Shown here piece by piece: positions 1 to 54,345 of a DNA stretch of 54,345 nt. The stretch lies in assembly GCA_021786105.1 (NCBI GenBank), contig JAJYNW010000003.1:1-54345 (forward strand). Reading direction: 5' to 3'. The stretch is from a bacterium. GTDB taxonomy: Bacteria > Patescibacteriota > Microgenomatia > Daviesbacterales > UBA10151. The notes beneath the pieces were generated by a model. The model made no database searches. It was not told where the DNA came from and was given only the letters and a program-made list of their open reading frames with translations. The number at the start of each line of letters is the position of its first letter. Position 1 is the first letter of the stretch. The translations under genes and the position numbers were made by a program.

Positions 1-70
1 AATATTTTAGAATATTAATGGACAGTTCACCTTCTCTCAACAGGAGGTCCTGTCCATTAATTTTGCCCAT
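1..70 (-). CDS. Possible 5' end of a gene running off the window edge (MGKINGQDLLLREGELSINILKY...)
   Basis: ATG at 70 on minus strand, AAGGGG SD-like sequence 6 nt upstream, open to the edge; too short to identify. Confidence 0.3.
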   Translation of the reverse strand, partial: MGKINGQDLLLREGELSINILKY

Positions 71-148
71 AAGCTACCCCTTAAATGCAAATTAGTTAAT
101 TTCCTGGAATAAGTGCAGGTGGGTCAGGCCACTAAAAATAAATTAGTG

Positions 149-177
149 TTGACCAGCAAAATTGCTTCTGATACGCT
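149..177 (+). promoter_or_regulatory. Sigma70 promoter of histidine kinase gene
   Basis: TTGACC (149-154), 17-bp spacer, TGaTACGCT (-10 at 172-177), ATG at 185. Confidence 0.65.
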
Positions 178-184
178 GGATTAT

Positions 185-1639
185 ATGGGCAAAAAAATTC
201 TGCACCTAAAAGTTGCCTTCGTTATCGTCTTTGCAGCACTTTCGCCGACTGCTTTAGGATTATTTATCCACCTTACTCCCATCCTTTCCATTTTGGCAGC
301 AATAGTTTGCGCTATCTTATCAGCAATTTTTTTAATCTGGATTCTAAAACCGCTGGGGAAGTTTTCGGAAAGCGTAAGGGCGTTTTCCGATGGCAACCTA
401 AACCACCGGATTGATATCAGATCAGGTGATGAATTTGAGGACATGGGAAATTCGTTTAACACCTTAGCAGATAAACTCTCAAAAACGATTAACCAAACAG
501 CCAACGACCGAGATATTGCTATCTCAGAGAAAAATAGGTTTGATGAAATTCTCTCTTCTGTCATAGATGGTATTATTGCTTTGGATTTTAATAAAAATAT
601 TATTTTCTTAAATAAATCCGCACAGAATTTAACAGGTTATAGCAATACAGAAGTTTACGGTAAACCAGTAAACCAACTCATCCACTTTTTCTCAGACACC
701 GAAGACATCTTGCCTAAAACTTACTGCCAGGGAAATTTCAACCAAGGCGTTAAGCTTATCGGCAAAGACGGTAAACAAACTAAGATTAATTTAATAGCTA
801 CTCAAGTGGGCGGCCCTGTGCAAACTAATTTAAATTGTATTCTTATCCTTCACGACTTATCGCAGGAGGAAGAGCTGGAACAAATGAAACTGGATTTTGT
901 GTCTATGGCTTCACACGAGCTTAAAACACCTCTTACCAGTATTATTGGTTATCTTTCCGTATTTTTGGAGGAAAACAAAAGCCAATTACCAAAAGACGGT
1001 TCAGATCTTTTAGATAAAGCATTTATTGCTGCTCAACAACTTCAAACCTTAATTCAGAATTTATTAAATGTTAATAAGATTGAAAGAGAGCAATTATCTG
1101 TTTCCCCGGAGTCGGTTGATTATCTTCCCATACTTTTGAAAGCTATTGAGGACCTAAAAAATCAAGCTGCCCAGAAAAACATTAGTCTGAATTTAACCTC
1201 CCCAACTCAAACCCTGCCTAAAGTTATGGCTGACCCGATCCGCCTAGGTGAAGTTGTTACGAATTTAGTATCCAATGCTATAAACTATACTAACCCCGGC
1301 GGCCGAGTCGAAGTTTCTACCGCTATCTCTCCAGCTGAGGTTAAAACTACTGTTTCCGATACAGGTGTCGGCATACCTCCGGAAGCCATCCCTCATCTGT
1401 TTGGTAAATTCTTCCGGGTTTCCAATCAACTGCAAAAAGCCAGCAAAGGAACCGGCCTAGGTCTCTATATCACTAAATCCATTATCGAAAAGCTCCATGG
1501 TAAAATTTGGGTTGAGTCGGAAGTAGGAAAAGGCAGCAGCTTCTTCTATACTTTACCGATCGCACCACAAAACTCAAGCTTCCAAAACGAAGACAAATTT
1601 GTTGCCCAAGCCATACAAGCAGGGACTTTGAATTATTGA
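185..1639 (+). CDS. HAMP/PAS sensor histidine kinase (WalK/PhoR-like)
   Basis: Two N-terminal TM helices, HAMP, PAS, H-box ASHELKTP, N-box NLVSNAINY, DTGVG and GTGLGL boxes. Start 185 preferred over GTG 113 because of the promoter position. Confidence 0.92.
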   Translation: MGKKILHLKVAFVIVFAALSPTALGLFIHLTPILSILAAIVCAILSAIFLIWILKPLGKFSESVRAFSDGNLNHRIDIRSGDEFEDMGNSFNTLADKLSKTINQTANDRDIAISEKNRFDEILSSVIDGIIALDFNKNIIFLNKSAQNLTGYSNTEVYGKPVNQLIHFFSDTEDILPKTYCQGNFNQGVKLIGKDGKQTKINLIATQVGGPVQTNLNCILILHDLSQEEELEQMKLDFVSMASHELKTPLTSIIGYLSVFLEENKSQLPKDGSDLLDKAFIAAQQLQTLIQNLLNVNKIEREQLSVSPESVDYLPILLKAIEDLKNQAAQKNISLNLTSPTQTLPKVMADPIRLGEVVTNLVSNAINYTNPGGRVEVSTAISPAEVKTTVSDTGVGIPPEAIPHLFGKFFRVSNQLQKASKGTGLGLYITKSIIEKLHGKIWVESEVGKGSSFFYTLPIAPQNSSFQNEDKFVAQAIQAGTLNY

Positions 1640-1668
1640 ATTTTTAATATACAATACAGTTAAACAAG

Positions 1669-2085
1669 ATGAATCCAACCGCTAAGAAAATTTTACTGGT
1701 TGAAGATGAAGACTTTATCCGGGACTTATACACCAGACAACTCACCAAAGCCGGCTTTTCAGTTAAAAGCGCAGTTGACGGACAATCTGGTTTAACTTCA
1801 CTAAAAAGCGAACCCTTTGACCTGCTGCTTTTGGATATCATGCTACCTGGTATGAATGGTTTACAGGTATTAAGAGAATTTAAAACCCAAAATCCAAATT
1901 CTCCAATGATCACTATACTTTTAACAAACTTAGGACAAGAAGCAGTCATCAAAGAAGGTTTTGAATTAGGAGCTCAGGCCTATCTAATCAAAGCCTCGTA
2001 TACCCCGGACCAGGTAGTCAACGAAGTTAAAAATGCCCTTTTCGGCGGTCAATTTACACCTGCCCCAAGCCCAACAGCCACATAA
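1669..2085 (+). CDS. Single-domain response regulator (receiver only)
   Basis: ILLVEDE, LLDIMLPGMNG, LTN, YLIK receiver motifs; no output domain. Confidence 0.92.
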   Translation: MNPTAKKILLVEDEDFIRDLYTRQLTKAGFSVKSAVDGQSGLTSLKSEPFDLLLLDIMLPGMNGLQVLREFKTQNPNSPMITILLTNLGQEAVIKEGFELGAQAYLIKASYTPDQVVNEVKNALFGGQFTPAPSPTAT

Positions 2086-2092
2086 TTAATTT

Positions 2093-2473
2093 ATGAATGC
2101 CAAAGGCAAGAAAATACTGCTAGTTGAGGACGACGATCTTGCCAGAGAACTATACCTTCGACAACTCACCAAAGCCGGCTTTTCAGTTAAAACCGCAGCA
2201 GACGGAAAAGAAGCACTGGAAGAATTAAAAAGCGAACCCTTTGACCTGCTGCTTTTGGATATCATGCTACCTGGTATGAATGGTTTACAGGTATTAAGAG
2301 AATTTAAAACCCAAAATCCAAATTCTCCAATGATCACGGTTTTGCTCACCCAGTTAGGCCAGGAGAAAATTATTACAGAAGGACAGGTATTAGGAGCACG
2401 GGCTTGTTTGATGAAAACATCTCATACACCGGATCAAGTGGTAAATGAGGTAAAAACATATCTAAATGCCTAA
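2093..2473 (+). CDS. Single-domain response regulator, paralog of 1669-2085
   Basis: ILLVEDD, LLDIMLPGMNG; shares identical DNA tracts with the upstream copy. Confidence 0.9.
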   Translation: MNAKGKKILLVEDDDLARELYLRQLTKAGFSVKTAADGKEALEELKSEPFDLLLLDIMLPGMNGLQVLREFKTQNPNSPMITVLLTQLGQEKIITEGQVLGARACLMKTSHTPDQVVNEVKTYLNA

Positions 2474-2495
2474 AATAGGATATCCTATTTAATAA

Positions 2496-2582
2496 ATTGA
2501 AGCACTGTTTGATCGGAGAAAATTAACAGAAAGCCGCATGATCACTGCTTTATATCTGGCAAAAAGATTTCCAGAAAAATAA
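2496..2582 (+). pseudogene. Possible C-terminal remnant of a NUDIX (NudE-like) hydrolase gene
   Basis: Startless frame IEALFDRRKLTESRMITALYLAKRFPEK* resembles the last helix of NudE-type proteins. Confidence 0.3.
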
Positions 2583-2604
2583 TTTAAATAAACAAAGTGT
2601 AAGC

Positions 2605-3717
2605 TTAATTAAGCTTTTTTTCTGTTGGTTTAATAATTTCTGCAATAGGAGACTTCGTATTTCTAATATCACCCACCTCCCTAACGCCTGTCTGGGCCGC
2701 CCCCATCGCAGGTGTAATAGGATATACCCCTAATTTTGTACCAATATCACCGCTAAATATCTTCACTGACCCCAACCAATGCTGACGGCGCATCATTTCA
2801 TGTTTAGAATTTTCGGGGGAAAGTTGGATTGCACCATATTCAGCATGATTTAAACCAGCTGTTTTTGCTCCCATTTGGGATTTTTTGGAATTGTAATGCC
2901 ACCATTCATCCTCATAAGGTTCAAAACCAGCTTCTGTCATTGTGTTATATAAAATTCTTCTATAACCTAAAGCTTCATGTTCTTCAGAGGTTAATTTTCT
3001 TTTAGTAGCAAGTTTTTCATAATAGTTAAGAGCAGCTTCCGGTCCTCCGTGATCAAAATTGGTGCCGAAATTTAAAAGCTGGATATTGGCCTCAATTAGA
3101 GCTATTTTTCGCATCTGTAGTTTATATACTTTTTCCCAATCTTTATTTCCTAACTTAGCTACTTCCTGATTAATTTGTTGCACCTCCTTCTCTATATTAG
3201 GGGGTAGTTTAAAGATTGCTGTATCTACAGAACCACCAGTGTTATGAGGAGAAGGACGATTTGGATCAGTTGATGGAATAGATACAAAAACTTGAGTTGC
3301 TTTAGATAATTCTTCATCAGTTAAATCCGGGTGCATTGTTTTCAGTTCATTTAAATAACCATCGTATAGAGACTGCTGAACTCTTAAAGTTCTATACGCA
3401 TCAAAAACAATTAAATACATTCCTGTTGGTAATAGTAACTGAGCTTTTTTAAGTTGTTGAGCTGCTTCCTGCCGAACAAACATTGTAACCAAACTCCCTT
3501 CTAAAGAACTGCTAGGATAAGGCGAGTCTTTTTTCTCACCAAAATAGATCGAATGGGTGAAGATTTCATCATTGCAGGAAAAAGGACCGAGCGGAACTAA
3601 AGGTTCACCGTTTTCTCTTAAGAAAACTTCCTTCCAACCAGTCATAGAAGGAAGCTCAATAGGAACTGGTCTGCTGGTTAAGTCTGGATTAAATTTTCTT
3701 TCTCCATCCAGATTCAT
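2605..3717 (-). CDS. D-alanyl-D-alanine dipeptidase, peptidase M15D (VanX/DdpX family)
   Basis: DAYR, SPHNTGGSVD (SxHxxGxxxD), FD and EWWHY zinc-peptidase motifs. Confidence 0.85.
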   Translation of the reverse strand: MNLDGERKFNPDLTSRPVPIELPSMTGWKEVFLRENGEPLVPLGPFSCNDEIFTHSIYFGEKKDSPYPSSSLEGSLVTMFVRQEAAQQLKKAQLLLPTGMYLIVFDAYRTLRVQQSLYDGYLNELKTMHPDLTDEELSKATQVFVSIPSTDPNRPSPHNTGGSVDTAIFKLPPNIEKEVQQINQEVAKLGNKDWEKVYKLQMRKIALIEANIQLLNFGTNFDHGGPEAALNYYEKLATKRKLTSEEHEALGYRRILYNTMTEAGFEPYEDEWWHYNSKKSQMGAKTAGLNHAEYGAIQLSPENSKHEMMRRQHWLGSVKIFSGDIGTKLGVYPITPAMGAAQTGVREVGDIRNTKSPIAEIIKPTEKKLN

Positions 3718-3735
3718 ACCTAAAGAATAACAAAT

Positions 3736-5742
3736 TTATCTGAGGAAAGGTACCAGCAGTAAAGCAACTATATTTACTACCTTAATCATTGGGTTAATAG
3801 CTGGACCCGCCGTATCCTTGTATGGGTCACCGACCGTGTCACCAGTGACTGCGGCTTTGTGGGCCTCGGAACCCTTGCCGCCAAACTTTCCGGATTCAAT
3901 ATATTTTTTGGCATTATCCCAAGCCGCTCCGCCGGTAGTCATGGACACCGCCACAAAAATCCCCGTCACAATTGACCCTACCAGCATCCCACCCAAAGCC
4001 ACCGGCCCTAAGACAAAACCAACAATGACCGGTGACAAAACCGGAATCAAAGCCGGCACCAGCATTTGTTTTTGAGCTGAAGCGGTCACGATATCAACAC
4101 ATTTGGCATAATCCGGTTTGGCGGTGCCTTCCATAATTCCTTTAATAGTTCTAAACTGTCGTCTGACTTCCTCCACCACTGACGCACCGGCTTTACCCAC
4201 TGCCTCCATAGCAAAGGACGCAAATAAGTAGGGTAAAGCGCCTCCGATAAAAAGACCGACCAAAACTTTGGGATCTGATAAGGAAAATGTCAATTCGTTC
4301 CCTCCGGCACTAAATTCTTGGGCATATGCCGAAAATAAAACCATGGCTGCCAAAGCAGCAGAACCAATGGCGTAACCTTTAGTTACCGCTTTGGTAGTAT
4401 TACCAACCGCATCCAAAGGATCAGTCACACCGCGAACTTTAGGAGGTAAATTAGCCATTTCAGCAATACCGCCGGCATTATCGGTAATCGGCCCAAAAGC
4501 ATCTATTGCCACTACAATCCCTGCCAAAGAAAGCATCGTTACGCCAGCCAGCGCTATTCCGTAAAGTCCGGCCAAAACAAAACTGACCATCACCGCCAAA
4601 GAAATTAAAATAATCGGCCACAAAGTTGAGCGCATCGATAAGGCCAAACCGGCAATAATATTGGTGGCGTGACCTGTTTTAGAAGCCAAAGCCAAATTCT
4701 GCACCGGCGCATATTGAGTACCGGTGTAATATTCAGTGATAACTACCATGCCTCCGGTTACCAATACTCCGATTAAGGCAGCCAGGTATAAATTCAAAAC
4801 CGGGTAAACGCCGTTATTTCCCATCAGTCCTGAGGCTACCGGATAAAACAAAACCGCACAGAGCACTGCAGTTACAATCATGCCCCTATATAGGGCCTTC
4901 ATAATATTTTTGCTGGTGAGCTTAACAAAAAACGATCCGATCACCGAAGCAAAAATTCCCATGGCTAAGATGAATAAGGGAAAAATTACTGCTGAATCAA
5001 AAGCCGGAAAAAGCAGCTGGCCTAAGATCATGGAAGCAATAGCCGTAACCACGTAAGTTTCAAAAATATCTGCCGCCATACCGGCGTCATCACCCACATT
5101 ATCACCCACATTATCCGCAATCACAGCCGGGTTTCTCGGATCATCCTCCGGTATTCCGGCTTCAATTTTACCCACCAAATCAGCTCCAACATCTGCTCCT
5201 TTGGTAAATATACCTCCGCCTAACCTGGCAAAAACAGAAATCAAAGAACCGCCAAACCCCAAACCAACCAAAGACTTTAAATCTCCGCCAGTGTATTGAA
5301 AGAAGCCGTAAACTGCTGCCAGCGCCAAACCCACTACCAAAAATCCTGTCACTGCCCCGCCTTTATATGCCAACCCAAAAGCCTCTGACAAACCTTTCTT
5401 GGCTTCCTGGGTTACTCTCACATTAGCTCTAACCGCCACACTCATGCCAATAAAACCAGCCAATCCCGAAAGCACTGCACCCACCAAGAATCCGATGGCA
5501 GTATTTTTACCTAAGACATAGAAGATTAAAGCGGCTAAAACAACCGCCACCAAAGCCACCACTTTATATTGTCTTTGCAAGTAAGCTGCAGCTCCCTCTT
5601 GAATCGCCGAGGCAATTTCCTGCATTTTTCCGTCTCCGGGGTCTTTTCGCAATATATCTACAATTAACCAAATACCATATCCCAGTGCCGCCACAACCGC
5701 AGCCCAAATTATTAAAGTTACATTATTTATTATGAAGTCCAT
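3736..5742 (-). CDS. hppA: Membrane-bound ion-translocating pyrophosphatase, probably K+-independent H+-PPase
   Basis: [50 protein letters not shown]; GNTTKA (Lys) marks the K+-independent type. Confidence 0.95.
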
Positions 5743-5807
5743 GAAAATATAGGCGGCAGTTACTAGAATTTACACTAGAAGCTATTATTTAGTCAAGTGG
5801 ATGAATT

Positions 5808-8231
5808 TTAAGCCATGTAGGCAGGAGGGGGAGTCGGAACGGTTTTTCGGGCTTTGGGTTGAGGAGGTCTGATTAAAGCCACCTTCAAAACTTCGTCCAT
5901 GTGTTTGACAAAAACGAATTTCAAATCTTTTTGTACATAATCCGGAATATCTTCAATATCTTTCTCGTTATCTGCCGGGGCAATCACAGTTTTCACCCCC
6001 GCCCGGTGCGCCGCCAAAACCTTTTCTTTTAATCCGCCAATTTCCAAAACCCGTCCCCGCAAAGTTACCTCACCAGTCATTGCCACATCCTTTTTAACCG
6101 GAATCTTGGTAAAGGCAGAAACTATGGCGGTAGTTAAAGTAATACCAGCTGACGGTCCGTCTTTAGGAATAGCTCCCTCCGGCACATGAACGTGAACATC
6201 AACTTTTTGGAAAAAATTTTCCGGAAGTCCCAAACTTAACCAGTGCGACCTGACATAAGACATGGCAGCCTGCCCTGATTCCTTCATCACATCTCCCAAT
6301 TGCCCTGTTAATAGCAAATTGCCTTTACCCGGCATTAAAGTCACTTCAATAAACAGCACCTCTCCGCCGGCCTCAGTCACTGACAAACCAGTAACCATAC
6401 CGATTTCATCTTCCTTCTCAGCCAAAATCGGCAGGAATTTAATCGGACCCAGGAACTTATGCACATCAGCTGGTGTAATGGTAAATTTCTTCACCTCACC
6501 ATTACCTTCAGCAATTTTTCTGGCCACTTTCCTGATAACTGCTGACGCTTCCCTTTCTAAGCTTCTGACGCCTGCTTCCCTAGTGTATTCCCGGATGATT
6601 GAAGATACTGCTTCATCTCCAAACTCAATCTGGTTATCCTTTAAACCATGGTTTTGTACCTGTTTGGGAATTAAGAATTTTTTGGCGATATGAAATTTCT
6701 CATCTTCTGTATATCCCGGGTACCTAATAATTTCCAACCTGTCTCTTAAAGCCGCCGGAATGGTATCCAAAATATTAGCTGTCGTGATAAACATCGCATT
6801 GGAAAGATCATAAGGAACTTCCAGATAATGGTCGGAAAATCCTTCGTTTTGTTCCGGATCCAAAGCTTCCAAAAGCGCTGCCGAAGGATCACCCCGGTAA
6901 TCTGAACCGATTTTATCAATTTCATCCAGCATAAACACCGGGTTAGTAGCACCAGCCTGCTTAATCCCTTGGACTATTCTACCCGGCATGGAACCCACAT
7001 AAGTCCGCCTATGCCCTCTGATCTCTGCTTCATCCCGGATACCGCCTAAGGAAACTTTGACGAATTTGCGGCCTAAAGCTCTGGCAATAGATTTACCGAT
7101 GGAGGTTTTACCGGTTCCCGGCGGACCGACAAAACACAGGATCGGCCCTTTCATTTTGCCTGCTAGCTTGTAGACGGCCAAATATTCAATGATTCTTTCC
7201 TTAACCTTTTTTAAGCCATAGTGATCCGTATCTAAAATTCCTTCAGCTTTCTTCAAATCAACCCTGCCTTTCCTCTCCAACTTCCAGGGTAAATCCGTCA
7301 GCCATTCCAAATAATTCCTGATGTAACCCGCTTCCGGGTTATAAGAAGACATCTTAGCCAGTCTTGATAGCTCTTTTTTAGCCTTCTCCAATACCTCTTT
7401 CGGCATCCCGGCTTTTTTAATTTTGAGCTCAAATTCCCTGATTTCCTGGTGCTCTGCATCTGAACCGCCTAATTCTTCCTCTATGCTTTTCATCTGCTCC
7501 CGCAAAATTGCCTCTTTGGTCATCTTGGACACTCTTTCCTGAGTTTGTGAGGAAATTTTTTGGGAAATTTCTAAAATTCTGATCTCCTTGGCCAGAAGCT
7601 CTGACAGTCTTTGCAGCCTTTCCACTGCTGACACCATTTCCAGAATTTGCTGTTTATCGATAGTTTTAAAATCAATTGCCTGAGTAATGGAATTAACTAA
7701 TTGATTGGGATCATCAGAATAGGTAAACAGGGACCAATTGGCAATGTTGCTTTGATCAAAGAAAGGATTGCCGCCTAACTCCAAATAGCGCTTAACCTGT
7801 TCCCGGACAGTTCTAACCAAAGCCTCTGTCTGTTCGGTTTTCTCATAAAGGTCAGGAATTTCTTCTATTTCTGCCTCGAGATAGGCTTCTGTTTGAGTAA
7901 AATTCTTCAAAAATACCCGGCTTAATCCTTCTGCCTGCAAAGTGTACTCGCCCTCAGGATTCTTCACTACTCTTCTAATCAAACAAACCGTGCCGACCTT
8001 ATAAAGATCTTTCTCTGCCGGATCTTCAATCTTGCTGTTTTTTTGGGTCACAAAAACTATTAACTTATCAGAATTCCAGGCCGTATCTAAAGCCGCTTTG
8101 GATTTTGGCCGGCCGGAAATAATCGGAACTGAATTACCGGGAAAAATAACCGTATCGCGCAAAGGGCCAACTGGCATGGTTGGTTTCAGTTTTAGAGGTT
8201 CGCTTGTCAGAGGTTTCATAAAATCAGCCAT
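5808..8231 (-). CDS. lon: ATP-dependent Lon protease
   Basis: LON N-domain, Walker [23 protein letters not shown] catalytic Ser, GGLKEK. Confidence 0.97.
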
Positions 8232-8237
8232 ATTTAT

Positions 8238-8264
8238 TTAGCAGTTTACAATCTCGAGTGCTAA
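8238..8264 (-). promoter_or_regulatory. CIRCE element (HrcA operator) overlapping the lon promoter
   Basis: Minus strand TTAGCACTC-N9-AACTGCTAA vs consensus TTAGCACTC-N9-GAGTGCTAA; overlaps TTGACT (8266-8271), 17-bp spacer, TAAACT (8243-8248). Confidence 0.85.
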
Positions 8265-8281
8265 AAGTCAAGATCCCAAAA

Positions 8282-8815
8282 TCAATAATCTACACCCTTT
8301 TTTGCCAAAATTCCCTTTTCAAACGGGTGTTTAATCGGTTTCATTTCAGTTACCAAATCTGCCATATCAATCAGCTTCCTGGAAGCGTGATGACCGGTTA
8401 ATATTAAATCAAGATCCCGAGATTTTGCTTTGATTAGCCTCACAACCAGTTTTTGCGGCAACAGTCTGGAGGCAACTGCCCCGATTATTTCATCTGCTAC
8501 TACCACATCCCATTTTCCCGAAACTACTTCCTTATATAATTTTTCAAAAGTTTCTTTGGCAGCTTTTTTGTGTTCTTTTAAAGGCAATTTATCACCTAAA
8601 ATTTTGACAAACCCTTTACCGCCTTGGATAAATTTCACAAAAGGGGAGAGTTTTTTGACTCCTGCCACCTCACCAGTAAACCAAACCTTACCAAACTGAA
8701 CTATCAAACACCTTCTTTTGTAGCCTACAGCCCGCAGCACCAAACCTAAGGCCGCCGTGGTTTTCCCTTTTCCTTCACCAGTATAAACAATTACCAACCC
8801 CTTTTCCCCGCTCAT
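8282..8815 (-). CDS. cobO: Cob(I)alamin adenosyltransferase (CobO/BtuR)
   Basis: VYTGEGKGKTTAALG P-loop, DEI, LTG, ADLVTEM..KHPF..G....GVDY. Confidence 0.92.
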   Translation of the reverse strand: MSGEKGLVIVYTGEGKGKTTAALGLVLRAVGYKRRCLIVQFGKVWFTGEVAGVKKLSPFVKFIQGGKGFVKILGDKLPLKEHKKAAKETFEKLYKEVVSGKWDVVVADEIIGAVASRLLPQKLVVRLIKAKSRDLDLILTGHHASRKLIDMADLVTEMKPIKHPFEKGILAKKGVDY

Positions 8816-8847
8816 AAGCAAATTTTACCAAAAACCCACTCCTCCAT

Positions 8848-8867
8848 ACTTCCACCTCGGGGGTGGA
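8848..8867. repeat. REP-like hairpin, left of RAYT
   Basis: ACTTCCACCTCGGGGGTGGA, self-complementary (TCCACC/GGTGGA) and exact reverse complement of 9565-9584. Confidence 0.85.
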
Positions 8868-8873
8868 GGGGTA

Positions 8874-8902
8874 TTGACACCTCGGTAATTTTTACCTACT
8901 AT
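8874..8902 (+). promoter_or_regulatory. Sigma70 promoter of RAYT (near-leaderless)
   Basis: TTGACA, 17-bp spacer, TACTAT; ATG 8 nt downstream. Confidence 0.75.
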
Positions 8903-8910
8903 GATCTCAT

Positions 8911-9555
8911 ATGCCAGCCAGAATCATTCCTCTAGTTAATGGCCAGTTTTATCATGTCTATAACCGTGGAGTAGAAAAAAGACGAATCTTCGAAAATAGG
9001 GGAACATACGCAAGATTCTTACAAACAATTAATTATTACCGATTAGAAGGACCTAAACCAAAATTTTCTAACTTCATCAAATATAAAGTATTCAAGCCTA
9101 ATCCAGATAAAAAGATTGTTGATATTATCTGTTACTGTCTAATGCCAAATCACTTCCATTTTCTGATCAAACAATTAAAAGAAGGTGGGATAAGTGAATT
9201 TATCAGCAAGCTCACCAACAGCTATACTAAATTTTATAATACTAAATTCAACAGAGTTGGGCCTTTATTACAAGGGCAATTTAAAGCAGTTTTGATTGAA
9301 TCAGATGAGCAATTAGTCCATGTTTCCCGTTATATACACTTAAATCCTGTTTCCTCGTTCTTAGCGGAAACACCTGAAGATTACGAATGGTCATCCTACA
9401 GTGAATATTTTAAAAACAAGGGGATTTGCATAAAAGAAGAAATACTCAGTTTTTTTAAATCTGCCGTCAATTATAAAAAATTCGTTGATGATCAAATTGG
9501 CTATGCGCAGGAATTGGAATTAATCAAACACCAATTACTAGATGCTGAAGATTAA
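8911..9555 (+). mobile_element. REP-associated tyrosine transposase (RAYT, Y1 HUH family)
   Basis: YHVYNRG, YCLMPNHFH (HUH), GPLLQGQFK, YIHLNPV, WSSY motifs; flanked by inverted hairpins. Confidence 0.9.
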
Positions 9556-9562
9556 GTACCTG

Positions 9563-9584
9563 CTTCCACCCCCGAGGTGGAAGT
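9563..9584. repeat. REP-like hairpin, right of RAYT
   Basis: CTTCCACC-CCCGA-GGTGGAAG perfect 8-bp stem; inverted copy of 8848-8867. Confidence 0.85.
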
Positions 9585-9593
9585 GTATTGAAT

Positions 9594-9757
9594 ATGAATA
9601 TAATTAATAAATTAGTGTTTTATGGAGTATTTGAAGACATTAACGCAGCCATTACCAGAGAAAAACAAATCAAAGTGGTTCGAGAGAGAAGAAATTAAAA
9701 CTCATTGAATCAAAGAATTCTGGATTTGAGGATTTATGTGGTTCCAGTGTCAGGTAG
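9594..9757 (+). pseudogene. C-terminal half of a small GIY-YIG nuclease, frameshifted
   Basis: INKLVFYGVFEDINAAITREKQIK then, in a shifted frame, GSREKKLKLIESKNSGFEDL; the N-terminal GIY-YIG motifs are absent. Confidence 0.75.
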
Positions 9758-9772
9758 AATTATCCTGAGCCA

Positions 9773-9804
9773 GATTGTTTCGTCGCTACGCTCCTCGCAA
9801 TGAC
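9773..9804. repeat. Half of a palindromic repeat of the GATTGCTTCGTCG...CTCCTCGCAATGAC type
   Basis: GATTGTTTCGTCGCTACGCTCCTCGCAATGAC just downstream of the GIY-YIG remnant; family recognised from memory. Confidence 0.55.
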
Positions 9805-9813
9805 AATACAGAA

Positions 9814-9849
9814 TCAACACATGCTGTAGCCACAACTGTGGCACTTTTT
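9814..9849 (-). repeat. Synonymously recoded duplicate of the last 12 codons of nrdJ
   Basis: Encodes KKCHSCGYSMC* like 9913-9948, with 6 differences, all at third codon positions. Confidence 0.9.
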
Positions 9850-9912
9850 AAGGACAACGTAGCCGTTACAAGACAACGATCATTGTAACAGGCAGAGTTT
9901 TCGCAAGAAATG

Positions 9913-12531
9913 TCAACACATACTGTAACCACAACTATGACATTTCTTACAGCCTTCTTCCATCACAAAAGAGGCTGAGCCGCATTCGGGACAAAGATCA
10001 GCATTAACATTAGACTGCGGTTTGTAGGCGGTTTGCGCTTCATCGCTGTTGTTATCATTAATTGTCAGATTTAATGGTATTGTCTCCATGCTGGTCTGCG
10101 GGGTCATTGATAAATCCTCCGCCAAAGTTTTGGCAATAGCATCAGCCAAGCTCATCACCCGATTTTTCCCAAAACCAACACTGGATGCTCCCCCAATACC
10201 TTTGAGTTGATTAACAATCTTCAAAGCCACTGCTTTAGGATCAGTCTCTTTAGCGCCTCGGGCCAATCTCAAAGACAAAGATACTAATCTACCCATGGCT
10301 TCCGCATCAGCCATAGTGTGCATTCCCGCTCTTCCCACAGTTACAAACACCTCAAAAGGCTGATCATCTTCATCTCGGTTAACCGTGACAAAAGCTTCTC
10401 CCACCGGGGTAGAAATTTTATAAGTCCGACCCCGTAAAATCATCGGCCTTTCAGCCACCGGAGCGGCCGGATTCTCTTTGGCAGCATTCAAAGAAGATGA
10501 AACATTCAAAACCTGGGTACTCTTGGAGCCATCCCGATAAATTGTAATGCCGTTACAACCCAACTCATAAGCCATCACGTAGGCAGTGCGGACATCATCA
10601 CGGGTTGCAGAATTGGGAAGGTTAATGGTTTTGGATACTCCGTTATCCGTATGTCTCTGGAAGGCGGCCTGCATTTTAACGTGCCAAACCGGGTCAATCT
10701 CCTGAGCCGTTACAAATACCTTCTGGTACTCTTCCGGCACCTCAGCTAGACCTTTAACAGATCCGTGCTCCAACACCTTAGCAGCTAAGTCATCGCTGTA
10801 AAATCCTTCCCTTTGGGCGATCTCAGTAAAAGTTTTATTGGCAATAGTTAAAATCCGGTACTGATCACCTTTGGCTTTAGCTTTGTGAATATAGGCTAAG
10901 GCAAACACCGGCTCAATACCGGAAGAGCAATCACCAATAATGGAAATGGTGCCGGTCGGCGCAATGGTGGTAATGGTGGAATTTCTGATCTGTCTTCCTC
11001 CCGCATAAGCATAAGAGGCTGGCCGATTTCTAAAGGCTGAGGCATCCTTATCAGCATAAATTGAGTTTACCCAATTCGGAAAAGCGCCATGGTCTTCTGC
11101 CAACTCCTCAGACGTCTTGTGCCCTTCCTCGTTAATAAACTTCATCAAGCTTTCGGCCAATTGCAGCGCTTCATCAGAATCGTAAGGAATCTTTAATTTG
11201 AAAAGCATATCAGCAAAACCCATTACCCCCAAGCCAATTCTTCTATTACCATGCACCTGATCATAAATTTGCTTTAAGGTGTAAGGATTGGTTTGTACTA
11301 CGTTATCTAAAAAGCGGACTGCAGTCCGGGTTACCCTCTTTAGCTCTTCCCAATTCACATCCGATCCATCAGGCAATACAAACTTACCCAGATTAATTGA
11401 TCCCAAGTTGCAGGCATCCCAAGGTGCTAGCGGCTGCTCTCCGCAAGGATTAGTTGATTCAATCGTCTCCAAAGACGGAATCGGGTTTGCAGGAGAGTCA
11501 TTAATCCTGTCAATAAAGATAAGCCCCGGATCACCTGTTTTCCAGGCCCGTTCAATTATTTCATCAAAAACCTGCGTTGCATTGAGTTTACCGACCGCTT
11601 CCCCGTTATGCGGAATAATCAGTTCATAATCTTCACCCATTTTCACTGCCTCCATGAATTTATCCGTGATAGCTACCGAGATATTAAAATTGGCAATTTG
11701 TTTATCCAAAAGCAGCGTTTTAACATATTCTCTCGCCCCATCATCCGGTAAAAGCGGCGCAATCTGCTCATAAACCGGTTTATTCAAATCATCCAGTTCT
11801 GCCTTACAACGGATAAACTCTAAAATATCCGGATGATCCACCCGCAAGATTCCCATATTAGCCCCGCGTCTGGTCCCACCCTGTTTAATGGATTCTGTAG
11901 CGGCATTAAATACCTTCAAAAACGACACTGGACCGGAAGCCACCCCACCAGTGGTTTTAACAATACTGCCGGCAGGGCGAAGCCGGGAAAAAGCAAATCC
12001 GGTTCCGCCACCGGTCTGGTGAATTAAGGCAGCGTACTTGACGGCATCAAAAATTTCCGGCAGAGAATCACCCACCGGTAAGACAAAACAAGCCGAATAC
12101 TGCAAGCCATTTTGCTTTCCGGCATTCATAATGGTGGGGGAATTAGGCAAAAACTCCTGTCGCACCATCATGGTATAAAACTCTTTAGCCAAATTTTCCA
12201 CGAACTGCGGTTTCACTCCAAAATCAAAATCACCTGAAGCCACATCGTAGGCTATCCGCCAAAACCTTTCTGCCACAGTTTCCGCAACTTCTAAATTACC
12301 CCCCTTGAGGAGATATCTTTCCTGTAAAATTTTGTTTGAGCTTTCTGAAAATGTTGGTTGGGGCAAACCGACCGGAATTTCCGGCATCTTTTTGTAACGG
12401 GGAATAAACCTGGTTTCAAAAGTCCGAACGCTTTGATCTAAACCATTTGTTTTATGTTCACCATTAGTCTTTCTTTTACCCTGGGTTCTTGATACTGAAA
12501 CAATTTGTGAGGTAGTGTTAGTTTTTTTCAT
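9913..12531 (-). CDS. nrdJ: Class II (adenosylcobalamin-dependent) ribonucleotide reductase
   Basis: PNSPT, SACFV, GGGTG, RRGANM, TNPCGEQ, CNLGS, APTGT, SKTINLP, C-terminal TSCPD region and CPEC...CHSC zinc ribbon. Confidence 0.95.
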   Translation of the reverse strand: MKKTNTTSQIVSVSRTQGKRKTNGEHKTNGLDQSVRTFETRFIPRYKKMPEIPVGLPQPTFSESSNKILQERYLLKGGNLEVAETVAERFWRIAYDVASGDFDFGVKPQFVENLAKEFYTMMVRQEFLPNSPTIMNAGKQNGLQYSACFVLPVGDSLPEIFDAVKYAALIHQTGGGTGFAFSRLRPAGSIVKTTGGVASGPVSFLKVFNAATESIKQGGTRRGANMGILRVDHPDILEFIRCKAELDDLNKPVYEQIAPLLPDDGAREYVKTLLLDKQIANFNISVAITDKFMEAVKMGEDYELIIPHNGEAVGKLNATQVFDEIIERAWKTGDPGLIFIDRINDSPANPIPSLETIESTNPCGEQPLAPWDACNLGSINLGKFVLPDGSDVNWEELKRVTRTAVRFLDNVVQTNPYTLKQIYDQVHGNRRIGLGVMGFADMLFKLKIPYDSDEALQLAESLMKFINEEGHKTSEELAEDHGAFPNWVNSIYADKDASAFRNRPASYAYAGGRQIRNSTITTIAPTGTISIIGDCSSGIEPVFALAYIHKAKAKGDQYRILTIANKTFTEIAQREGFYSDDLAAKVLEHGSVKGLAEVPEEYQKVFVTAQEIDPVWHVKMQAAFQRHTDNGVSKTINLPNSATRDDVRTAYVMAYELGCNGITIYRDGSKSTQVLNVSSSLNAAKENPAAPVAERPMILRGRTYKISTPVGEAFVTVNRDEDDQPFEVFVTVGRAGMHTMADAEAMGRLVSLSLRLARGAKETDPKAVALKIVNQLKGIGGASSVGFGKNRVMSLADAIAKTLAEDLSMTPQTSMETIPLNLTINDNNSDEAQTAYKPQSNVNADLCPECGSASFVMEEGCKKCHSCGYSMC

Positions 12532-12968
12532 AAAGTCTCTAATTCCTTCTTAAAATCCTTTGGGTCAGAAAAGGTCCGATAAACGCTGGCAAACCGTAAA
12601 TAAGCTACCGAATCCAGCTTCTTTAACTCTGAAAGAACCCATTTACCCAAAGTCTGGGAAGGGATTTCTTTCAAACCTTTAGTCCTAATCCGGCCTTCTA
12701 TTCTATCAAGTATCTCTGAAACCTTGTCAATCCCCGGTCTTTTTTCCAAAGCTTTCCTTAAACCCGCTTGTAGTTTTTCCTTTGCGAAAGGCTGTCGCTT
12801 GCCATCCTTTTTCAAAACCAAAAGCTCGATCTCCGCCAAAATCTCGTAGGTAGTAAAACGTTTAGCGCATTTTAAACACTCGCGTCGCCTTCTCACCTCA
12901 CCACGGCTATCAACAGACCTTTTGTCTACAACTTTACTTAAATTACTTTGGCAAAAAGGGCATTTCAT
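12528..12968 (-). CDS. nrdR: Transcriptional repressor NrdR
   Basis: MKCPFC, RRRRECLKC..RFTTYE, ATP cone, VAYLRFASVY. Confidence 0.96.
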   Translation of the reverse strand: MKCPFCQSNLSKVVDKRSVDSRGEVRRRRECLKCAKRFTTYEILAEIELLVLKKDGKRQPFAKEKLQAGLRKALEKRPGIDKVSEILDRIEGRIRTKGLKEIPSQTLGKWVLSELKKLDSVAYLRFASVYRTFSDPKDFKKELETL

Positions 12969-13019
12969 TGTTTTGGACTTTTCGAACTAACCAATTTTTG
13001 TTTATTTATGTTTTCTGTC

Positions 13020-13055
13020 AAAAAGTCCATCACGACCTAAAAGATCGTAATGGAC
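13020..13055 (-). terminator. Intrinsic terminator-like hairpin in the nrdR 5' leader
   Basis: GTCCATTACGATC-TTTTA-GGTCGTGATGGAC (13 bp, 2 G-U) followed by TTTTT on the minus strand. Confidence 0.6.
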
Positions 13056-13151
13056 AAATCGGCAGAAAGAATTAATTAACATATTTAGGTATGTACCGAT
13101 TTAGTCCAAAACGTATTCTAGCATAGCATGTTGATATCTTGGAGTGTCAAT

Positions 13152-13167
13152 ATACAATATATGGTGC
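13152..13167. promoter_or_regulatory. NrdR box
   Basis: ATACAATATATGGTGC close to the acaCwAtATaTwGtg consensus; adjacent to minus-strand TTGACA (13145-13150) upstream of nrdR-nrdJ. Confidence 0.65.
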
Positions 13168-13180
13168 AATGCAACCATAC

Positions 13181-13873
13181 TTACTGCTGGGAATTTAAGA
13201 TGACAACTTTTTGCATCACATCTCCGACCGCTATTTTTTCCACTACATCCATGCCGGAAATTACCTGACCGAAAATTGTGTATTTTTTCGGTAATTCCGG
13301 ATGATCATCCAGCATGATGAAAAACTGACTGCCGTTGGTGTCTGGGCCCGCATTAGCCATAGCCACAATCCCCTTTGTATAGTCTCGGATTACTGGCTCA
13401 TCGGCAAATTTATATCCCGGTCCTCCAGTACCGTCCCCATTGGGATCACCACCCTGTATCACAAAACCAGGCTCTACTCGATGAAAAGTCAAACCGTCAT
13501 AAAAACCACTGGATGCCAAAACTATAAAATTAGAAGCAGCCATAGTGGCTTCCGGATAAATTTGAAATTTGATTACACCTTTGGCTGTCTGAATTGCGGC
13601 TGTTTTATTTTGTAAAACTTCCGGCTTTAAAGTTCCCGGAAACTGAGATAGCTTTTTGTTTTTGGACAAAGGTAGGTCCGTTGCTTGCGGTTGCTGCTGT
13701 CCATTGGCCGGCTGGGGAGATTTATTGATCATAAAAGTCAAATCCTGTGGTGACGGAGAAGGAGAAGCAGATGCACTGCCAACTTCCTGATTAAATTTTG
13801 TAATAGCAAAGTACACGCCTACTCCAATTACGAAAATAATTAAAAGAGTTCCCAGAACACGCTGGTTGGTCAT
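13181..13873 (-). CDS. Membrane-anchored cyclophilin-type peptidyl-prolyl isomerase
   Basis: FYDGLTFHRV, FVIQGGDP.GDGTGGPGY, AMANAGPDTNGSQFFI; N-terminal TM. Confidence 0.93.
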   Translation of the reverse strand: MTNQRVLGTLLIIFVIGVGVYFAITKFNQEVGSASASPSPSPQDLTFMINKSPQPANGQQQPQATDLPLSKNKKLSQFPGTLKPEVLQNKTAAIQTAKGVIKFQIYPEATMAASNFIVLASSGFYDGLTFHRVEPGFVIQGGDPNGDGTGGPGYKFADEPVIRDYTKGIVAMANAGPDTNGSQFFIMLDDHPELPKKYTIFGQVISGMDVVEKIAVGDVMQKVVILNSQQ

Positions 13874-13916
13874 CGCCAAATATATAACACCAAATACCAA
13901 TTATGACAAGGAGTAT

Positions 13917-14987
13917 TTAGTAATTCTTCGGCATTTCTAAATAAAAAGTAGAACCTTTGCCTCCGTTACTTTTAACATGCAATTTTCCATTATAATGCTT
14001 GATAATTTGTGAAGAAATAAAAAGACCCAAGCCCAAACCCTCCACCCTGCCTTGCTGAGTCCTTCTGGAGCGATAAAAGTGCTTAAAGATAGCTTTTTGC
14101 TCTGGTCTGGGTATCCCTATTCCATAATCTTTGACAGCCAGAATTACCCCTTCTCTTTTACCTTTGAGCCTAACTTTAATTGGGCTTTGCTCCGGCGAAT
14201 ACTTAATTGCATTTGTTAATAAGTTTGTAATAACTTGCCCAAGCCTATATCCGTCGGCTTTGATAATCTTACGGGTTTTCCCAGAAACTATTATCTCTCT
14301 TTTGCTGTTAATAATCTGTTGATTGCTTACAATTTTTCGAATTAGACTGTCAAAATCAAATAACTCATCTTTATATAAAAATCTTCCTATTTCAATTCTA
14401 GACACATCTAATAAGTCATTTATTAATTCCAGTAACCTTTCTGCCTGAACATCTATTTCTCTTATATATCCAAATGACTTATTTTTACCACTTTTTTTAA
14501 GCTTTTTTTGAAGTAAACCAATATACCCCTTAATCACCGCGAGCGGGTTTTTTATCTCATGAGCTGCCAAAGCTACAAACTGATCCTTTTGAAATTCAGC
14601 TTCATATCTAGCTTCACTGATTAAACTAACGAAAAAACCTAAAATCATATAAATAAAAGTCAGGATAAAATCCTCAAATCCTGAGTGCAAAGGAAGATCT
14701 ACCCTGAGAAACGTCAGATAGCTTATAATACCCGTAAGAACCGTTACGAGCACCCCAGGACCTAAGCCCCCATACCAAGAGCTGGCTGTCACGACCAAAA
14801 TAAGCATGAAAAGCGATAGAGCTTGGACATGAATTAAATTAGGATATATATTCAAAGTTAAATAGAACAAAGAAAATACCAACAAAAAGACAACAATTGA
14901 GAAACTGTATCTTTTAAACCTGGTCCTTTTCCGGAAATAGGCCAGTTTCACCAAATGGAATTTGAACCTGAACCACAGTTCTTCCAC
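13917..14987 (-). CDS. Membrane sensor histidine kinase (DUF4118-like TM region)
   Basis: Multiple TM helices with GGLGPG, AAHEIKNP, NLLTNAIKYS, GLGLGL. Confidence 0.88.
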   Translation of the reverse strand: MEELWFRFKFHLVKLAYFRKRTRFKRYSFSIVVFLLVFSLFYLTLNIYPNLIHVQALSLFMLILVVTASSWYGGLGPGVLVTVLTGIISYLTFLRVDLPLHSGFEDFILTFIYMILGFFVSLISEARYEAEFQKDQFVALAAHEIKNPLAVIKGYIGLLQKKLKKSGKNKSFGYIREIDVQAERLLELINDLLDVSRIEIGRFLYKDELFDFDSLIRKIVSNQQIINSKREIIVSGKTRKIIKADGYRLGQVITNLLTNAIKYSPEQSPIKVRLKGKREGVILAVKDYGIGIPRPEQKAIFKHFYRSRRTQQGRVEGLGLGLFISSQIIKHYNGKLHVKSNGGKGSTFYLEMPKNY

Positions 14988-15898
14988 TACTTCATTTTAC
15001 CAAATGAGTAATCTAAAAGCTCCCTGGCCTCATCTCTCCTGTCTTCAGAACCCAAAAGCACCCCTACCACCTCCTGGTCATCCTTCCTTGCCAGCGTTAT
15101 CAAAGTCAAGCCTGCTTCAGGAGTATAACCCGTCTTAAACCCCACCACCCCCGGATAAGTGGTTAACAGGTTAATTCCGGAATACATATCGTAATCCTGA
15201 TGATTTTCTGTTTGTGGCAAATAAATGTGACTTTGTGAAGATATATCCACAACTTGTGGGAAGTAACGAATCAGGAATCTGGTCAAAAGAGCTAAATCAT
15301 ATGCTGTTGAGTAAGAATTATTTGTATCTTCGTCCAGTCCGGTAGGATTGGCATAAAATGTATCATTCATTCCTAATTGCTTTGCCTTATCATTCATCAA
15401 CTTAACAAACTCCTCTCTGTCTCCAGTAACCCCCTCTGCCAAAATTTCTGCCGCATCATTGGCCGAGACTAAAAATATCCCATCCAGAAGCTCTTTTAGA
15501 GTTAACTTCTCACCAGCTATAAGCAACATTTTATCCGGCTCCATGTCGGCTGCTTGCTGGCTGACCGTAAACTGATCCTCCATGCTTTTGTGTTCCAAAG
15601 CCACCAGCACAGTCATCACTTTAACCAAAGACGCAATCGGCAACCTTTGGTGAATATTTTTTGAATAAAACACCTCACCGTTTTTGGTATCGGTAAAAAA
15701 GGCTGCCTTGGCACTTATAATTGGCGCATCCTGTTTATCCTCAGATACTTGAGGAAACCACTGATTTACTCCTAAAACATTTTCTTCCTTTAAGAGAGGA
15801 GAGATTAAATCAACTGAGACTTTTTTTCCCGTTAAATTGAGTATTAAAAATGAACACAAAGTTACCAGGATAATGGATAAAAAAGTAAGTTTCTTCAT
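14987..15898 (-). CDS. Serine D-Ala-D-Ala carboxypeptidase (peptidase S11)
   Basis: IASLVK (SxxK), SAN (SxN), NPTGL, KTG. Confidence 0.92.
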   Translation of the reverse strand: MKKLTFLSIILVTLCSFLILNLTGKKVSVDLISPLLKEENVLGVNQWFPQVSEDKQDAPIISAKAAFFTDTKNGEVFYSKNIHQRLPIASLVKVMTVLVALEHKSMEDQFTVSQQAADMEPDKMLLIAGEKLTLKELLDGIFLVSANDAAEILAEGVTGDREEFVKLMNDKAKQLGMNDTFYANPTGLDEDTNNSYSTAYDLALLTRFLIRYFPQVVDISSQSHIYLPQTENHQDYDMYSGINLLTTYPGVVGFKTGYTPEAGLTLITLARKDDQEVVGVLLGSEDRRDEARELLDYSFGKMK

Positions 15899-15925
15899 AG
15901 AGAAGATTATTCATCATACCAAACA

Positions 15926-16714
15926 ATGCAAGAAGACAAACTGCCTCTTGACGCCACTATCAGCTTTGCCTCAAAATTAAATTGGGGAGTTATGCTGCAC
16001 CGTTTACTGCCTGTTTTACTGGTTGTCGCTGTAATCATTTACACTGCTTTTAATTTTCAATCCCTAAGAAGGACTATTGCCTATAGATTGCATATTTCCG
16101 GCGACTCCACTACCTCCTGCTGTGATGCTGCTAAAGTCGCCAAATCCGACGGGAAGTTTGATGAAAACGCTTCGGTGGCTATCTTTAATAACCAGGTTAT
16201 TGATTACCCAAAAACTTCCCTGGCTTACGCATACTCTCAAACTTTAGCTCAAAACACCAATAGCGACCAGGCGGTTTTGGGAACTACCAATGCCAGCGGG
16301 GAGGAAAGATGGATTGATGTATCTTTAGATGAACAAAGAGTGAGGGCCTGGGAGGGAAATAAATTAGTTATGGAATTCCCTATTTCTTCTGGTCTCTGGG
16401 CACCCACCCCTAAGGGAACATTTAATATCTGGTATAAAACCCGCAGCCAAAGAATGGCAGGAGGATCAAGGGATATGGGCACTTATTACGACTTACCTAA
16501 TGTGCCAAATAATATGTTTTTCTATCAAGGTTTTGCACTGCACGGCGCTTACTGGCACAATAATTTTGGTCACCCTATGAGTCATGGCTGCGTTAATGAA
16601 CCATTAGCCAGCGCTGCCCAAATCTTTGATTGGGCCGGCCCGGTTTTGCCTCCGGGCCAAGGCGCAGTCAGGGCCACTCCGGAAAACCCCGGTACCAGAG
16701 TAGTAGTACACTAA
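15926..16714 (+). CDS. L,D-transpeptidase (YkuD family)
   Basis: IDVSLDEQ, PISSG..PTPKG, LHGAYWH...MSHGCVN. Confidence 0.9.
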   Translation: MQEDKLPLDATISFASKLNWGVMLHRLLPVLLVVAVIIYTAFNFQSLRRTIAYRLHISGDSTTSCCDAAKVAKSDGKFDENASVAIFNNQVIDYPKTSLAYAYSQTLAQNTNSDQAVLGTTNASGEERWIDVSLDEQRVRAWEGNKLVMEFPISSGLWAPTPKGTFNIWYKTRSQRMAGGSRDMGTYYDLPNVPNNMFFYQGFALHGAYWHNNFGHPMSHGCVNEPLASAAQIFDWAGPVLPPGQGAVRATPENPGTRVVVH

Positions 16715-17697
16715 ATCTCTTTGGCAACTATTTTAGAGTTTTCTTTTAATTTCTCCTGCATTTGGCTGTAAGTTAACAAACCAGCCTGAGGGCCCACTTG
16801 TTCAATCACTGAAGCGGCATTAGCCGCTCCCCACCTCATCGCCTCAGCTAAATCTTTACCGTAAAAAAGCCCGGCCAAACAAGCAGTGGCATAGGCATCT
16901 CCGGCTCCTGTCATCTCCACTAATTTTGCCGGAAAGACTCCCAAATGATAAAACTTTTCTCCGTCAACCCCCCAAGATCCTTCTCCGCCGTTTGTGATAA
17001 TAACCATTTTCGGACCTAAATCCGCAATGCCTTTGAGTAGTTTTTTAATATTTACATCTTCTTTCTCGTTTATCCCCAAAATTCTCTTTGCCTCCCCCTT
17101 ATTCACAAAAAAAGCCTCTGCTAAAGCTAAAATTTTTGGGTATTTTTTTATGCCTGTTTTAATTTGATAAGTCCCCGGATTATATAGCAGCCTTGATCCT
17201 GTCCTCTCCAGATACGCCCCTAATTCATTGAGTAAATTTGATTGAGTAAAACTAGGCGACAAGGAGGTAAAATATACCCATTTAGCAAAATCTAAATCCG
17301 GTAGTTTATAGTGCCAGTTTTGGTGGTAGACAAAAATTGTTCGCTCTCCTTTGAAGTTTAAAACAGTTGATAAATTAGATTCCATTCCCTGATTAACCAC
17401 CACATATCTTTTGTCCACGCCCTCAGAAGTCAGTTTTTCGACAATCTGCTTGCCTGCTACATCTGATCCAACGTTTACATAAAATGCAGTTTTTAATTTC
17501 AGCCTGGCACCTCCCACTACATTATTGGCTCCATTACCCGCCACTAAATGTGTCAATTTATCCACCGGAATTTTATCCCCAAACTCCACGCACAACCGGC
17601 AATCAGTTTTATTGAGGTTACACTTTACTTCTGCATCATGAATCTGCACATAATTATCAATCGTGGCATCACCAATGGAGATTAAATCAAAAGCCAT
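16711..17697 (-). CDS. PfkB-family carbohydrate kinase
   Basis: IGDATID, NPG, ITNGGEG, MTGAGDAY. Confidence 0.88.
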   Translation of the reverse strand: MAFDLISIGDATIDNYVQIHDAEVKCNLNKTDCRLCVEFGDKIPVDKLTHLVAGNGANNVVGGARLKLKTAFYVNVGSDVAGKQIVEKLTSEGVDKRYVVVNQGMESNLSTVLNFKGERTIFVYHQNWHYKLPDLDFAKWVYFTSLSPSFTQSNLLNELGAYLERTGSRLLYNPGTYQIKTGIKKYPKILALAEAFFVNKGEAKRILGINEKEDVNIKKLLKGIADLGPKMVIITNGGEGSWGVDGEKFYHLGVFPAKLVEMTGAGDAYATACLAGLFYGKDLAEAMRWGAANAASVIEQVGPQAGLLTYSQMQEKLKENSKIVAKEI

Positions 17698-17909
17698 TAT
17701 TCCAGTATAGCACTGTAACCGGTTTTTTTAATTGTTTCTATCACTAAATTATCAGTCACTTTGTCCGGATCAAATTCCACTTCTGTTTCCATCTTGGCAT
17801 AGGAAGTATCGGAAGCTTTGACTCCCTCTAAATCCTCCAGATCCATGTCTATAGTCATGGCACAGGAAGTGCAATGCATACCGGTAATTTTAAATTTTTT
17901 CTTAATCAT
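17697..17909 (-). CDS. copZ: Copper chaperone / HMA-domain protein
   Basis: GMHCTSC motif, 70 aa, in copper operon. Confidence 0.85.
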   Translation of the reverse strand: MIKKKFKITGMHCTSCAMTIDMDLEDLEGVKASDTSYAKMETEVEFDPDKVTDNLVIETIKKTGYSAILE

Positions 17910-17911
17910 AT

Positions 17912-18898
17912 TTAACTGACTACGTCAATCACCCCCCGAAACATTCCCATGGAACAGCTAAACGGAATTTGACCCACTTCAGTTGGTGTAAACTCAATGG
18001 TTTGTGAATCTGTTGGCCTTAAATTCTTGGAAATCCCCAATGAGGGAATCCTAAAAGCCAAAGCACAACCATAAGAGTTATTTGAATTTAGAGTAATCTT
18101 AACAGGCAGACCTTTTTTCACTTTGAGATAATTTGGGCTATAACCGCTGCCGGAAATATCAATCTGGTATTCCTGCTTGGCGGCAATATTTGCTGTTTGT
18201 TGCTGTTCTTGCCCGCTAAAATCTATTGTCACTACCGGAAATCCGGCCGCCCCCAAAGTATTATTAATGGTAAAAAGCCCCACAAAGATGATCACCCAAG
18301 CCGCCAACTTGAAAAAAGTCTTTTGGAAGCTATCGCTTAATTTAGCAGTAATGTAACCTAAACCAAAGAAAATAGGGGAGGTACCCAACACAAAAGAGAT
18401 TAGAATTAAAGATCCCTTAAGGGCAGAACCGGAAGAAATAGCCAAAGCTTCCATAGCCAAAGTGGTCCCGCAGGGAATAAAAATGGTCATGGCCCCTAAA
18501 AGACCCGGGGCAAAGATATCAGCGCTTTTTGACTGATTCCTAATTAATCTGGTTAAAAACCTGGGCGGCTGCAAGATAAAATAGCGGAAAATCGGGTGGG
18601 CGTTTAATAAATTGAGGGCCACAATAATCATATACACCCCGGCCGCCACCTGCATAATCGTCCGCAGATTATCAGAAATGGACAAAGCCGCCCCAAACAA
18701 ACCTAACACTCCGCCTAAAATGGCGTAACAAATTAGCTTAGCTCCTAAAAATGATAGGGTAGGGATAAAATCATTTTTGTCTTTTTGGTCTAACTCTTTC
18801 CGGGCAGCTACTGCCGAAGCCAACAGCCCCCCCTGGACCGCTGCGCACCCTAACCCACCTGCCGTTAAACCAATTAAAAATATGGTGACAAATTCCAT
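17912..18898 (-). CDS. DsbD_2/TauE-like membrane protein with C-terminal cupredoxin domain
   Basis: Multiple TM helices with C..V.GG and IPCG; C-terminal GYSP...GC...FSCSMGMFRG. Confidence 0.8.
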   Translation of the reverse strand: MEFVTIFLIGLTAGGLGCAAVQGGLLASAVAARKELDQKDKNDFIPTLSFLGAKLICYAILGGVLGLFGAALSISDNLRTIMQVAAGVYMIIVALNLLNAHPIFRYFILQPPRFLTRLIRNQSKSADIFAPGLLGAMTIFIPCGTTLAMEALAISSGSALKGSLILISFVLGTSPIFFGLGYITAKLSDSFQKTFFKLAAWVIIFVGLFTINNTLGAAGFPVVTIDFSGQEQQQTANIAAKQEYQIDISGSGYSPNYLKVKKGLPVKITLNSNNSYGCALAFRIPSLGISKNLRPTDSQTIEFTPTEVGQIPFSCSMGMFRGVIDVVS

Positions 18899-21072
18899 TA
18901 AATTTTAGCCCTCTTTAATAATAATGAATTGCTGACTACTGATATTGAACTCATCGCCATGGCGGCTGAGGCAAAAATCGGACTTAGCAACAGGTGAAAA
19001 AACGGATATAACACTCCCATAGCCACCGGAATCAGAATAATATTATAACCGAATGCCCAGAAAAGGTTAAGTCTGATGGTTCTCATAGTCTTTTTTGATA
19101 AATTAATGGCCGAAGCAACTGAGCGCAAATCTTTATTTATCAAGGTAATTCCTGCCGCCTCAATGGCCACATCCGTTCCCGTTCCCATGGCAATTCCAAT
19201 ATTGGCAGCTGCTAAAGCCGGTGCATCGTTAATGCCATCCCCCACCATCGCTACCACTTTACCCTCAGCTTGGATTTTCCTCACTTCAGCCTCTTTTTGA
19301 TCTGGTAGGACTTCCGCTAATACCCTCTTGATGCCAACTTGTTTAGCAATGGCATTGGCTGTCCTTTGGTTGTCTCCGGTAATCAGCACCACCTCGATCC
19401 CCATTTCTTGTAAGCTTTTTACACCTTCTTTGGCTGAATCTTTTAAGGTATCTGCTACGGCAATCAAACCCTTAAATTTACCCTCTACACCTAACATCAT
19501 GACCGTTTTTCCTTCATTCTCCAAACTTTCAATTTCCTTCTCATTAATTTTAATTTTTTCTTTTGCCATCGATCTCCGGTTTCCCAAAACCACCCGCTTT
19601 CCACCAACCACCCCTTCCACCCCATGTCCGGGAATGGCCTTAAATTTGGTAACTTCCAAAAACTTAATCTTTTCCTCTTCCCCTTTTTTCACAATTGCCT
19701 CAGCCAGTGAATGTTCCGAACCTTTTTCTAAAGAAGCGGCCATCTGCAGTATATTCCCCGTCACGTCAGTTACTTCCGGTTTACCATAAGTTAAAGTCCC
19801 GGTTTTATCAAAAATTATGGCATTAACTTTGTGAGCAGTTTCCAAGCTCTCCGCATCTTTGATCAAAATCCCGCGTTCTGCCCCCAAACCCGTACCCACT
19901 ATAACAGCCGTAGGTGTTGCTAACCCCATCGCGCAAGGACAGGCAATAATCAAAACTGCCACCATATTTAACATGGCAAACAAAAAGGTAGGGGAGGGGC
20001 CAAACACATACCAGATCACAAAGGTTAAAATGGCCAGCATGATCACCACCGGCACAAAATAGGAAGAAATCAAATCTGCCAGCCTTTGGATTGGCGCTTT
20101 AGAACTTTGCGCCTCTTCCACCAGCTTGATAATTTGGGACAATAAAGTATCTCTGCCAACTTTAGTAGCTTTAAAAGTAAAAGTCCCGGTTTTATTAATG
20201 GTGGCTCCCACCACCATATCGCCTTTGACTTTATCAACCGGAATACTCTCGCCAGTTACCATTGATTCGTCAATACTCGACTCCCCTTCCAGAATTTTTC
20301 CATCAACCGGGATTTTCTCACCCGGCCTCACCCTGATCACATCACCTACCACTACCTCTAAAATCGGAATATCAACTTCTTTACCATTCCTAACCACCCG
20401 TGCAGTTTTGGCCTGCAAACCAATCAAGCGCTTAATAGCCTCAGACGTACCAGCCTTGGCCCTAGCTTCAAAGTAACGGCCCAATAAAATCAACCCAATA
20501 ATCACCGTGGACACATCAAAATATGGCATCGGTTCAATACCCACACTTTGCACCACACCTGGAAACAAGGTCACAAAAACAGAATAGGCAAAGGCCACGC
20601 TGGTACCTATCGCCACTAAAGTATCCATATTGGCAGTCCGGTGCCTTAAAGCAGGTATTGTAGCCCGATAAAACTCCAAACCCACCCAAAATTGCACCGG
20701 CATGGCCAAAACCATTTGCATCCAGGCCGGTAATCCTAAAAATGCCCCGGCTATCACGGTTGTACCTAACAATAAACTAAAAATAACTTTATTCCGCAAT
20801 TTATTAAGTTCTTTTTGTTTTTCCGCCTTTTGCTGGTCTTCGTCTTTTACCACCTCTTCCAACTCTGCTTTATAACCCACATTAGCTACAGCTGAGGCTA
20901 AATCCTGGTCAGCTACTTTATCAGAGTCATATTCCACACTGGCCTTTTCCATGGCCAGATTGACTGTGGCAGCGGAAACCCCCTCCACTCGTGACAAGGC
21001 TTTCTCGATTACCCGCACGCAAGACGCACAGTGCATACCCTTAATCGGAAATGTTTTTTTGACCTCTGCCAT
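18898..21072 (-). CDS. copA: Cu+-exporting P1B-type ATPase
   Basis: [36 protein letters not shown] and MAMSS. Confidence 0.95.
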
Positions 21073-21073
21073 A

Positions 21074-21433
21074 TTACTTAACCACAATCTTTCCGTGGTA
21101 CATGTTCATACCACAAGCATAACCATATTCCCCGGCCTTTTCCGGAGTGATTTCTACACTTACTTTTTTATTTAAAGGCAATTGTTTTTTAATTTTGAAA
21201 TCCGGCAAAACCACTTCTGACAAACAATCAGTCGGATCTGTCCGGATAAAATTAATTTTGGTAGTTTTTCCCCTGGGTACTAAAATCACTTCCGGCGAAT
21301 ATCCCCCGGAAACAGTAATATCTACTTCATTCTTTACAGCTACTTCTTTTTCGTTCTTTCTAAGAAAGAACCAATAAGTAAAAATTATTCCCAAAAAACC
21401 AGTAATTATTACGATAATTTTATCTGTTCCCAT
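21074..21433 (-). CDS. Membrane-anchored cupredoxin-domain protein (CupA-like)
   Basis: N-terminal TM, GGYSP, C...CGMNM. Confidence 0.82.
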
Positions 21434-21434
21434 A

Positions 21435-21707
21435 TTACTTGCTTTTTTTGAAAACATTCATAATTTCTTGTATTGATTCATTAGCTTCGCCGTTTTTAAT
21501 GTGGTCTACCACGCAAGTCTGGAGATGGTTTTCCAAAACTACCCCATCAGCCTCCTTTAAAGCTTGCTGAACAGCTTGGGATTGATGAATTACATCAATA
21601 CAATAATGTCCAGATTCAACCATTTGGATAACTTTTTGTAAGTGCCCTTTGGCAATTTTTAATCTATGTAAAATTCGCTCCTGGGTATCTTTTGGCCTGT
21701 ATGTCAT
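21435..21707 (-). CDS. csoR: Copper-sensing repressor CsoR
   Basis: RLKIAKGH, YCIDV, ENHLQTC (Cys-His-Cys). Start at 21707, since the upstream ATG lies in the promoter/operator. Confidence 0.88.
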   Translation of the reverse strand: MTYRPKDTQERILHRLKIAKGHLQKVIQMVESGHYCIDVIHQSQAVQQALKEADGVVLENHLQTCVVDHIKNGEANESIQEIMNVFKKSK

Positions 21708-21728
21708 ATATCCCCCTATGGGGGATAT
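21708..21728. promoter_or_regulatory. CsoR operator
   Basis: ATATCCCCC-TAT-GGGGGATAT palindrome with C/G tracts, next to minus-strand TTGACA (21751-21756), 18-bp spacer, TATGAT (21727-21732). Confidence 0.85.
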
Positions 21729-21796
21729 CATAATTCAAATAGGAAAGTAATGTCAATATCGCAAGACAATTTAATTTATGTATATAATGGAAATAG

Positions 21797-22801
21797 ATGA
21801 AAATTGCCTTTTTTGAGATTAACGAACAAGAGAAAAAAGACTACTTCTCTCAAAATCTAACCGGGCATGAAGTGGGATTTTTCGAACAAGCTTTAGGTGA
21901 AAATTTTGTTCCGAATCATACCGATTTTGAAGTCATTTCCATCTTTGTAGGATCAAAAATAAACCAAACAGTTATTGACGCTTTCCCCAATTTAAAAGCC
22001 ATTGTTGTTCGGGCTACCGGTTTTGACAATGTGGACTTGGCATATACCAAGTCTAAAAACATCCTGGTTTGCAATGTCCCGGCTTACGGCTCTAACACCG
22101 TAGCTGAATTTACCTTCGGTCTGATTTTATCTCTATCCCGGAAAATCCCCCAAGCTTCCTACAGACTTAAAGTCAGCGAAGAATTCTCTTTTGAAGGTCT
22201 GCGCGGCTTTGATTTAAACGGCAAAACTTTGGGCGTGATTGGGACCGGAAAAATCGGCAGCAATGTCATCAAAATTGCCAAAGGCTTTAATATGGCAGTC
22301 TTAGCCTATGACCCTCACCAAAATGAAGAACTTACCAAAACCTTAAGTTTTAATTATGTCACCCTAGAAGAGTTATTAAAAAATTCTGATATTGTTACCA
22401 TCCACGTCCCTTTAATGGAGCAAACTCATCACCTTATTAATAAAGACAATCTTCCCTTAATGAAAAAAGGCAGTTTGTTAATAAATACCTCAAGAGGTGG
22501 AATTGTCGATACTGATGCTTTATCCAAAGCTTTAATGCAAGAACAATTGGGCGGAGCAGCTTTGGATGTTTTGGAAGAAGAAGGTGACTTAAAGGAAGAA
22601 ATTGAGCTTTTAGTTGCGGACAAGATTCCACTGGAAGATTATAAAAAGGTTATTGAAGATCATGTTTTAATTCATTTGCCTAATGTGATTATCACCCCTC
22701 ACATGGCTTTTTATACCAAAGAGGCGGAATTTTCCATCATGGAAACAACTGTTAAAAACATCAAATCTGCTTTAGCCGACACACCGGAAAATGTAGTTTA
22801 A
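21797..22801 (+). CDS. D-2-hydroxyacid dehydrogenase (D-lactate dehydrogenase-like)
   Basis: RATGFDNVD, GVIGTGKIG, INTSRG, LDVLEEE, TPHMAF. Confidence 0.9.
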   Translation: MKIAFFEINEQEKKDYFSQNLTGHEVGFFEQALGENFVPNHTDFEVISIFVGSKINQTVIDAFPNLKAIVVRATGFDNVDLAYTKSKNILVCNVPAYGSNTVAEFTFGLILSLSRKIPQASYRLKVSEEFSFEGLRGFDLNGKTLGVIGTGKIGSNVIKIAKGFNMAVLAYDPHQNEELTKTLSFNYVTLEELLKNSDIVTIHVPLMEQTHHLINKDNLPLMKKGSLLINTSRGGIVDTDALSKALMQEQLGGAALDVLEEEGDLKEEIELLVADKIPLEDYKKVIEDHVLIHLPNVIITPHMAFYTKEAEFSIMETTVKNIKSALADTPENVV

Positions 22802-23449
22802 TTACTTTTTAAGCTCTTGCGCCACAGCCGTGTTTAAATCGTCAAATGACTGTAGAACAACTTTATGGCCATTAACATAAAAAGTTGGTGTGGAATTTAC
22901 TCCCAAACTTTGACCATCAGCCACATCACTATCAATCTTTGATTTAACTGGATTTCCTGCCATATCTTGTTTAAGCTTATTCTCATCCAAACCTACTTGT
23001 TTACTCAAATCCATAAAGAAATTATTTACATCAGTAAGACCTGACCATTCTGCTTGAGTTTCAAAAAGCTTGTCGTGTATTTCCCAAAACTTGCCTTGCT
23101 GCCCGGCTGCTTCAGCCAAAATTGCCGCCTCTCTACCGTGGGTATGCTGGGGAAGCGGAAAATGACGATAAATTAGCTGCACTTGATCCGGATAATCAGC
23201 TCGCAGTTTTTTTACTATTGGCTCAGCAGCCAAACAAGCAGGGCACTGCAAATCGGAAAATTCTACCACTTTGACCTTGGCGCTATCACTACCTATCTTT
23301 TCCCCTCTAGAATAATCGATTTGCGCAACAGATGCCTCTTCAGTTGATTTAACATTACTCAATCCTTTGCTCAAAAAAAATACACCACCGCCCAAAAGAA
23401 CTACCGTAAGAATTAATATTACTCCTAATATCTTAGTTTCCGTTGTCAT
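22802..23449 (-). CDS. DsbA-family thiol-disulfide oxidoreductase
   Basis: EFSDLQCPAC, RHFPL, GVNSTPTF, N-terminal TM. Confidence 0.9.
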   Translation of the reverse strand: MTTETKILGVILILTVVLLGGGVFFLSKGLSNVKSTEEASVAQIDYSRGEKIGSDSAKVKVVEFSDLQCPACLAAEPIVKKLRADYPDQVQLIYRHFPLPQHTHGREAAILAEAAGQQGKFWEIHDKLFETQAEWSGLTDVNNFFMDLSKQVGLDENKLKQDMAGNPVKSKIDSDVADGQSLGVNSTPTFYVNGHKVVLQSFDDLNTAVAQELKK

Positions 23450-23870
23450 AATCTTCTTTGCGGGCTGAAACTACAGCCAGCAAAATTATAACCGATATTA
23501 TAAACGATAATACACACCAAAAGCAAAAAGCCTTGATCACAAACGCTTCAAGAAAGGTTAAATATACACCAAAAGCAACTGCCGCCACCGCACCTAGTAA
23601 CTGCAATTTCTTGATTATTTTTTGAACTGACTTTTGAGAATGCACTACCGAAAGCACAGCCATTCCCAAATAAAAAGCTATTCCTAAGATAGGTACAGGG
23701 ATTCCCAGGATGTGAGAGTAGACACTGGACCGGACAGTATCGCAACCGCCGCCAATCGGACAAACAATCGGCCCGGTTATGGTGTACTCATATAATAAGA
23801 AAGAAGATACAAAGAGTCCTAGCAAGCTGAAAATAAAAATTAACCGGTTAGATAGGTTAGATGAAATCAT
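23433..23870 (-). CDS. Vitamin K epoxide reductase family protein (DsbB substitute)
   Basis: CPIGGGCDTV..S, C-terminal CFWC, four TM helices, next to DsbA. Confidence 0.9.
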   Translation of the reverse strand: MISSNLSNRLIFIFSLLGLFVSSFLLYEYTITGPIVCPIGGGCDTVRSSVYSHILGIPVPILGIAFYLGMAVLSVVHSQKSVQKIIKKLQLLGAVAAVAFGVYLTFLEAFVIKAFCFWCVLSFIISVIILLAVVSARKEDYDNGN

Positions 23871-24877
23871 TTCTCCTTCATGCTTATTACATGAGTGATA
23901 GCTTTAATAATCGCTTCTTTGGTTAATCCAAACTTAACCAGCAGTTCATTCGGTTCGCCTGATTCGCCAAACTGATCCTCCACACCAATAATTTTTAACG
24001 GCACCGGGAAATTCTGAGACAAAATTTCTGCCACTGCTCCTCCCAAACCGCCAATTACCTGATGTTCTTCTACTGTCACAATCACCCCACACTCCTCTGC
24101 CGCTTTTAGAATAGTTTGCTTATCTAAAGGTTTAATAGTGTGACAATTTATTACTCGAACAGATATTTTGTGCAATTCCATCTCTTTAGCTGCCTGCAAG
24201 GCTTTATGAACCATCTGACCGGTAGCAATAACCGCTACATCGCTACCCTCATAAAATACTTCTGCCTTACCGATTTCAAAAGGAGTTTGATCGGTGGTAA
24301 TCACCGGAACCTTATCTCTGGATAGCCTTAAATAACAGGGTTTAGGGGATTTAGCTATGGCCAGAGTGGCCTTCCTGGCTTCAATTGAATCAGTCGGGGA
24401 GACAACTATCATATTTGGTAAACTGCGCATTAAAGCAAGATCTTCTAAAGCCTGATGCGTTGCGCCGTCCGGCCCGACCGACAAACCGGCATGAGAACCA
24501 ATCACTTTAACCGGCGCATCATTATAGCAGGCAGTAGTTCTGATCTGTTCCCAATTTCTGCCCGGAGAAAAAGTGGCATAAGAGGAAATAAAAGGAATTT
24601 TTCCAGCCAAAGCCATACCGGCGGCTACAGTTGCCAAGTTCTGCTCTGCCACCCCCACCTCCACATACCTTTGGGGGAATTTTTCAGCAAAAGCCAAAGT
24701 TCGGGTGGATTCCAAAAGATCCGCACAAAGCGCCACCACCTGTTCATTTTCCTCCCCTGCCAACACTAAACCTTCTCCATATCCATCTCGAGAAGGAAAC
24801 TTCTCAATATCCGGATCAAAAAGTCTTGGATTCAGATAAGCTTGTTTGTTTAACATAATCTTTTTAGGTTTACCCAA
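23867..24877 (-). CDS. Transketolase C-terminal subunit
   Basis: GVAEQN, GPDGATHQ, TVEEH; alternative start at 24856. Confidence 0.92.
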   Translation of the reverse strand: MGKPKKIMLNKQAYLNPRLFDPDIEKFPSRDGYGEGLVLAGEENEQVVALCADLLESTRTLAFAEKFPQRYVEVGVAEQNLATVAAGMALAGKIPFISSYATFSPGRNWEQIRTTACYNDAPVKVIGSHAGLSVGPDGATHQALEDLALMRSLPNMIVVSPTDSIEARKATLAIAKSPKPCYLRLSRDKVPVITTDQTPFEIGKAEVFYEGSDVAVIATGQMVHKALQAAKEMELHKISVRVINCHTIKPLDKQTILKAAEECGVIVTVEEHQVIGGLGGAVAEILSQNFPVPLKIIGVEDQFGESGEPNELLVKFGLTKEAIIKAITHVISMKEK

Positions 24878-25772
24878 TTTCCGATAATTCCTTTACTCCA
24901 CCTGCAGAACCTAAAACACTCCCTGCTTCCCGGCTACTTTTATCTAAAGTCCTAAGCTCTGCTAAAGCTAGTTCCGCCTCTTCTTTATTAGGCGGTTTAC
25001 CGTGCCATTCAGGTTTGTTTTCCATAAAACTAACCCCTTTCCCGGGAGTAGTATGAGCCAGAATTAATGTAGGCTTTTCAAGAATCGCTTTCGCCTCATC
25101 AAAAGCCGCAATAATTTCTGAGATATTGTGTCCATCAACTTCTATCACATGCCAACCAAAAGCTTCATACTTGGCTTTTAAATCATTCAAAGGCATCACG
25201 TCTTCCGTAAACCCGTCAATTTGAATATTATTCCGGTCCAATAAAGCCGTTAAATTATGCAGTTTATACTTGCCTGCCAGCATTGCTCCTTCCCAGGTAT
25301 TACCCTCATCCTGCTCTCCGTCTGACATCAGACAAATTACCCTCCACTTAGCATTATCTATCCTTCCTGCTAAAGCCAAACCCGTAGCTTGCGACAAGCC
25401 GGATCCCAAAGGACCCGAGGTCGTTTCCACACCAGGCAAAGCACCCCTATGCGGATGGCCTTGTAGCCTGCTGCCTAATTTCCGAAGAGTTAACAGTTCC
25501 GAAACCGAAAAATACCCCGACTCTGCCATAGCTGCATAACGCACCGGACAAATATGACCATGAGACAAAATTAACCTGTCCCGCTCGCTCCAGTCCGGCT
25601 TTGCCGGATTGTGGTTTAAAATATGGAAGTAAAGCGCGGCAAAAACATCTGCCATGCCTAAAGCGCCGGCAGAATGGCCTGATTTTGCCTCCAAAAGCAT
25701 TTTGATGATATCCTGACGGATTAAATTGGCTTTTTCTTCCAATTTTTGAATGTCGTTGGCGCTTAAAGACAT
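24870..25772 (-). CDS. Transketolase N-terminal (ThDP-binding) subunit
   Basis: SGH, DRLILSHGH, LQGHP, SDGEQDEG...N, WHG. Confidence 0.92.
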   Translation of the reverse strand: MSLSANDIQKLEEKANLIRQDIIKMLLEAKSGHSAGALGMADVFAALYFHILNHNPAKPDWSERDRLILSHGHICPVRYAAMAESGYFSVSELLTLRKLGSRLQGHPHRGALPGVETTSGPLGSGLSQATGLALAGRIDNAKWRVICLMSDGEQDEGNTWEGAMLAGKYKLHNLTALLDRNNIQIDGFTEDVMPLNDLKAKYEAFGWHVIEVDGHNISEIIAAFDEAKAILEKPTLILAHTTPGKGVSFMENKPEWHGKPPNKEEAELALAELRTLDKSSREAGSVLGSAGGVKELSEIG

Positions 25773-25775
25773 ATG

Positions 25776-26405
25776 CTATATAGTAAAACTGCTTTCCTGT
25801 GCTTGGGCCTGTTGGAGCTGGCCTACTTTATACTCTTGGGCAAAGCTGGAAATTGCCTCCAGCACCTCATCCGGCGAATCAACAATTTTGTAAACTTTCA
25901 GTTCTTGCGGTCTTAACAGCATGTTAGCCTTAAAAGCACCAATGATATTTTCCCAAAACTTTCCATAAAGAATTAGCGGCTTATGGTGGCCAAAGTAAAG
26001 TTTAGCCAGTCCCCAGGCCATCCCGAATTCTGAAATAGTCCCCGAACCTCCGTTAAAAACAATATAAACCTGTCCTGTTTTTATCAGAGCCAGCGTTCTC
26101 TCGACATAATTAGTAGTCCTGATTTCCTCATCAAATAAATTTTTGGGGTCTCTTCCCTCAAAATTTGGGATATCTTCAGAATACAAAGTCACCCCAATCA
26201 CCTTACCGCCACCTTCTTTAGCTCCGATTGTAGCAGCCCTCATTACTCCCGGCCCTCCTCCGTCCACTACCGTATAACCTGCTTCTGCTAGTTTCCTACT
26301 CACCTCTCTTACGGACTTAAACAATTCCCCGTTTTCCGAGGCATCGGCATAACCAAAAACTGCCACATTTTGAATAGTTGATACTTTTTTTGCTTTAGGA
26401 TCCAT
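25776..26405 (-). CDS. LOG-family (nucleotide phosphoribohydrolase-like) protein
   Basis: VAVFG, GGGPGVM, GGSGTISE. Confidence 0.8.
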   Translation of the reverse strand: MDPKAKKVSTIQNVAVFGYADASENGELFKSVREVSRKLAEAGYTVVDGGGPGVMRAATIGAKEGGGKVIGVTLYSEDIPNFEGRDPKNLFDEEIRTTNYVERTLALIKTGQVYIVFNGGSGTISEFGMAWGLAKLYFGHHKPLILYGKFWENIIGAFKANMLLRPQELKVYKIVDSPDEVLEAISSFAQEYKVGQLQQAQAQESSFTI

Positions 26406-26421
26406 TTAAAACCTTCCTGTA

Positions 26422-27108
26422 TTATATTCCGATTTCGTCAGCAAAATGACCTTGATCTGCTGAAATACCCGAATGACATTTCAACCAAAGTTTTTCCAAG
26501 TTTTCCTCAACATCTCCCTTCAAAAGGAATGAACCGACAATTACGTAATCCACCCCGGCATCAACAAGTTGTTTAATATTTGCGTCCCTAACTGCACCGT
26601 CTACTCCAACCCTCACCGGCCACTTTCTTGATTTAGAATCCTTAATTTTATCTAAGATTCCGTCAATAAATGGTTGACCCTGAAAACCCGGAACAACAGA
26701 CATCAATAGCACCGAATCTATTTTAGACACAAATGGCTCTAATTTTTCAAGTGGAGTTTCATAATTTACTACTAAACCAACTTCCAACCCCTTTGTTTTA
26801 CCGCAATCTATAGAATCGCTAACACCATCAGCTTCCAGATGGAGAAAAACACGCTTAAAATCTGCTTTTACCAGCTCGTCTATCCATTCTTTAGGGTATT
26901 GCACCATCAAATGAGCCTCTTTTTTAAAAGGGATTTCAAATTTAGAAGTCACCAACGGTCTAATCCCGTGATTTGGAACAAATTTATTGTCCATGAAGTC
27001 AAGATGTACCCAACCGCCTTGAAGAGCTTCCACTGCAGCAAATCTTGCTATGTCTTTTTGATACTGTTCTTCAGAGGTTGCCAAAACTGTCGGAATAATT
27101 TGGACCAT
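26422..27108 (-). CDS. rpe: Ribulose-phosphate 3-epimerase
   Basis: HLDFMD..FVPN, HLMV, MSVVPGFQGQ, VDG, VGS. Confidence 0.92.
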   Translation of the reverse strand: MVQIIPTVLATSEEQYQKDIARFAAVEALQGGWVHLDFMDNKFVPNHGIRPLVTSKFEIPFKKEAHLMVQYPKEWIDELVKADFKRVFLHLEADGVSDSIDCGKTKGLEVGLVVNYETPLEKLEPFVSKIDSVLLMSVVPGFQGQPFIDGILDKIKDSKSRKWPVRVGVDGAVRDANIKQLVDAGVDYVIVGSFLLKGDVEENLEKLWLKCHSGISADQGHFADEIGI

Positions 27109-27611
27109 TATATTTCTTCTTCAAGCTTTTTAATTTTCTCAATTCTTCTCACATGCCGCTCTTCTTTGGTAAACGGAGCTTCCAGCCAGAATTTAATCGC
27201 TTTTAAAGCATCTTCATCTGTTAAAAACCTGACTCCCAAAGACAGCATATTTGCATCATTATGCTCCCGGGTAAGCCTCAACATTTCATAAGGATCAACA
27301 CTCGTTCTTCCGGTGATATCAGCAGCCCGGACCGGTGCGACTGCCGCATAAAACAAAGCACAGCGTATGCCTTTAAATTTATTTGCCACCATCATCTCGG
27401 CCTGCCCTGAACCGCCAAAGATAATTCCTCTACTATCAGGGTTTTTAGATACGGCTTCTGCTGCCTTGGAAATAAAATCAGGATAATCGTCGTATTTATC
27501 AAAAGTATAGGCACCACAATCCTCTACCTCATAACCCTCTTTTCCCAAAAACTCTTTTACCTTATTCTTAAGTTCAAACCCAGTGTGATCCGTGGCCAGA
27601 TATACTTTCAT
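27108..27611 (-). CDS. rpiB: Ribose-5-phosphate isomerase B (Glu-type active site)
   Basis: DHTGFELK, DDYPD, GGSGQAE, REHNDAN, RHVRRI. Confidence 0.92.
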   Translation of the reverse strand: MKVYLATDHTGFELKNKVKEFLGKEGYEVEDCGAYTFDKYDDYPDFISKAAEAVSKNPDSRGIIFGGSGQAEMMVANKFKGIRCALFYAAVAPVRAADITGRTSVDPYEMLRLTREHNDANMLSLGVRFLTDEDALKAIKFWLEAPFTKEERHVRRIEKIKKLEEEI

Positions 27612-27661
27612 AAGCAAGGATACTATATCATAAGTTGTCGCTGACGCGAAGCTAGTTTTTG

Positions 27662-28033
27662 TTACTTATTCCCAATAAGCTGAACAATATTATTATCTAA
27701 ATCAAGGAAAGTAGCGAAATAATAGTCCATCGTAGGTGCTTTAAAAGGAGCAGCAATAAATTCCACGCCTTTATCCTTTAAATATTTATAAGCTTCTTCT
27801 ACCGAATCAACATCCAAATTAAACATGTGTCTGGCCGGATCCTGATTTTTACCCTTAACCTCTGAATGCTGACCTATCCAAAGCTGCGTATCACCTATCT
27901 GGAACAAAGCTCCGGTATCATCCGGGTGATTTAACTCTTTTTTGGGGATCAATCCTAGTTTATCTTTATACCAATCAGCTAAGGCTTTGTAATCTTCTGA
28001 CCAAATTAAAACCGTCGATATTCTTTTAAACAT
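27662..28033 (-). CDS. VOC/glyoxalase family protein
   Basis: WYKDKLG, FNLDVDSVE, FLDLDNN pattern, 123 aa. Confidence 0.8.
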   Translation of the reverse strand: MFKRISTVLIWSEDYKALADWYKDKLGLIPKKELNHPDDTGALFQIGDTQLWIGQHSEVKGKNQDPARHMFNLDVDSVEEAYKYLKDKGVEFIAAPFKAPTMDYYFATFLDLDNNIVQLIGNK

Positions 28034-28060
28034 TAGAAAATTATATCATCTATGAAATTG

Positions 28061-28140
28061 ACGTTTTTGTGCAGCAAAAAGGCAAGGTTCTATTATGCAA
28101 GCAGTAAAATATAACTCATACTGCAAGCGTGATAGGTTCT
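28061..28140. repeat. Dispersed ~80-nt structured element, copy 1 (copy 2 at 54140-54218)
   Basis: 19-bp identity AGCAAAAAGGCAAGGTTCT, shared ACGTTTTTG start and a long hairpin ending in AGGTT. Confidence 0.75.
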
Positions 28141-28217
28141 TATATATTTTGTCCTACTTGACCCCTTTTAAATCCTTTGGTACAAATAATATGGTTATCG
28201 AAAGATAGCTTTTCAAG

Positions 28218-28243
28218 AAAACTCGCCTCGCGCGAGTTTTTTT
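28218..28243 (+). terminator. Intrinsic terminator upstream of the rib promoter
   Basis: AAAACTCGC-CTCGC-GCGAGTTTT plus T7. Confidence 0.7.
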
Positions 28244-28269
28244 GACTCTTTTTTGGTATAATACAAAAG

Positions 28270-28413
28270 TTCTTTCGGGGATTTGTGTAAGTCAAAATCG
28301 GCAGTAAACTCTGCGAGGATCGGAATTCCGATCCAGGAACTGGTGTAAATCCGGTAGCGACCGTTATAACCCTAAGCGTAAGTCAAAGGGTACAGTCGGG
28401 ATAAAAGAAAGGA
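28270..28413 (+). ncRNA. FMN riboswitch (RFN element)
   Basis: TCTTTCGGGG...TCGGCAGTAAACTCTGCGA...CTGGTGTAAATCCGG..CGACCGT...AGTCGGGATAAAAGAAAG; extended -10 TGgTATAAT (TATAAT at 28257-28262); directly upstream of rib genes. Confidence 0.9.
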
Positions 28414-28441
28414 TGCTACACCAATTTGGTGCTTATTTTAT

Positions 28442-28462
28442 ATCCCCGAAAGGGGATTTTTT
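28442..28462 (+). terminator. Riboswitch expression-platform terminator
   Basis: ATCCCC-GAAA-GGGGAT plus T run just before the ribE start. Confidence 0.75.
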
Positions 28463-28469
28463 AATGTCT

Positions 28470-29048
28470 ATGTTTACAGGAATAATTACACATCTTGGCA
28501 AAGTATCTAAAAAGACAAAGAGAACGTTAACGATTAAAACTAATCAGGACCTCTTGTCTAAAATTACAGAAGGAACCAGCGTCTCTGTAAATGGAATCTG
28601 TCTCACAGTGGTAAATATTAACAGAGACTCTTTTGAAATAGATTTTATGCCGGAAACCTACACACGAACTAGCATAAAATACTTACAACCTGACGATCCG
28701 GCCAACTTAGAACTTCCTGCTACGCCCGCTTCATTTCTATCTGGCCATATTGTCCAAGGACATATTGACGGGACTGCTAAATTAGCAGGTAACACCGAAG
28801 AAAAAAATAATCATATCCTTAAATTTTCTATCCCAAATGATCTTTCCCGGTATATTGCTGAAAAAGGCTCTATTGCTATAAATGGCATCTCTTTAACTGT
28901 TATTGAAGCAGAAAAAAACTATTTTACTGTCGGTATTATCCCTTACACCTGGAACTTTACTATGCTCAAAACTATCAAAATTGGGGACTTCGTCAATATC
29001 GAAACTGATATTTTAGCAAAGTATGTTGAAAGGCTGACAAAAAAATGA
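28470..29048 (+). CDS. ribE: Riboflavin synthase
   Basis: N-terminal MFTG, SVSVNGICLTV, GHIVQGHID, KGSIAINGISLTV, NIETD. Confidence 0.93.
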   Translation: MFTGIITHLGKVSKKTKRTLTIKTNQDLLSKITEGTSVSVNGICLTVVNINRDSFEIDFMPETYTRTSIKYLQPDDPANLELPATPASFLSGHIVQGHIDGTAKLAGNTEEKNNHILKFSIPNDLSRYIAEKGSIAINGISLTVIEAEKNYFTVGIIPYTWNFTMLKTIKIGDFVNIETDILAKYVERLTKK

Positions 29049-29521
29049 TTCAAAATCCATCTAATAATCTAGTCAAATACAACAAAGACAATCCGAAGCT
29101 TAAAGTAGCTATTGTCAGAAGTAATTATTATCAGGATTTAACCAGCAGCTTAGAAAAAGCATGCCGGAATCATTTAATCATTTCCGGAGTCAAAGAAAAT
29201 AATATAACTACCTATGAAGTACCGGGGTCGTGGGAGATTCCTTTAATAGTTAAAAAAATAGCCGCTGCAAAAAAGTTCGATAGCATAGTTGCTTTTGGCA
29301 TCATTATCAAAGGAGAAACTTATCATTTCGAGATTCTTGCTAATGAATGTGCCAGGGCATTGATGAATATTTCTTTAGAGTTCAGTATGCCCGTTACCTT
29401 TGAAATATTAGCTACCTATAGTTTAGAACAGGCCAAAAAAAGAGTTTCCGGAAAATACAATAAAGGTATTGAAGCAGCCAAATCACTCCTGGATACCATT
29501 AAAGTATTATCAAAAATATGA
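29045..29521 (+). CDS. ribH: Lumazine synthase
   Basis: VPGSWEIP, IKGETYHFE, NKGIEAA. Confidence 0.92.
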   Translation: MIQNPSNNLVKYNKDNPKLKVAIVRSNYYQDLTSSLEKACRNHLIISGVKENNITTYEVPGSWEIPLIVKKIAAAKKFDSIVAFGIIIKGETYHFEILANECARALMNISLEFSMPVTFEILATYSLEQAKKRVSGKYNKGIEAAKSLLDTIKVLSKI

Positions 29522-30099
29522 AAGTCGCGTCAGCCAGCTTACCAACAAAATATGGCCTCTTTAAAATACTTGTTTTTAAGTCCAAGAAAGACAATCTGGA
29601 ACATGTAGCTTTAGTTAAAGGGGAAGATTTTAAAAAAGAGGCTTTAGTCAGAATTCACTCACGATGCCTGACAGGAGATGTTTTTTCTTCGCTAAGGTGC
29701 GACTGTCACGAACAACTGCAGAAAAGTTTACAAAAAATTGGCAAAGCAAAAAATGGAGTTTTAATCTATCTCAATCAAGAAGGCCGAGGTATTGGACTGG
29801 TTAATAAAATTAAAGCCTACGCCTTACAAGAGGCCGGTTTAGATACGGTCCAAGCCAATGAACAATTAGGATTTACTGCTGATACCCGCAGTTACGAAAT
29901 AGCAGCCCAAATCCTTAAAGACCTTAACATCCAAAAAATTAACCTGCTCACCAATAATCCGGATAAAATTAATCAACTTGAAGCTTTGGGGATAACTATA
30001 ACAAAACGTATCCCCCTTGAGACTATTCCCAATAAAATAGATAAAATCTATCTCATGACCAAAAAAAACAAATTTGGCCATAAACTGAAATTAGTTTGA
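29518..30099 (+). CDS. ribA: GTP cyclohydrolase II (monofunctional)
   Basis: VRIHSRCLTGDVF.SLRCDC, QEGRGIGL, TNNPDK; no DHBP synthase domain. Confidence 0.95.
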   Translation: MKVASASLPTKYGLFKILVFKSKKDNLEHVALVKGEDFKKEALVRIHSRCLTGDVFSSLRCDCHEQLQKSLQKIGKAKNGVLIYLNQEGRGIGLVNKIKAYALQEAGLDTVQANEQLGFTADTRSYEIAAQILKDLNIQKINLLTNNPDKINQLEALGITITKRIPLETIPNKIDKIYLMTKKNKFGHKLKLV

Positions 30100-30101
30100 T
30101 C

Positions 30102-31178
30102 ATGAATGAAGATATTAAATTCCTTAAAGAAACACTCAAACTTGCCAAAAAAGGGTTAGGGCGAACTAGTCCTAACCCAATGGTAGGAGCAGTGATTGTT
30201 AGAAACGGCCGTATTATTGGCCAAGGTTTTCATCGTCAAGCAGGACTGGCCCATGCGGAAATAGAAGCGCTAAATTCTGCAACAGAAAACCCACAAGGCG
30301 CAACTTTATATATAAACCTTGAACCTTGCACAATTTTTGGCAGAACTCCCCCTTGTACTGAAGCAATAATTAAAAGCGGAATTAAAAAGATTGTATGCTG
30401 CACCTTAGATCCTAATCCGAAAGTTCATGGTCAAGGCCTGATCAAACTGAAAGAAGCAGGTATTGAAACTGCGGTAGGAATCTTAGAAGATGAAGCGCGG
30501 GTATTAAATGAAGCGTTTTTTACCTTTCATGAAAAAAGACGGCCGTTTATTGCCATCAAATTTGCTACCTCCTTAGATGGAAAAATGGCAACCAGATCAG
30601 GTGATTCTAAATGGATCACCAATAGAAAAGCCAGAGAATATGCCAGAAATCTAAGAGGCCAATATCAGGCAATACTTGTAGGAATACATACCATACTGGC
30701 AGATAATCCAAACCTGGGGGTGCGGACAAAAGGGCAAAAAGACCCCTTCCGGATTATTATTGACCCCAGATTACAAATATCATTAGATGCAGATGTTCTC
30801 CGCGATACAAACGTATTAATTGTAACCACTAGCCAAGCAGATAATTTTAAAAAAGAGTTGTTAAAAAATAAAGTTTTTACGGTCTTGGTTTTTGATTCAA
30901 AACAAATAAATATTGGAGAGCTTCTATCTAAATTACGGGAAAAAGAAATCATCAGCATTTTAGTGGAAGGCGGCGGGGAAACTTTGGGAAACTTTATAGA
31001 TTCCAGACTAGTTGATAAAGTTTATGCCTTTCATGCACCAATAATAATTGGCGGAAAAAATGCCTTCAGTATCGGAGGGAATGGTGCTAACACTATCAAA
31101 AAAGCAATCAAATTAAAAAAAATTTCCTTTCAAAAATTTGATGACAACTCTTTAACAATCGGTTATATACATCATTAA
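30102..31178 (+). CDS. ribD: Bifunctional pyrimidine deaminase/reductase RibD
   Basis: SPNPMVGA, HAE, LEPC...TPPC, SLDG, VEGG. Confidence 0.95.
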   Translation: MNEDIKFLKETLKLAKKGLGRTSPNPMVGAVIVRNGRIIGQGFHRQAGLAHAEIEALNSATENPQGATLYINLEPCTIFGRTPPCTEAIIKSGIKKIVCCTLDPNPKVHGQGLIKLKEAGIETAVGILEDEARVLNEAFFTFHEKRRPFIAIKFATSLDGKMATRSGDSKWITNRKAREYARNLRGQYQAILVGIHTILADNPNLGVRTKGQKDPFRIIIDPRLQISLDADVLRDTNVLIVTTSQADNFKKELLKNKVFTVLVFDSKQINIGELLSKLREKEIISILVEGGGETLGNFIDSRLVDKVYAFHAPIIIGGKNAFSIGGNGANTIKKAIKLKKISFQKFDDNSLTIGYIHH

Positions 31179-31179
31179 T

Positions 31180-32196
31180 TTAAAACTGAAAAACAGTTAG
31201 CAGCAGAGTAGTACCTAAAGGCACCAAAAGATTATCATCAATCAAAAAGGAAAATTGGTCTAAAACAGCTGTCAGCAAAGCAGCAAATAGGATTAAAAGG
31301 AAAGAGAAATGAAGCGGGGTGAGCGAGATTAGGAATAATCCAGCAACGGCGGAGACTGTAAAAATAATTAAGGCCCCACCCAAAGTTTTACCCTTCAGCA
31401 AAGGAACAGGCAGCATACGTTTTCCAATCGGGGCCAGCGAATCTCCTAAAATAAAACCTGTCAGAGAAAGCACGGCAATCTCTTTGGGGAATAACCACAA
31501 AATCAGAAGGTTACTAAAAAGCAGTAAGGTAGCCCCAGATGGCTTTCGCGTTTCTTTTGATTTGGCAAAGATGACAAAATTAAGATAACGCTTGTTTATC
31601 TTGGGATTTAGCAAACGGATAGCATCAAAAACCGCAAAAACCAAGAAAGCTAAAAGAGCAATCGCCAGGATAAAAATTTTAGGTAGCCAAATTGTCCCCA
31701 AAGGTAAAACCAAAACACCCAGTTTTAATACCTGACGCAAAGGGTGAGTCAAAACCAGACTTTTAGAAACAACAATGGCATAAATAATAGACCCAATCAA
31801 AAAAATCAAAGCAAAAATTGAGCGGGTATAGAAAATAGTAATGGCACAAAGCCCCAACAGTGAGGCCACCCCTTTTCCTCCTCTAAATCCCAGGTAGAAA
31901 GGTTTTATATGACCTAATACCACTGACAAACCAACTAATAAACCTAAATCAGGGCTGACTGTAAAAGAGAGAATGCCGGAAACTGCCAGAAAATAAACCA
32001 CCGGCGTTTTTAAAAAATCAAAAATGCCGGTGAGGATACCAAAAACAGGCCCCACAATATAGTAAGTATTGGTGGCTCCGGTATTGCCATTGCCTACCTT
32101 ACGGATATCAATATGCTTGATGATTCTGCCAAAAAAATAGCCGGGCGAGATTGAGCCCACTAAATAGCCTAAAACTAACAGCAAAAGTAAGTCCAT
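31180..32196 (-). CDS. plsY: PlsY glycerol-3-phosphate acyltransferase fused to a SEC59/DGK1/VTE5-like membrane kinase domain
   Basis: GYLVGSI, DIR..G.GN.GATN, GH..P....F.GGKGVA; C-terminal half has SG, GDSLA, KGKTLGG, DDNL. Confidence 0.8.
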   Translation of the reverse strand: MDLLLLLVLGYLVGSISPGYFFGRIIKHIDIRKVGNGNTGATNTYYIVGPVFGILTGIFDFLKTPVVYFLAVSGILSFTVSPDLGLLVGLSVVLGHIKPFYLGFRGGKGVASLLGLCAITIFYTRSIFALIFLIGSIIYAIVVSKSLVLTHPLRQVLKLGVLVLPLGTIWLPKIFILAIALLAFLVFAVFDAIRLLNPKINKRYLNFVIFAKSKETRKPSGATLLLFSNLLILWLFPKEIAVLSLTGFILGDSLAPIGKRMLPVPLLKGKTLGGALIIFTVSAVAGLFLISLTPLHFSFLLILFAALLTAVLDQFSFLIDDNLLVPLGTTLLLTVFQF

Positions 32197-32296
32197 CTTA
32201 CTTTCATTCTACCATCACCAGTTCAGAGAAAATTCCTGTAATAATCGTCACTGAAATATTTACCCAAAAGAATTACAGTTAAAAAATAAAAATCAC

Positions 32297-32362
32297 CGCT
32301 GGCAGGCTCAGGAAAAGGCAGGTGGGGAAACCTATCTGCTGACAGCCTGTAAACCTGCCAGC
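32297..32362 (+). ncRNA. Candidate cis-regulatory structured RNA, copy 1
   Basis: 49 bp identical to 38091-38139; nested stems with GAAA tetraloop; upstream of yjbQ-like gene. Confidence 0.6.
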
Positions 32363-32409
32363 ACTTAGGAAATTATTATAGACGTAGACTATAACAAGCT
32401 TTGTTTATT

Positions 32410-32820
32410 ATGAAAAAAATTACAATTAAAACTACGAAATTGAGAGAGGTGGTAAATATTACTCCTCAAATCAGTGAACTTTTAAAAAAACACCCAGCAA
32501 AAGATGGAATGATTCATCTTTTTCTCAAACATTCAACTGCTGCCCTTACCACGGCCTATCTGGCAGAAAATTTAGATCTGGATATGATCGGAGCATTCGA
32601 AATTATGCTGCCGCATACTTTAACAGAAGCAGAAGGACATCACACCCATCGAATGGGTCATTTACCTGCTCATGTTGCTGCTTCTCTACTGGGCCCGCAT
32701 TTGGCAGTACCTGTAGAGGGAAGCAAGCTACAATTAGGTAAATTTCAATCGGTGGTTTTGGTGGAGTTAAATGGGCCAAGAGAAAGAGAAATTGTAATTG
32801 ATTATAACGGACGACCATGA
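32410..32820 (+). CDS. YjbQ/UPF0047 family protein
   Basis: HSTAAL, AHVAASLLG, LQLGKFQSV..VELNGPRER. Confidence 0.85.
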   Translation: MKKITIKTTKLREVVNITPQISELLKKHPAKDGMIHLFLKHSTAALTTAYLAENLDLDMIGAFEIMLPHTLTEAEGHHTHRMGHLPAHVAASLLGPHLAVPVEGSKLQLGKFQSVVLVELNGPREREIVIDYNGRP

Positions 32821-32829
32821 GGCAGGAAG

Positions 32830-33492
32830 ATGTATTTTAGAGACAGAGTTGAAGCCGGAAGAAAGCTTGCAAAGCTTCTTCGTCGCATTAATGGCAGAAA
32901 TACCGTCGTTTATGCCCTACCCAGAGGCGGTGTGGTAGTTGGGGCAGAAATTGCCAAAGCCATCGGCGCTCCTCTTGATTTAATCATTACCAGAAAAATC
33001 GGTCACCCCTTTAACCCGGAATATGCCATAGGAGCTACAGCTGAAAACGGTCACTCGGTTTTTAACAAAGAGGAAATACTAGGTATTGATGAAAGTTATT
33101 TAACCTCTGAAGCAGAAAAGCAAAAACAGGAAGCAAAAAGAAGGAGAGAGGTCTATTTAGGAAAGAAACCATCCATTCCCAGTAAAGGCAAGACTGCTAT
33201 TTTAGTTGATGATGGCATAGCTACCGGTTTGACTATGAAAGCAGCTTTGACAGAACTTCAAACACATTATAATCCTACAAAAATTATTATTGCTATACCT
33301 GTTGCACCAAAGGATACGGCGGATGAGCTGGAAAAAATGGGCGCTAAAGTGCTTGCGATCATCATGGCCAAGGAATTTTTAGGCGCGATTGGAGCATATT
33401 ATCAGGACTTTTCCCCTGTTGAGGATCAAGACGTAATCAGGATTATGAAGGAGGCAGAAGGGTATGGTTATATTCCCGTTCCCCCAGTTTAA
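32830..33492 (+). CDS. Phosphoribosyltransferase-family protein (Rv0571c/Rv2030c N-domain type)
   Basis: FRDRVEAGR, LPRGGV, RKIGHP.NPEYAIGA, LVDDGIATG, YQDF. Confidence 0.88.
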   Translation: MYFRDRVEAGRKLAKLLRRINGRNTVVYALPRGGVVVGAEIAKAIGAPLDLIITRKIGHPFNPEYAIGATAENGHSVFNKEEILGIDESYLTSEAEKQKQEAKRRREVYLGKKPSIPSKGKTAILVDDGIATGLTMKAALTELQTHYNPTKIIIAIPVAPKDTADELEKMGAKVLAIIMAKEFLGAIGAYYQDFSPVEDQDVIRIMKEAEGYGYIPVPPV

Positions 33493-34420
33493 ACAGTATG
33501 TCCAGTTTTTAAAAAGTCTGCCTGAGTACAAATTAGGGAGTTTTCAAGCTGCCCGTTTCCCTAATCAGGAAATTTATACTAAGCTTTTTACCAATGTCAC
33601 ACATAAAGATTGCTTAATCATTGGCTCAATCACTCCTCCTGACGAGCAACTGATGTCTTTTCTTTTTCTGGCCCACACTATAAAGAAAGAATTGGCCTCA
33701 AGTATTACTGCGCTGCTGCCATACTTGGCTTATGCCAGGCAAGACAAGATTAAAAAAGGAGAAAGTTTGGCCACCTCAACTATTGGAGAGATTTTTAGGG
33801 CTTCACATATCAATGAGGTAACCACCATTGATGTGCATAGCCCAAAAGTAGAAATCTTGTTTCCTCTACCGATCCATAATTTATCTCCTGCTAAACTCTT
33901 TGCCAAAGAGATTAAAAAACTAAAACTTAAAAATCCTACTTTTGTTTCTCCTGATGAAGGCGCAATAGAGAGAACTCAAAAAGTTATAGATGAGTTGAGA
34001 ATAAAAACTGAAATAGCTTACATGTCAAAAGAAAGAACTCAGCGTGGAGTTACTTCAACTCTGCACGGCCAGATAGGCCTCGAGGTGATTGTGATCGATG
34101 ATATTTTAGATACAGGCAGAACTTTACTTGCTTGTTGTCAAATTCTGAAACATGCCGGAACTAAAAATATTTATATCTTTGTTACTCACGGGCTTTTTAC
34201 TGGTAATGAATGGCAAAATCTATTTGATCTAAATGTCAAAAAAATCTACTGTACCGACTCCATTCCCCAAGTTTATGGATTAAAGATTCAAAATCTGCAG
34301 ATACTTTCCATAGAACCTCTGCTCTATGAATATGCTCATCACACAAGAAAAATTCACGAGGAAGCAGAAAAGGTAATGAGAGGAGAGCAAGATTATTTCT
34401 TAGGAGAGGAGACGGGTTAA
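33464..34420 (+). CDS. prs: Ribose-phosphate diphosphokinase (divergent)
   Basis: RFPNQE, PYLAYARQDK, DVHS, SPDEGA, IDDILDTG.T, THG. Confidence 0.85.
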   Translation: MVIFPFPQFKQYVQFLKSLPEYKLGSFQAARFPNQEIYTKLFTNVTHKDCLIIGSITPPDEQLMSFLFLAHTIKKELASSITALLPYLAYARQDKIKKGESLATSTIGEIFRASHINEVTTIDVHSPKVEILFPLPIHNLSPAKLFAKEIKKLKLKNPTFVSPDEGAIERTQKVIDELRIKTEIAYMSKERTQRGVTSTLHGQIGLEVIVIDDILDTGRTLLACCQILKHAGTKNIYIFVTHGLFTGNEWQNLFDLNVKKIYCTDSIPQVYGLKIQNLQILSIEPLLYEYAHHTRKIHEEAEKVMRGEQDYFLGEETG

Positions 34421-34434
34421 AAAATTTATCAAAT

Positions 34435-35439
34435 ATGAAAATTCTCTTTGTTGGAGATGTTATGCTAGGTAGGGGTGTTAATGCAATTTTAAAGCATAAC
34501 CCTCTTGACTATCCTTGGGGGGATACGCTTAATATTTTCCAAAATGCTGATTTAAGAATTTGTAACCTTGAATGCGTCATTTCTGATATTGGTGAACCAC
34601 AGCCGGGTAAAACATTTCATTTTCGGACAGATCCCAAAAACGTTGAGGTTTTAAAAATTGCCCGCTTTTCTCCCATATCCATAGCCAATAACCATACCTT
34701 GGATTTTGGTACCCAAGCTTTAGAACAAATGACAAATACTCTCAAAAAAACTTCAATAAATTTTGCCGGTGCTGGAGAGAATATTGTCGAAGCTTCAATG
34801 CCAGCCTTAGAAAATGGAGAGAGAAATTATGTCGGGATGATTGCTTTTACTGATAATAAACCGTGGGACTATTTTCCTTCTGAAAATGAATCTGACTGGG
34901 CAGCCGGAGACAACACACCCGGAATTTTTTATGTACCCATTGACCTCAAAGACCACCGAACCAAAGTGCTTTTTGATAATATTAAAAAGGTCAGGGATGA
35001 TGTAAAAGTTTTGATCGTTTCCGCCCACTGGGGCCCTAATTGGGGCTATGAAGTTCCAAAAGAACATATTGTCTTTGCCCATGCCTTGATTGAAGCAGGC
35101 GTAGATATCATCTATGGGCATTCAGCCCATATTTTCAGAGGCATTGAAATTTACAAAGGTAAACCAATACTTTATTCCACAGGAAATTTTGTTGATGATT
35201 ATGCGGTAGATAAAATAGAACGGAACGATGAATCCTTTATATTTGAGATTAACACGGATGAAAAGTACAGATTAACACAGATAAAACTTTACCCTACAGT
35301 TATCAGAAATCTTCAAGCAAAAATGGCAGAAGGATTAGAAGCCCAAAGAATCGCTTTAAAAATGCAAGATCTATGCACAAAGCTGCAGACTAAAAGCAAC
35401 TTGCTACCAGAAGAAAGGGTATTACAGGTAAGTTTTTGA
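34435..35439 (+). CDS. CapA-family metallophosphoesterase
   Basis: GDVMLGR, NLEC, ANNHTLDFG, HWG, GHSAH, YSTGNF. Confidence 0.88.
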   Translation: MKILFVGDVMLGRGVNAILKHNPLDYPWGDTLNIFQNADLRICNLECVISDIGEPQPGKTFHFRTDPKNVEVLKIARFSPISIANNHTLDFGTQALEQMTNTLKKTSINFAGAGENIVEASMPALENGERNYVGMIAFTDNKPWDYFPSENESDWAAGDNTPGIFYVPIDLKDHRTKVLFDNIKKVRDDVKVLIVSAHWGPNWGYEVPKEHIVFAHALIEAGVDIIYGHSAHIFRGIEIYKGKPILYSTGNFVDDYAVDKIERNDESFIFEINTDEKYRLTQIKLYPTVIRNLQAKMAEGLEAQRIALKMQDLCTKLQTKSNLLPEERVLQVSF

Positions 35440-35442
35440 AAC

Positions 35443-36840
35443 ATGTTTACCAAAAACGACCTTAAACAAATTAAACCTTTCCTGTGGGAAATCCCTAAAA
35501 CGTTTAGACAAAACATGAATGTTCCGGCCAGAATATTTGCTTCTGAAAAGATACTTTCCGACATTTTTAAGGATAAATCTTTGTTACAACTGGTTAATGT
35601 TGCCACTCTTCCAGGAATCCAGAAAGCAGCATATGCCATGCCTGATATTCATGAAGGATATGCCTTCCCCATTGGTGGAGTAGCTGCCACTTTGTATCCT
35701 GATGGAGTTATCTCCCCTGGAGGAATTGGTTATGACATAAATTGTGGAGTCAGACTTTTGAAAACTGCTCTTACAAAAGAGGTTTTAAATCATCATCAGG
35801 GGTTATTAGCAAGGAGATTATTTGAGGAGATTCCTTCGGGAATCAAACCTAGCAGAAGATTAAAACTAGATGGAAAACAGCTGGAAAAAATATTAGAAAA
35901 AGGCGCTGCTTGGGGGATAGAACAAGGATATGGCCAAGGTGATGATTTAAATTTTTTAGAATCTCGGGGTTATTTGGAAAATGCAGATCCGGAATCAGTC
36001 TCAGAAATTGCCAAAGCAAGAGGGAGGAATCAATTGGGAACACTTGGCTCAGGAAACCATTTTGTCGAGGTAGACCAGGTGGAAGAAATTTTTGATGATA
36101 GTATTGCCCGGCAATTTGGTTTATTTCAAAACCAGGTAGTTGTATTAATTCATACCGGCTCAAGAGGTTTAGGCCATCAGGTTGCTACTGATAATATTAA
36201 AATTATGCTTAACTCGCTTGCTAAATACCACATTCCTTTGCCAGATAGAGAATTAGCCTGCGCTCCCTTATCTTCGGAGGAAGGCAGTAATTACTTTAAT
36301 GTCATGGCAGCGGCAGCCAATTTTGCCTGGGCAAACAGACAGTTGATTGCTTGGGAAGTAAGAAAAGTTTTTAAAGAAATGTTCGATGGAAATTTAATTA
36401 CTCTTTATGATGTAGCCCACAATATTGCCAAAATTGAAGAGCATGAAATTGAAGGCCAAATAAAAAAAGTGATCATTCACCGCAAAGGCGCGACCAGGGC
36501 TTTTGACGGACAACCGGTGATTATTCCCGGCAGCATGGGTTCTGCTTCGTATGTTTTAGTCGGCACTAAAGAGGCAATGAAAGAGGCTTTTGGGTCCAGT
36601 TGCCATGGTGCGGGCAGAAGAATGTCCCGGCATGCTGCTTTAAAAGAAGTTCAAGGTAAAAAGTTAAAGGTAGATTTAGAAGCCCAGGGAATATTTATTC
36701 AATCAGGCTCAATTAAAGGTTTAGCTGAAGAAGCGCCGCTTGCTTATAAAGACATTCATGAGGTGGTTGATATAGTTGTTGGTGCTCAGATTGCAAAAAA
36801 AGTCGCCAAACTTAAACCAATGGTAGTTATAAAAGGATAA
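35443..36840 (+). CDS. rtcB: RtcB RNA ligase
   Basis: MPDIHEGY, GYDINCG, GSGNHF, HTGSRG, HN, HRKGAT, SSCHGAGR. Confidence 0.95.
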   Translation: MFTKNDLKQIKPFLWEIPKTFRQNMNVPARIFASEKILSDIFKDKSLLQLVNVATLPGIQKAAYAMPDIHEGYAFPIGGVAATLYPDGVISPGGIGYDINCGVRLLKTALTKEVLNHHQGLLARRLFEEIPSGIKPSRRLKLDGKQLEKILEKGAAWGIEQGYGQGDDLNFLESRGYLENADPESVSEIAKARGRNQLGTLGSGNHFVEVDQVEEIFDDSIARQFGLFQNQVVVLIHTGSRGLGHQVATDNIKIMLNSLAKYHIPLPDRELACAPLSSEEGSNYFNVMAAAANFAWANRQLIAWEVRKVFKEMFDGNLITLYDVAHNIAKIEEHEIEGQIKKVIIHRKGATRAFDGQPVIIPGSMGSASYVLVGTKEAMKEAFGSSCHGAGRRMSRHAALKEVQGKKLKVDLEAQGIFIQSGSIKGLAEEAPLAYKDIHEVVDIVVGAQIAKKVAKLKPMVVIKG

Positions 36841-36841
36841 T

Positions 36842-37498
36842 TCAAAAGTATTTCTGAAACCATTCAACTGCATAACCTGCCACGTCTTCTAATGCGCCCG
36901 GTTCTTCAAAAAGATGGGTGGCACCAGGGATAATAACTAATTCCTTGTTTTTAGCATTGGTAAGTCTGCTTAAAGCTTGGTTATTTAAATCAATAACTTC
37001 ATAATCTTCTCCTCCTACCAGTAACATGATTGGGGCTTTGACCCGGCCTAAGGCCTCGCCTGCCAGATCAGGCCTGCCTCCTCTTGAGACTATTGCCTCA
37101 ATTCTTTCAGGTAGCTGGGCAGCTGCTACTATGGCTGCTGCTGCACCTGTTGAGGCTCCAAAATAACCTACTTTAAGGTGTTTTGTTTTAGGATTTAGAT
37201 TGACAAAGTGTGTAGCGTAAATCAGGCGGCCTGCTAGAAGGTCAATATTAAAACGATGTTCCCGGGTAATTTCATCTTCTTTTTCTTCCTCTTCTGTTAA
37301 TAAATCTACTAATAGTGTGGCAATAGCTGCCTTGTTGAGTTCTGAAGCCACAAATTTATTTCTCGGGCTGAACCTGCCGCTACCGCTGCCATGAGCAAAG
37401 ATAACAATCCCCTGAGCCTTCTTAGGAACAGCTAAATTTCCTTTGATCGGCACTTCTTCAGCATTAATGTCAACTTCCTGATTTAAACTTTTATCCAT
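36842..37498 (-). CDS. Dienelactone hydrolase-like alpha/beta hydrolase
   Basis: FAHGSGS.R.SPRN, GYFGASTG, SRGGRPDL, HLFEE. Confidence 0.88.
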   Translation of the reverse strand: MDKSLNQEVDINAEEVPIKGNLAVPKKAQGIVIFAHGSGSGRFSPRNKFVASELNKAAIATLLVDLLTEEEEKEDEITREHRFNIDLLAGRLIYATHFVNLNPKTKHLKVGYFGASTGAAAAIVAAAQLPERIEAIVSRGGRPDLAGEALGRVKAPIMLLVGGEDYEVIDLNNQALSRLTNAKNKELVIIPGATHLFEEPGALEDVAGYAVEWFQKYF

Positions 37499-37502
37499 TC
37501 CC

Positions 37503-37919
37503 CTACCTACTCTTCATTCTTTGACCTACCTGACCCTCTTTTCGTCCCGGTGGCACAACTTCAATGTTGCTGATCACATCTTTAACTCCTGAACTCCAAA
37601 AGGCATCTGAATAAGATAAAGGTTTTGATCTTGGGTTCTTGACTGTACCTGATAAAGTCACTATTCCGTCTTTTACATCTATTGCGATGTTATTTGCATC
37701 AGACGAAGAAATAAATGGATTTGCTTGAATATTATCTCTGACAATATCAGCAATTTCTTCATCATCTAAAATGAAGTTATTGTTATAATCATAAAGATCC
37801 AAGTCCGTCCACCCATACGGTGCTCCCCACCAAAAGGGGTTCCCTCCCCCATACGGTCCGGGACAACCTCCCATCGTCATTGGGCCTCTACCCATCACTG
37901 GTCCATATCCATTTGGCAT
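37503..37919 (-). CDS. BON-domain protein with Gly/Pro/Met/Tyr-rich N-terminus
   Basis: DEEIADIV...IDVKDGIVTLSGTV...GVKDVISNI; strong SD AGGAGGTG. Confidence 0.8.
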   Translation of the reverse strand: MPNGYGPVMGRGPMTMGGCPGPYGGGNPFWWGAPYGWTDLDLYDYNNNFILDDEEIADIVRDNIQANPFISSSDANNIAIDVKDGIVTLSGTVKNPRSKPLSYSDAFWSSGVKDVISNIEVVPPGRKEGQVGQRMKSR

Positions 37920-38090
37920 AAAATCACCTCCTTCTACATTTAATCTAATTTTTATCCTAGCAGTCAGATTTAAGTTAAGGAGTAGAATAGGGTAAGAATT
38001 GTGAAAGATAAAGTAACTTTACCCAATCCTTACATCTTTCATATATTTTTCATATTTTGTTTTGCCGAAACTTATGTATACTAATAATCA

Positions 38091-38148
38091 CGCTGGCAGG
38101 CTCAGGAAAAGGCAGGTGGGGAAACCTATCTGCTGACAGTCTGCCAGC
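38091..38148 (+). ncRNA. Candidate cis-regulatory structured RNA, copy 2
   Basis: 11-bp outer stem, 9-bp inner stem with GAAA loop; starts 8 nt after TATACT (38077-38082) and ends 14 nt before the ATG. Confidence 0.6.
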
Positions 38149-38162
38149 AGTTAAATTCCGGC

Positions 38163-38891
38163 ATGAAAATCATTTTTCTTGGCACAGGGGCAAGCGGCGG
38201 TACTCCGGGAACAGATAAATCTCTTCGGCTAGAAAGCTCTCTTCTTATTAAAAACAAGCTAAATATTTTAATTGATGTAACCAGAAATTTTGTTGAACAA
38301 TCCAAAAAGATAGATAAAACTGATGACATCCTTCTAACTCACGGCCACCAAGATGCCTGTGGCGGAATTAATCAACTACGGAGTTGGTGGCAATCAAAAA
38401 ATCTTCCACCCATTCCGGTTTTTGCTCACCGGAAGGTGATTACCCGAATCCAAAAAAAATTCAAACAACTAGATCATTGTAAATTCATTGAAATCAAAGA
38501 TCACCAAAGTTTTAATTTAGGTCAATCCAAGATCACTGCTTGCCAAGTACCTCATACAAAAGATAAAAACTTCCCTACCTTTGCCTGGAAGATACAAGAT
38601 CAAAAAATCGTGATTTACGCCTCGGATATAGCTATTCCGACAACGAAATTCAAAAACTTTTGCAAAGATGCGAATCTTTTAATAATTGATGGTGCTACCT
38701 GGAAAAGAAAAATTTTTACCCATCTTAGGATAGATCAGGATTTACCTAAAATTTGCCAATGGCCGGTTAATAAAATAATTCTCACCCAAATCGGTAAATC
38801 GGTACCGCCTCACGAAAAGTTTACGATGGAGGTTGCCAAAATTTGTCCCAAGGCAATACCTGCCTATGATGGAATAGTAATACCACTATAA
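38163..38891 (+). CDS. Metallo-beta-lactamase-fold hydrolase (PhnP-like)
   Basis: FLGTGASGG, LID, THGHQDA, PH, YASD, H, AYDG. Confidence 0.82.
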   Translation: MKIIFLGTGASGGTPGTDKSLRLESSLLIKNKLNILIDVTRNFVEQSKKIDKTDDILLTHGHQDACGGINQLRSWWQSKNLPPIPVFAHRKVITRIQKKFKQLDHCKFIEIKDHQSFNLGQSKITACQVPHTKDKNFPTFAWKIQDQKIVIYASDIAIPTTKFKNFCKDANLLIIDGATWKRKIFTHLRIDQDLPKICQWPVNKIILTQIGKSVPPHEKFTMEVAKICPKAIPAYDGIVIPL

Positions 38892-39749
38892 TCCTTTATC
38901 GTTAGCTGTTTGTTTTCGTCTTTCCGGTTCAGGTGAATACGGCACCGGGATATACTGCACTGACGGACGCCGTCCGGAAGATTGAGGATACAGCTCCATC
39001 AGCTGATAAATCTCCCCTGGCAAACCGACCTGGACCGGCAGGCCAATTCTTTTGGCAATCTCATAATCTATCGGGTAATCATGAGTCCACTGGCCCGAAC
39101 TCAACAAATTAGCTATTTCCACAGCCCTTTCTTTTTTCATGTTATTACCGACCAAAATATCCACTATCGCCTCGCAAACCTGTTTTAACCCTTTCTTGGC
39201 TACATCCGCCAAAACGAGAGTTTTGTCATCAATATTTTTCATCGGCTTTTGCTTTAAAACATTCAGCAAAGAAACTGCTGGATACTCCCCGATTTGCGGA
39301 TCCAGCGGCGATAATACGGCATTTTCATCCATCACAATCTCATCCCCGGCAAAAGCAATTAAACTACCGCCAGACATAGCATAATGCGGAATAAAAATTG
39401 TGACTTTTGCTTGATGTTTAATCAAAGCTTTGGCTATTTGCTCAGATGCCAACACCAACCCTCCCGGAGTGTGAACAATCATATCGATTGGGGTATCAAC
39501 CGGGGTCAACCTTATAGCCCTTAGAATACTCTCCGAATCCTCAATATCAATAAAGCGGGAAAAAGGCAAACCTAAAAAAGAAAATACCTCTTGCCGGTGA
39601 ATTAACACTATCACCCGGCTTTTTCTTTTCTGCTCTAATTGTTTTATTAAACTAAATCTTTGGAATTCCAAGTATCTGTATTGCAATATTGGCACTATAG
39701 TGAAAATAAAAAATAATATGAATAACAAATCAATAATGGAAATATTCAT
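38886..39749 (-). CDS. Membrane-anchored SDH-family ClpP-fold serine protease
   Basis: IHRQE, HTPGG, PHYAMSGG.LIA, PLDPQ, WTHDYPI. Confidence 0.88.
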   Translation of the reverse strand: MNISIIDLLFILFFIFTIVPILQYRYLEFQRFSLIKQLEQKRKSRVIVLIHRQEVFSFLGLPFSRFIDIEDSESILRAIRLTPVDTPIDMIVHTPGGLVLASEQIAKALIKHQAKVTIFIPHYAMSGGSLIAFAGDEIVMDENAVLSPLDPQIGEYPAVSLLNVLKQKPMKNIDDKTLVLADVAKKGLKQVCEAIVDILVGNNMKKERAVEIANLLSSGQWTHDYPIDYEIAKRIGLPVQVGLPGEIYQLMELYPQSSGRRPSVQYIPVPYSPEPERRKQTANDKGL

Positions 39750-40504
39750 AATAACTTGGCCAATTTTTCATCAACCTTCGAAGCCACCCTTTTACTGTGT
39801 AACAAAACATCATTTAGAGGAATATTTAACTCTGTGATAAATTGGCCCAAAATCATTTGGTTCAATGGATAAGGTAAATGCTTTTTGATTTTAGGTATCA
39901 TTTCAGCATGGCCGCCGATAATTAGAAAGTGAATATCTTTACCCATAAAAAAATCAAAGGTTTTTTTGGCAATCGTTTGTAAATGACGGTGCAGATGATC
40001 TTCGATATGACGGAAAATTTTATCATCCCTACCCCAGTCAATTTTTTTCGCCTTCACATTTTGCGGCACTTCCCCATCAAACACTAACTTTTCCTCTTCG
40101 ATTTTTCCTAAATTAACTGTAAACAACCTGGCCTTTTTTCTATCCACCAGCAAAACCAAGTATTTACTATATTTTTTTACTGCGTCCTCTATCGGCTTTA
40201 AATAAGGCTGGGAAGAAGTTTTAACCAGGGGAGGCAAGTAAAACTCAAAATCTAAAACTTGCCATAAATCTTTGCCCGCAGTAAAAAAAACTAAGGACCT
40301 GGCACTGCTTTTATTAATAGATTCATGTAAATATTCCTCAATTCTGGCACTATCACTTTGCCACTCTTTTTGCTCTATATCTTTCAAATTCTGATGAATT
40401 AACGAGTGGAATTGGGATATGTAGAAACTGGGATACGGAACCTGTTTACCAGAACTGCTTAAATAGACAGACAAAATTGAAGTTTTTTTGTCCATTCTGT
40501 TCAT
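39746..40504 (-). CDS. Bacterial aeRF1-like (baeRF / Balon-like) protein lacking the C-terminal domain
   Basis: LSVYL N-domain, PYLKP, YLVLLVDRKKARLF, FRHIEDHLHRHL, LIIGG; no NIKS or GGQ; 252 aa. Confidence 0.72.
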   Translation of the reverse strand: MNRMDKKTSILSVYLSSSGKQVPYPSFYISQFHSLIHQNLKDIEQKEWQSDSARIEEYLHESINKSSARSLVFFTAGKDLWQVLDFEFYLPPLVKTSSQPYLKPIEDAVKKYSKYLVLLVDRKKARLFTVNLGKIEEEKLVFDGEVPQNVKAKKIDWGRDDKIFRHIEDHLHRHLQTIAKKTFDFFMGKDIHFLIIGGHAEMIPKIKKHLPYPLNQMILGQFITELNIPLNDVLLHSKRVASKVDEKLAKLL

Positions 40505-40914
40505 GAGAACCTTCCCCTAATTGAACCATGATCCGGATATTGGCTTTCTGTTGCAAAATGCAAATCCTTATATTTTTTTAATTCCTTAAAAATTAATTCA
40601 AAACAGCGGTCAACACACTCTTCGATAGTCTGACCTTTAGAATGCACATAAAGCTGATTCTTATCCAACCGGAAAGTAATCGCGCCTTCAAAAAAAGCTA
40701 GGGCTGGTTTTGTATCGGCATAAGTTTTATGCCGCTGCTGGTGTGTTCTTGGAGGGTGATACCGGTCAATATTTCTTCTGAGTGTTAACCGAAATACGAT
40801 TAAATCCTCCTGTATATCCGGCAGCGACTGGGTAACTTTTTGAAGATGTCGGTTTATATATTGGTTTATTTTTGATGATATACGGCAATTTTCACAAGTC
40901 AGTTTAAAAATCAT
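40501..40914 (-). CDS. HPF/RaiA-like ribosome hibernation protein with a loop insertion
   Basis: Beta-alpha-beta-beta-beta-alpha pattern: ISSKINQYINRHLQKV...LYVHSKGQTIEECVD...KELKKYK. Confidence 0.68.
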   Translation of the reverse strand: MIFKLTCENCRISSKINQYINRHLQKVTQSLPDIQEDLIVFRLTLRRNIDRYHPPRTHQQRHKTYADTKPALAFFEGAITFRLDKNQLYVHSKGQTIEECVDRCFELIFKELKKYKDLHFATESQYPDHGSIRGRFS

Positions 40915-41118
40915 CTATTAAAAAAATTTTCATCTCTAATGCCCAGTTGAGGGGTAAACTCAAGAAATGTTTAGGCAGATGCGTAAATAAAAAATTTTAG
41001 ATCTCCCTTTATTTCTCAAAATGGCTTGATATCTCTTAGCAAAAGCGAATCTGTCGCTTATCAAGCCTTTGTCTACCCCCAAACCTGAGCAATATGATTT
41101 ATATACCAGGCCGGAGTT

Positions 41119-41146
41119 TTTTGCAGTGATATTTATCACTGCAAAA
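41119..41146. promoter_or_regulatory. Perfect inverted repeat with CRP/FNR-like core between divergent genes
   Basis: TTTTGCAGTGATA-TT-TATCACTGCAAAA (13-bp arms; GTGA-N6-TCAC core). Confidence 0.6.
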
Positions 41147-41162
41147 TAATTGTTAAATTATT

Positions 41163-41873
41163 ATGTTTAAAAAGCTTAGAAAAATAATGCATAACTTAGA
41201 TGTGCCAAAGGATGATCATGACAAAGACTACATTGTAACCATTCCGACAAACGGTGTTTTTGTGGAGGGTATCTTAAGAATTCCGCACAGCGCCCGCGGC
41301 CTTGTTCTGTTTGCCCATGGCAGCGGTAGCAGCAGGAATAGTCCCCGGAATAACTTTGTAGCAGGAATTTTAAGGCAAGCCAGAGTTGGCACATTGCTTT
41401 TTGACCTATTAACCGAAGAAGAGGATTTGATTTACGAAAACCGTTTTAATATTGAACTCCTAACCGAGAGATTAATTAAAACTACTGAATGGATTAATAG
41501 ACAACCGCAAGGTAAAAAACTATCCATTGGTTATTTTGGAGCCAGCACCGGAGCCGCCTCAGCTTTTAAAGCTGCAGCCAGATTAGGATCAAAGATTAAA
41601 GCAGTCGTATCAAGAGGTGGCCGACCGGACTTGAGCTTAGATGAAATAGAAAAAGTTAAATCCGCAACTCTGCTGATTGTAGGCGAGAATGATCCAGAAG
41701 TAATTACCTTAAACCAACAGGCTTATTCAACACTTAATACCACTAAGAAATTAGAAATTGTTCCGGGAGCCAGCCACCTTTTTGAAGAATCCGGAACGCT
41801 GCAAAAGGTAGCAGAGTTAGCCAGGGATTGGTTTAAAAAATATTTAGCCCATGATAAAAAAGGCGCCCTCTAA
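41163..41873 (+). CDS. Dienelactone hydrolase-like alpha/beta hydrolase (second paralog)
   Basis: FAHGSGSSRNSPRN, GYFGASTG, SRGGRPDL, HLFEE. Confidence 0.88.
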   Translation: MFKKLRKIMHNLDVPKDDHDKDYIVTIPTNGVFVEGILRIPHSARGLVLFAHGSGSSRNSPRNNFVAGILRQARVGTLLFDLLTEEEDLIYENRFNIELLTERLIKTTEWINRQPQGKKLSIGYFGASTGAASAFKAAARLGSKIKAVVSRGGRPDLSLDEIEKVKSATLLIVGENDPEVITLNQQAYSTLNTTKKLEIVPGASHLFEESGTLQKVAELARDWFKKYLAHDKKGAL

Positions 41874-42294
41874 AAAAATATATTCAACTGATTTAGGGAT
41901 TGATCTTGAGTCTAAAGAAGAAAACGAGTTATTTAAATGGTTTTTGGCCTGTCTTTTGTTCGGTAGACCAATCCAACAAGGAGTGGCCAAAAAAACATAT
42001 TTTGAATTTATTAAGGAAAGTTTAACTTCTCCGGAGGCAATTTTACAAGCCGGTTGGGATAAATTAGTTAAAATTTTAGATAGAGGACACTATATCCGGT
42101 ATGATTACTCAACCGCCACCAAATTATTAGAAGTTTGCCAAACCCTCAAAGAAAAATACGGTACCCTGGCGAATCTAATAAACACCTCACAAAACTTCAA
42201 AGATTTACAAAACCGTTTGCTGGAATTTAAAGGCATTGGCCCGGTTACTACGGAGATTCTCTTACGGGATTTGAAACTACACAAAGTGATTTAA
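41851..42294 (+). CDS. Small helix-hairpin-helix (HhH-GPD-like) protein
   Basis: LFKWFLACLLFG.PI, Y.RYD..TA, FKGIGPVT HhH motif. Confidence 0.7.
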   Translation: MIKKAPSKKIYSTDLGIDLESKEENELFKWFLACLLFGRPIQQGVAKKTYFEFIKESLTSPEAILQAGWDKLVKILDRGHYIRYDYSTATKLLEVCQTLKEKYGTLANLINTSQNFKDLQNRLLEFKGIGPVTTEILLRDLKLHKVI

Positions 42295-42307
42295 CTAAAA
42301 AACCCTT

Positions 42308-42457
42308 TAAAAAACAAAAAGATCTGTCTTGAAACAGATCTTTCTGCTGAAGCACGCTGTTTTACCTTTGCACTTCTCAAACTAATCCCTTCAAAGTTAG
42401 TCTCTAGAACACCATACTTTGTCGGTAAGTCCTAAAACTTATGCGCACAGCTGGACA
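42308..42457 (-). ncRNA. Candidate orphan structured ncRNA with own promoter and terminator
   Basis: TTGACA (42487-42492), 17-bp spacer, TATTGT; several stems; terminator AAAGATCTGT/ACAGATCTTT plus T-rich tail. Confidence 0.45.
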
Positions 42458-42488
42458 TATTTTACAATAGTAATTTTTAAAAGGTTTG

Positions 42489-43688
42489 TCAAGCCCTCTG
42501 TTGGCCCATGTCTATTACTAATCCACCCCAGGTAAAGTTTTGAGCTCCTAAACCTTCTCCTATAAAAGGGTTAAAATATTCACGGAACCCTGATTTTTGG
42601 ATTAAGGCAACGGAGGATTTTTTAATTTCTTCTGCTACATCACTAAAGCCATAATTTAGTAAACCTTTATAAATGAACCAATTAGCCCCTACCCAAGTTG
42701 GCCCTCTCCAAAAACCGGAAGGATCAAAAGATGGTTCATCTAGAGAGGTAGTGGGGACCGGAAAATTTGTCCAAAATTCATTTTTATTAAGCAAGTGATC
42801 GTCAACTAATTTTTTTGCCTCTCCCTGAGTGATAATTTTAGCATAAAGCGGGGCAAAAATAGCCCAAGTTTTAACTTTAATTTTTTTATAATTCTCTCCA
42901 TAAGTAGACCAAAAAATATCATCTTCCAGCATGAACTCTCTCATGGCTAAGGATATAGCCTCTGCCTCTTTTGCAAAATAATCAGCATCTTCATCCTGGT
43001 CTATCTTCTTGGCAATTTCGGCAAGCAGTTTTAGGTTTGTCACCATAATGGAGTTAAAGGGTACGTCTTTAACCCAGAAAAAATTTCTCATGCAAAACGG
43101 AGCATCAAAGTGACACTCTATATTTTGCTTAACCAGCCTAAGCCGCTGTTCGGTGTTTGCTTTCAGTGTTTGTTTTACCGGCAAATTCAAAGGCAAATCA
43201 AACCTGGGGGAATTATCTTCGCCTGACTCATCAGGATTCATAATGCCGATTAGGTGTTTTTCGTGAGGATCACGTTCAATCAGTAGATACTTGTAGAAGT
43301 GATATAAATGGGGATACACCGATTTCAAAAAAATTATGTCTTTGTCTATTTGAAATATTTGCCAAACTGCATAAGCTAACATCGGAGGTTGGGTAATGGT
43401 GCTGGTGCCGTCCTTGCCCCAACTGATCCTGGGAAAATTTGTTTTGTTTGTTTTATCCCAATAAATCATGTGCGGGATCATGCCATTTTGGAATTGTCTG
43501 AACAGAATGGAAAAGATCTCCTTTTTGGCGGATATTAAATCAAAATGACTTAAGATAATTGAGTGAAAACAGGAATCCCAAAACCACTGATACGGATAGG
43601 TGGCAGGAGCAGGAACAGTATATTGGAATTTCCCCTTTAACCGCCGGTTGGCTATAAATAATTGCCTGCAGGCGAGGTTGAGATTCAT
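42489..43688 (-). CDS. GH63/MGH1-like glycoside hydrolase (trehalase-like)
   Basis: YPYQWFWDS, TQPP, ESGEDNSPRFD, FWRGPTW, EYFNP. Confidence 0.85.
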   Translation of the reverse strand: MNLNLACRQLFIANRRLKGKFQYTVPAPATYPYQWFWDSCFHSIILSHFDLISAKKEIFSILFRQFQNGMIPHMIYWDKTNKTNFPRISWGKDGTSTITQPPMLAYAVWQIFQIDKDIIFLKSVYPHLYHFYKYLLIERDPHEKHLIGIMNPDESGEDNSPRFDLPLNLPVKQTLKANTEQRLRLVKQNIECHFDAPFCMRNFFWVKDVPFNSIMVTNLKLLAEIAKKIDQDEDADYFAKEAEAISLAMREFMLEDDIFWSTYGENYKKIKVKTWAIFAPLYAKIITQGEAKKLVDDHLLNKNEFWTNFPVPTTSLDEPSFDPSGFWRGPTWVGANWFIYKGLLNYGFSDVAEEIKKSSVALIQKSGFREYFNPFIGEGLGAQNFTWGGLVIDMGQQRA

Positions 43689-43696
43689 ACACTAAA

Positions 43697-44881
43697 TTAT
43701 TCCAAATGCGTTTTAAAGAAATCAACGGTAGTTTTGACAATTGACTCCAAACTTGGGTCAATCACGGCGCCCTCCGGGTTTGGTTCAAACCCGTGGTTGG
43801 CATTTTTAACAATCAGAAACTGCGCGTTGTCATTTTCCGACTTGAGTTTATCATAAAGAGTGGCAGCTTCTGCCGCCGGAGTAAGTGTATCTTTATCTCC
43901 CTGGACTATTAAGAAAGGCGGCTCATTTGCTGTTACATAATTAACGGGCCTGGCCTCATGCATTATGGCCGGATCAAAATTGTAAATCATGGTCATCATC
44001 TCACTGATCGGATAGTCCTTGTTGTCAAATGGGTTATGCCAGCCTCCCGGGGTATGCTGCACGATTATACGGGCAATCGGTGACTCCGGCAGGTCACCTA
44101 TGTAGTAACCAGCTACGGCGTTTGGTTTGGTGGGGATTTTTAGATACTGCTCGTAGGTTAAATTAGCCCCGGCGATTTGGACACTGGGGGAATTCTCCCA
44201 ACTCTCCACTCCGCTGGTTGCACCCACCAGTGCGCTTAACTGTCCACCGACGCTGTCGCCAAAAACGCCGATTTTATTTTGGTCGACGCCGATGCCATAG
44301 GAGTAATACTTTAAAAACCTGACACCGCATAAAACATCCTGGATCATGGCAGGGTATTTATATTGGGGTGCCAGCTGATAATTTACTGATGCCACGATAA
44401 AACCATTTTCTACCAGGCCAACTATTACTTTAGCCGGGGCTGTATCTATCTCTGCTTTATCTCCGGCAAGCATCCCACCGCCATGAATATATACTACCAT
44501 CGGTCTGACGCTGCCGGGCTTGAGTGGTTGATTAGCATATAGATCCAGTAGTAGTTTTTGGTCTCCGGAGCTGCAGTAGATGACATCCTGGACCTTATAC
44601 ATACTTTTAGTTTCAGCAGCGGCAGAGGTGTCCTCGTTGCGAATTTGAAAGTCTGTTTCTTTCCAATTAAGGGGAAGGCTATTTTTATAGTCAGTAGTTT
44701 CATATTTTAGTGCACTGTTGGGGTTGGTATTTGTTTGGGATGGTATAGAAGCTTTGAAAATCATTCTCCTATCCGGTGGAGCAAAGAGGTCCTGAAAGAT
44801 AAAAAGCATTATCAAAAGAATTATTACTCCGGGAATAAGTAGAAGCTTGATAAAACCCTGGCTGTTAGATATTTTGGACAT
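43697..44881 (-). CDS. Exported alpha/beta hydrolase (esterase)
   Basis: HGGG oxyanion motif, GDSVGG, GDKD, NHGF; N-terminal QGF followed by a hydrophobic stretch. Confidence 0.85.
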   Translation of the reverse strand: MSKISNSQGFIKLLLIPGVIILLIMLFIFQDLFAPPDRRMIFKASIPSQTNTNPNSALKYETTDYKNSLPLNWKETDFQIRNEDTSAAAETKSMYKVQDVIYCSSGDQKLLLDLYANQPLKPGSVRPMVVYIHGGGMLAGDKAEIDTAPAKVIVGLVENGFIVASVNYQLAPQYKYPAMIQDVLCGVRFLKYYSYGIGVDQNKIGVFGDSVGGQLSALVGATSGVESWENSPSVQIAGANLTYEQYLKIPTKPNAVAGYYIGDLPESPIARIIVQHTPGGWHNPFDNKDYPISEMMTMIYNFDPAIMHEARPVNYVTANEPPFLIVQGDKDTLTPAAEAATLYDKLKSENDNAQFLIVKNANHGFEPNPEGAVIDPSLESIVKTTVDFFKTHLE

Positions 44882-44997
44882 TAATTTAAACTATCTCACA
44901 AACTTTTGAGGATTTCAATTCATATGAAGTGATATAGTGGAATTAATGTCCCAGCAAAGAGGTTTTGTTCCACTTACAAGTGCTAAGCTGAATTTTA

Positions 44998-47394
44998 TTA
45001 GTTTGGCAGAAGCTGTATCTTCCTAGCTTTCAGGGCAGCCTTGTCTGCTAACCGTTTTTGCAAATCCTTCATTAGTTCACTAATCTGCATCCAGAAAAAT
45101 GCCCAAACCCAGGCAATAATTATCCAGACAAGGGGGACTTTAGCAGGCATTAAAAAGCCTGTGAAGGCAAAAAGGGTGGCGACTAGCTGAGTCAAAGAGG
45201 TAGCCCAGATAACCTCTTTGCTTGGTAGGAACTTGAACCATCTTTCTTTGGTATGGGCTACATAAATTAACATATGCCCGGAAACGGTTAACTTCAGAAA
45301 ATAAATGGTTTGGATCAGTTCCCAATTAAGATGAAGAATATTTTGCATGATAAAAAATAATAATAAGCTATTAATAACTCCTGTCATTCCATAAAGAGAG
45401 CTTAAAATAAACCGCTGCCTCACATTTATCTTGGCCGGATAGGAGACTGTTTTCACCTTGTCAAAAGCTAGAGAAATGATAGGAATATCGTTTAACAAAG
45501 CCACAATAATAATCTGTAGAGCAGTTAGCGGATAAACTCTATAAAGTAAACCCAGTATGACAATTGTCATAATTAAACGGTAGCTTTCCGAAATACGGTA
45601 TAGAGAATAGGTGTAAAGCCGCTCAAAAATTTTTCTGCTTTCAATAATGGCATCACGGATGACTTCAATACCCTCCGAAAGCAAGACTATATCCGCCGTG
45701 GCTTTCAAGGCTGTAACGGCATTTTTGACGGCCAGGCCCACACTGGCTGCTTTAACTGCCGGTAAATCATTAACCCCGTCTCCGTTTACGGCAACGGTAA
45801 AAAATTCCTTGGCTTTTTGTACCAGTCTAAACTTATCTTCCGGCAAGATTTCGGCAAAGGCGCCTGTTTTGGTATAAAAAGTTGGTTGTAAGTTATCCCA
45901 GTTTAACTTATCCAGTTCTTCTTTGGTAATAATTTTTCCATCATCAAGAGATAACTGGCGAGCAATTTGGGAAGCGATCGCCCGGTTATCACCGGTGACC
46001 ATGGTTACATTGATACCATTATTTTCCAAAAACTGGACCGCTGATTTAGCATCTTCCCGCAGGGTATCAGATAGAGCCAAAAGTCCCACTATCTTCATAT
46101 CTTTTTCCGTTGGAGTGTTAGAAGAAATGGCAACAGCTAGAGTTCTATATCCATTTTGAGCCAATGTCTCTACTTCACGGGAAAATTTTGCTTTTGTTTC
46201 CTTATTAAAATTGCATAGCTTTTCAATTACCTGAGGAGCACCAGAGGTGATTGCCATCTGTTGGCCGGCAGTTTCGATGGTAATGGTACTCCGTTTTCTT
46301 TCCGAATCGGCAGGAATGAAATCAATTTTGGAAAATGCTGGAGGTGAGATTTGGAGTGAATGTGTTTTTTCCAGAATGGCCTGGTCAATGGAATTATTGT
46401 CATCTGAGAAGGCAGCAATTGAGGCATACTTTAGGACATTGTTGTAGGTAAACTCATCATAGGCATAAATATCAGCAACGGTAATTTTGTTCTGAGTTAA
46501 CGTTCCGGTTTTATCGGTTAATAAAAGATTTACATTGGATAAATCCTCCAAAGCCGACAGTCGCCTAACAATAACATCCTTCTTGGCCAGATTTAAAACA
46601 CCAAACTCAATAATCAAGGTCATTACGGTCGGCAAACTAATGGGGATACCGGCAATCACTAAACTTAAATCCAGTGTTAAAAGTTCCAGCAGGGGAACTT
46701 TTTGCAGAATGAAAATAATACTGAGAATTACAACCGCCACAGCGCTTAATATTGTTAGGAATTTAGAAATGCTTAAAATATCTTTTTCCAGTAAACTTTC
46801 TCTTCTGATTCTTTCCACTCCAAAGATGGTTTTACCAAAATTAGTATTCCTGCCGGTGGCAGTGAGTTTGATAACGGCAATACCGGCTACCAGGAATGAG
46901 CCAGAATAAACTGCGTCATGCAATTTTTTATCTTTAGGGAGAGATTCTCCGGTCAATGCGGCCTCATTAACAGAAACATGATTTGCCTCAACAATTTCTC
47001 CATCAGCCGGGATAATTTCCCCTGCAGAAAGCTGGATAATGTCGCCTGGAACAAGCAAGCGGGAATCAACGATATGCCAGATTTGATCCCGAAACACCCT
47101 AATCTTTTGGGCTAGATGCTCGTTTAATTTTTTAATAGCATTATCCGCTTTATTTTCCTGCCATAGGGATATGCCAATATTGAAAATAAGTAAGGAGAGG
47201 ATAAAGTTAAAATCAAAAATTTTGCGAGTAGCTAAAGACAAAAGGGCAGCAGCAAGAAGCATCAAAGAGATAGGAGAAATAACCTTTTTTGTCAGTTTCT
47301 CAAAAATAGAAGGTTGTTTCTCAGGGACTTCATTGGAACCTACAGCTTTGAACTTTTCCTCTGCTTCTTTGGTAGTAAGGCCGGAATATTCCAT
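44998..47394 (-). CDS. P3A-type (plasma-membrane H+-ATPase-like) P-type ATPase
   Basis: LTGESLP, GIPISLP, DKTGTLT, TGD, GDGVND, ALLND (conserved M6 Asp). Confidence 0.85.
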   Translation of the reverse strand: MEYSGLTTKEAEEKFKAVGSNEVPEKQPSIFEKLTKKVISPISLMLLAAALLSLATRKIFDFNFILSLLIFNIGISLWQENKADNAIKKLNEHLAQKIRVFRDQIWHIVDSRLLVPGDIIQLSAGEIIPADGEIVEANHVSVNEAALTGESLPKDKKLHDAVYSGSFLVAGIAVIKLTATGRNTNFGKTIFGVERIRRESLLEKDILSISKFLTILSAVAVVILSIIFILQKVPLLELLTLDLSLVIAGIPISLPTVMTLIIEFGVLNLAKKDVIVRRLSALEDLSNVNLLLTDKTGTLTQNKITVADIYAYDEFTYNNVLKYASIAAFSDDNNSIDQAILEKTHSLQISPPAFSKIDFIPADSERKRSTITIETAGQQMAITSGAPQVIEKLCNFNKETKAKFSREVETLAQNGYRTLAVAISSNTPTEKDMKIVGLLALSDTLREDAKSAVQFLENNGINVTMVTGDNRAIASQIARQLSLDDGKIITKEELDKLNWDNLQPTFYTKTGAFAEILPEDKFRLVQKAKEFFTVAVNGDGVNDLPAVKAASVGLAVKNAVTALKATADIVLLSEGIEVIRDAIIESRKIFERLYTYSLYRISESYRLIMTIVILGLLYRVYPLTALQIIIVALLNDIPIISLAFDKVKTVSYPAKINVRQRFILSSLYGMTGVINSLLLFFIMQNILHLNWELIQTIYFLKLTVSGHMLIYVAHTKERWFKFLPSKEVIWATSLTQLVATLFAFTGFLMPAKVPLVWIIIAWVWAFFWMQISELMKDLQKRLADKAALKARKIQLLPN

Positions 47395-47408
47395 AAATGG
47401 GCAGTCAT

Positions 47409-48194
47409 TTAAGTATATACCAATAACCACTCAAGAAACTTAAAAACTTCTTTTGTATCTTTCAAACGATACCTAGCAAACGATTTACTCCTTTTGCCAA
47501 CCTTTATGGTGATCTCATTTTTAAGTTTTTTAAAAACGTCCTCATCAGTTACATCGTCACCAATATAAATAACAATTGGCGCTGCTTTTGTTTTTATGTG
47601 TATTACATTAACTATCAGTTTTGCAAAAGCACCTTTGCTCCAGACAACTTTAGGCCGGATATCAAACACCATCTTTCCTGAAACAGCAGAGATTAATTCA
47701 TTTTCAATAAAGGGTTTTAACATTTCCTTAAATAGTGATTTGATTGAGGGAATTTGATCTTTTTCCGCCATTCTGTAATGAAAAGCTAATACCGATTCTT
47801 TATCTTCAACAAAAACCCCGGTAAATTGGCTAGCTATTTTATCCAGCTGCACATGGATCTTTTCTAAAGCTTTTAAGGCCCTGTTTGGAATAGGGAAGGA
47901 ATATTTTTTTCCGGAGATTTCTCCTTCCAATCCATGATTGCCACCATAGATAATATTAGGCAATCTAACCTTTTCTTTAACATCCTCAAGCTTCCTGCCG
48001 CTGATAATTGCCAGATAAAAACCGGGCTTTTGACAAAAATTCTTTAACATGCTTCTGGTTTTTATTGACAATCGGGCTTTTTCCGGAGACTTAACAATCG
48101 GGGCTAAAGTTCCGTCAAAATCCAGCAATAAAGCTTTTGTGGGGTTATTTTGCAGTTGGGTAGTTATTTTGTCTAAATTTTTCCATAAATTCAT
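47409..48194 (-). CDS. otsB: Trehalose-6-phosphate phosphatase
   Basis: LLDFDGTL, ISGR, GNHGLE, HYR, KG, GDDVTDED. Confidence 0.92.
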   Translation of the reverse strand: MNLWKNLDKITTQLQNNPTKALLLDFDGTLAPIVKSPEKARLSIKTRSMLKNFCQKPGFYLAIISGRKLEDVKEKVRLPNIIYGGNHGLEGEISGKKYSFPIPNRALKALEKIHVQLDKIASQFTGVFVEDKESVLAFHYRMAEKDQIPSIKSLFKEMLKPFIENELISAVSGKMVFDIRPKVVWSKGAFAKLIVNVIHIKTKAAPIVIYIGDDVTDEDVFKKLKNEITIKVGKRSKSFARYRLKDTKEVFKFLEWLLVYT

Positions 48195-48197
48195 CGC

Positions 48198-50432
48198 TTA
48201 TCCTAAATTCACTATAGTTTTCAATAGTTCTGCTGACCAGCGGTAGACATTATAATTTTTGATTGTTTCTCTCATGTTCCTCATTCTTTTTACCTGTTCC
48301 TTTGGTGTCATTTCCAAAGCATTTTTTATAGCACCTGCTGCCTGTTCTCCATTATACGGATTCACAATCAAAGCATCTTTAAGCTCTCTTGAGGCACCAG
48401 TATATTGACTTAAAATCAAAACTCCTTTTTCATCAAACCTTGAGGCCACATATTCTTTTGCCACCAGATTCATCCCATCGTGTAAAGATGTTACTAGACA
48501 AAAATCTGCTGTTCTATAAAATTTTTGGATTTCAGTGTGGCTATGGTGTTTTGCTAATAGCACTATTGGCTTCCAATCTTTTGCCTTAAATAAGTTATTG
48601 ATTCTTTCCACTTCCTTTTCTACTTCAAGTGCAAAATCCCGATATTTTTTAACTTTGGTCCTACTTGGGGCAGCAATTTGAATAAAAGTAAAATTATCCT
48701 GATAAGAGGGATTATTATTAAGAAAAATTTCGATCGCCTTAAATCGCTCCAGTATTCCTTTAGTATAATCCAGTCGGTCAATCCCCAACCCAATATATTT
48801 TGTTTTAATTCCTAAACTCTTTAACAATTTTTCTTTTTCATCTTTATCAATTCCATCTTTTGCTTTATCAAAACCATTGGGAAAAGAAATACTAATAGGG
48901 AAAGGCTTAATATAGGAAACATGGCCATTTTTGGTAATGGTAAAGCGCTCGAAATCTATCATCGACTCAAGCTCTCTGCCCACTGTTTCGATAAAGTTAT
49001 TACAGTGAAGCTGAGTATGAAATCCCAAAAGATCTGCTCCTAACATACCATCCAGAACTTCTTTCTTCCAAGGACATATACTAAAAGATTCTGGATTGGG
49101 CCAGGGAATATGCCAGAAAATTCCTACGACAGCCCCCGGTCTTTGCGCCTTGACCATTCTGGGAACTAAAGCCAGATGAAAATCCTGAATCAAAATAACA
49201 GGTCTATCCTGGTTTTTGATTTCGAAAAGAATTGTATCGGCAAACTTTTGATTAACTTTTTTATATTCTTCCCAATCTTCCTTTCGGAAAATCGGCCTGT
49301 TGTGGGCAATATGGCAAAGCGGCCATAATCCCTCATTGGAAAAGCCGTAATAATAACCCGCCTCTTCCTCCTCAGTTAACCAGACACGCTTTAAGGTGTA
49401 TTTTGGTTCATCCGGCGGAACTTTAATTTTGTTTTGCCGGTCAACTACCAACTTATCAGCATCTCCGCTTCCGCTGGCAATCCACATTCCGCCGCAAGCC
49501 TGCATTACCGGTTCAATAGCTGTTGCCATTCCGCTGGCTGGAAAATAAAACTCAAGCTTTCCGCCGTTTTTTGTGTGAATATAAGGTTCACGGTTAGATA
49601 CCATAAAGATCGTTCTTCCCTTTAAAATATCTTTGATGAATTCTTTTAACCTTTCCGCCGTCCAAGGGGAATCTAATTTCTCTAAACGTAACCGGGCTTC
49701 TTCGCTGGCTGAAATTCTAGCCTCCATTAAACTGCTTCTTATTTTAGCAATCTCTTTAACCAAAGGTCTAAACAAGAAAGAACTTGTTACACCTTTAAGA
49801 TTTTGTTCAGCCCTTCCCATTCTTGCTAATTTTAATGTTTCAACCAATCCCCGGATAGGCTGATAGATAATCCAGCGTATTAGCAAGAGTACAGCAAAAG
49901 ACAATAAAGATGCCTGTATGAGGAGTCTAATCAGATTATTTTTCCAGATTTCGGTTAAACGATCATCAATATATCCGGCATTTTGCACCACCATCAGAGC
50001 CCCCACCACACTTTTATCATCATGCAAAGGTACCGCCAGAAGATAAACCTTTTTATTACCAACTTTTTCAAAGTCTCCGTTTGCCTTATCCGCATCCATG
50101 GCATCAGCAACTATCTGAGCAGCGGCTGAAGTTGCTTCAGGGGTGATAAAAGAAGTCGCAATTACTTGATTTTTATTATCATAGATTCCCAAACCAGCAA
50201 ATCTTTTTTTATCAGTAAATCTCTCCACTACACTTTGTAAATATTTTTCTGATTTATTAATAAAGTTTGGTTCAACTGTTTCTTTAAGGCTTTCAACAAG
50301 CAGTGTTGAACGGTATTGTAAATCAGACTGAAGCCTTTGTTCTTCCTGTTCAACTTGATTAACTGTAAAAGCAATTACAATTAAACTAATTATAGTTACT
50401 ATCACAAAGAGCGCTACAGCAACCTGTTTCAT
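48198..50432 (-). CDS. otsA: Trehalose-6-phosphate synthase with N-terminal two-TM extracytoplasmic sensor/HAMP-like module
   Basis: VSNREP, LWPLCH, QDFH, FWHIPWP, DRLDYTKG, DGMNLVAKE; ~270-aa N-terminal TM-loop-TM extension. Confidence 0.9.
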   Translation of the reverse strand: MKQVAVALFVIVTIISLIVIAFTVNQVEQEEQRLQSDLQYRSTLLVESLKETVEPNFINKSEKYLQSVVERFTDKKRFAGLGIYDNKNQVIATSFITPEATSAAAQIVADAMDADKANGDFEKVGNKKVYLLAVPLHDDKSVVGALMVVQNAGYIDDRLTEIWKNNLIRLLIQASLLSFAVLLLIRWIIYQPIRGLVETLKLARMGRAEQNLKGVTSSFLFRPLVKEIAKIRSSLMEARISASEEARLRLEKLDSPWTAERLKEFIKDILKGRTIFMVSNREPYIHTKNGGKLEFYFPASGMATAIEPVMQACGGMWIASGSGDADKLVVDRQNKIKVPPDEPKYTLKRVWLTEEEEAGYYYGFSNEGLWPLCHIAHNRPIFRKEDWEEYKKVNQKFADTILFEIKNQDRPVILIQDFHLALVPRMVKAQRPGAVVGIFWHIPWPNPESFSICPWKKEVLDGMLGADLLGFHTQLHCNNFIETVGRELESMIDFERFTITKNGHVSYIKPFPISISFPNGFDKAKDGIDKDEKEKLLKSLGIKTKYIGLGIDRLDYTKGILERFKAIEIFLNNNPSYQDNFTFIQIAAPSRTKVKKYRDFALEVEKEVERINNLFKAKDWKPIVLLAKHHSHTEIQKFYRTADFCLVTSLHDGMNLVAKEYVASRFDEKGVLILSQYTGASRELKDALIVNPYNGEQAAGAIKNALEMTPKEQVKRMRNMRETIKNYNVYRWSAELLKTIVNLG

Positions 50433-50508
50433 TAATCTGTATATTTTACTACATTAAAACAAAAAAAAACGCCTGCAGGGGCTGCCTAAAGTTTGATAAA
50501 AAAAACTT

Positions 50509-51012
50509 TTAAATTAAGCTTTTGAGGGAATTGAGGGCATTGCTGAGCATTTCGATCAGCGCCGAAATCTCACTGTTAACTGCCTGCAGTTTTGTATCAA
50601 CTAAAGTAGCTGATTGGGTAGAAACAGGGGTGGATGAAGGAGTTGCAGACGGCGATGAGGAAGGAGAAACGGACGGAGACGGAGATGAAGACGGAATTGG
50701 AGTTGGGGTTACAGAAGGCATAGGTGTTGGAGCAGGACTTGACTTATCATCGTCATCCTTACCAATCTCTAATCTGGCAGCTTCTGAAACCTCTTCACCC
50801 CCCAGTTTTTGATGTGCCACACAAGACACGTATTGACCATGGTTTTTCCAGGCGGCGCCGGGATCGCAATCCTCTTTTTCGTCAACTTCCACTTCTTCTT
50901 GTTGTCTCGTAATCACCGGGGACAGGTCATCTTTATCAAATGGCTTTGATGCCGCTACCGGGCTGGCGCCCAAAACTAAAAGCAAAGCAAACAAGGGTAA
51001 AAGTTTTTTCAT
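50509..51012 (-). CDS. Secreted Ser/Pro/Thr-rich hypothetical protein
   Basis: Signal peptide, WKNHGQYVSC motif, PT/PS linker. Confidence 0.7.
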   Translation of the reverse strand: MKKLLPLFALLLVLGASPVAASKPFDKDDLSPVITRQQEEVEVDEKEDCDPGAAWKNHGQYVSCVAHQKLGGEEVSEAARLEIGKDDDDKSSPAPTPMPSVTPTPIPSSSPSPSVSPSSSPSATPSSTPVSTQSATLVDTKLQAVNSEISALIEMLSNALNSLKSLI

Positions 51013-51025
51013 CTCTAAAAGTTAA

Positions 51026-51051
51026 AACGAAAGACTTTCAAAAATGTTACA
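51026..51051 (-). promoter_or_regulatory. ECF sigma-type promoter
   Basis: TGTAAC-N16-CGTT upstream of the gene starting at 51012, divergent from the ECF sigma gene. Confidence 0.7.
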
Positions 51052-51098
51052 AAGTAGTTTTTCAAACGTTTAACTATATATAGTAGAATACCTACTTC

Positions 51099-51632
51099 AT
51101 GGAAAATCTCGAAGAACTGCTCACTAATTCCCAAAAGGGAGATAAGGATGCTTTCGGCAAAATATACCACTTATTTAATAAACGGATTTATCGTTACTGC
51201 TACTTCAACCTGGGAAATTCCCACCAAGCTGAAGATATTTGCCAGGAAACCTTCCTTAAAGCCTGGAAAAGCTTGTCATCAATCACTCTATCTGCGGGCG
51301 GATCACTGCAGGCCTATCTATTTAGAATTGCCCGAAACTGTATCATTGATTTATCCAGAAAGAAAAAAGAGCTACCTTTGGAACAAGCAAAAAATGTTGA
51401 GGCAAGTGATACTGCAGATGGAAATCTGGACCGCCAGGAGAAAATCCGGGAAGTCCAGCTTGCTTTATCTGCCCTTAAGGAGGAAGAAAAGCAACTAATG
51501 ATTTTGCGTTTTTTTGAAGAATTATCTTTTGCCGAAATTGCTAAAATTTTGAATACCCGCGAAGGAGCTTTAAGGGTTAAGGCTCACCGGGTGTTAAAAA
51601 AATTAAAAGATATTTTAGAGCAAAAAATATGA
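51099..51632 (+). CDS. ECF RNA polymerase sigma factor
   Basis: GDKDAF, AEDICQETFLKAW, YLFRIARN, LSFAEIA region 4. Confidence 0.92.
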   Translation: MENLEELLTNSQKGDKDAFGKIYHLFNKRIYRYCYFNLGNSHQAEDICQETFLKAWKSLSSITLSAGGSLQAYLFRIARNCIIDLSRKKKELPLEQAKNVEASDTADGNLDRQEKIREVQLALSALKEEEKQLMILRFFEELSFAEIAKILNTREGALRVKAHRVLKKLKDILEQKI

Positions 51633-52201
51633 ATGAAATAGATAAATTCAGGGAAATATATATTAGCTGTCCCCAACCGGATAATTTGGAGAGATGGGAT
51701 CAAATTGAAACCAAACTGGGAAAGCAAGACTCTTCACGCCCCTATATTCCTTCATCTTTAATCACTGCAGTGGTGGGAATTTTTCTTTTCTCTGCAACTT
51801 TAGTTGGAGTAGCTCAAGCAGCTAAACCCGGCGACCATCTCTATCCTCTGAAAATTCTGACTGATAATACAATAGCGGCTGTCGCCCGTAATCCTGAACT
51901 TAAGGTACAAAAAAGAGCTGAAGATATTATCAAAGTCAGTAGTGATTCAGGCAGACTGGAAGATGCTATTAAACATTACCAGCAAACTGTAAATGACGCT
52001 AAAAAAGAAGTTCAAGAAAAATCACAGGATCAGCAAAAACTTAAACAAACCCTCAAAGATCAGGATAAAAAGTTTACAGAGGAAGCCAAAAAAGAACCGG
52101 CATTTTCCAGCAAACTGCCGGAAATTATCAATGAAGATAAGAAAATTGAAGGAGAAATTAAGAAAGATCAGCAAAAAAAAGGTCAGTCAAAAAAAGAATA
52201 A
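51629..52201 (+). CDS. Putative anti-sigma membrane protein (DUF5667-like)
   Basis: Overlaps the sigma stop codon, single TM, AKPGDHLYPLK motif. Confidence 0.65.
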   Translation: MNEIDKFREIYISCPQPDNLERWDQIETKLGKQDSSRPYIPSSLITAVVGIFLFSATLVGVAQAAKPGDHLYPLKILTDNTIAAVARNPELKVQKRAEDIIKVSSDSGRLEDAIKHYQQTVNDAKKEVQEKSQDQQKLKQTLKDQDKKFTEEAKKEPAFSSKLPEIINEDKKIEGEIKKDQQKKGQSKKE

Positions 52202-52253
52202 TCTACTAAAACTATATACAATTAGCATTTAATCGTTTACTATTGTTTTATAA

Positions 52254-53300
52254 ATGCCTATCGATCCACAGCTTGCTAAAGCTTTAAAAAAGGCAGATTT
52301 GCGCTATATTAGCGATAACGCCGCCGGTATAACAAGAAAAAGAAATAATATATCGTTTAAATATTTTGATACTGACGGAAAAAATATCACCAGCGAGATA
52401 ATTTTAAACCGCATAGAAGATTTAGCCATTCCTCCTGCCTGGTCAAATGTCTGGATTTGCCCGTCTCCTTCCGGATATTTACAGGCTGTTGGTTTTGATG
52501 AAAAAGGAAGAAAACAATATATTTATCATCCCGAGTGGTTAAAAATTTCCCAGGAAAATAAATTCAATAAAATGGTTTTTTTCGGGGAAATTTTACCGGA
52601 AATTCGTAAAAAAGTTTCCAGAGACATGATGCTTGAAGAACTTGAACGCAACAGGATCATCGCAACTGTTGTTTGGCTTTTGGAGCATACCTTTATCAGA
52701 ATCGGCAATATTGAATATGCAGAAGAAAATAATTCTTTTGGCTTAACTACTCTTCGCAATCGACATGTTAAAGTCCGTGGGAAAAAAGTAAAATTTGAAT
52801 TTCGGGGAAAAAGCGGGGTACAACAATCAGTCAGCGTCTCTCATCCCCGGATAGCTAAATTGATTAAAGAATGCATTGAACTGCCTGGCTATGAAATATT
52901 TAAATACTTGGATGATACCGGCGAACGACACACCATCGATTCTGTTGATGTAAATAATTACTTAAAAGATTTAACCGGAGAAGATGTATCTGCTAAAGAT
53001 TTCCGGACATGGGGAGGAACTACTCTTTGCGCTACCACTCTTTGTGAGATTGGACCTTTTCAAACACCAGTTGACGGGAAAAGAAACATTGCCTATGCAG
53101 TAAAAAAAGTCTCTCAGCATCTTCATAACACTGCCTCAGTTTGCCGCAACTACTATATTCACCCAATCGTCATAAAAACTTATCAGGAAAATAAACTAAT
53201 TCCCCACTTTAAAAATATTTATATAAATTACAGCCGAGAAAAAGCGGAGATTGGCCGTAATGAATTTGCCACCCTTACCCTACTTCGCAAGTATTCTTAA
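52254..53300 (+). CDS. DNA topoisomerase IB (poxvirus-like bacterial type)
   Basis: IPPAW.NVWI, GRKQYIYH, RIGN, GKSG, KDFRTW, HNT..VCR.YYIHP catalytic Tyr. Confidence 0.92.
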   Translation: MPIDPQLAKALKKADLRYISDNAAGITRKRNNISFKYFDTDGKNITSEIILNRIEDLAIPPAWSNVWICPSPSGYLQAVGFDEKGRKQYIYHPEWLKISQENKFNKMVFFGEILPEIRKKVSRDMMLEELERNRIIATVVWLLEHTFIRIGNIEYAEENNSFGLTTLRNRHVKVRGKKVKFEFRGKSGVQQSVSVSHPRIAKLIKECIELPGYEIFKYLDDTGERHTIDSVDVNNYLKDLTGEDVSAKDFRTWGGTTLCATTLCEIGPFQTPVDGKRNIAYAVKKVSQHLHNTASVCRNYYIHPIVIKTYQENKLIPHFKNIYINYSREKAEIGRNEFATLTLLRKYS

Positions 53301-53303
53301 AAA

Positions 53304-53573
53304 TCAAAAACAAAAATTAAGCAAACATTTCGGCAGATCGCCGTCTAAATACCATTTATTTCTAAATTTAACAATTTTTATTACTTGGTCAGAATCCGTT
53401 TTGCAAATAGCATAATTTTCATTTCTAGCAATTAAACGGTTACACCCCCTGAAAATAGCATAGCTTTCAAGCGTAGAATGAGCTTTTCTTAAAACAGTCA
53501 TTTGATATATTAAGAGAACCGAAAATAGGATCGCTGCCAAAGATAATAAAACAATTATTCTTCGATTTTTCAT
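53304..53573 (-). CDS. Small membrane-anchored hypothetical protein
   Basis: N-terminal TM, 89 aa, start abuts the restored stop of the upstream gene. Confidence 0.6.
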   Translation of the reverse strand: MKNRRIIVLLSLAAILFSVLLIYQMTVLRKAHSTLESYAIFRGCNRLIARNENYAICKTDSDQVIKIVKFRNKWYLDGDLPKCLLNFCF

Positions 53574-53998
53574 TTATTTCCAAAGAGAAAACTTTTTGGT
53601 TAATTCTCTGAGTTGATTATTTTCTCCAAAGAAACAAATACCATAATACTCTAATTCTACTTCCGGTGTCTTGTTCTCTGCTTCTGCTCAACAAATGTTC
53701 CAATTGTCATTGTGCTGGGAAAATCTGTAAAAAGAATGTTAAGCTCCTGCAGCTTAGTACGGAGCATGTATATTTGATTTGAATTATCAGCAGATAGGAC
53801 AATATATGGATTATCAGAAATACTTGAGTGCTTACCGCCGTCTTTATCAATGTATGTATCAAATCTAAGCAACTCTTTATTAGGAAATAACTCGGAAAGA
53901 CCCACGGCCATATGGCCTAGTGCATTCATTAGTTTTCCAGGCTCTATTTTTTTATTCAATACTGCCACAAATCTATGAGTAGTTGATTCATTATTCAT
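53574..53998 (-). pseudogene. DUF2000-family gene with a frameshift near 53670
   Basis: NALGH, Y.DKDG..H..IS, DF motifs; continues in another frame as TPEVELEYYGICFFG...LTKKFSLWK*. Confidence 0.72.
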
Positions 53999-54053
53999 AG
54001 TGGTAGTATAACAAAAGTTCTAACGCAGCGTACATTGGGGATACCATAAAAAG

Positions 54054-54124
54054 TTGCGGGACTAGGATTCGAACCTAGATAGACACATCCAGAGTGTGCC
54101 GTACTACCATTATACGATCCCGCA
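54054..54124 (-). tRNA. tRNA-Gln(CTG)
   Basis: TGCGGGA/TCCCGCA acceptor stem, GCACA-CTCTGGA-TGTGT anticodon arm, GGTTCGAATCC; CCA not encoded. Confidence 0.95.
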
Positions 54125-54139
54125 ATACATTTTGGAATT

Positions 54140-54218
54140 ACGTTTTTGCGCAAGCAAAAAGGCAAGGTTCTGCGAGTGCGAAGTATAATATATCACAAAA
54201 CGAAGCACAAAGCAGGTT
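54140..54218. repeat. Dispersed ~80-nt structured element, copy 2
   Basis: Matches 28061-28140. Confidence 0.75.
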
Positions 54219-54337
54219 TGTAGGTGAGCTAGCGGATCATATACACCTTTCAGTTAGAATTAAGGGGTTCAGGTATATTAAAACGGCACTCAAACTTGCT
54301 GGAATTAAATCATTATCTGAGCTGAAAGGAGGAATTG

Positions 54338-54345
54338 ATGAAAAC
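54338..54345 (+). CDS. Probable start of a gene at the window edge
   Basis: AGGAGG followed by ATG at 54338. Confidence 0.4.

Follow-up and report, generated by a model that had tools for sequence, protein, structure and literature searches.

Two kinds of described system bear on the locus. Balon proteins are one: in the published excerpts of PMC10901736, Msmeg1130 is reported from cryo-EM to be a hibernation factor bound in the A site of the ribosome, and Balon genes are described as adjoining those for RaiA, RtcB and OsmY. Gene neighbourhoods that join baeRF to HPF are likewise on record in excerpts of PMC6514570. The association of Balon, HPF and RtcB is already published. The other is the mycobacterial DosR regulon, whose blocks, as quoted in a sequence-only reading of the locus studied here, agree with excerpts of a review (PMC5309233), and whose Rv2030c combines a PRT domain with an erythromycin-esterase superfamily domain (PMC4410610, in part). 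That reading took an 18-kb island to be a compact mirror of the DosR regulon. In the reading that we favour, the likeness lies in a shared use of widespread stress families and not in a common regulon.

Gene content of the locus

The window is the whole stretch of DNA that was analysed, 54,345 nt, from an ultra-small, groundwater-type CPR bacterium; close homologues are named Candidatus Daviesbacteria. The genome measures about 1.04 Mb, which bears out its description as reduced. All 17 gene families claimed for the island have ORFs at the coordinates given for them, which were compared with Pfam and NCBIfam, and an eighteenth gene, the BD-FAE esterase, had been overlooked. The genes are as follows.

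32401-32820, plus strand: UPF0047/YjbQ-family protein (Pfam PF01894, 6e-25; TIGR00149, 88.6 bits, cut-off 67.75)
32830-33492, plus: PRTase of TT1426 type (Pfam PF00156, 1e-16; PDB 1WD5 TT1426, 5.7e-45)
33464-34420, plus: Prs-like ribose-phosphate diphosphokinase paralogue (Pribosyltran_N, 4e-18; TIGR01251, 220.6 bits, cut-off 113)
34435-35439, plus: CapA/PGA_cap metallophosphatase-fold protein (Pfam PF09587, 7.5e-73)
35443-36840, plus: RtcB RNA ligase (Pfam PF01139, 2e-161)
36842-37498, minus: DLH1, alpha/beta hydrolase of the PRTase-associated subfamily (Pfam DLH, 3e-9)
37503-37919, minus: BON-domain protein, OsmY-like domain (Pfam PF04972, 1.2e-10)
38163-38891, plus: MBL-fold hydrolase, Lactamase_B_2 (Pfam, 8e-18)
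38886-39749, minus: SDH-family ClpP-fold serine protease (Pfam, 8e-116; NF047768, 402.7 bits, cut-off 250)
39746-40504, minus: Balon-type (baeRF family 10) factor, 252 aa (Pfam PF18854, 69.2 bits, 6e-19)
40501-40914, minus: divergent HPF/RaiA-fold protein (S30AE), 137 aa (Pfam, 24.5 bits, cut-off 23.7)
41163-41873, plus: DLH2, alpha/beta hydrolase of the PRTase-associated subfamily (Pfam DLH, 8e-8; PDB 2O2G, 5e-61)
41851-42294, plus: 147-aa protein, possibly HhH-type (ESM Atlas lead only)
42489-43688, minus: GH63/MGH1-like glycoside hydrolase (Pfam PF22422, 1.2e-75)
43697-44881, minus: BD-FAE/hormone-sensitive-lipase-like alpha/beta esterase (Pfam PF20434, 5e-37)
44998-47430, minus: type IIIA P-type H+-ATPase (TIGR01647, 653.3 bits, cut-off 615.5)
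47409-48194, minus: OtsB, trehalose-6-phosphate phosphatase (Pfam, 3e-45; TIGR00685, 168.1 bits, cut-off 68.05)
48198-50432, minus: OtsA-type GT20 synthase (Pfam GT20, 2.4e-118, residues 276-740)

The 147-aa ORF had been called an HhH protein. The ORF is there, but it matched no Pfam or NCBIfam family, and HhH is a language-model lead: ESM Atlas placed the protein at 0.96 to clusters of about 145 aa and at 0.90-0.93 to HhH-GPD/Ogg-HhH clusters.

A putative ribosome-hibernation pair

From sequence alone the HPF assignment is marginal. The AF2 model of the HPF-like protein (pLDDT 90.3) has a beta-alpha-beta-beta-beta-alpha topology, and its best Foldseek matches are RaiA, HPF, MPY and RafH. The gene is the sole S30AE type found in a search of the genome, and no S30AE match above cut-off was obtained in the 18 other genomes of the genus. 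The AF2 model of the Balon-type protein (pLDDT 87.6) aligns to ribosome-bound Msmeg1130 Balon with a Z score of 17.3 and an rmsd of 2.9 Å over 236 residues, its residues 1-252 covering chain residues 13-268 of 362; Z is 15.8 against P. urativorans Balon and 14.3 against Rv2629, and eRF1/aRF1 give rmsd values of 7.6-14 Å. The Balon-type profile (A3) also matches Msmeg1130 (E 8.9e-4). The protein falls far under the NCBIfam hibernation-factor cut-offs (26 bits against 320 for the Rv2629 family, and 20.6 against 330), and the structure-model alignment shows the N and M domains only. The missing C-terminal domain is reportedly the part of Balon that contacts EF-Tu. These models support the aeRF1-like and HPF-like identities given earlier, and with them the view that the island holds a predicted ribosome-hibernation pair.

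The HPF-like and Balon-type genes overlap by 4 nt (40501-40504), and the start of the SDH gene, whose product has a membrane helix at its N-terminus, overlaps the Balon-type stop by another 4 nt; the three proteins would be translated from one operon. An HPF-like gene adjoins baeRF in all six congeners that possess baeRF. Among 80 metagenome loci the same adjacency is seen in 23, and many of these 80 are not long enough to reveal it.

The PRTase, Prs-like and DLH genes

The PRTase and Prs-like genes share 29 nt, and in most of the best 120 long PRTase homologues listed the PRTase is joined in one protein to a Prs-like or DLH domain. Prs domains occur in 59 of them, an alpha/beta-hydrolase or DLH domain in 30 and an erythromycin esterase in 20, the last being the architecture of Rv2030c. 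One protein, P0008, is a PRT-Prs-DLH triple fusion. A housekeeping Prs lies elsewhere, on C6, and is 25% identical to the island protein; a CapA paralogue (55% identity) is on C6 as well. RtcB, of the long archaeal/eukaryal-type length, is single-copy by tblastn. The two DLH proteins are 53% identical to each other. The motifs of DLH1 agree with the DLH consensus of fused PRT-DLH proteins (alignment A1), and DLH proteins of the same subfamily (41-60% identity) occur in 28 of the 80 PRT-anchored loci described below, from many phyla, where copies 50-60% identical to DLH2 adjoin the PRTase or are fused with it.

Recurrence in other genomes

Within the genus the island is patchy and eroding, and as a whole it is not conserved as a unit. 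baeRF occurs in 6 of the 18 other congeners, seven related genomes hold subsets of the island only, and the content differs in every congener. Gene remnants are present in G015 and G012, with remnants of the Prs-like, SDH and MBL genes among the relatives. The island adjoins plsY and the rib operon, and synteny around plsY was not found in G018.

Wider neighbourhoods were counted around two anchors: baeRF, in 32 loci with a length of 8 kb or more, and PRT, in 80 loci from other phyla. Around baeRF, PRT is present in 8 of the 32 loci, RtcB in 2, and CapA, SDH and OtsA/OtsB/GH63 in 1 each; the BON, MBL, 147-aa and esterase genes are in none of them. Around PRT, RtcB occurs in 5 of the 80, CapA in 4 and a Balon-type gene in 2, while PlsY, YjbQ, GH63, OtsA and the HPF-like profile were found in none, and by tblastn 52 of the 80 have no other island gene. 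Two arrangements are closer to that of the island: L120 has PRT, DLH, RtcB, HPF and baeRF contiguous and in the same direction, and L112 has a near-complete set, YjbQ-PRT-Prs-DLH followed at intervals by CapA and RtcB, plus a baeRF gene adjoined by an SDH gene (65% identity). In three further loci (L134, L136, L141) a short baeRF has PRT directly upstream. Genes of the left half recur round the Balon-type gene on other CPR contigs.

The PRT-anchored loci also contain Hsp20 (4 of 80), DUF2267 (4 of 80) and USP (3 of 80) genes. In other phyla, archease and sigma-54 activators are among the genes found beside RtcB, and archease accounts for 3 of 104 ORFs examined around loci bearing RtcB or CapA.

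Between 32.3 and 42.3 kb, in the left 10 kb or so, the genes form a coherent module. That this is more than a chance assembly is supported by the fusions of the PRTase to Prs-like or DLH domains and by the recurrence of the genes together elsewhere.

The right half

The right 8 kb or so is linked only loosely to the left. The GH63-like protein scores 158 bits against a glucosylglycerate hydrolase model with a cut-off of 550, and the BD-FAE esterase carries an N-terminal membrane helix. OtsA scores 429.8 bits with TIGR02400, under the cut-off of 564.85, and has a membrane sensor-like N-terminal extension of about 272 aa, for which the Atlas lead is sCache_3/HAMP at 0.97. In one case, from a distant lineage (L187), baeRF, GH63, OtsA and OtsB stand together. 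Of the proposed single compact module, the predicted hibernation pair, RtcB, PRTase/DLH, CapA and the trehalose pathway are all present, but in other genomes the half with the trehalose and ATPase genes is seldom linked to the hibernation half.

Leaders, promoter-like block and inverted repeat

The two candidate RNA leaders and the palindrome of the sequence-only reading are in place, and we add a promoter-like block.

32298-32362, plus strand: leader copy A, 65 nt, just 5' of the YjbQ-PRT-Prs-CapA-RtcB operon (MFE -42.2 kcal/mol)
38013-38085, plus: conserved promoter-like block (..CTTTACCCAATCCTTAC..TTTCATATTTTGTTTTG..TGTATACT), 5' of leader copy B
38092-38148, plus: leader copy B, 57 nt, 5' of the MBL gene (MFE -36.1 kcal/mol)
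41119-41146: perfect inverted repeat (13+13), 17 nt 5' of the start of DLH2

Copy A folds into a P1 stem (GCUGGCAGG/CCUGCCAGC), internal loops and a P2 hairpin with a GAAA loop. A 33-nt core is identical in the two copies (0 matches in 100 shuffles), which are the only two in the genome. The leader also precedes YjbQ in G015 and G009, and in G015 the MBL gene is itself part of the YjbQ-PRT operon that follows this leader. The four copies show one compensatory and two one-sided pair changes with 40 of 40 cells paired, a covariation that is not significant with four copies (reached by 93 of 500 shuffles). The leader matched no Rfam family, and outside the genus its pattern was not found in 401 genomes of the class or in 80 metagenome loci. 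The promoter-like block recurs between HPF-like and DLH/YjbQ genes in five congeners (G012, G010, G014, G009, G006). The inverted repeat occurs once in the window, even with up to 3 mismatches, and G015 has a related sequence at the equivalent position.

Since both the YjbQ-PRT-Prs-CapA-RtcB and the MBL units carry the structured leader, they are probably controlled together. The claim of co-regulation reaches only as far as the leader and promoter block common to these two of about six transcription units; the predicted hibernation operon is without this leader. No RNA run was found to contain the stretch, and three metatranscriptomes gave two matching pieces of 36-41 nt and no more.

Comparison with the DosR regulon and other explanations

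Five DosR parallels hold at the level of family or architecture, as judged from the predicted proteins: Balon (Rv2629), HPF (Rv0079), RtcB (Rv2631), CapA (Rv0574c), and PRTase plus hydrolase (Rv0571c and Rv2030c), where the island's PRTase and DLH share an architecture class with the PRTase fusions under DosR control. CtpF is a P-type ATPase of a subtype other than type IIIA H+. The parallel drawn to it is not supported: the enzyme of the island belongs to the type IIIA H+ pumps. Nor is the mirror supported at the regulator, the USP and whole-island conservation. No response-regulator/GerE gene is present in the window, as had been stated of DosR and DosS; the sole GerE-type HTH of the genome is on another contig, and a genome search found no USP.

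It is an unlikely reading that all 18 kb make up a single regulon for dormancy, controlled together, with an RNA or palindrome switch replacing DosRS. The five parallels, the presence of trehalose genes and a P-type ATPase, the leader common to two units and the single L187 cluster speak for it. They are opposed by the ATPase subtype, the missing USP and regulator, a Balon-type protein which lacks the C-terminal domain and scores under the Rv2629-family cut-off, a right half found with baeRF in 1 of 32 loci, a palindrome that is unique, a leader confined to two units and a content that varies in every congener.

We hold it somewhat less probable still that the genes accumulated by chance in a variable hot spot beside plsY and the rib operon, and that only the known HPF-Balon pair has a function in common. 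The patchy distribution, the remnants, the lack of plsY synteny in G018 and the absence of the other genes from most PRT loci in other phyla would fit such a history, but the natural PRT-Prs, PRT-DLH and triple fusions, the L120 and L112 arrangements and the leader duplicated on two units argue against it.

The least probable of the three is a response to conflict or RNA damage, in which the module counters RNase toxins or phages, as Burroughs and Aravind view baeRF-1 and RtcB. Damaged ribosomes would be freed or blocked by the Balon-type protein, possibly catalytically through an invariant Gln, RtcB would mend the cut RNA and the PRTase would be an effector. In excerpts of PMC6514570, a part in conflicts of this kind is proposed for baeRF-1, and family 10 is set apart by a conserved Gln; Q148 is invariant in 52 sequences, there are weak PADLOC PRTase matches (PRTase_III-A, 24 bits; ShosT, 29 bits), and the archease and sigma-54 neighbours of RtcB would agree. 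Yet eight of the ten proteins scanned have no PADLOC family and the other two match as PRTase at fold level only, the Gln aligns with the 'APQ' of Msmeg1130, reported as an A-site hibernation factor (PMC10901736, in part), and the HPF, BON and trehalose partners suggest abiotic stress.

Proposed role

We consider it fairly probable that the locus is an accessory, lineage-variable stress-survival neighbourhood with a hibernation and RNA-repair core at 32.3-42.3 kb and a looser 8-kb neighbour. In such a neighbourhood, the HPF-like and Balon-type proteins would most likely bind to idle ribosomes at the decoding site and the A site, the membrane SDH protease being made with them, and RtcB would re-ligate cleaved RNA on recovery. 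The TT1426-type PRTase, its dedicated Prs-like PRPP synthase and the DLH hydrolases may carry out a joint PRPP-dependent reaction, a joint action suggested by their natural fusions, with YjbQ, CapA and the MBL hydrolase possibly as companions of this trio. The right 8 kb plausibly adds trehalose protection and maintenance of pH and pmf, and the neighbourhood may have a role in host-free survival.

Gene content of the island

The assembly to which the window belongs (genome G000) has 1,037,274 bases in 26 contigs and is 92% complete; the window is one entire contig, and close homologues of its proteins carry the NCBI names Candidatus Daviesbacteria, Curtissbacteria, Levybacteria or Microgenomates. 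ORF calling gave 18 ORFs within 32.3-50.4 kb. The families that the sequence-only reading had listed for this island were all borne out by Pfam or NCBIfam, the name HhH apart: YjbQ, PRTase (PRT), Prs-like, CapA, RtcB, two DLH hydrolases, BON, MBL, an SDH ClpP-fold protease, baeRF family 10 (here the Balon-type protein), HPF-like, GH63-like, P-type ATPase, OtsB and OtsA. One BD-FAE esterase had been overlooked, and the "HhH protein" is a real ORF that belongs to no Pfam or NCBIfam family and takes its name from a protein-atlas lead only. The main features are as follows.

32298-32362, leader copy A, before the YjbQ operon
32830-33492 (+), PRTase
33464-34420 (+), Prs-like protein
36842-37498 (-), DLH1
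38092-38148, leader copy B, before MBL
39746-40504 (-), Balon-type protein, 252 aa
40501-40914 (-), HPF-like protein, 137 aa
41119-41146, palindrome
41163-41873 (+), DLH2
41851-42294 (+), 147-aa protein ("HhH protein")
43697-44881 (-), BD-FAE esterase
48198-50432 (-), OtsA

Six transcription units were inferred from strand and spacing.

(i) +, YjbQ-PRT-Prs-CapA-RtcB
(ii) -, BON-DLH1
(iii) +, MBL
(iv) -, HPF-like / Balon-type / SDH protease, with 4-nt overlaps between genes
(v) +, DLH2 and the 147-aa protein
(vi) -, OtsA-OtsB-ATPase, then a 116-nt gap, esterase and GH63

RtcB has a full-length Pfam RtcB domain (538 bits, profile positions 1-426 of 426), and the best NCBIfam model for the P-type ATPase, the only one to exceed its own cut-off, is that of type IIIA H+-ATPases. 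As in the OtsA/OtsB trehalose pathway, OtsB is above the T6PP cut-off (TIGR00685, 168 bits against 68) and OtsA has a strong GT20 domain (396 bits, Pfam). Unlike the OtsA of that pathway, the island protein is below the equivalog cut-off (TIGR02400, 429.8 against 564.85) and carries a membrane-anchored N-terminal extension that, as a lead only, resembles Cache plus HAMP. Two membrane helices lie within its residues 1-272, and the N-terminal module there groups in the protein atlas with sensor clusters of sCache_3 and HAMP (0.97); if this placement holds, the enzyme would be a sensor-fused, "one-component" OtsA. Searches of ten island proteins against PADLOC models gave no match for eight, and only weak PRTase-fold matches of at most 29 bits for PRT and the Prs-like protein.

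The island adjoins a PlsY-domain protein on the left (31180-32196, -; 338 aa, PlsY domain at residues 9-187, long membrane tail). At its right edge lies an ECF sigma factor gene (51099-51632) that overlaps the next gene by 4 nt (the pair spans 51099-52201, +); the product of the second gene, 190 aa long, matches no family and may be an anti-sigma factor. The contig then ends with a bacterial type IB topoisomerase gene (52254-53300, +), DUF2000 and tRNA-Gln (54053-54124). Elsewhere in the genome, contig C6 has a second stress-like locus at its end (88-99 kb; 6191-16437 of locus L023). A paralogue of CapA (55%) lies there with a TreT-like trehalose synthase, a GDE-like glucosidase, PEBP and another PRTase of the island family (37%).

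A Balon-type protein without a C-terminal domain

The Balon-type protein scored about 69.2-70.5 bits against Pfam PF18854 (baeRF_family10; gathering cut-off 27.1), and missed widely the NCBIfam models Rv2629_fam_RHF (26.2 bits, cut-off 320) and AOC03_06830_fam_RHF (20.6 bits, cut-off 330). Because phmmer against the PDB was unrevealing, with no match for this protein and nothing better than E 0.5 for its HPF-like neighbour, structure and profile searches were needed for both. The top structural matches of an AlphaFold model made from 52 homologues (pLDDT 87.6) were ribosome-bound Balon homologues: Msmeg1130 (Z 17.3, rmsd 2.9 A, 236 residues aligned, residues 1-252 onto 13-268 of 362), P. urativorans Balon (Z 15.8) and Rv2629 (Z 14.3). 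eRF1/aRF1 reached comparable Z, but with rmsd of 7.6-14 A. Identity to the solved Balon homologues is about 10-14%, and a profile of the 52 sequences reached Msmeg1130 at E 8.9e-4. The model stops at residues ~268-269 of the 362-aa Balon chains, the C-terminal domain being missing; from these alignments, its N and M domains are arranged as in Balon and the C-terminal third is lacking. Its M-domain loop reads VPQ, with no GGQ. The glutamine, Q148, is invariant in the 52 sequences and aligns with the APQ of Msmeg1130, so that Gln alone is no argument for catalysis. Among the best 120 of 268 relatives, which measure 185-384 aa (mostly 236-290 aa), all 120 have PF18854 and every named one is from CPR.

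The C-terminal domain of Balon is reportedly the domain in contact with EF-Tu. A Balon-type protein that lacks it is a natural test of whether the EF-Tu contact is needed. Hibernation by Balon-type factors has been on record only since 2024, and a conserved EF-Tu-binding hairpin of Balon is mentioned in the paper by Helena-Bueno et al. of that year (PMC10901736).

The HPF-like protein is only marginally above the Pfam cut-off (PF02482, 24.5 bits against 23.7) and has no NCBIfam match. Its model (pLDDT 90.3) has the beta-alpha-beta-beta-beta-alpha topology of the HPF fold. The first 30-odd Foldseek matches were all HPF, RaiA, YfiA, MPY or RafH, led by the RaiA that accompanies Balon; the rmsd to E. 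coli HPF was 2.1 A. Relatives are few, only 75 at E <= 1e-3 in an exhaustive phmmer search of 1.84 billion representatives. The HPF-like gene is the sole S30AE-type gene found in its genome, and none of the 18 other genomes of the genus exceeds the PF02482 cut-off (1/19 with G000 included), the S30AE-like genes seen in the 19 genomes being divergent island copies only. Since no canonical HPF was found in these 18 congeners, ribosome-hibernation factors look accessory in this CPR genus, judging from gene content: the only hibernation-type genes found in it sit on a variable island. The idea of an HPF-baeRF fusion, suggested by two long HPF-like representatives (P0265 and P0307), was set aside after BLASTP of P0265 against the baeRF protein gave no match.

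The island is genuine, and its Balon-HPF-RtcB core has already been published. Stress operons of Balon and RaiA, some with RtcB, are described for P. urativorans Balon, Msmeg1130 and Rv2629 in PMC10901736; the island likewise has an aeRF1-like A-site-factor fold, an adjoining HPF/RaiA gene and nearby RtcB and OsmY/BON-type genes. It differs from them in the missing domain of the 252-aa protein, and in coupling the Balon-type gene to an SDH protease and the PRT-Prs-DLH set, neither of which is mentioned in the passages on these operons. The account of baeRF proteins by Burroughs & Aravind (2019; PMC6514570) includes baeRF-HPF neighbourhoods, a conserved Gln in family 10, and one baeRF-1 family that kept the N domain and lost the C-terminal Pelota domain. 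The island protein agrees with baeRF-1 family 10 as outlined there in its Pfam score, operonic HPF and conserved Gln, and the island adds PRTase, DLH, CapA and SDH protease, which the passages on these neighbourhoods do not mention. That main text contains neither "phosphoribosyl" nor "SDH", and that of PMC10901736 does not contain "Patescibacteria"; the supplementary neighbourhood lists of the one and operon tables of the other may already include such loci.

Recurrence of the island genes in other genomes

The Balon-type gene occurs in 6 of the 18 other genus members and in one genome of another genus of the family, and was not found in 16 genomes from other families of the class. In all six congeners the HPF-like gene adjoins it, accompanied by differing subsets of DLH, YjbQ, PRT, Prs-like, CapA, MBL, GH63 and OtsA; gene remnants were seen of Prs-like in one congener (G015) and of SDH and MBL in another (G012). 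Of the neighbourhood conservation that the sequence-only reading had proposed as a check, a loose form is found for the left half (32.3-42.3 kb, YjbQ to the 147-aa protein); the island as a whole varies between congeners. As for its boundaries, a plsY-like gene, itself patchy, was found in only one of five congeners without baeRF, and one genome (G018) had no synteny.

Two surveys of metagenome and other loci extended this comparison. The first took the Balon-type gene as anchor in 80 metagenome loci, of which 32 span at least 8 kb; in 23 of the 80, a profile search placed the HPF-like gene next to this anchor. The second comprised 80 PRTase-anchored loci from many phyla, kept from 587 confirmed.

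Table. Island genes in Balon-anchored loci of at least 8 kb
PRT: 8/32
YjbQ: 4/32
Prs-like: 4/32
DLH: 3/32
RtcB: 2/32
CapA: 1/32
SDH: 1/32
OtsA/OtsB/GH63: 1/32
BON, MBL, esterase, 147-aa protein: 0/32

Table. Genes in PRTase-anchored loci
DLH: 28/80
Prs-like: 9/80
P-type ATPase (low identity): 7/80
RtcB: 5/80
CapA: 4/80
Hsp20: 4/80
DUF2267: 4/80
USP: 3/80
Balon-type gene: 2/80
PlsY, YjbQ, GH63, OtsA: 0/80

Taken together, the surveys show that the genes of the left half form a genuine, if loose, module and that the right half (about 8 kb, GH63-like to OtsA) is mostly a local neighbour. Several single loci are telling, L112 and L120 among them, and likewise L134, L136 and L141. In L120 (6375-10705), PRT-DLH-RtcB-HPF-baeRF form a single co-directional string, and in L134, L136 and L141 the gene immediately downstream of PRT is a baeRF of ~140 aa that has the M domain only. 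A locus of a distant lineage (L187, 10001-16608) has baeRF-GH63-OtsA-OtsB. Three archease genes were found among 104 ORFs scanned near PRTase loci bearing RtcB or CapA.

A leader shared by two units

A 57-65-nt element has exactly two copies in the genome, A before unit (i) and B before unit (iii), with an identical 33-nt core. Its predicted fold has a stem P1, internal loops and then P2 with a GAAA loop. The element also precedes YjbQ in G015 and in a further congener, G009, with sequence changes that keep P2 paired. Across these four copies only, 40 of 40 cells are paired, with one compensatory pair and two one-sided changes, a score reached by 93 of 500 shuffles; so small a set does not attain significance. 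The MBL gene of G015 lies inside the leader-controlled operon, which fits MBL having retained such control once split from the operon in the window. Rfam reported tRNA-Gln alone in the window and, at the leader, nothing better than E 0.16 (snoRNA noise). The leader pattern was found only in G000 and G009 among 401 genomes of the class, and its regex had no true copy in 80 metagenome loci. From sequence and predicted fold, the leader is a candidate for a new regulatory RNA.

A promoter-like block is common to the MBL spacer of the island and the HPF/DLH spacers of five congeners. The palindrome that had been noticed, which lies before DLH2, is indeed a perfect repeat; it is unique within the window, where no second copy that could act as a shared operator was found, and G015 keeps it only in part. 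A second inverted repeat (41020-41070; 12-nt arms, 27 nt apart) lies upstream of it in the HPF-like/DLH2 spacer. The remaining intergenic spacers have no 9-mer in common, and promoter and terminator scans gave no excess over shuffles (55 against 49.8, and 18 against 19.3). The ECF sigma factor was rejected as island regulator, since its gene was not found in the 20-kb loci of relatives. No RNA data set listed contains 32300-42290, and three metatranscriptomes of the same study, compared with 32300-50432, yielded only two pieces of 36-41 nt with 90-95% likeness.

PRTase, Prs-like protein and DLH hydrolases as a linked trio

At E <= 1e-5 the PRTase has 3,740 long homologues, and the fusion architectures of the 120 listed were counted.

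Table. Architectures among the 120 PRTase homologues listed
Fused to Prs domains: 59/120
Fused to DLH or another alpha/beta-hydrolase domain: 30/120
Fused to erythromycin esterase: 20/120
PRT only or other: 11/120

One homologous protein (P0008) is a PRT-Prs-DLH triple fusion whose DLH part is 60% identical to DLH2, and the motifs of DLH1 and DLH2 agree with the DLH consensus from fused proteins. The Prs-like protein has 25% identity to a separate, housekeeping-type Prs elsewhere in the genome. A frameshifted PRT-Prs fusion was considered and set aside: fused homologues have a linker of ~25 aa, the island ORFs overlap by 29 nt, and there is no clear sign of a frameshift. The nearest solved structures are T. 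thermophilus TT1426 for the PRTase (PDB 1WD5, 5.7e-45) and PDB 2O2G for DLH2 (5e-61). Their deposited names, "hypothetical protein TT1426" and "Dienelactone hydrolase", give no function, and we take both to be structural-genomics entries without known function. Compared with these entries, the two families are here linked to one another and to Prs. Fusions and neighbourhoods link these uncharacterised proteins, PRTase (TT1426 type), Prs-like and DLH (2O2G type), with one another and with RtcB/Balon loci.

Comparison with the DosR regulon

CtpF belongs to the type II pumps, and among the families of the DosR regulon USP has the most members. We take ctpF to be Rv1997 and otsB1 to be Rv2006, and presume that Rv0574c is CapA-like and that Rv0571c includes a DLH part. 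The parallel with ctpF that had been drawn does not hold, since the island ATPase is of the type IIIA H+ subtype. Also unlike the regulon, no USP was found (no PF00582 match in the 92% complete assembly), and the island revealed no nitroreductase, Hsp20 or nitrate genes. The sequence-only reading was right that no DosR/DosS homologue is visible: the window ORFs include neither response regulator nor GerE, and GerE occurs in the genome on contig C3 only.

The passages of the review PMC5309233 on the regulon give nine DosR blocks, with Rv0079 as RafH, Rv0571c as a putative PRTase and Rv2631 as RtcB; Rv0574c is described there as resembling pyroglutamate synthase and as modulating the poly-glutamine of the cell wall. 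Rv2030c is given as PRT plus erythromycin-esterase superfamily in PMC4410610, and PMC10901736 reports that Rv2629 and Rv0079 were shown to act as hibernation factors. Going by these accounts, the island shares with the regulon the HPF-like (Rv0079), Balon-like (Rv2629), RtcB (Rv2631) and PRTase (Rv0571c, Rv2030c) families, together with CapA if Rv0574c is CapA-like as presumed, and its PRTase is from the family that forms PRT-DLH and esterase-PRT fusions. Our comparison with mycobacterial proteins covered the PDB chains of Rv2629 and of the M. smegmatis factors. Matched family by family, five families therefore have a counterpart in the regulon, the PRTase in its fusion architecture as well, and the parallel breaks down for ATPase subtype, USP and regulator. 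The DosR genes, scattered over nine blocks, answer to a two-component regulator; those here form a single island that lacks one.

Implications

Our search of the literature on CPR/Patescibacteria with hibernation, RtcB, trehalose or dormancy found no description of such an island. Compared with the main texts of the literature searched, three things are apparently new: the Balon-type subfamily without a C-terminal domain, as part of the only hibernation-type genes found in the genus; the PRT-Prs-DLH trio with its ties to Balon/RtcB loci; and the shared leader. One reading would join them. A TT1426-type PRTase, a dedicated Prs-like PRPP synthase and a DLH-type hydrolase might form an undescribed PRPP-dependent enzymatic arm of bacterial ribosome hibernation and RNA repair, extending from CPR to actinobacteria; in this genus, a new riboswitch-like leader would switch the arm jointly with RtcB. 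Taken as a whole, we consider this reading rather unlikely to be correct. One possible task of the trio would be the phosphoribosylation or salvage of a nucleobase or RNA end freed in dormancy, and the DosR-induced PRTase fusions would be the actinobacterial representatives of the arm. The same PRTase family includes the architectures reported for long-unexplained DosR-induced mycobacterial proteins, and the biochemistry of the trio, once worked out in harmless organisms, could therefore explain those proteins too.

Follow-up and report, generated by a model that had tools for sequence, protein, structure and literature searches.

Does a three-gene operon in a Patescibacteria genome of the Daviesbacteria type, about 1 Mb in size, encode a ribosome hibernation system in which one of the factors has been cut short? 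The reference point is Balon, known from Psychrobacter urativorans and from the mycobacterial proteins Msmeg1130 and Rv2629 (Helena-Bueno et al. 2024, PMC10901736); passages of that paper describe Balon together with RaiA on ribosomes, as seen in 2024, with the Balon C domain contacting EF-Tu by a beta-hairpin. The operon lies in the window, the whole stretch of 54,345 nucleotides that was analysed (contig JAJYNW010000003.1), for which a sequence-only reading had proposed a variant two-factor hibernation system, possibly independent of EF-Tu, with a dedicated protease for release. The three genes and a candidate operator upstream of them are as follows.

40501..40914, minus strand: gene for a predicted HPF/RaiA-type protein of 137 aa (open reading frame list; Pfam, AF2, Foldseek).
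39746..40504, minus strand: gene for a predicted two-domain (N+M) Balon-type aeRF1 homologue of 252 aa (PF18854, AF2, VIA-align, Foldseek).
38886..39749, minus strand: gene for an SDH-type ClpP-fold serine protease of 287 aa (PF01972, NF047768).
41122..41143, no strand assigned: perfect 22-bp palindrome with a CRP-type core, GTGA-N6-TCAC, candidate operator.

The genes follow one another on the minus strand in the order HPF-like, baeRF family-10 and SDH protease, and the 4-bp stop/start overlaps described earlier were confirmed, both junctions reading ATGA, in which the stop codon TGA shares bases with the following ATG. The second start codon is preceded, at about 8 nt, by a purine-rich stretch. 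Contigs from runs X1 and X2 cover positions 38110-41400 with zero differences, and a variant-strain contig from X4 covers 39418-41129 with three differences; as the contigs from all three cross both overlaps, an assembly error does not account for the junctions. A scan for promoters and terminators gave counts equal to the shuffled expectation, and an Rfam search gave no match in the operon region, with a tRNA at 54054-54124 as the sole match in the window.

The 137-aa protein was a marginal match to the Pfam family Ribosomal_S30AE (PF02482; 24.5 bits, cut-off 23.7) and did not reach the cut-off of TIGR00741 (13.2 bits, cut-off 40.9). Its sequence is so divergent that a precomputed PF02482 match exists for 2 of 28 close homologues. 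In the AF2 model (pLDDT 80) the secondary structure elements are ordered beta-alpha-beta-[insert]-beta-beta-alpha, the same beta-alpha-beta-beta-beta-alpha fold as in short HPF/RaiA (YfiA), with no long-HPF dimerisation domain in the protein. The top Foldseek match of this model was RaiA from the Balon-RaiA ribosome structure (8rd8_D, E 1.6e-6, TMt 0.79); there were 37 PDB matches at E<=0.001, and all among the matches listed were HPF, RaiA, YfiA or pY. As modelled, the protein is a divergent short HPF/RaiA fold. Compared with short HPF/RaiA it adds a basic insertion of 22 residues between strands 2 and 3 (about residues 51-72, with 3 His, 3 Arg and 3 Pro), which had been noted from the sequence as a His/Arg/Pro-rich insertion of about 25 aa, and a conserved C-terminal tail of 20 residues (about 115-133), which is poorly modelled. 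The insertion is kept within the genus; other Microgenomates have it at other lengths and with other sequences, and 2 of 20 aligned relatives lack it.

The 252-aa protein matched Pfam baeRF_family10 (PF18854) over residues 100-236 with 69.2 bits (cut-off 27.1; 70.5 bits in the genome-level search), and NCBIfam gave weak M-domain matches to the Rv2629 family and aRF1. Identity with Balon is only 11-12 %, and the three named hibernation-factor equivalogs scored far under their cut-offs (Rv2629, 26.2/320 bits; AOC03_06830, 20.6/330 bits; MSMEG_1130, 12.5/480 bits). The AF2 model contains two confident domains (pLDDT 86.5), and its best structural match in Foldseek was Balon (8v9l_z, E 4.5e-13). 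VIA-align superposed both domains together on ribosome-bound Balon Msmeg1130 (Z 16.9, rmsd 3.1 Å, 236 residues), which places the modelled N and M domains in their ribosome-bound relative orientation, while eRF1 was matched only at an rmsd of 8-13 Å. The superposition covers Balon residues 15 to about 268 of a chain of about 360-375 residues (362 in Msmeg1130), indicating that the 252-aa protein comprises the N and M domains without the C domain, and Pfam detected no eRF1_3 (C-domain) match in it. The model thus describes a Balon-type protein with an aeRF1-like N domain and an RNase-H-like M domain, lacking the whole of the roughly 100 residues that follow position 268 in Balon and carry the EF-Tu contact. 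The sequence-only reading was correct that the protein ends at 252 aa without a C-terminal domain and, as in Balon, has neither NIKS nor GGQ in its translation, although it had missed an invariant Val-Pro-Gln motif in the counterpart of the GGQ loop. Structure prediction and Foldseek also returned the two folds that had been proposed, aeRF1 and HPF, with Balon and the RaiA of the Balon-RaiA ribosome as the best matches. This Val-Pro-Gln is specific to the clade. The HP motif of Balon (decoding centre), its lasso loop around A2602 and its bL27 trap, for which the relevant passages of PMC10901736 give no residue numbers, could not be located in the 252-aa protein; a weak profile alignment (E 0.098) sets the His-Pro of Balon opposite a loop that keeps Pro, not His. 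A complex prediction for the 252-aa and 137-aa factors scored 0.00, below the mark, and carries no information either way.

Pairing of the two genes extends beyond this genome. The HPF-like gene is directly upstream of the factor gene in 15 of 46 related loci and one gene away in another, and in 2 Nitrospiraceae loci it forms part of a longer ORF upstream; P0039 is a natural fusion of the two, an HPF-like::baeRF ORF. The factor was found in 6 of 18 congeners, with the HPF-like gene directly upstream in all six, while four more (G001, G003, G005 and G011) have the HPF-like gene alone, with no baeRF remnants found downstream of it. This patchy distribution within the genus indicates that the factor is dispensable. 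Neighbours of the operon in the window include RtcB, a BON protein and two dienelactone hydrolases (Pfam), and those in related loci include Crp/Fnr, PRTase, cupin, RtcB, Hsp20 and USP genes. According to passages of PMC10901736, Balon genes have RaiA, RtcB, OsmY and Hsp20 as neighbours, and the present locus resembles them in placing the factor gene beside a RaiA/HPF gene within a stress island that holds RtcB and a BON/OsmY-like gene. The proposed two-factor system has a conserved pairing but is not new as a variant, since both the loss of domains and the linkage to HPF are already described in Burroughs & Aravind 2019 (PMC6514570), passages of which report baeRF-1 families without the C-terminal Pelota domain or without both flanking domains, and propose an A-site-blocking role. 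The 252-aa factor scores above the Pfam cut-off for family 10 of that clade and has in common with it the C-domain loss and the HPF neighbourhood.

These data lead us to favour, with a probability of roughly 0.7, a ribosome hibernation module with two factors, of the HPF/RaiA plus Balon kind already known, situated in a stress/dormancy island. The steps that we infer for it concern ribosome binding, EF-Tu independence, lack of catalysis, regulation and the role of the protease. Stress would switch on the operon, possibly via the CRP-type box upstream; the HPF-like protein would enter the 30S decoding channel and the 252-aa factor would occupy the A site, as Balon does. Having no C domain, the factor would have to load, and would then stay, without contacting EF-Tu. 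Independence from EF-Tu is plausible, given the loss of the domain that touches EF-Tu in Balon according to passages of PMC10901736. The factor is most likely non-catalytic. As the HPF-like gene is the sole S30AE match in the genome, the pair is probably the main hibernation system of the organism; a search of the genome, 92 % complete, gave no RMF.

Two other accounts of the 252-aa gene can be weighed against this module, one of which treats it as what truncation and decay have left of a full-length Balon gene, without any function. Full-length forms, about 365-380 aa long, do exist in other Patescibacteria and in other phyla, and the factor is absent from many congeners. However, the full-length forms are the more distant relatives. 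A search with the 252-aa protein returned 268 homologues at E<=0.001, and among the best 120 of these all carried PF18854 and 118 were 229-290 aa long, with identities of 46-79 %. Among the best 150 cluster representatives, 53 were 200-299 aa, 16 were <200 aa and 81 were at least 300 aa, the short ones scoring highest; in a sample of the phylum, a match was found in 11 of 200 other genomes, always in open frames of 363-488 aa, and one full-length example (L072, 364 aa) had a weak eRF1_3 match. The short form is thus conserved among close relatives, a check that the sequence-only reading had asked for, and the refuting case that it named, close relatives of full length, does not apply. Many columns are invariant across 39 aligned relatives, which together with the confident two-domain model speaks against decay, as does an even shorter form (140-177 aa, M domain only) that is also conserved and still coupled to HPF-like genes; a reduction series runs among the relatives from three domains to N+M and then to M alone. 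No remnant of a C domain follows the gene, since its open frame stops exactly at the start of the next, which encodes a complete protease from its first residues. The degraded-gene reading is contradicted by the conservation data and was rejected as having next to no likelihood. Greater, although still low, probability attaches to the 252-aa protein actively hydrolysing peptidyl-tRNA independently of stop codons, as an alternative release or rescue factor that acts through Gln148, after which the HPF-like protein would park the emptied ribosome. eRF1 uses the Gln of GGQ, and all 39 aligned relatives have Val-Pro-Gln 146-148, which is found where the GGQ loop would be, after strand 3 and before the next helix, in a flexible loop of 21 residues (143-163) that AF2 models with low confidence at the lasso position. 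Passages of PMC6514570 describe family 10 as possibly catalytic, with a conserved glutamine in the loop, and no ArfB-sized RF-1-domain match was found in the genome, which has just two RF-1-domain matches, in frames of 351 and 364 aa. Against catalysis, there is no Gly-Gly beside Gln148, which is close to the base of the loop, the least confident part being the Lys-rich residues 151-154, and in 7 of 39 short-form loci P, R, K or S stands in place of the Gln while the adjacent helix motif is otherwise unchanged. PF18854 as sampled is mixed, with GG[W/F] in the loop of 40 of 81 full-length representatives and GGxSQ in 13 of 81, whereas these motifs are nearly lost from the short N+M forms (2 of 54 and 0 of 54, respectively) and the short clade of Microgenomates and Saccharimonadia has Val-Pro-Gln. 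Msmeg1130 aligns Ala-Pro-Gln opposite Val-Pro-Gln, yet is described in passages of PMC10901736 as a solved hibernation factor without GGQ. RF1, RF2, SmpB and Pth are, moreover, all present in the genome.

The third gene raises the further possibility of a three-part system, in which a membrane-anchored SDH protease degrades the HPF-like and Balon-like factors and so ends hibernation. The 287-aa protein is a full-length, high-scoring SDH-type ClpP-fold proteinase (SDH_protease PF01972, 386.5 bits, cut-off 31.3; NF047768, 402.7 bits, cut-off 250). It appears intact, with its HTPGG and AMSGG blocks kept in 5 of 5 covering sequences and its LDP and THD blocks in 6 of 6, including a truncated congener copy; by our own reading of the sequence, these blocks should hold the Ser, Asp and His residues of the triad. 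An N-terminal hydrophobic anchor with a cytoplasmic orientation is predicted from the positive-inside rule. Through the ATGA overlap, the protease gene is coupled to that of the factor. Same-strand SDH genes occur no more than about 3 kb from an HPF-baeRF pair in a Patescibacteria locus (L035) and a Nitrospiraceae locus (L055), and congener G012 has a truncated copy at a distance of about 2.6 kb from its pair. Since SDH is rare (above cut-off in 6 of 41 genomes, the present one included), these co-locations are, on a rough estimate, unlikely to be pure chance; SDH near the pair in three distant lineages seems to exceed chance expectation and may reflect a functional tie to the island. However, coupling directly behind the pair, which sets this protein apart from other SDH proteinases, was seen in the present genome only. 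No SDH was found at any of the six same-genus pair loci (1.5 kb flanks on each side), only 2 of the 46 related loci have SDH within 6 kb of the pair, and in G010 SDH and the pair are on separate contigs. The third slot behind the pair in other relatives is empty or holds a P-loop-kinase-like gene. In L055 the SDH gene is among rhomboid, Hsp20 and HtrA genes and in L035 it is inside an RtcB-archease operon, contexts that suggest general stress proteostasis. A protease co-translated with its own substrates would also require an extra control step, of which there was no sign, and a literature search found no published tie between SDH proteases and ribosome hibernation. The protease gene is a local addition and no fixed third part, so that the dedicated release protease of the sequence-only reading is unlikely, and the three-part system is about as improbable as the catalytic account. 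In the favoured two-factor module, SDH would be an optional stress-island gene that landed in the third slot of the operon and that probably serves general membrane proteolysis under stress, not removal of the factors. A joint reading, slightly more doubtful again, has a Microgenomates clade cutting Balon down to a plug of two domains, or in some genomes to the M domain alone, with the membrane-tethered SDH protease as timer or wake-up switch for this EF-Tu-independent plug plus HPF and the recurrence of SDH as a real, optional link. A protease link, if true, would give a new exit route from hibernation, but the case for it is thin.

The pair itself is real but ordinary, as pairing, domain loss and HPF linkage are already known from passages of PMC6514570 and PMC10901736. 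A literature search found no report of a C-less Balon in Patescibacteria, and its co-mentions of Balon with Patescibacteria or CPR were incidental; the supplements of these two papers may list the clade. If the two-factor module is correct, these ultrasmall bacteria rely for ribosome silencing on a Balon unable to touch EF-Tu, which would reveal the parts of the factor that A-site occupation needs. The reduction series provides natural minimal constructs for structural work, and the pair would be relevant to the host-free survival of episymbiotic Patescibacteria.

Regulation of the island may involve the palindrome at 41122-41143, which is situated between the HPF-like operon and a divergently oriented dienelactone-hydrolase gene. 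The palindrome had one match in the window versus 0 expected, and its 16-bp core, AGTGAT-N4-ATCACT, occurs nowhere else in the genome. It is a candidate for the operator of the stress island, in a genome with a single Crp/Fnr-family gene. A Crp/Fnr gene is also the commonest neighbour in the related loci (12 of 46), and exact CRP-type boxes are located <=130 bp upstream of the unit in 6 of the 46.

The operon under study comprises three genes:

40914-40501, minus strand, HPF-like gene, 137 aa; Pfam Ribosomal_S30AE, 24.5 bits against a cut-off of 23.7
40504-39746, minus strand, Balon-like gene, 252 aa; Pfam baeRF_family10, 69.2 bits, residues 100-236
39749-38886, minus strand, protease gene, 287 aa; Pfam SDH_protease, 386.5 bits; NCBIfam, 402.7 bits

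The sequence-only reading had described 4-bp stop/start overlaps, and both junctions do read ATGA, with a purine-rich stretch before the second start. Misassembly does not explain the gene order, since the junctions were bridged by independent contigs from public sequencing runs X1 and X2 and from a variant strain in run X4. The source genome (1.04 Mb, 26 contigs, 92 % complete) yielded no second S30AE-type gene, the HPF-like gene being the sole one, and no RMF. Named homologues belonged to Candidatus Daviesbacteria and other Microgenomates.

Modelling of the 252-aa protein together with 39 relatives gave a structure (pLDDT 86.5) with an N domain at residues 10-111, an RNase-H-like M domain at 115-251 and a low-confidence loop (143-163) that links strand 3 to the long helix. 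Foldseek ranked Balon chains first (8v9l_z, E 4.5e-13; 8rd8_B), followed by aRF1/eRF1 and then Pelota, which bears out the proposed aeRF1/Balon-like fold. VIA-align matched the model to Msmeg1130 with Z 16.9 and rmsd 3.1 Å over 236 residues (15-268 of the 362-residue chain) and to P. urativorans Balon with Z 16.1 (chain residues 8-269); for eRF1 the Z was similar (about 14) but the rmsd was 8-13 Å. This indicates that N and M are arranged as in ribosome-bound Balon and, as the alignments stop at residues 268-269, that the protein has no counterpart of Balon's C domain (the last ~100 residues), the absence of which had been claimed. The 137-aa model (pLDDT 80) ran beta-alpha-beta-insert-beta-beta-alpha with a poorly modelled tail, and the insertion noted earlier corresponds to residues 51-72, between strands. 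Its top match was RaiA as solved on the ribosome together with Balon (8rd8_D, E 1.6e-6, TMt 0.79), with dozens of HPF, YfiA and pY chains also matched, in agreement with an HPF-like fold.

The module is predicted to work like the Balon-RaiA pair described in passages of PMC10901736, and the 252-aa protein is a member of baeRF family 10 (PF18854). However, it differs from Balon proper in having no EF-Tu-contacting C domain, and it falls below the cut-offs of the NCBIfam hibernation-factor equivalogs, with weak M-domain matches to Rv2629-type hibernation-factor models and to aRF1. Together these differences argue that it is a Balon-like relative and not a Balon orthologue.

Among 40 related genomes, the Balon-like factor was present in six of 18 congeners and in one genome of another genus. 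An HPF-like gene lay immediately upstream at all six congener loci, so the claim that the factor is encoded near HPF was upheld. An HMM made from the HPF-like protein was run on 46 loci from the species-representative collection, several of which end at contig edges. It placed an HPF-like gene directly upstream at 15 loci, one gene apart at one (L033) and within a longer upstream ORF at two (Nitrospiraceae). Saccharimonadia-type loci have no HPF-like gene. One representative, P0039 (384 aa, single 1685-bp contig), is an HPF-like::baeRF fusion ORF, with HPF-like residues 1-130 (hhalign probability 99.9 %) joined to an N+M baeRF; the ORF is either genuinely fused or the product of a single-base (frameshift) sequencing error at the ATGA overlap. 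The HPF-like gene was carried by 10 of the 18 congeners, with no baeRF match or remnant beside the solitary gene in G001, G003, G005 and G011. This indicates that the HPF-like factor is not dependent on a Balon-like partner. In G003 and G011 the solitary gene (L078 2427-2837; L080 2748-3182) adjoins a phosphoribosyltransferase gene, with no baeRF trace.

A word-indexed search with the 252-aa protein returned 268 homologues at E<=0.001. All of the 120 listed carried PF18854, and 118 were 229-290 aa long with 46-79 % identity, supporting the view that the short (N+M) form is conserved. The gene as a wreck of a full-length (N+M+C) gene was rejected, because its length class is shared by the closest listed homologues. 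An exhaustive profile search gave 2078 cluster representatives at E<=0.001; the best 150 comprised 16 of <200 aa, 53 of 200-299 aa, four of 300-349 aa and 77 of at least 350 aa, with the top ranks almost all 200-299 aa. In an even phylum sample, 11 of 200 other genomes matched, all with open frames of 363-488 aa. One gene of this kind (L072, 364 aa) combined PF18854 (101 bits) with a weak eRF1_3 match. M-only forms (140-177 aa) occurred at about a dozen loci, and in congeners G009 and G014 were still 4-bp-coupled to the HPF-like gene. Such coupled 'micro' forms (141-153 aa) were seen at L008 1468-2330, L009 1447-2282 and L035 5516-6456, two of them from congeners. Judged by domain content, family 10 is a reduction series from N+M+C to N+M to M alone. 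That baeRF-1 families have lost domains in this way, and that they neighbour HPF, was already described in sections of Burroughs & Aravind 2019 (PMC6514570).

The statement that the protein lacks GGQ is literally true, but leaves aside Val146-Pro147-Gln148, which is invariant in 39 aligned relatives. Together with the flagging of family 10 as possibly catalytic in parts of the same paper, this favours a hydrolase acting via loop Gln148. Against it, loop motifs divided by length class in an alignment of 151 rows (the best 150 of the 2078 representatives and the window's own protein; 81 full-length, 54 N+M). GG[W/F] occurred in 40/81 full-length vs 2/54 N+M forms, GGxSQ in 13/81 vs 0/54, and [V/I]PQ in 37/54 N+M vs 6/81 full-length forms. 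The loop Gln was retained at 33 of 46 genome loci; seven of 39 short forms (counted by eye) have P, R, K or S instead, with the flanking helix motif unchanged. In Msmeg1130, a solved hibernation factor, profile alignment set Ala-Pro-Gln at the same place. Gln148 lies near the loop base, model confidence is lowest at residues 151-154, which are rich in Lys, and RF1, RF2, SmpB and Pth are all encoded in the genome. Catalysis by the 252-aa protein is considered improbable on these points, and loop 143-163 is read as a putative rRNA-binding element resembling the lasso loop of Balon, as that loop is presented in passages of PMC10901736. The full-length representatives with GG[W/F] (within P0149-P0293) include the 13 with GGxSQ. 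The match of GGxSQ to the motif reported for archaeal and actinobacterial VLRF-1, in the relevant passage of the 2019 paper (PMC6514570), raises the possibility of true hydrolases among the full-length members.

The window's SDH protease is intact, with HTPGG and AMSGG blocks in 5/5 covering sequences and LDP and THD in 6/6. Its N-terminus has a hydrophobic segment with a basic stretch after it, which points to a membrane-anchored enzyme facing the cytoplasm. The suggestion of a dedicated release protease did not hold, as SDH is not a conserved partner: none lay within the 1.5-kb flanks of the six congener pair loci, and only 2/46 loci had one within 6 kb of the factor. SDH exceeded the cut-off in six of 41 related genomes, the window's included; in G010 it and the pair are on different contigs. 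The 207-aa copy of G012 (L075 5513-6136), ~2.6 kb off behind DLH and PGA_cap genes, is without the catalytic core (~80 residues including HTPGG and AMSGG) and probably inactive; the slot coupled behind baeRF there holds a 303-aa P-loop-kinase-like gene. The two distant loci with SDH near the factor had these gene orders:

L035: PGA_cap, RtcB, SDH, archease, RtcB, HPF-like, M-only baeRF
L055 (Nitrospiraceae), 3280-10811, same strand: BON x3, HPF, full-length Balon (417 aa), rhomboid, SDH, Hsp20, HtrA

In L055 the longest reading frame joins the HPF to a sigma-70 region-4 ORF. From its gene content, L055 is a hibernation pair set within an island of stress proteostasis genes, in a phylum other than the window's. 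SDH is, by neighbourhood, a recurrent but optional stress-island member alongside other proteostasis genes, a pattern more in keeping with general proteolysis under stress than with a protease dedicated to release. The bolder idea of a mini-Balon that works without EF-Tu and is paired with a protease switch is regarded as highly improbable.

The window's operon is surrounded by a UPF0047-PRTase-PRPP-synthetase-like-PGA_cap-RtcB operon, a first dienelactone hydrolase (DLH), genes for a BON protein and for an MBL-fold hydrolase, and another DLH. The following features were located:

36842-37498 and 41163-41873, paralogous DLH genes, ~53 % identical by cross-hits, flanking the island
41122-41143, perfect 22-bp palindrome with a GTGA-N6-TCAC CRP-type core, in the intergenic region that separates the HPF-like operon from the divergent DLH gene
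32287-32349 and 38082-38143, 62-nt direct repeat, 95 % identical

The second DLH gene (41163-41873), divergent from the HPF-like gene, is conserved in that position at six related loci. Recurrent neighbours at the 46 loci were Crp/Fnr (12), PRTases (8), cupins (8), DLH (6), and RtcB, Hsp20, USP and PEP-utilising enzymes (5 each). The 16-bp core of the palindrome occurs once only in the genome, which has one Crp/Fnr-family gene. Exact boxes lay <=130 bp upstream of the unit's first gene at 6/46 loci (L019, L026, L035, L045, L052 and L054); the overall density was 25 sites in 478.8 kb. The palindrome is a candidate CRP-type regulatory site of the HPF-like operon. The 62-nt repeat, at which public contigs break, had no Rfam match and was absent from the other loci. 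Its predicted fold is a strong hairpin (-36 kcal/mol, z -5.8). One copy lies just 5' of the UPF0047-to-RtcB operon and the other just 5' of the MBL-fold gene, both on the plus strand, and the two units may share it as a leader or operator.
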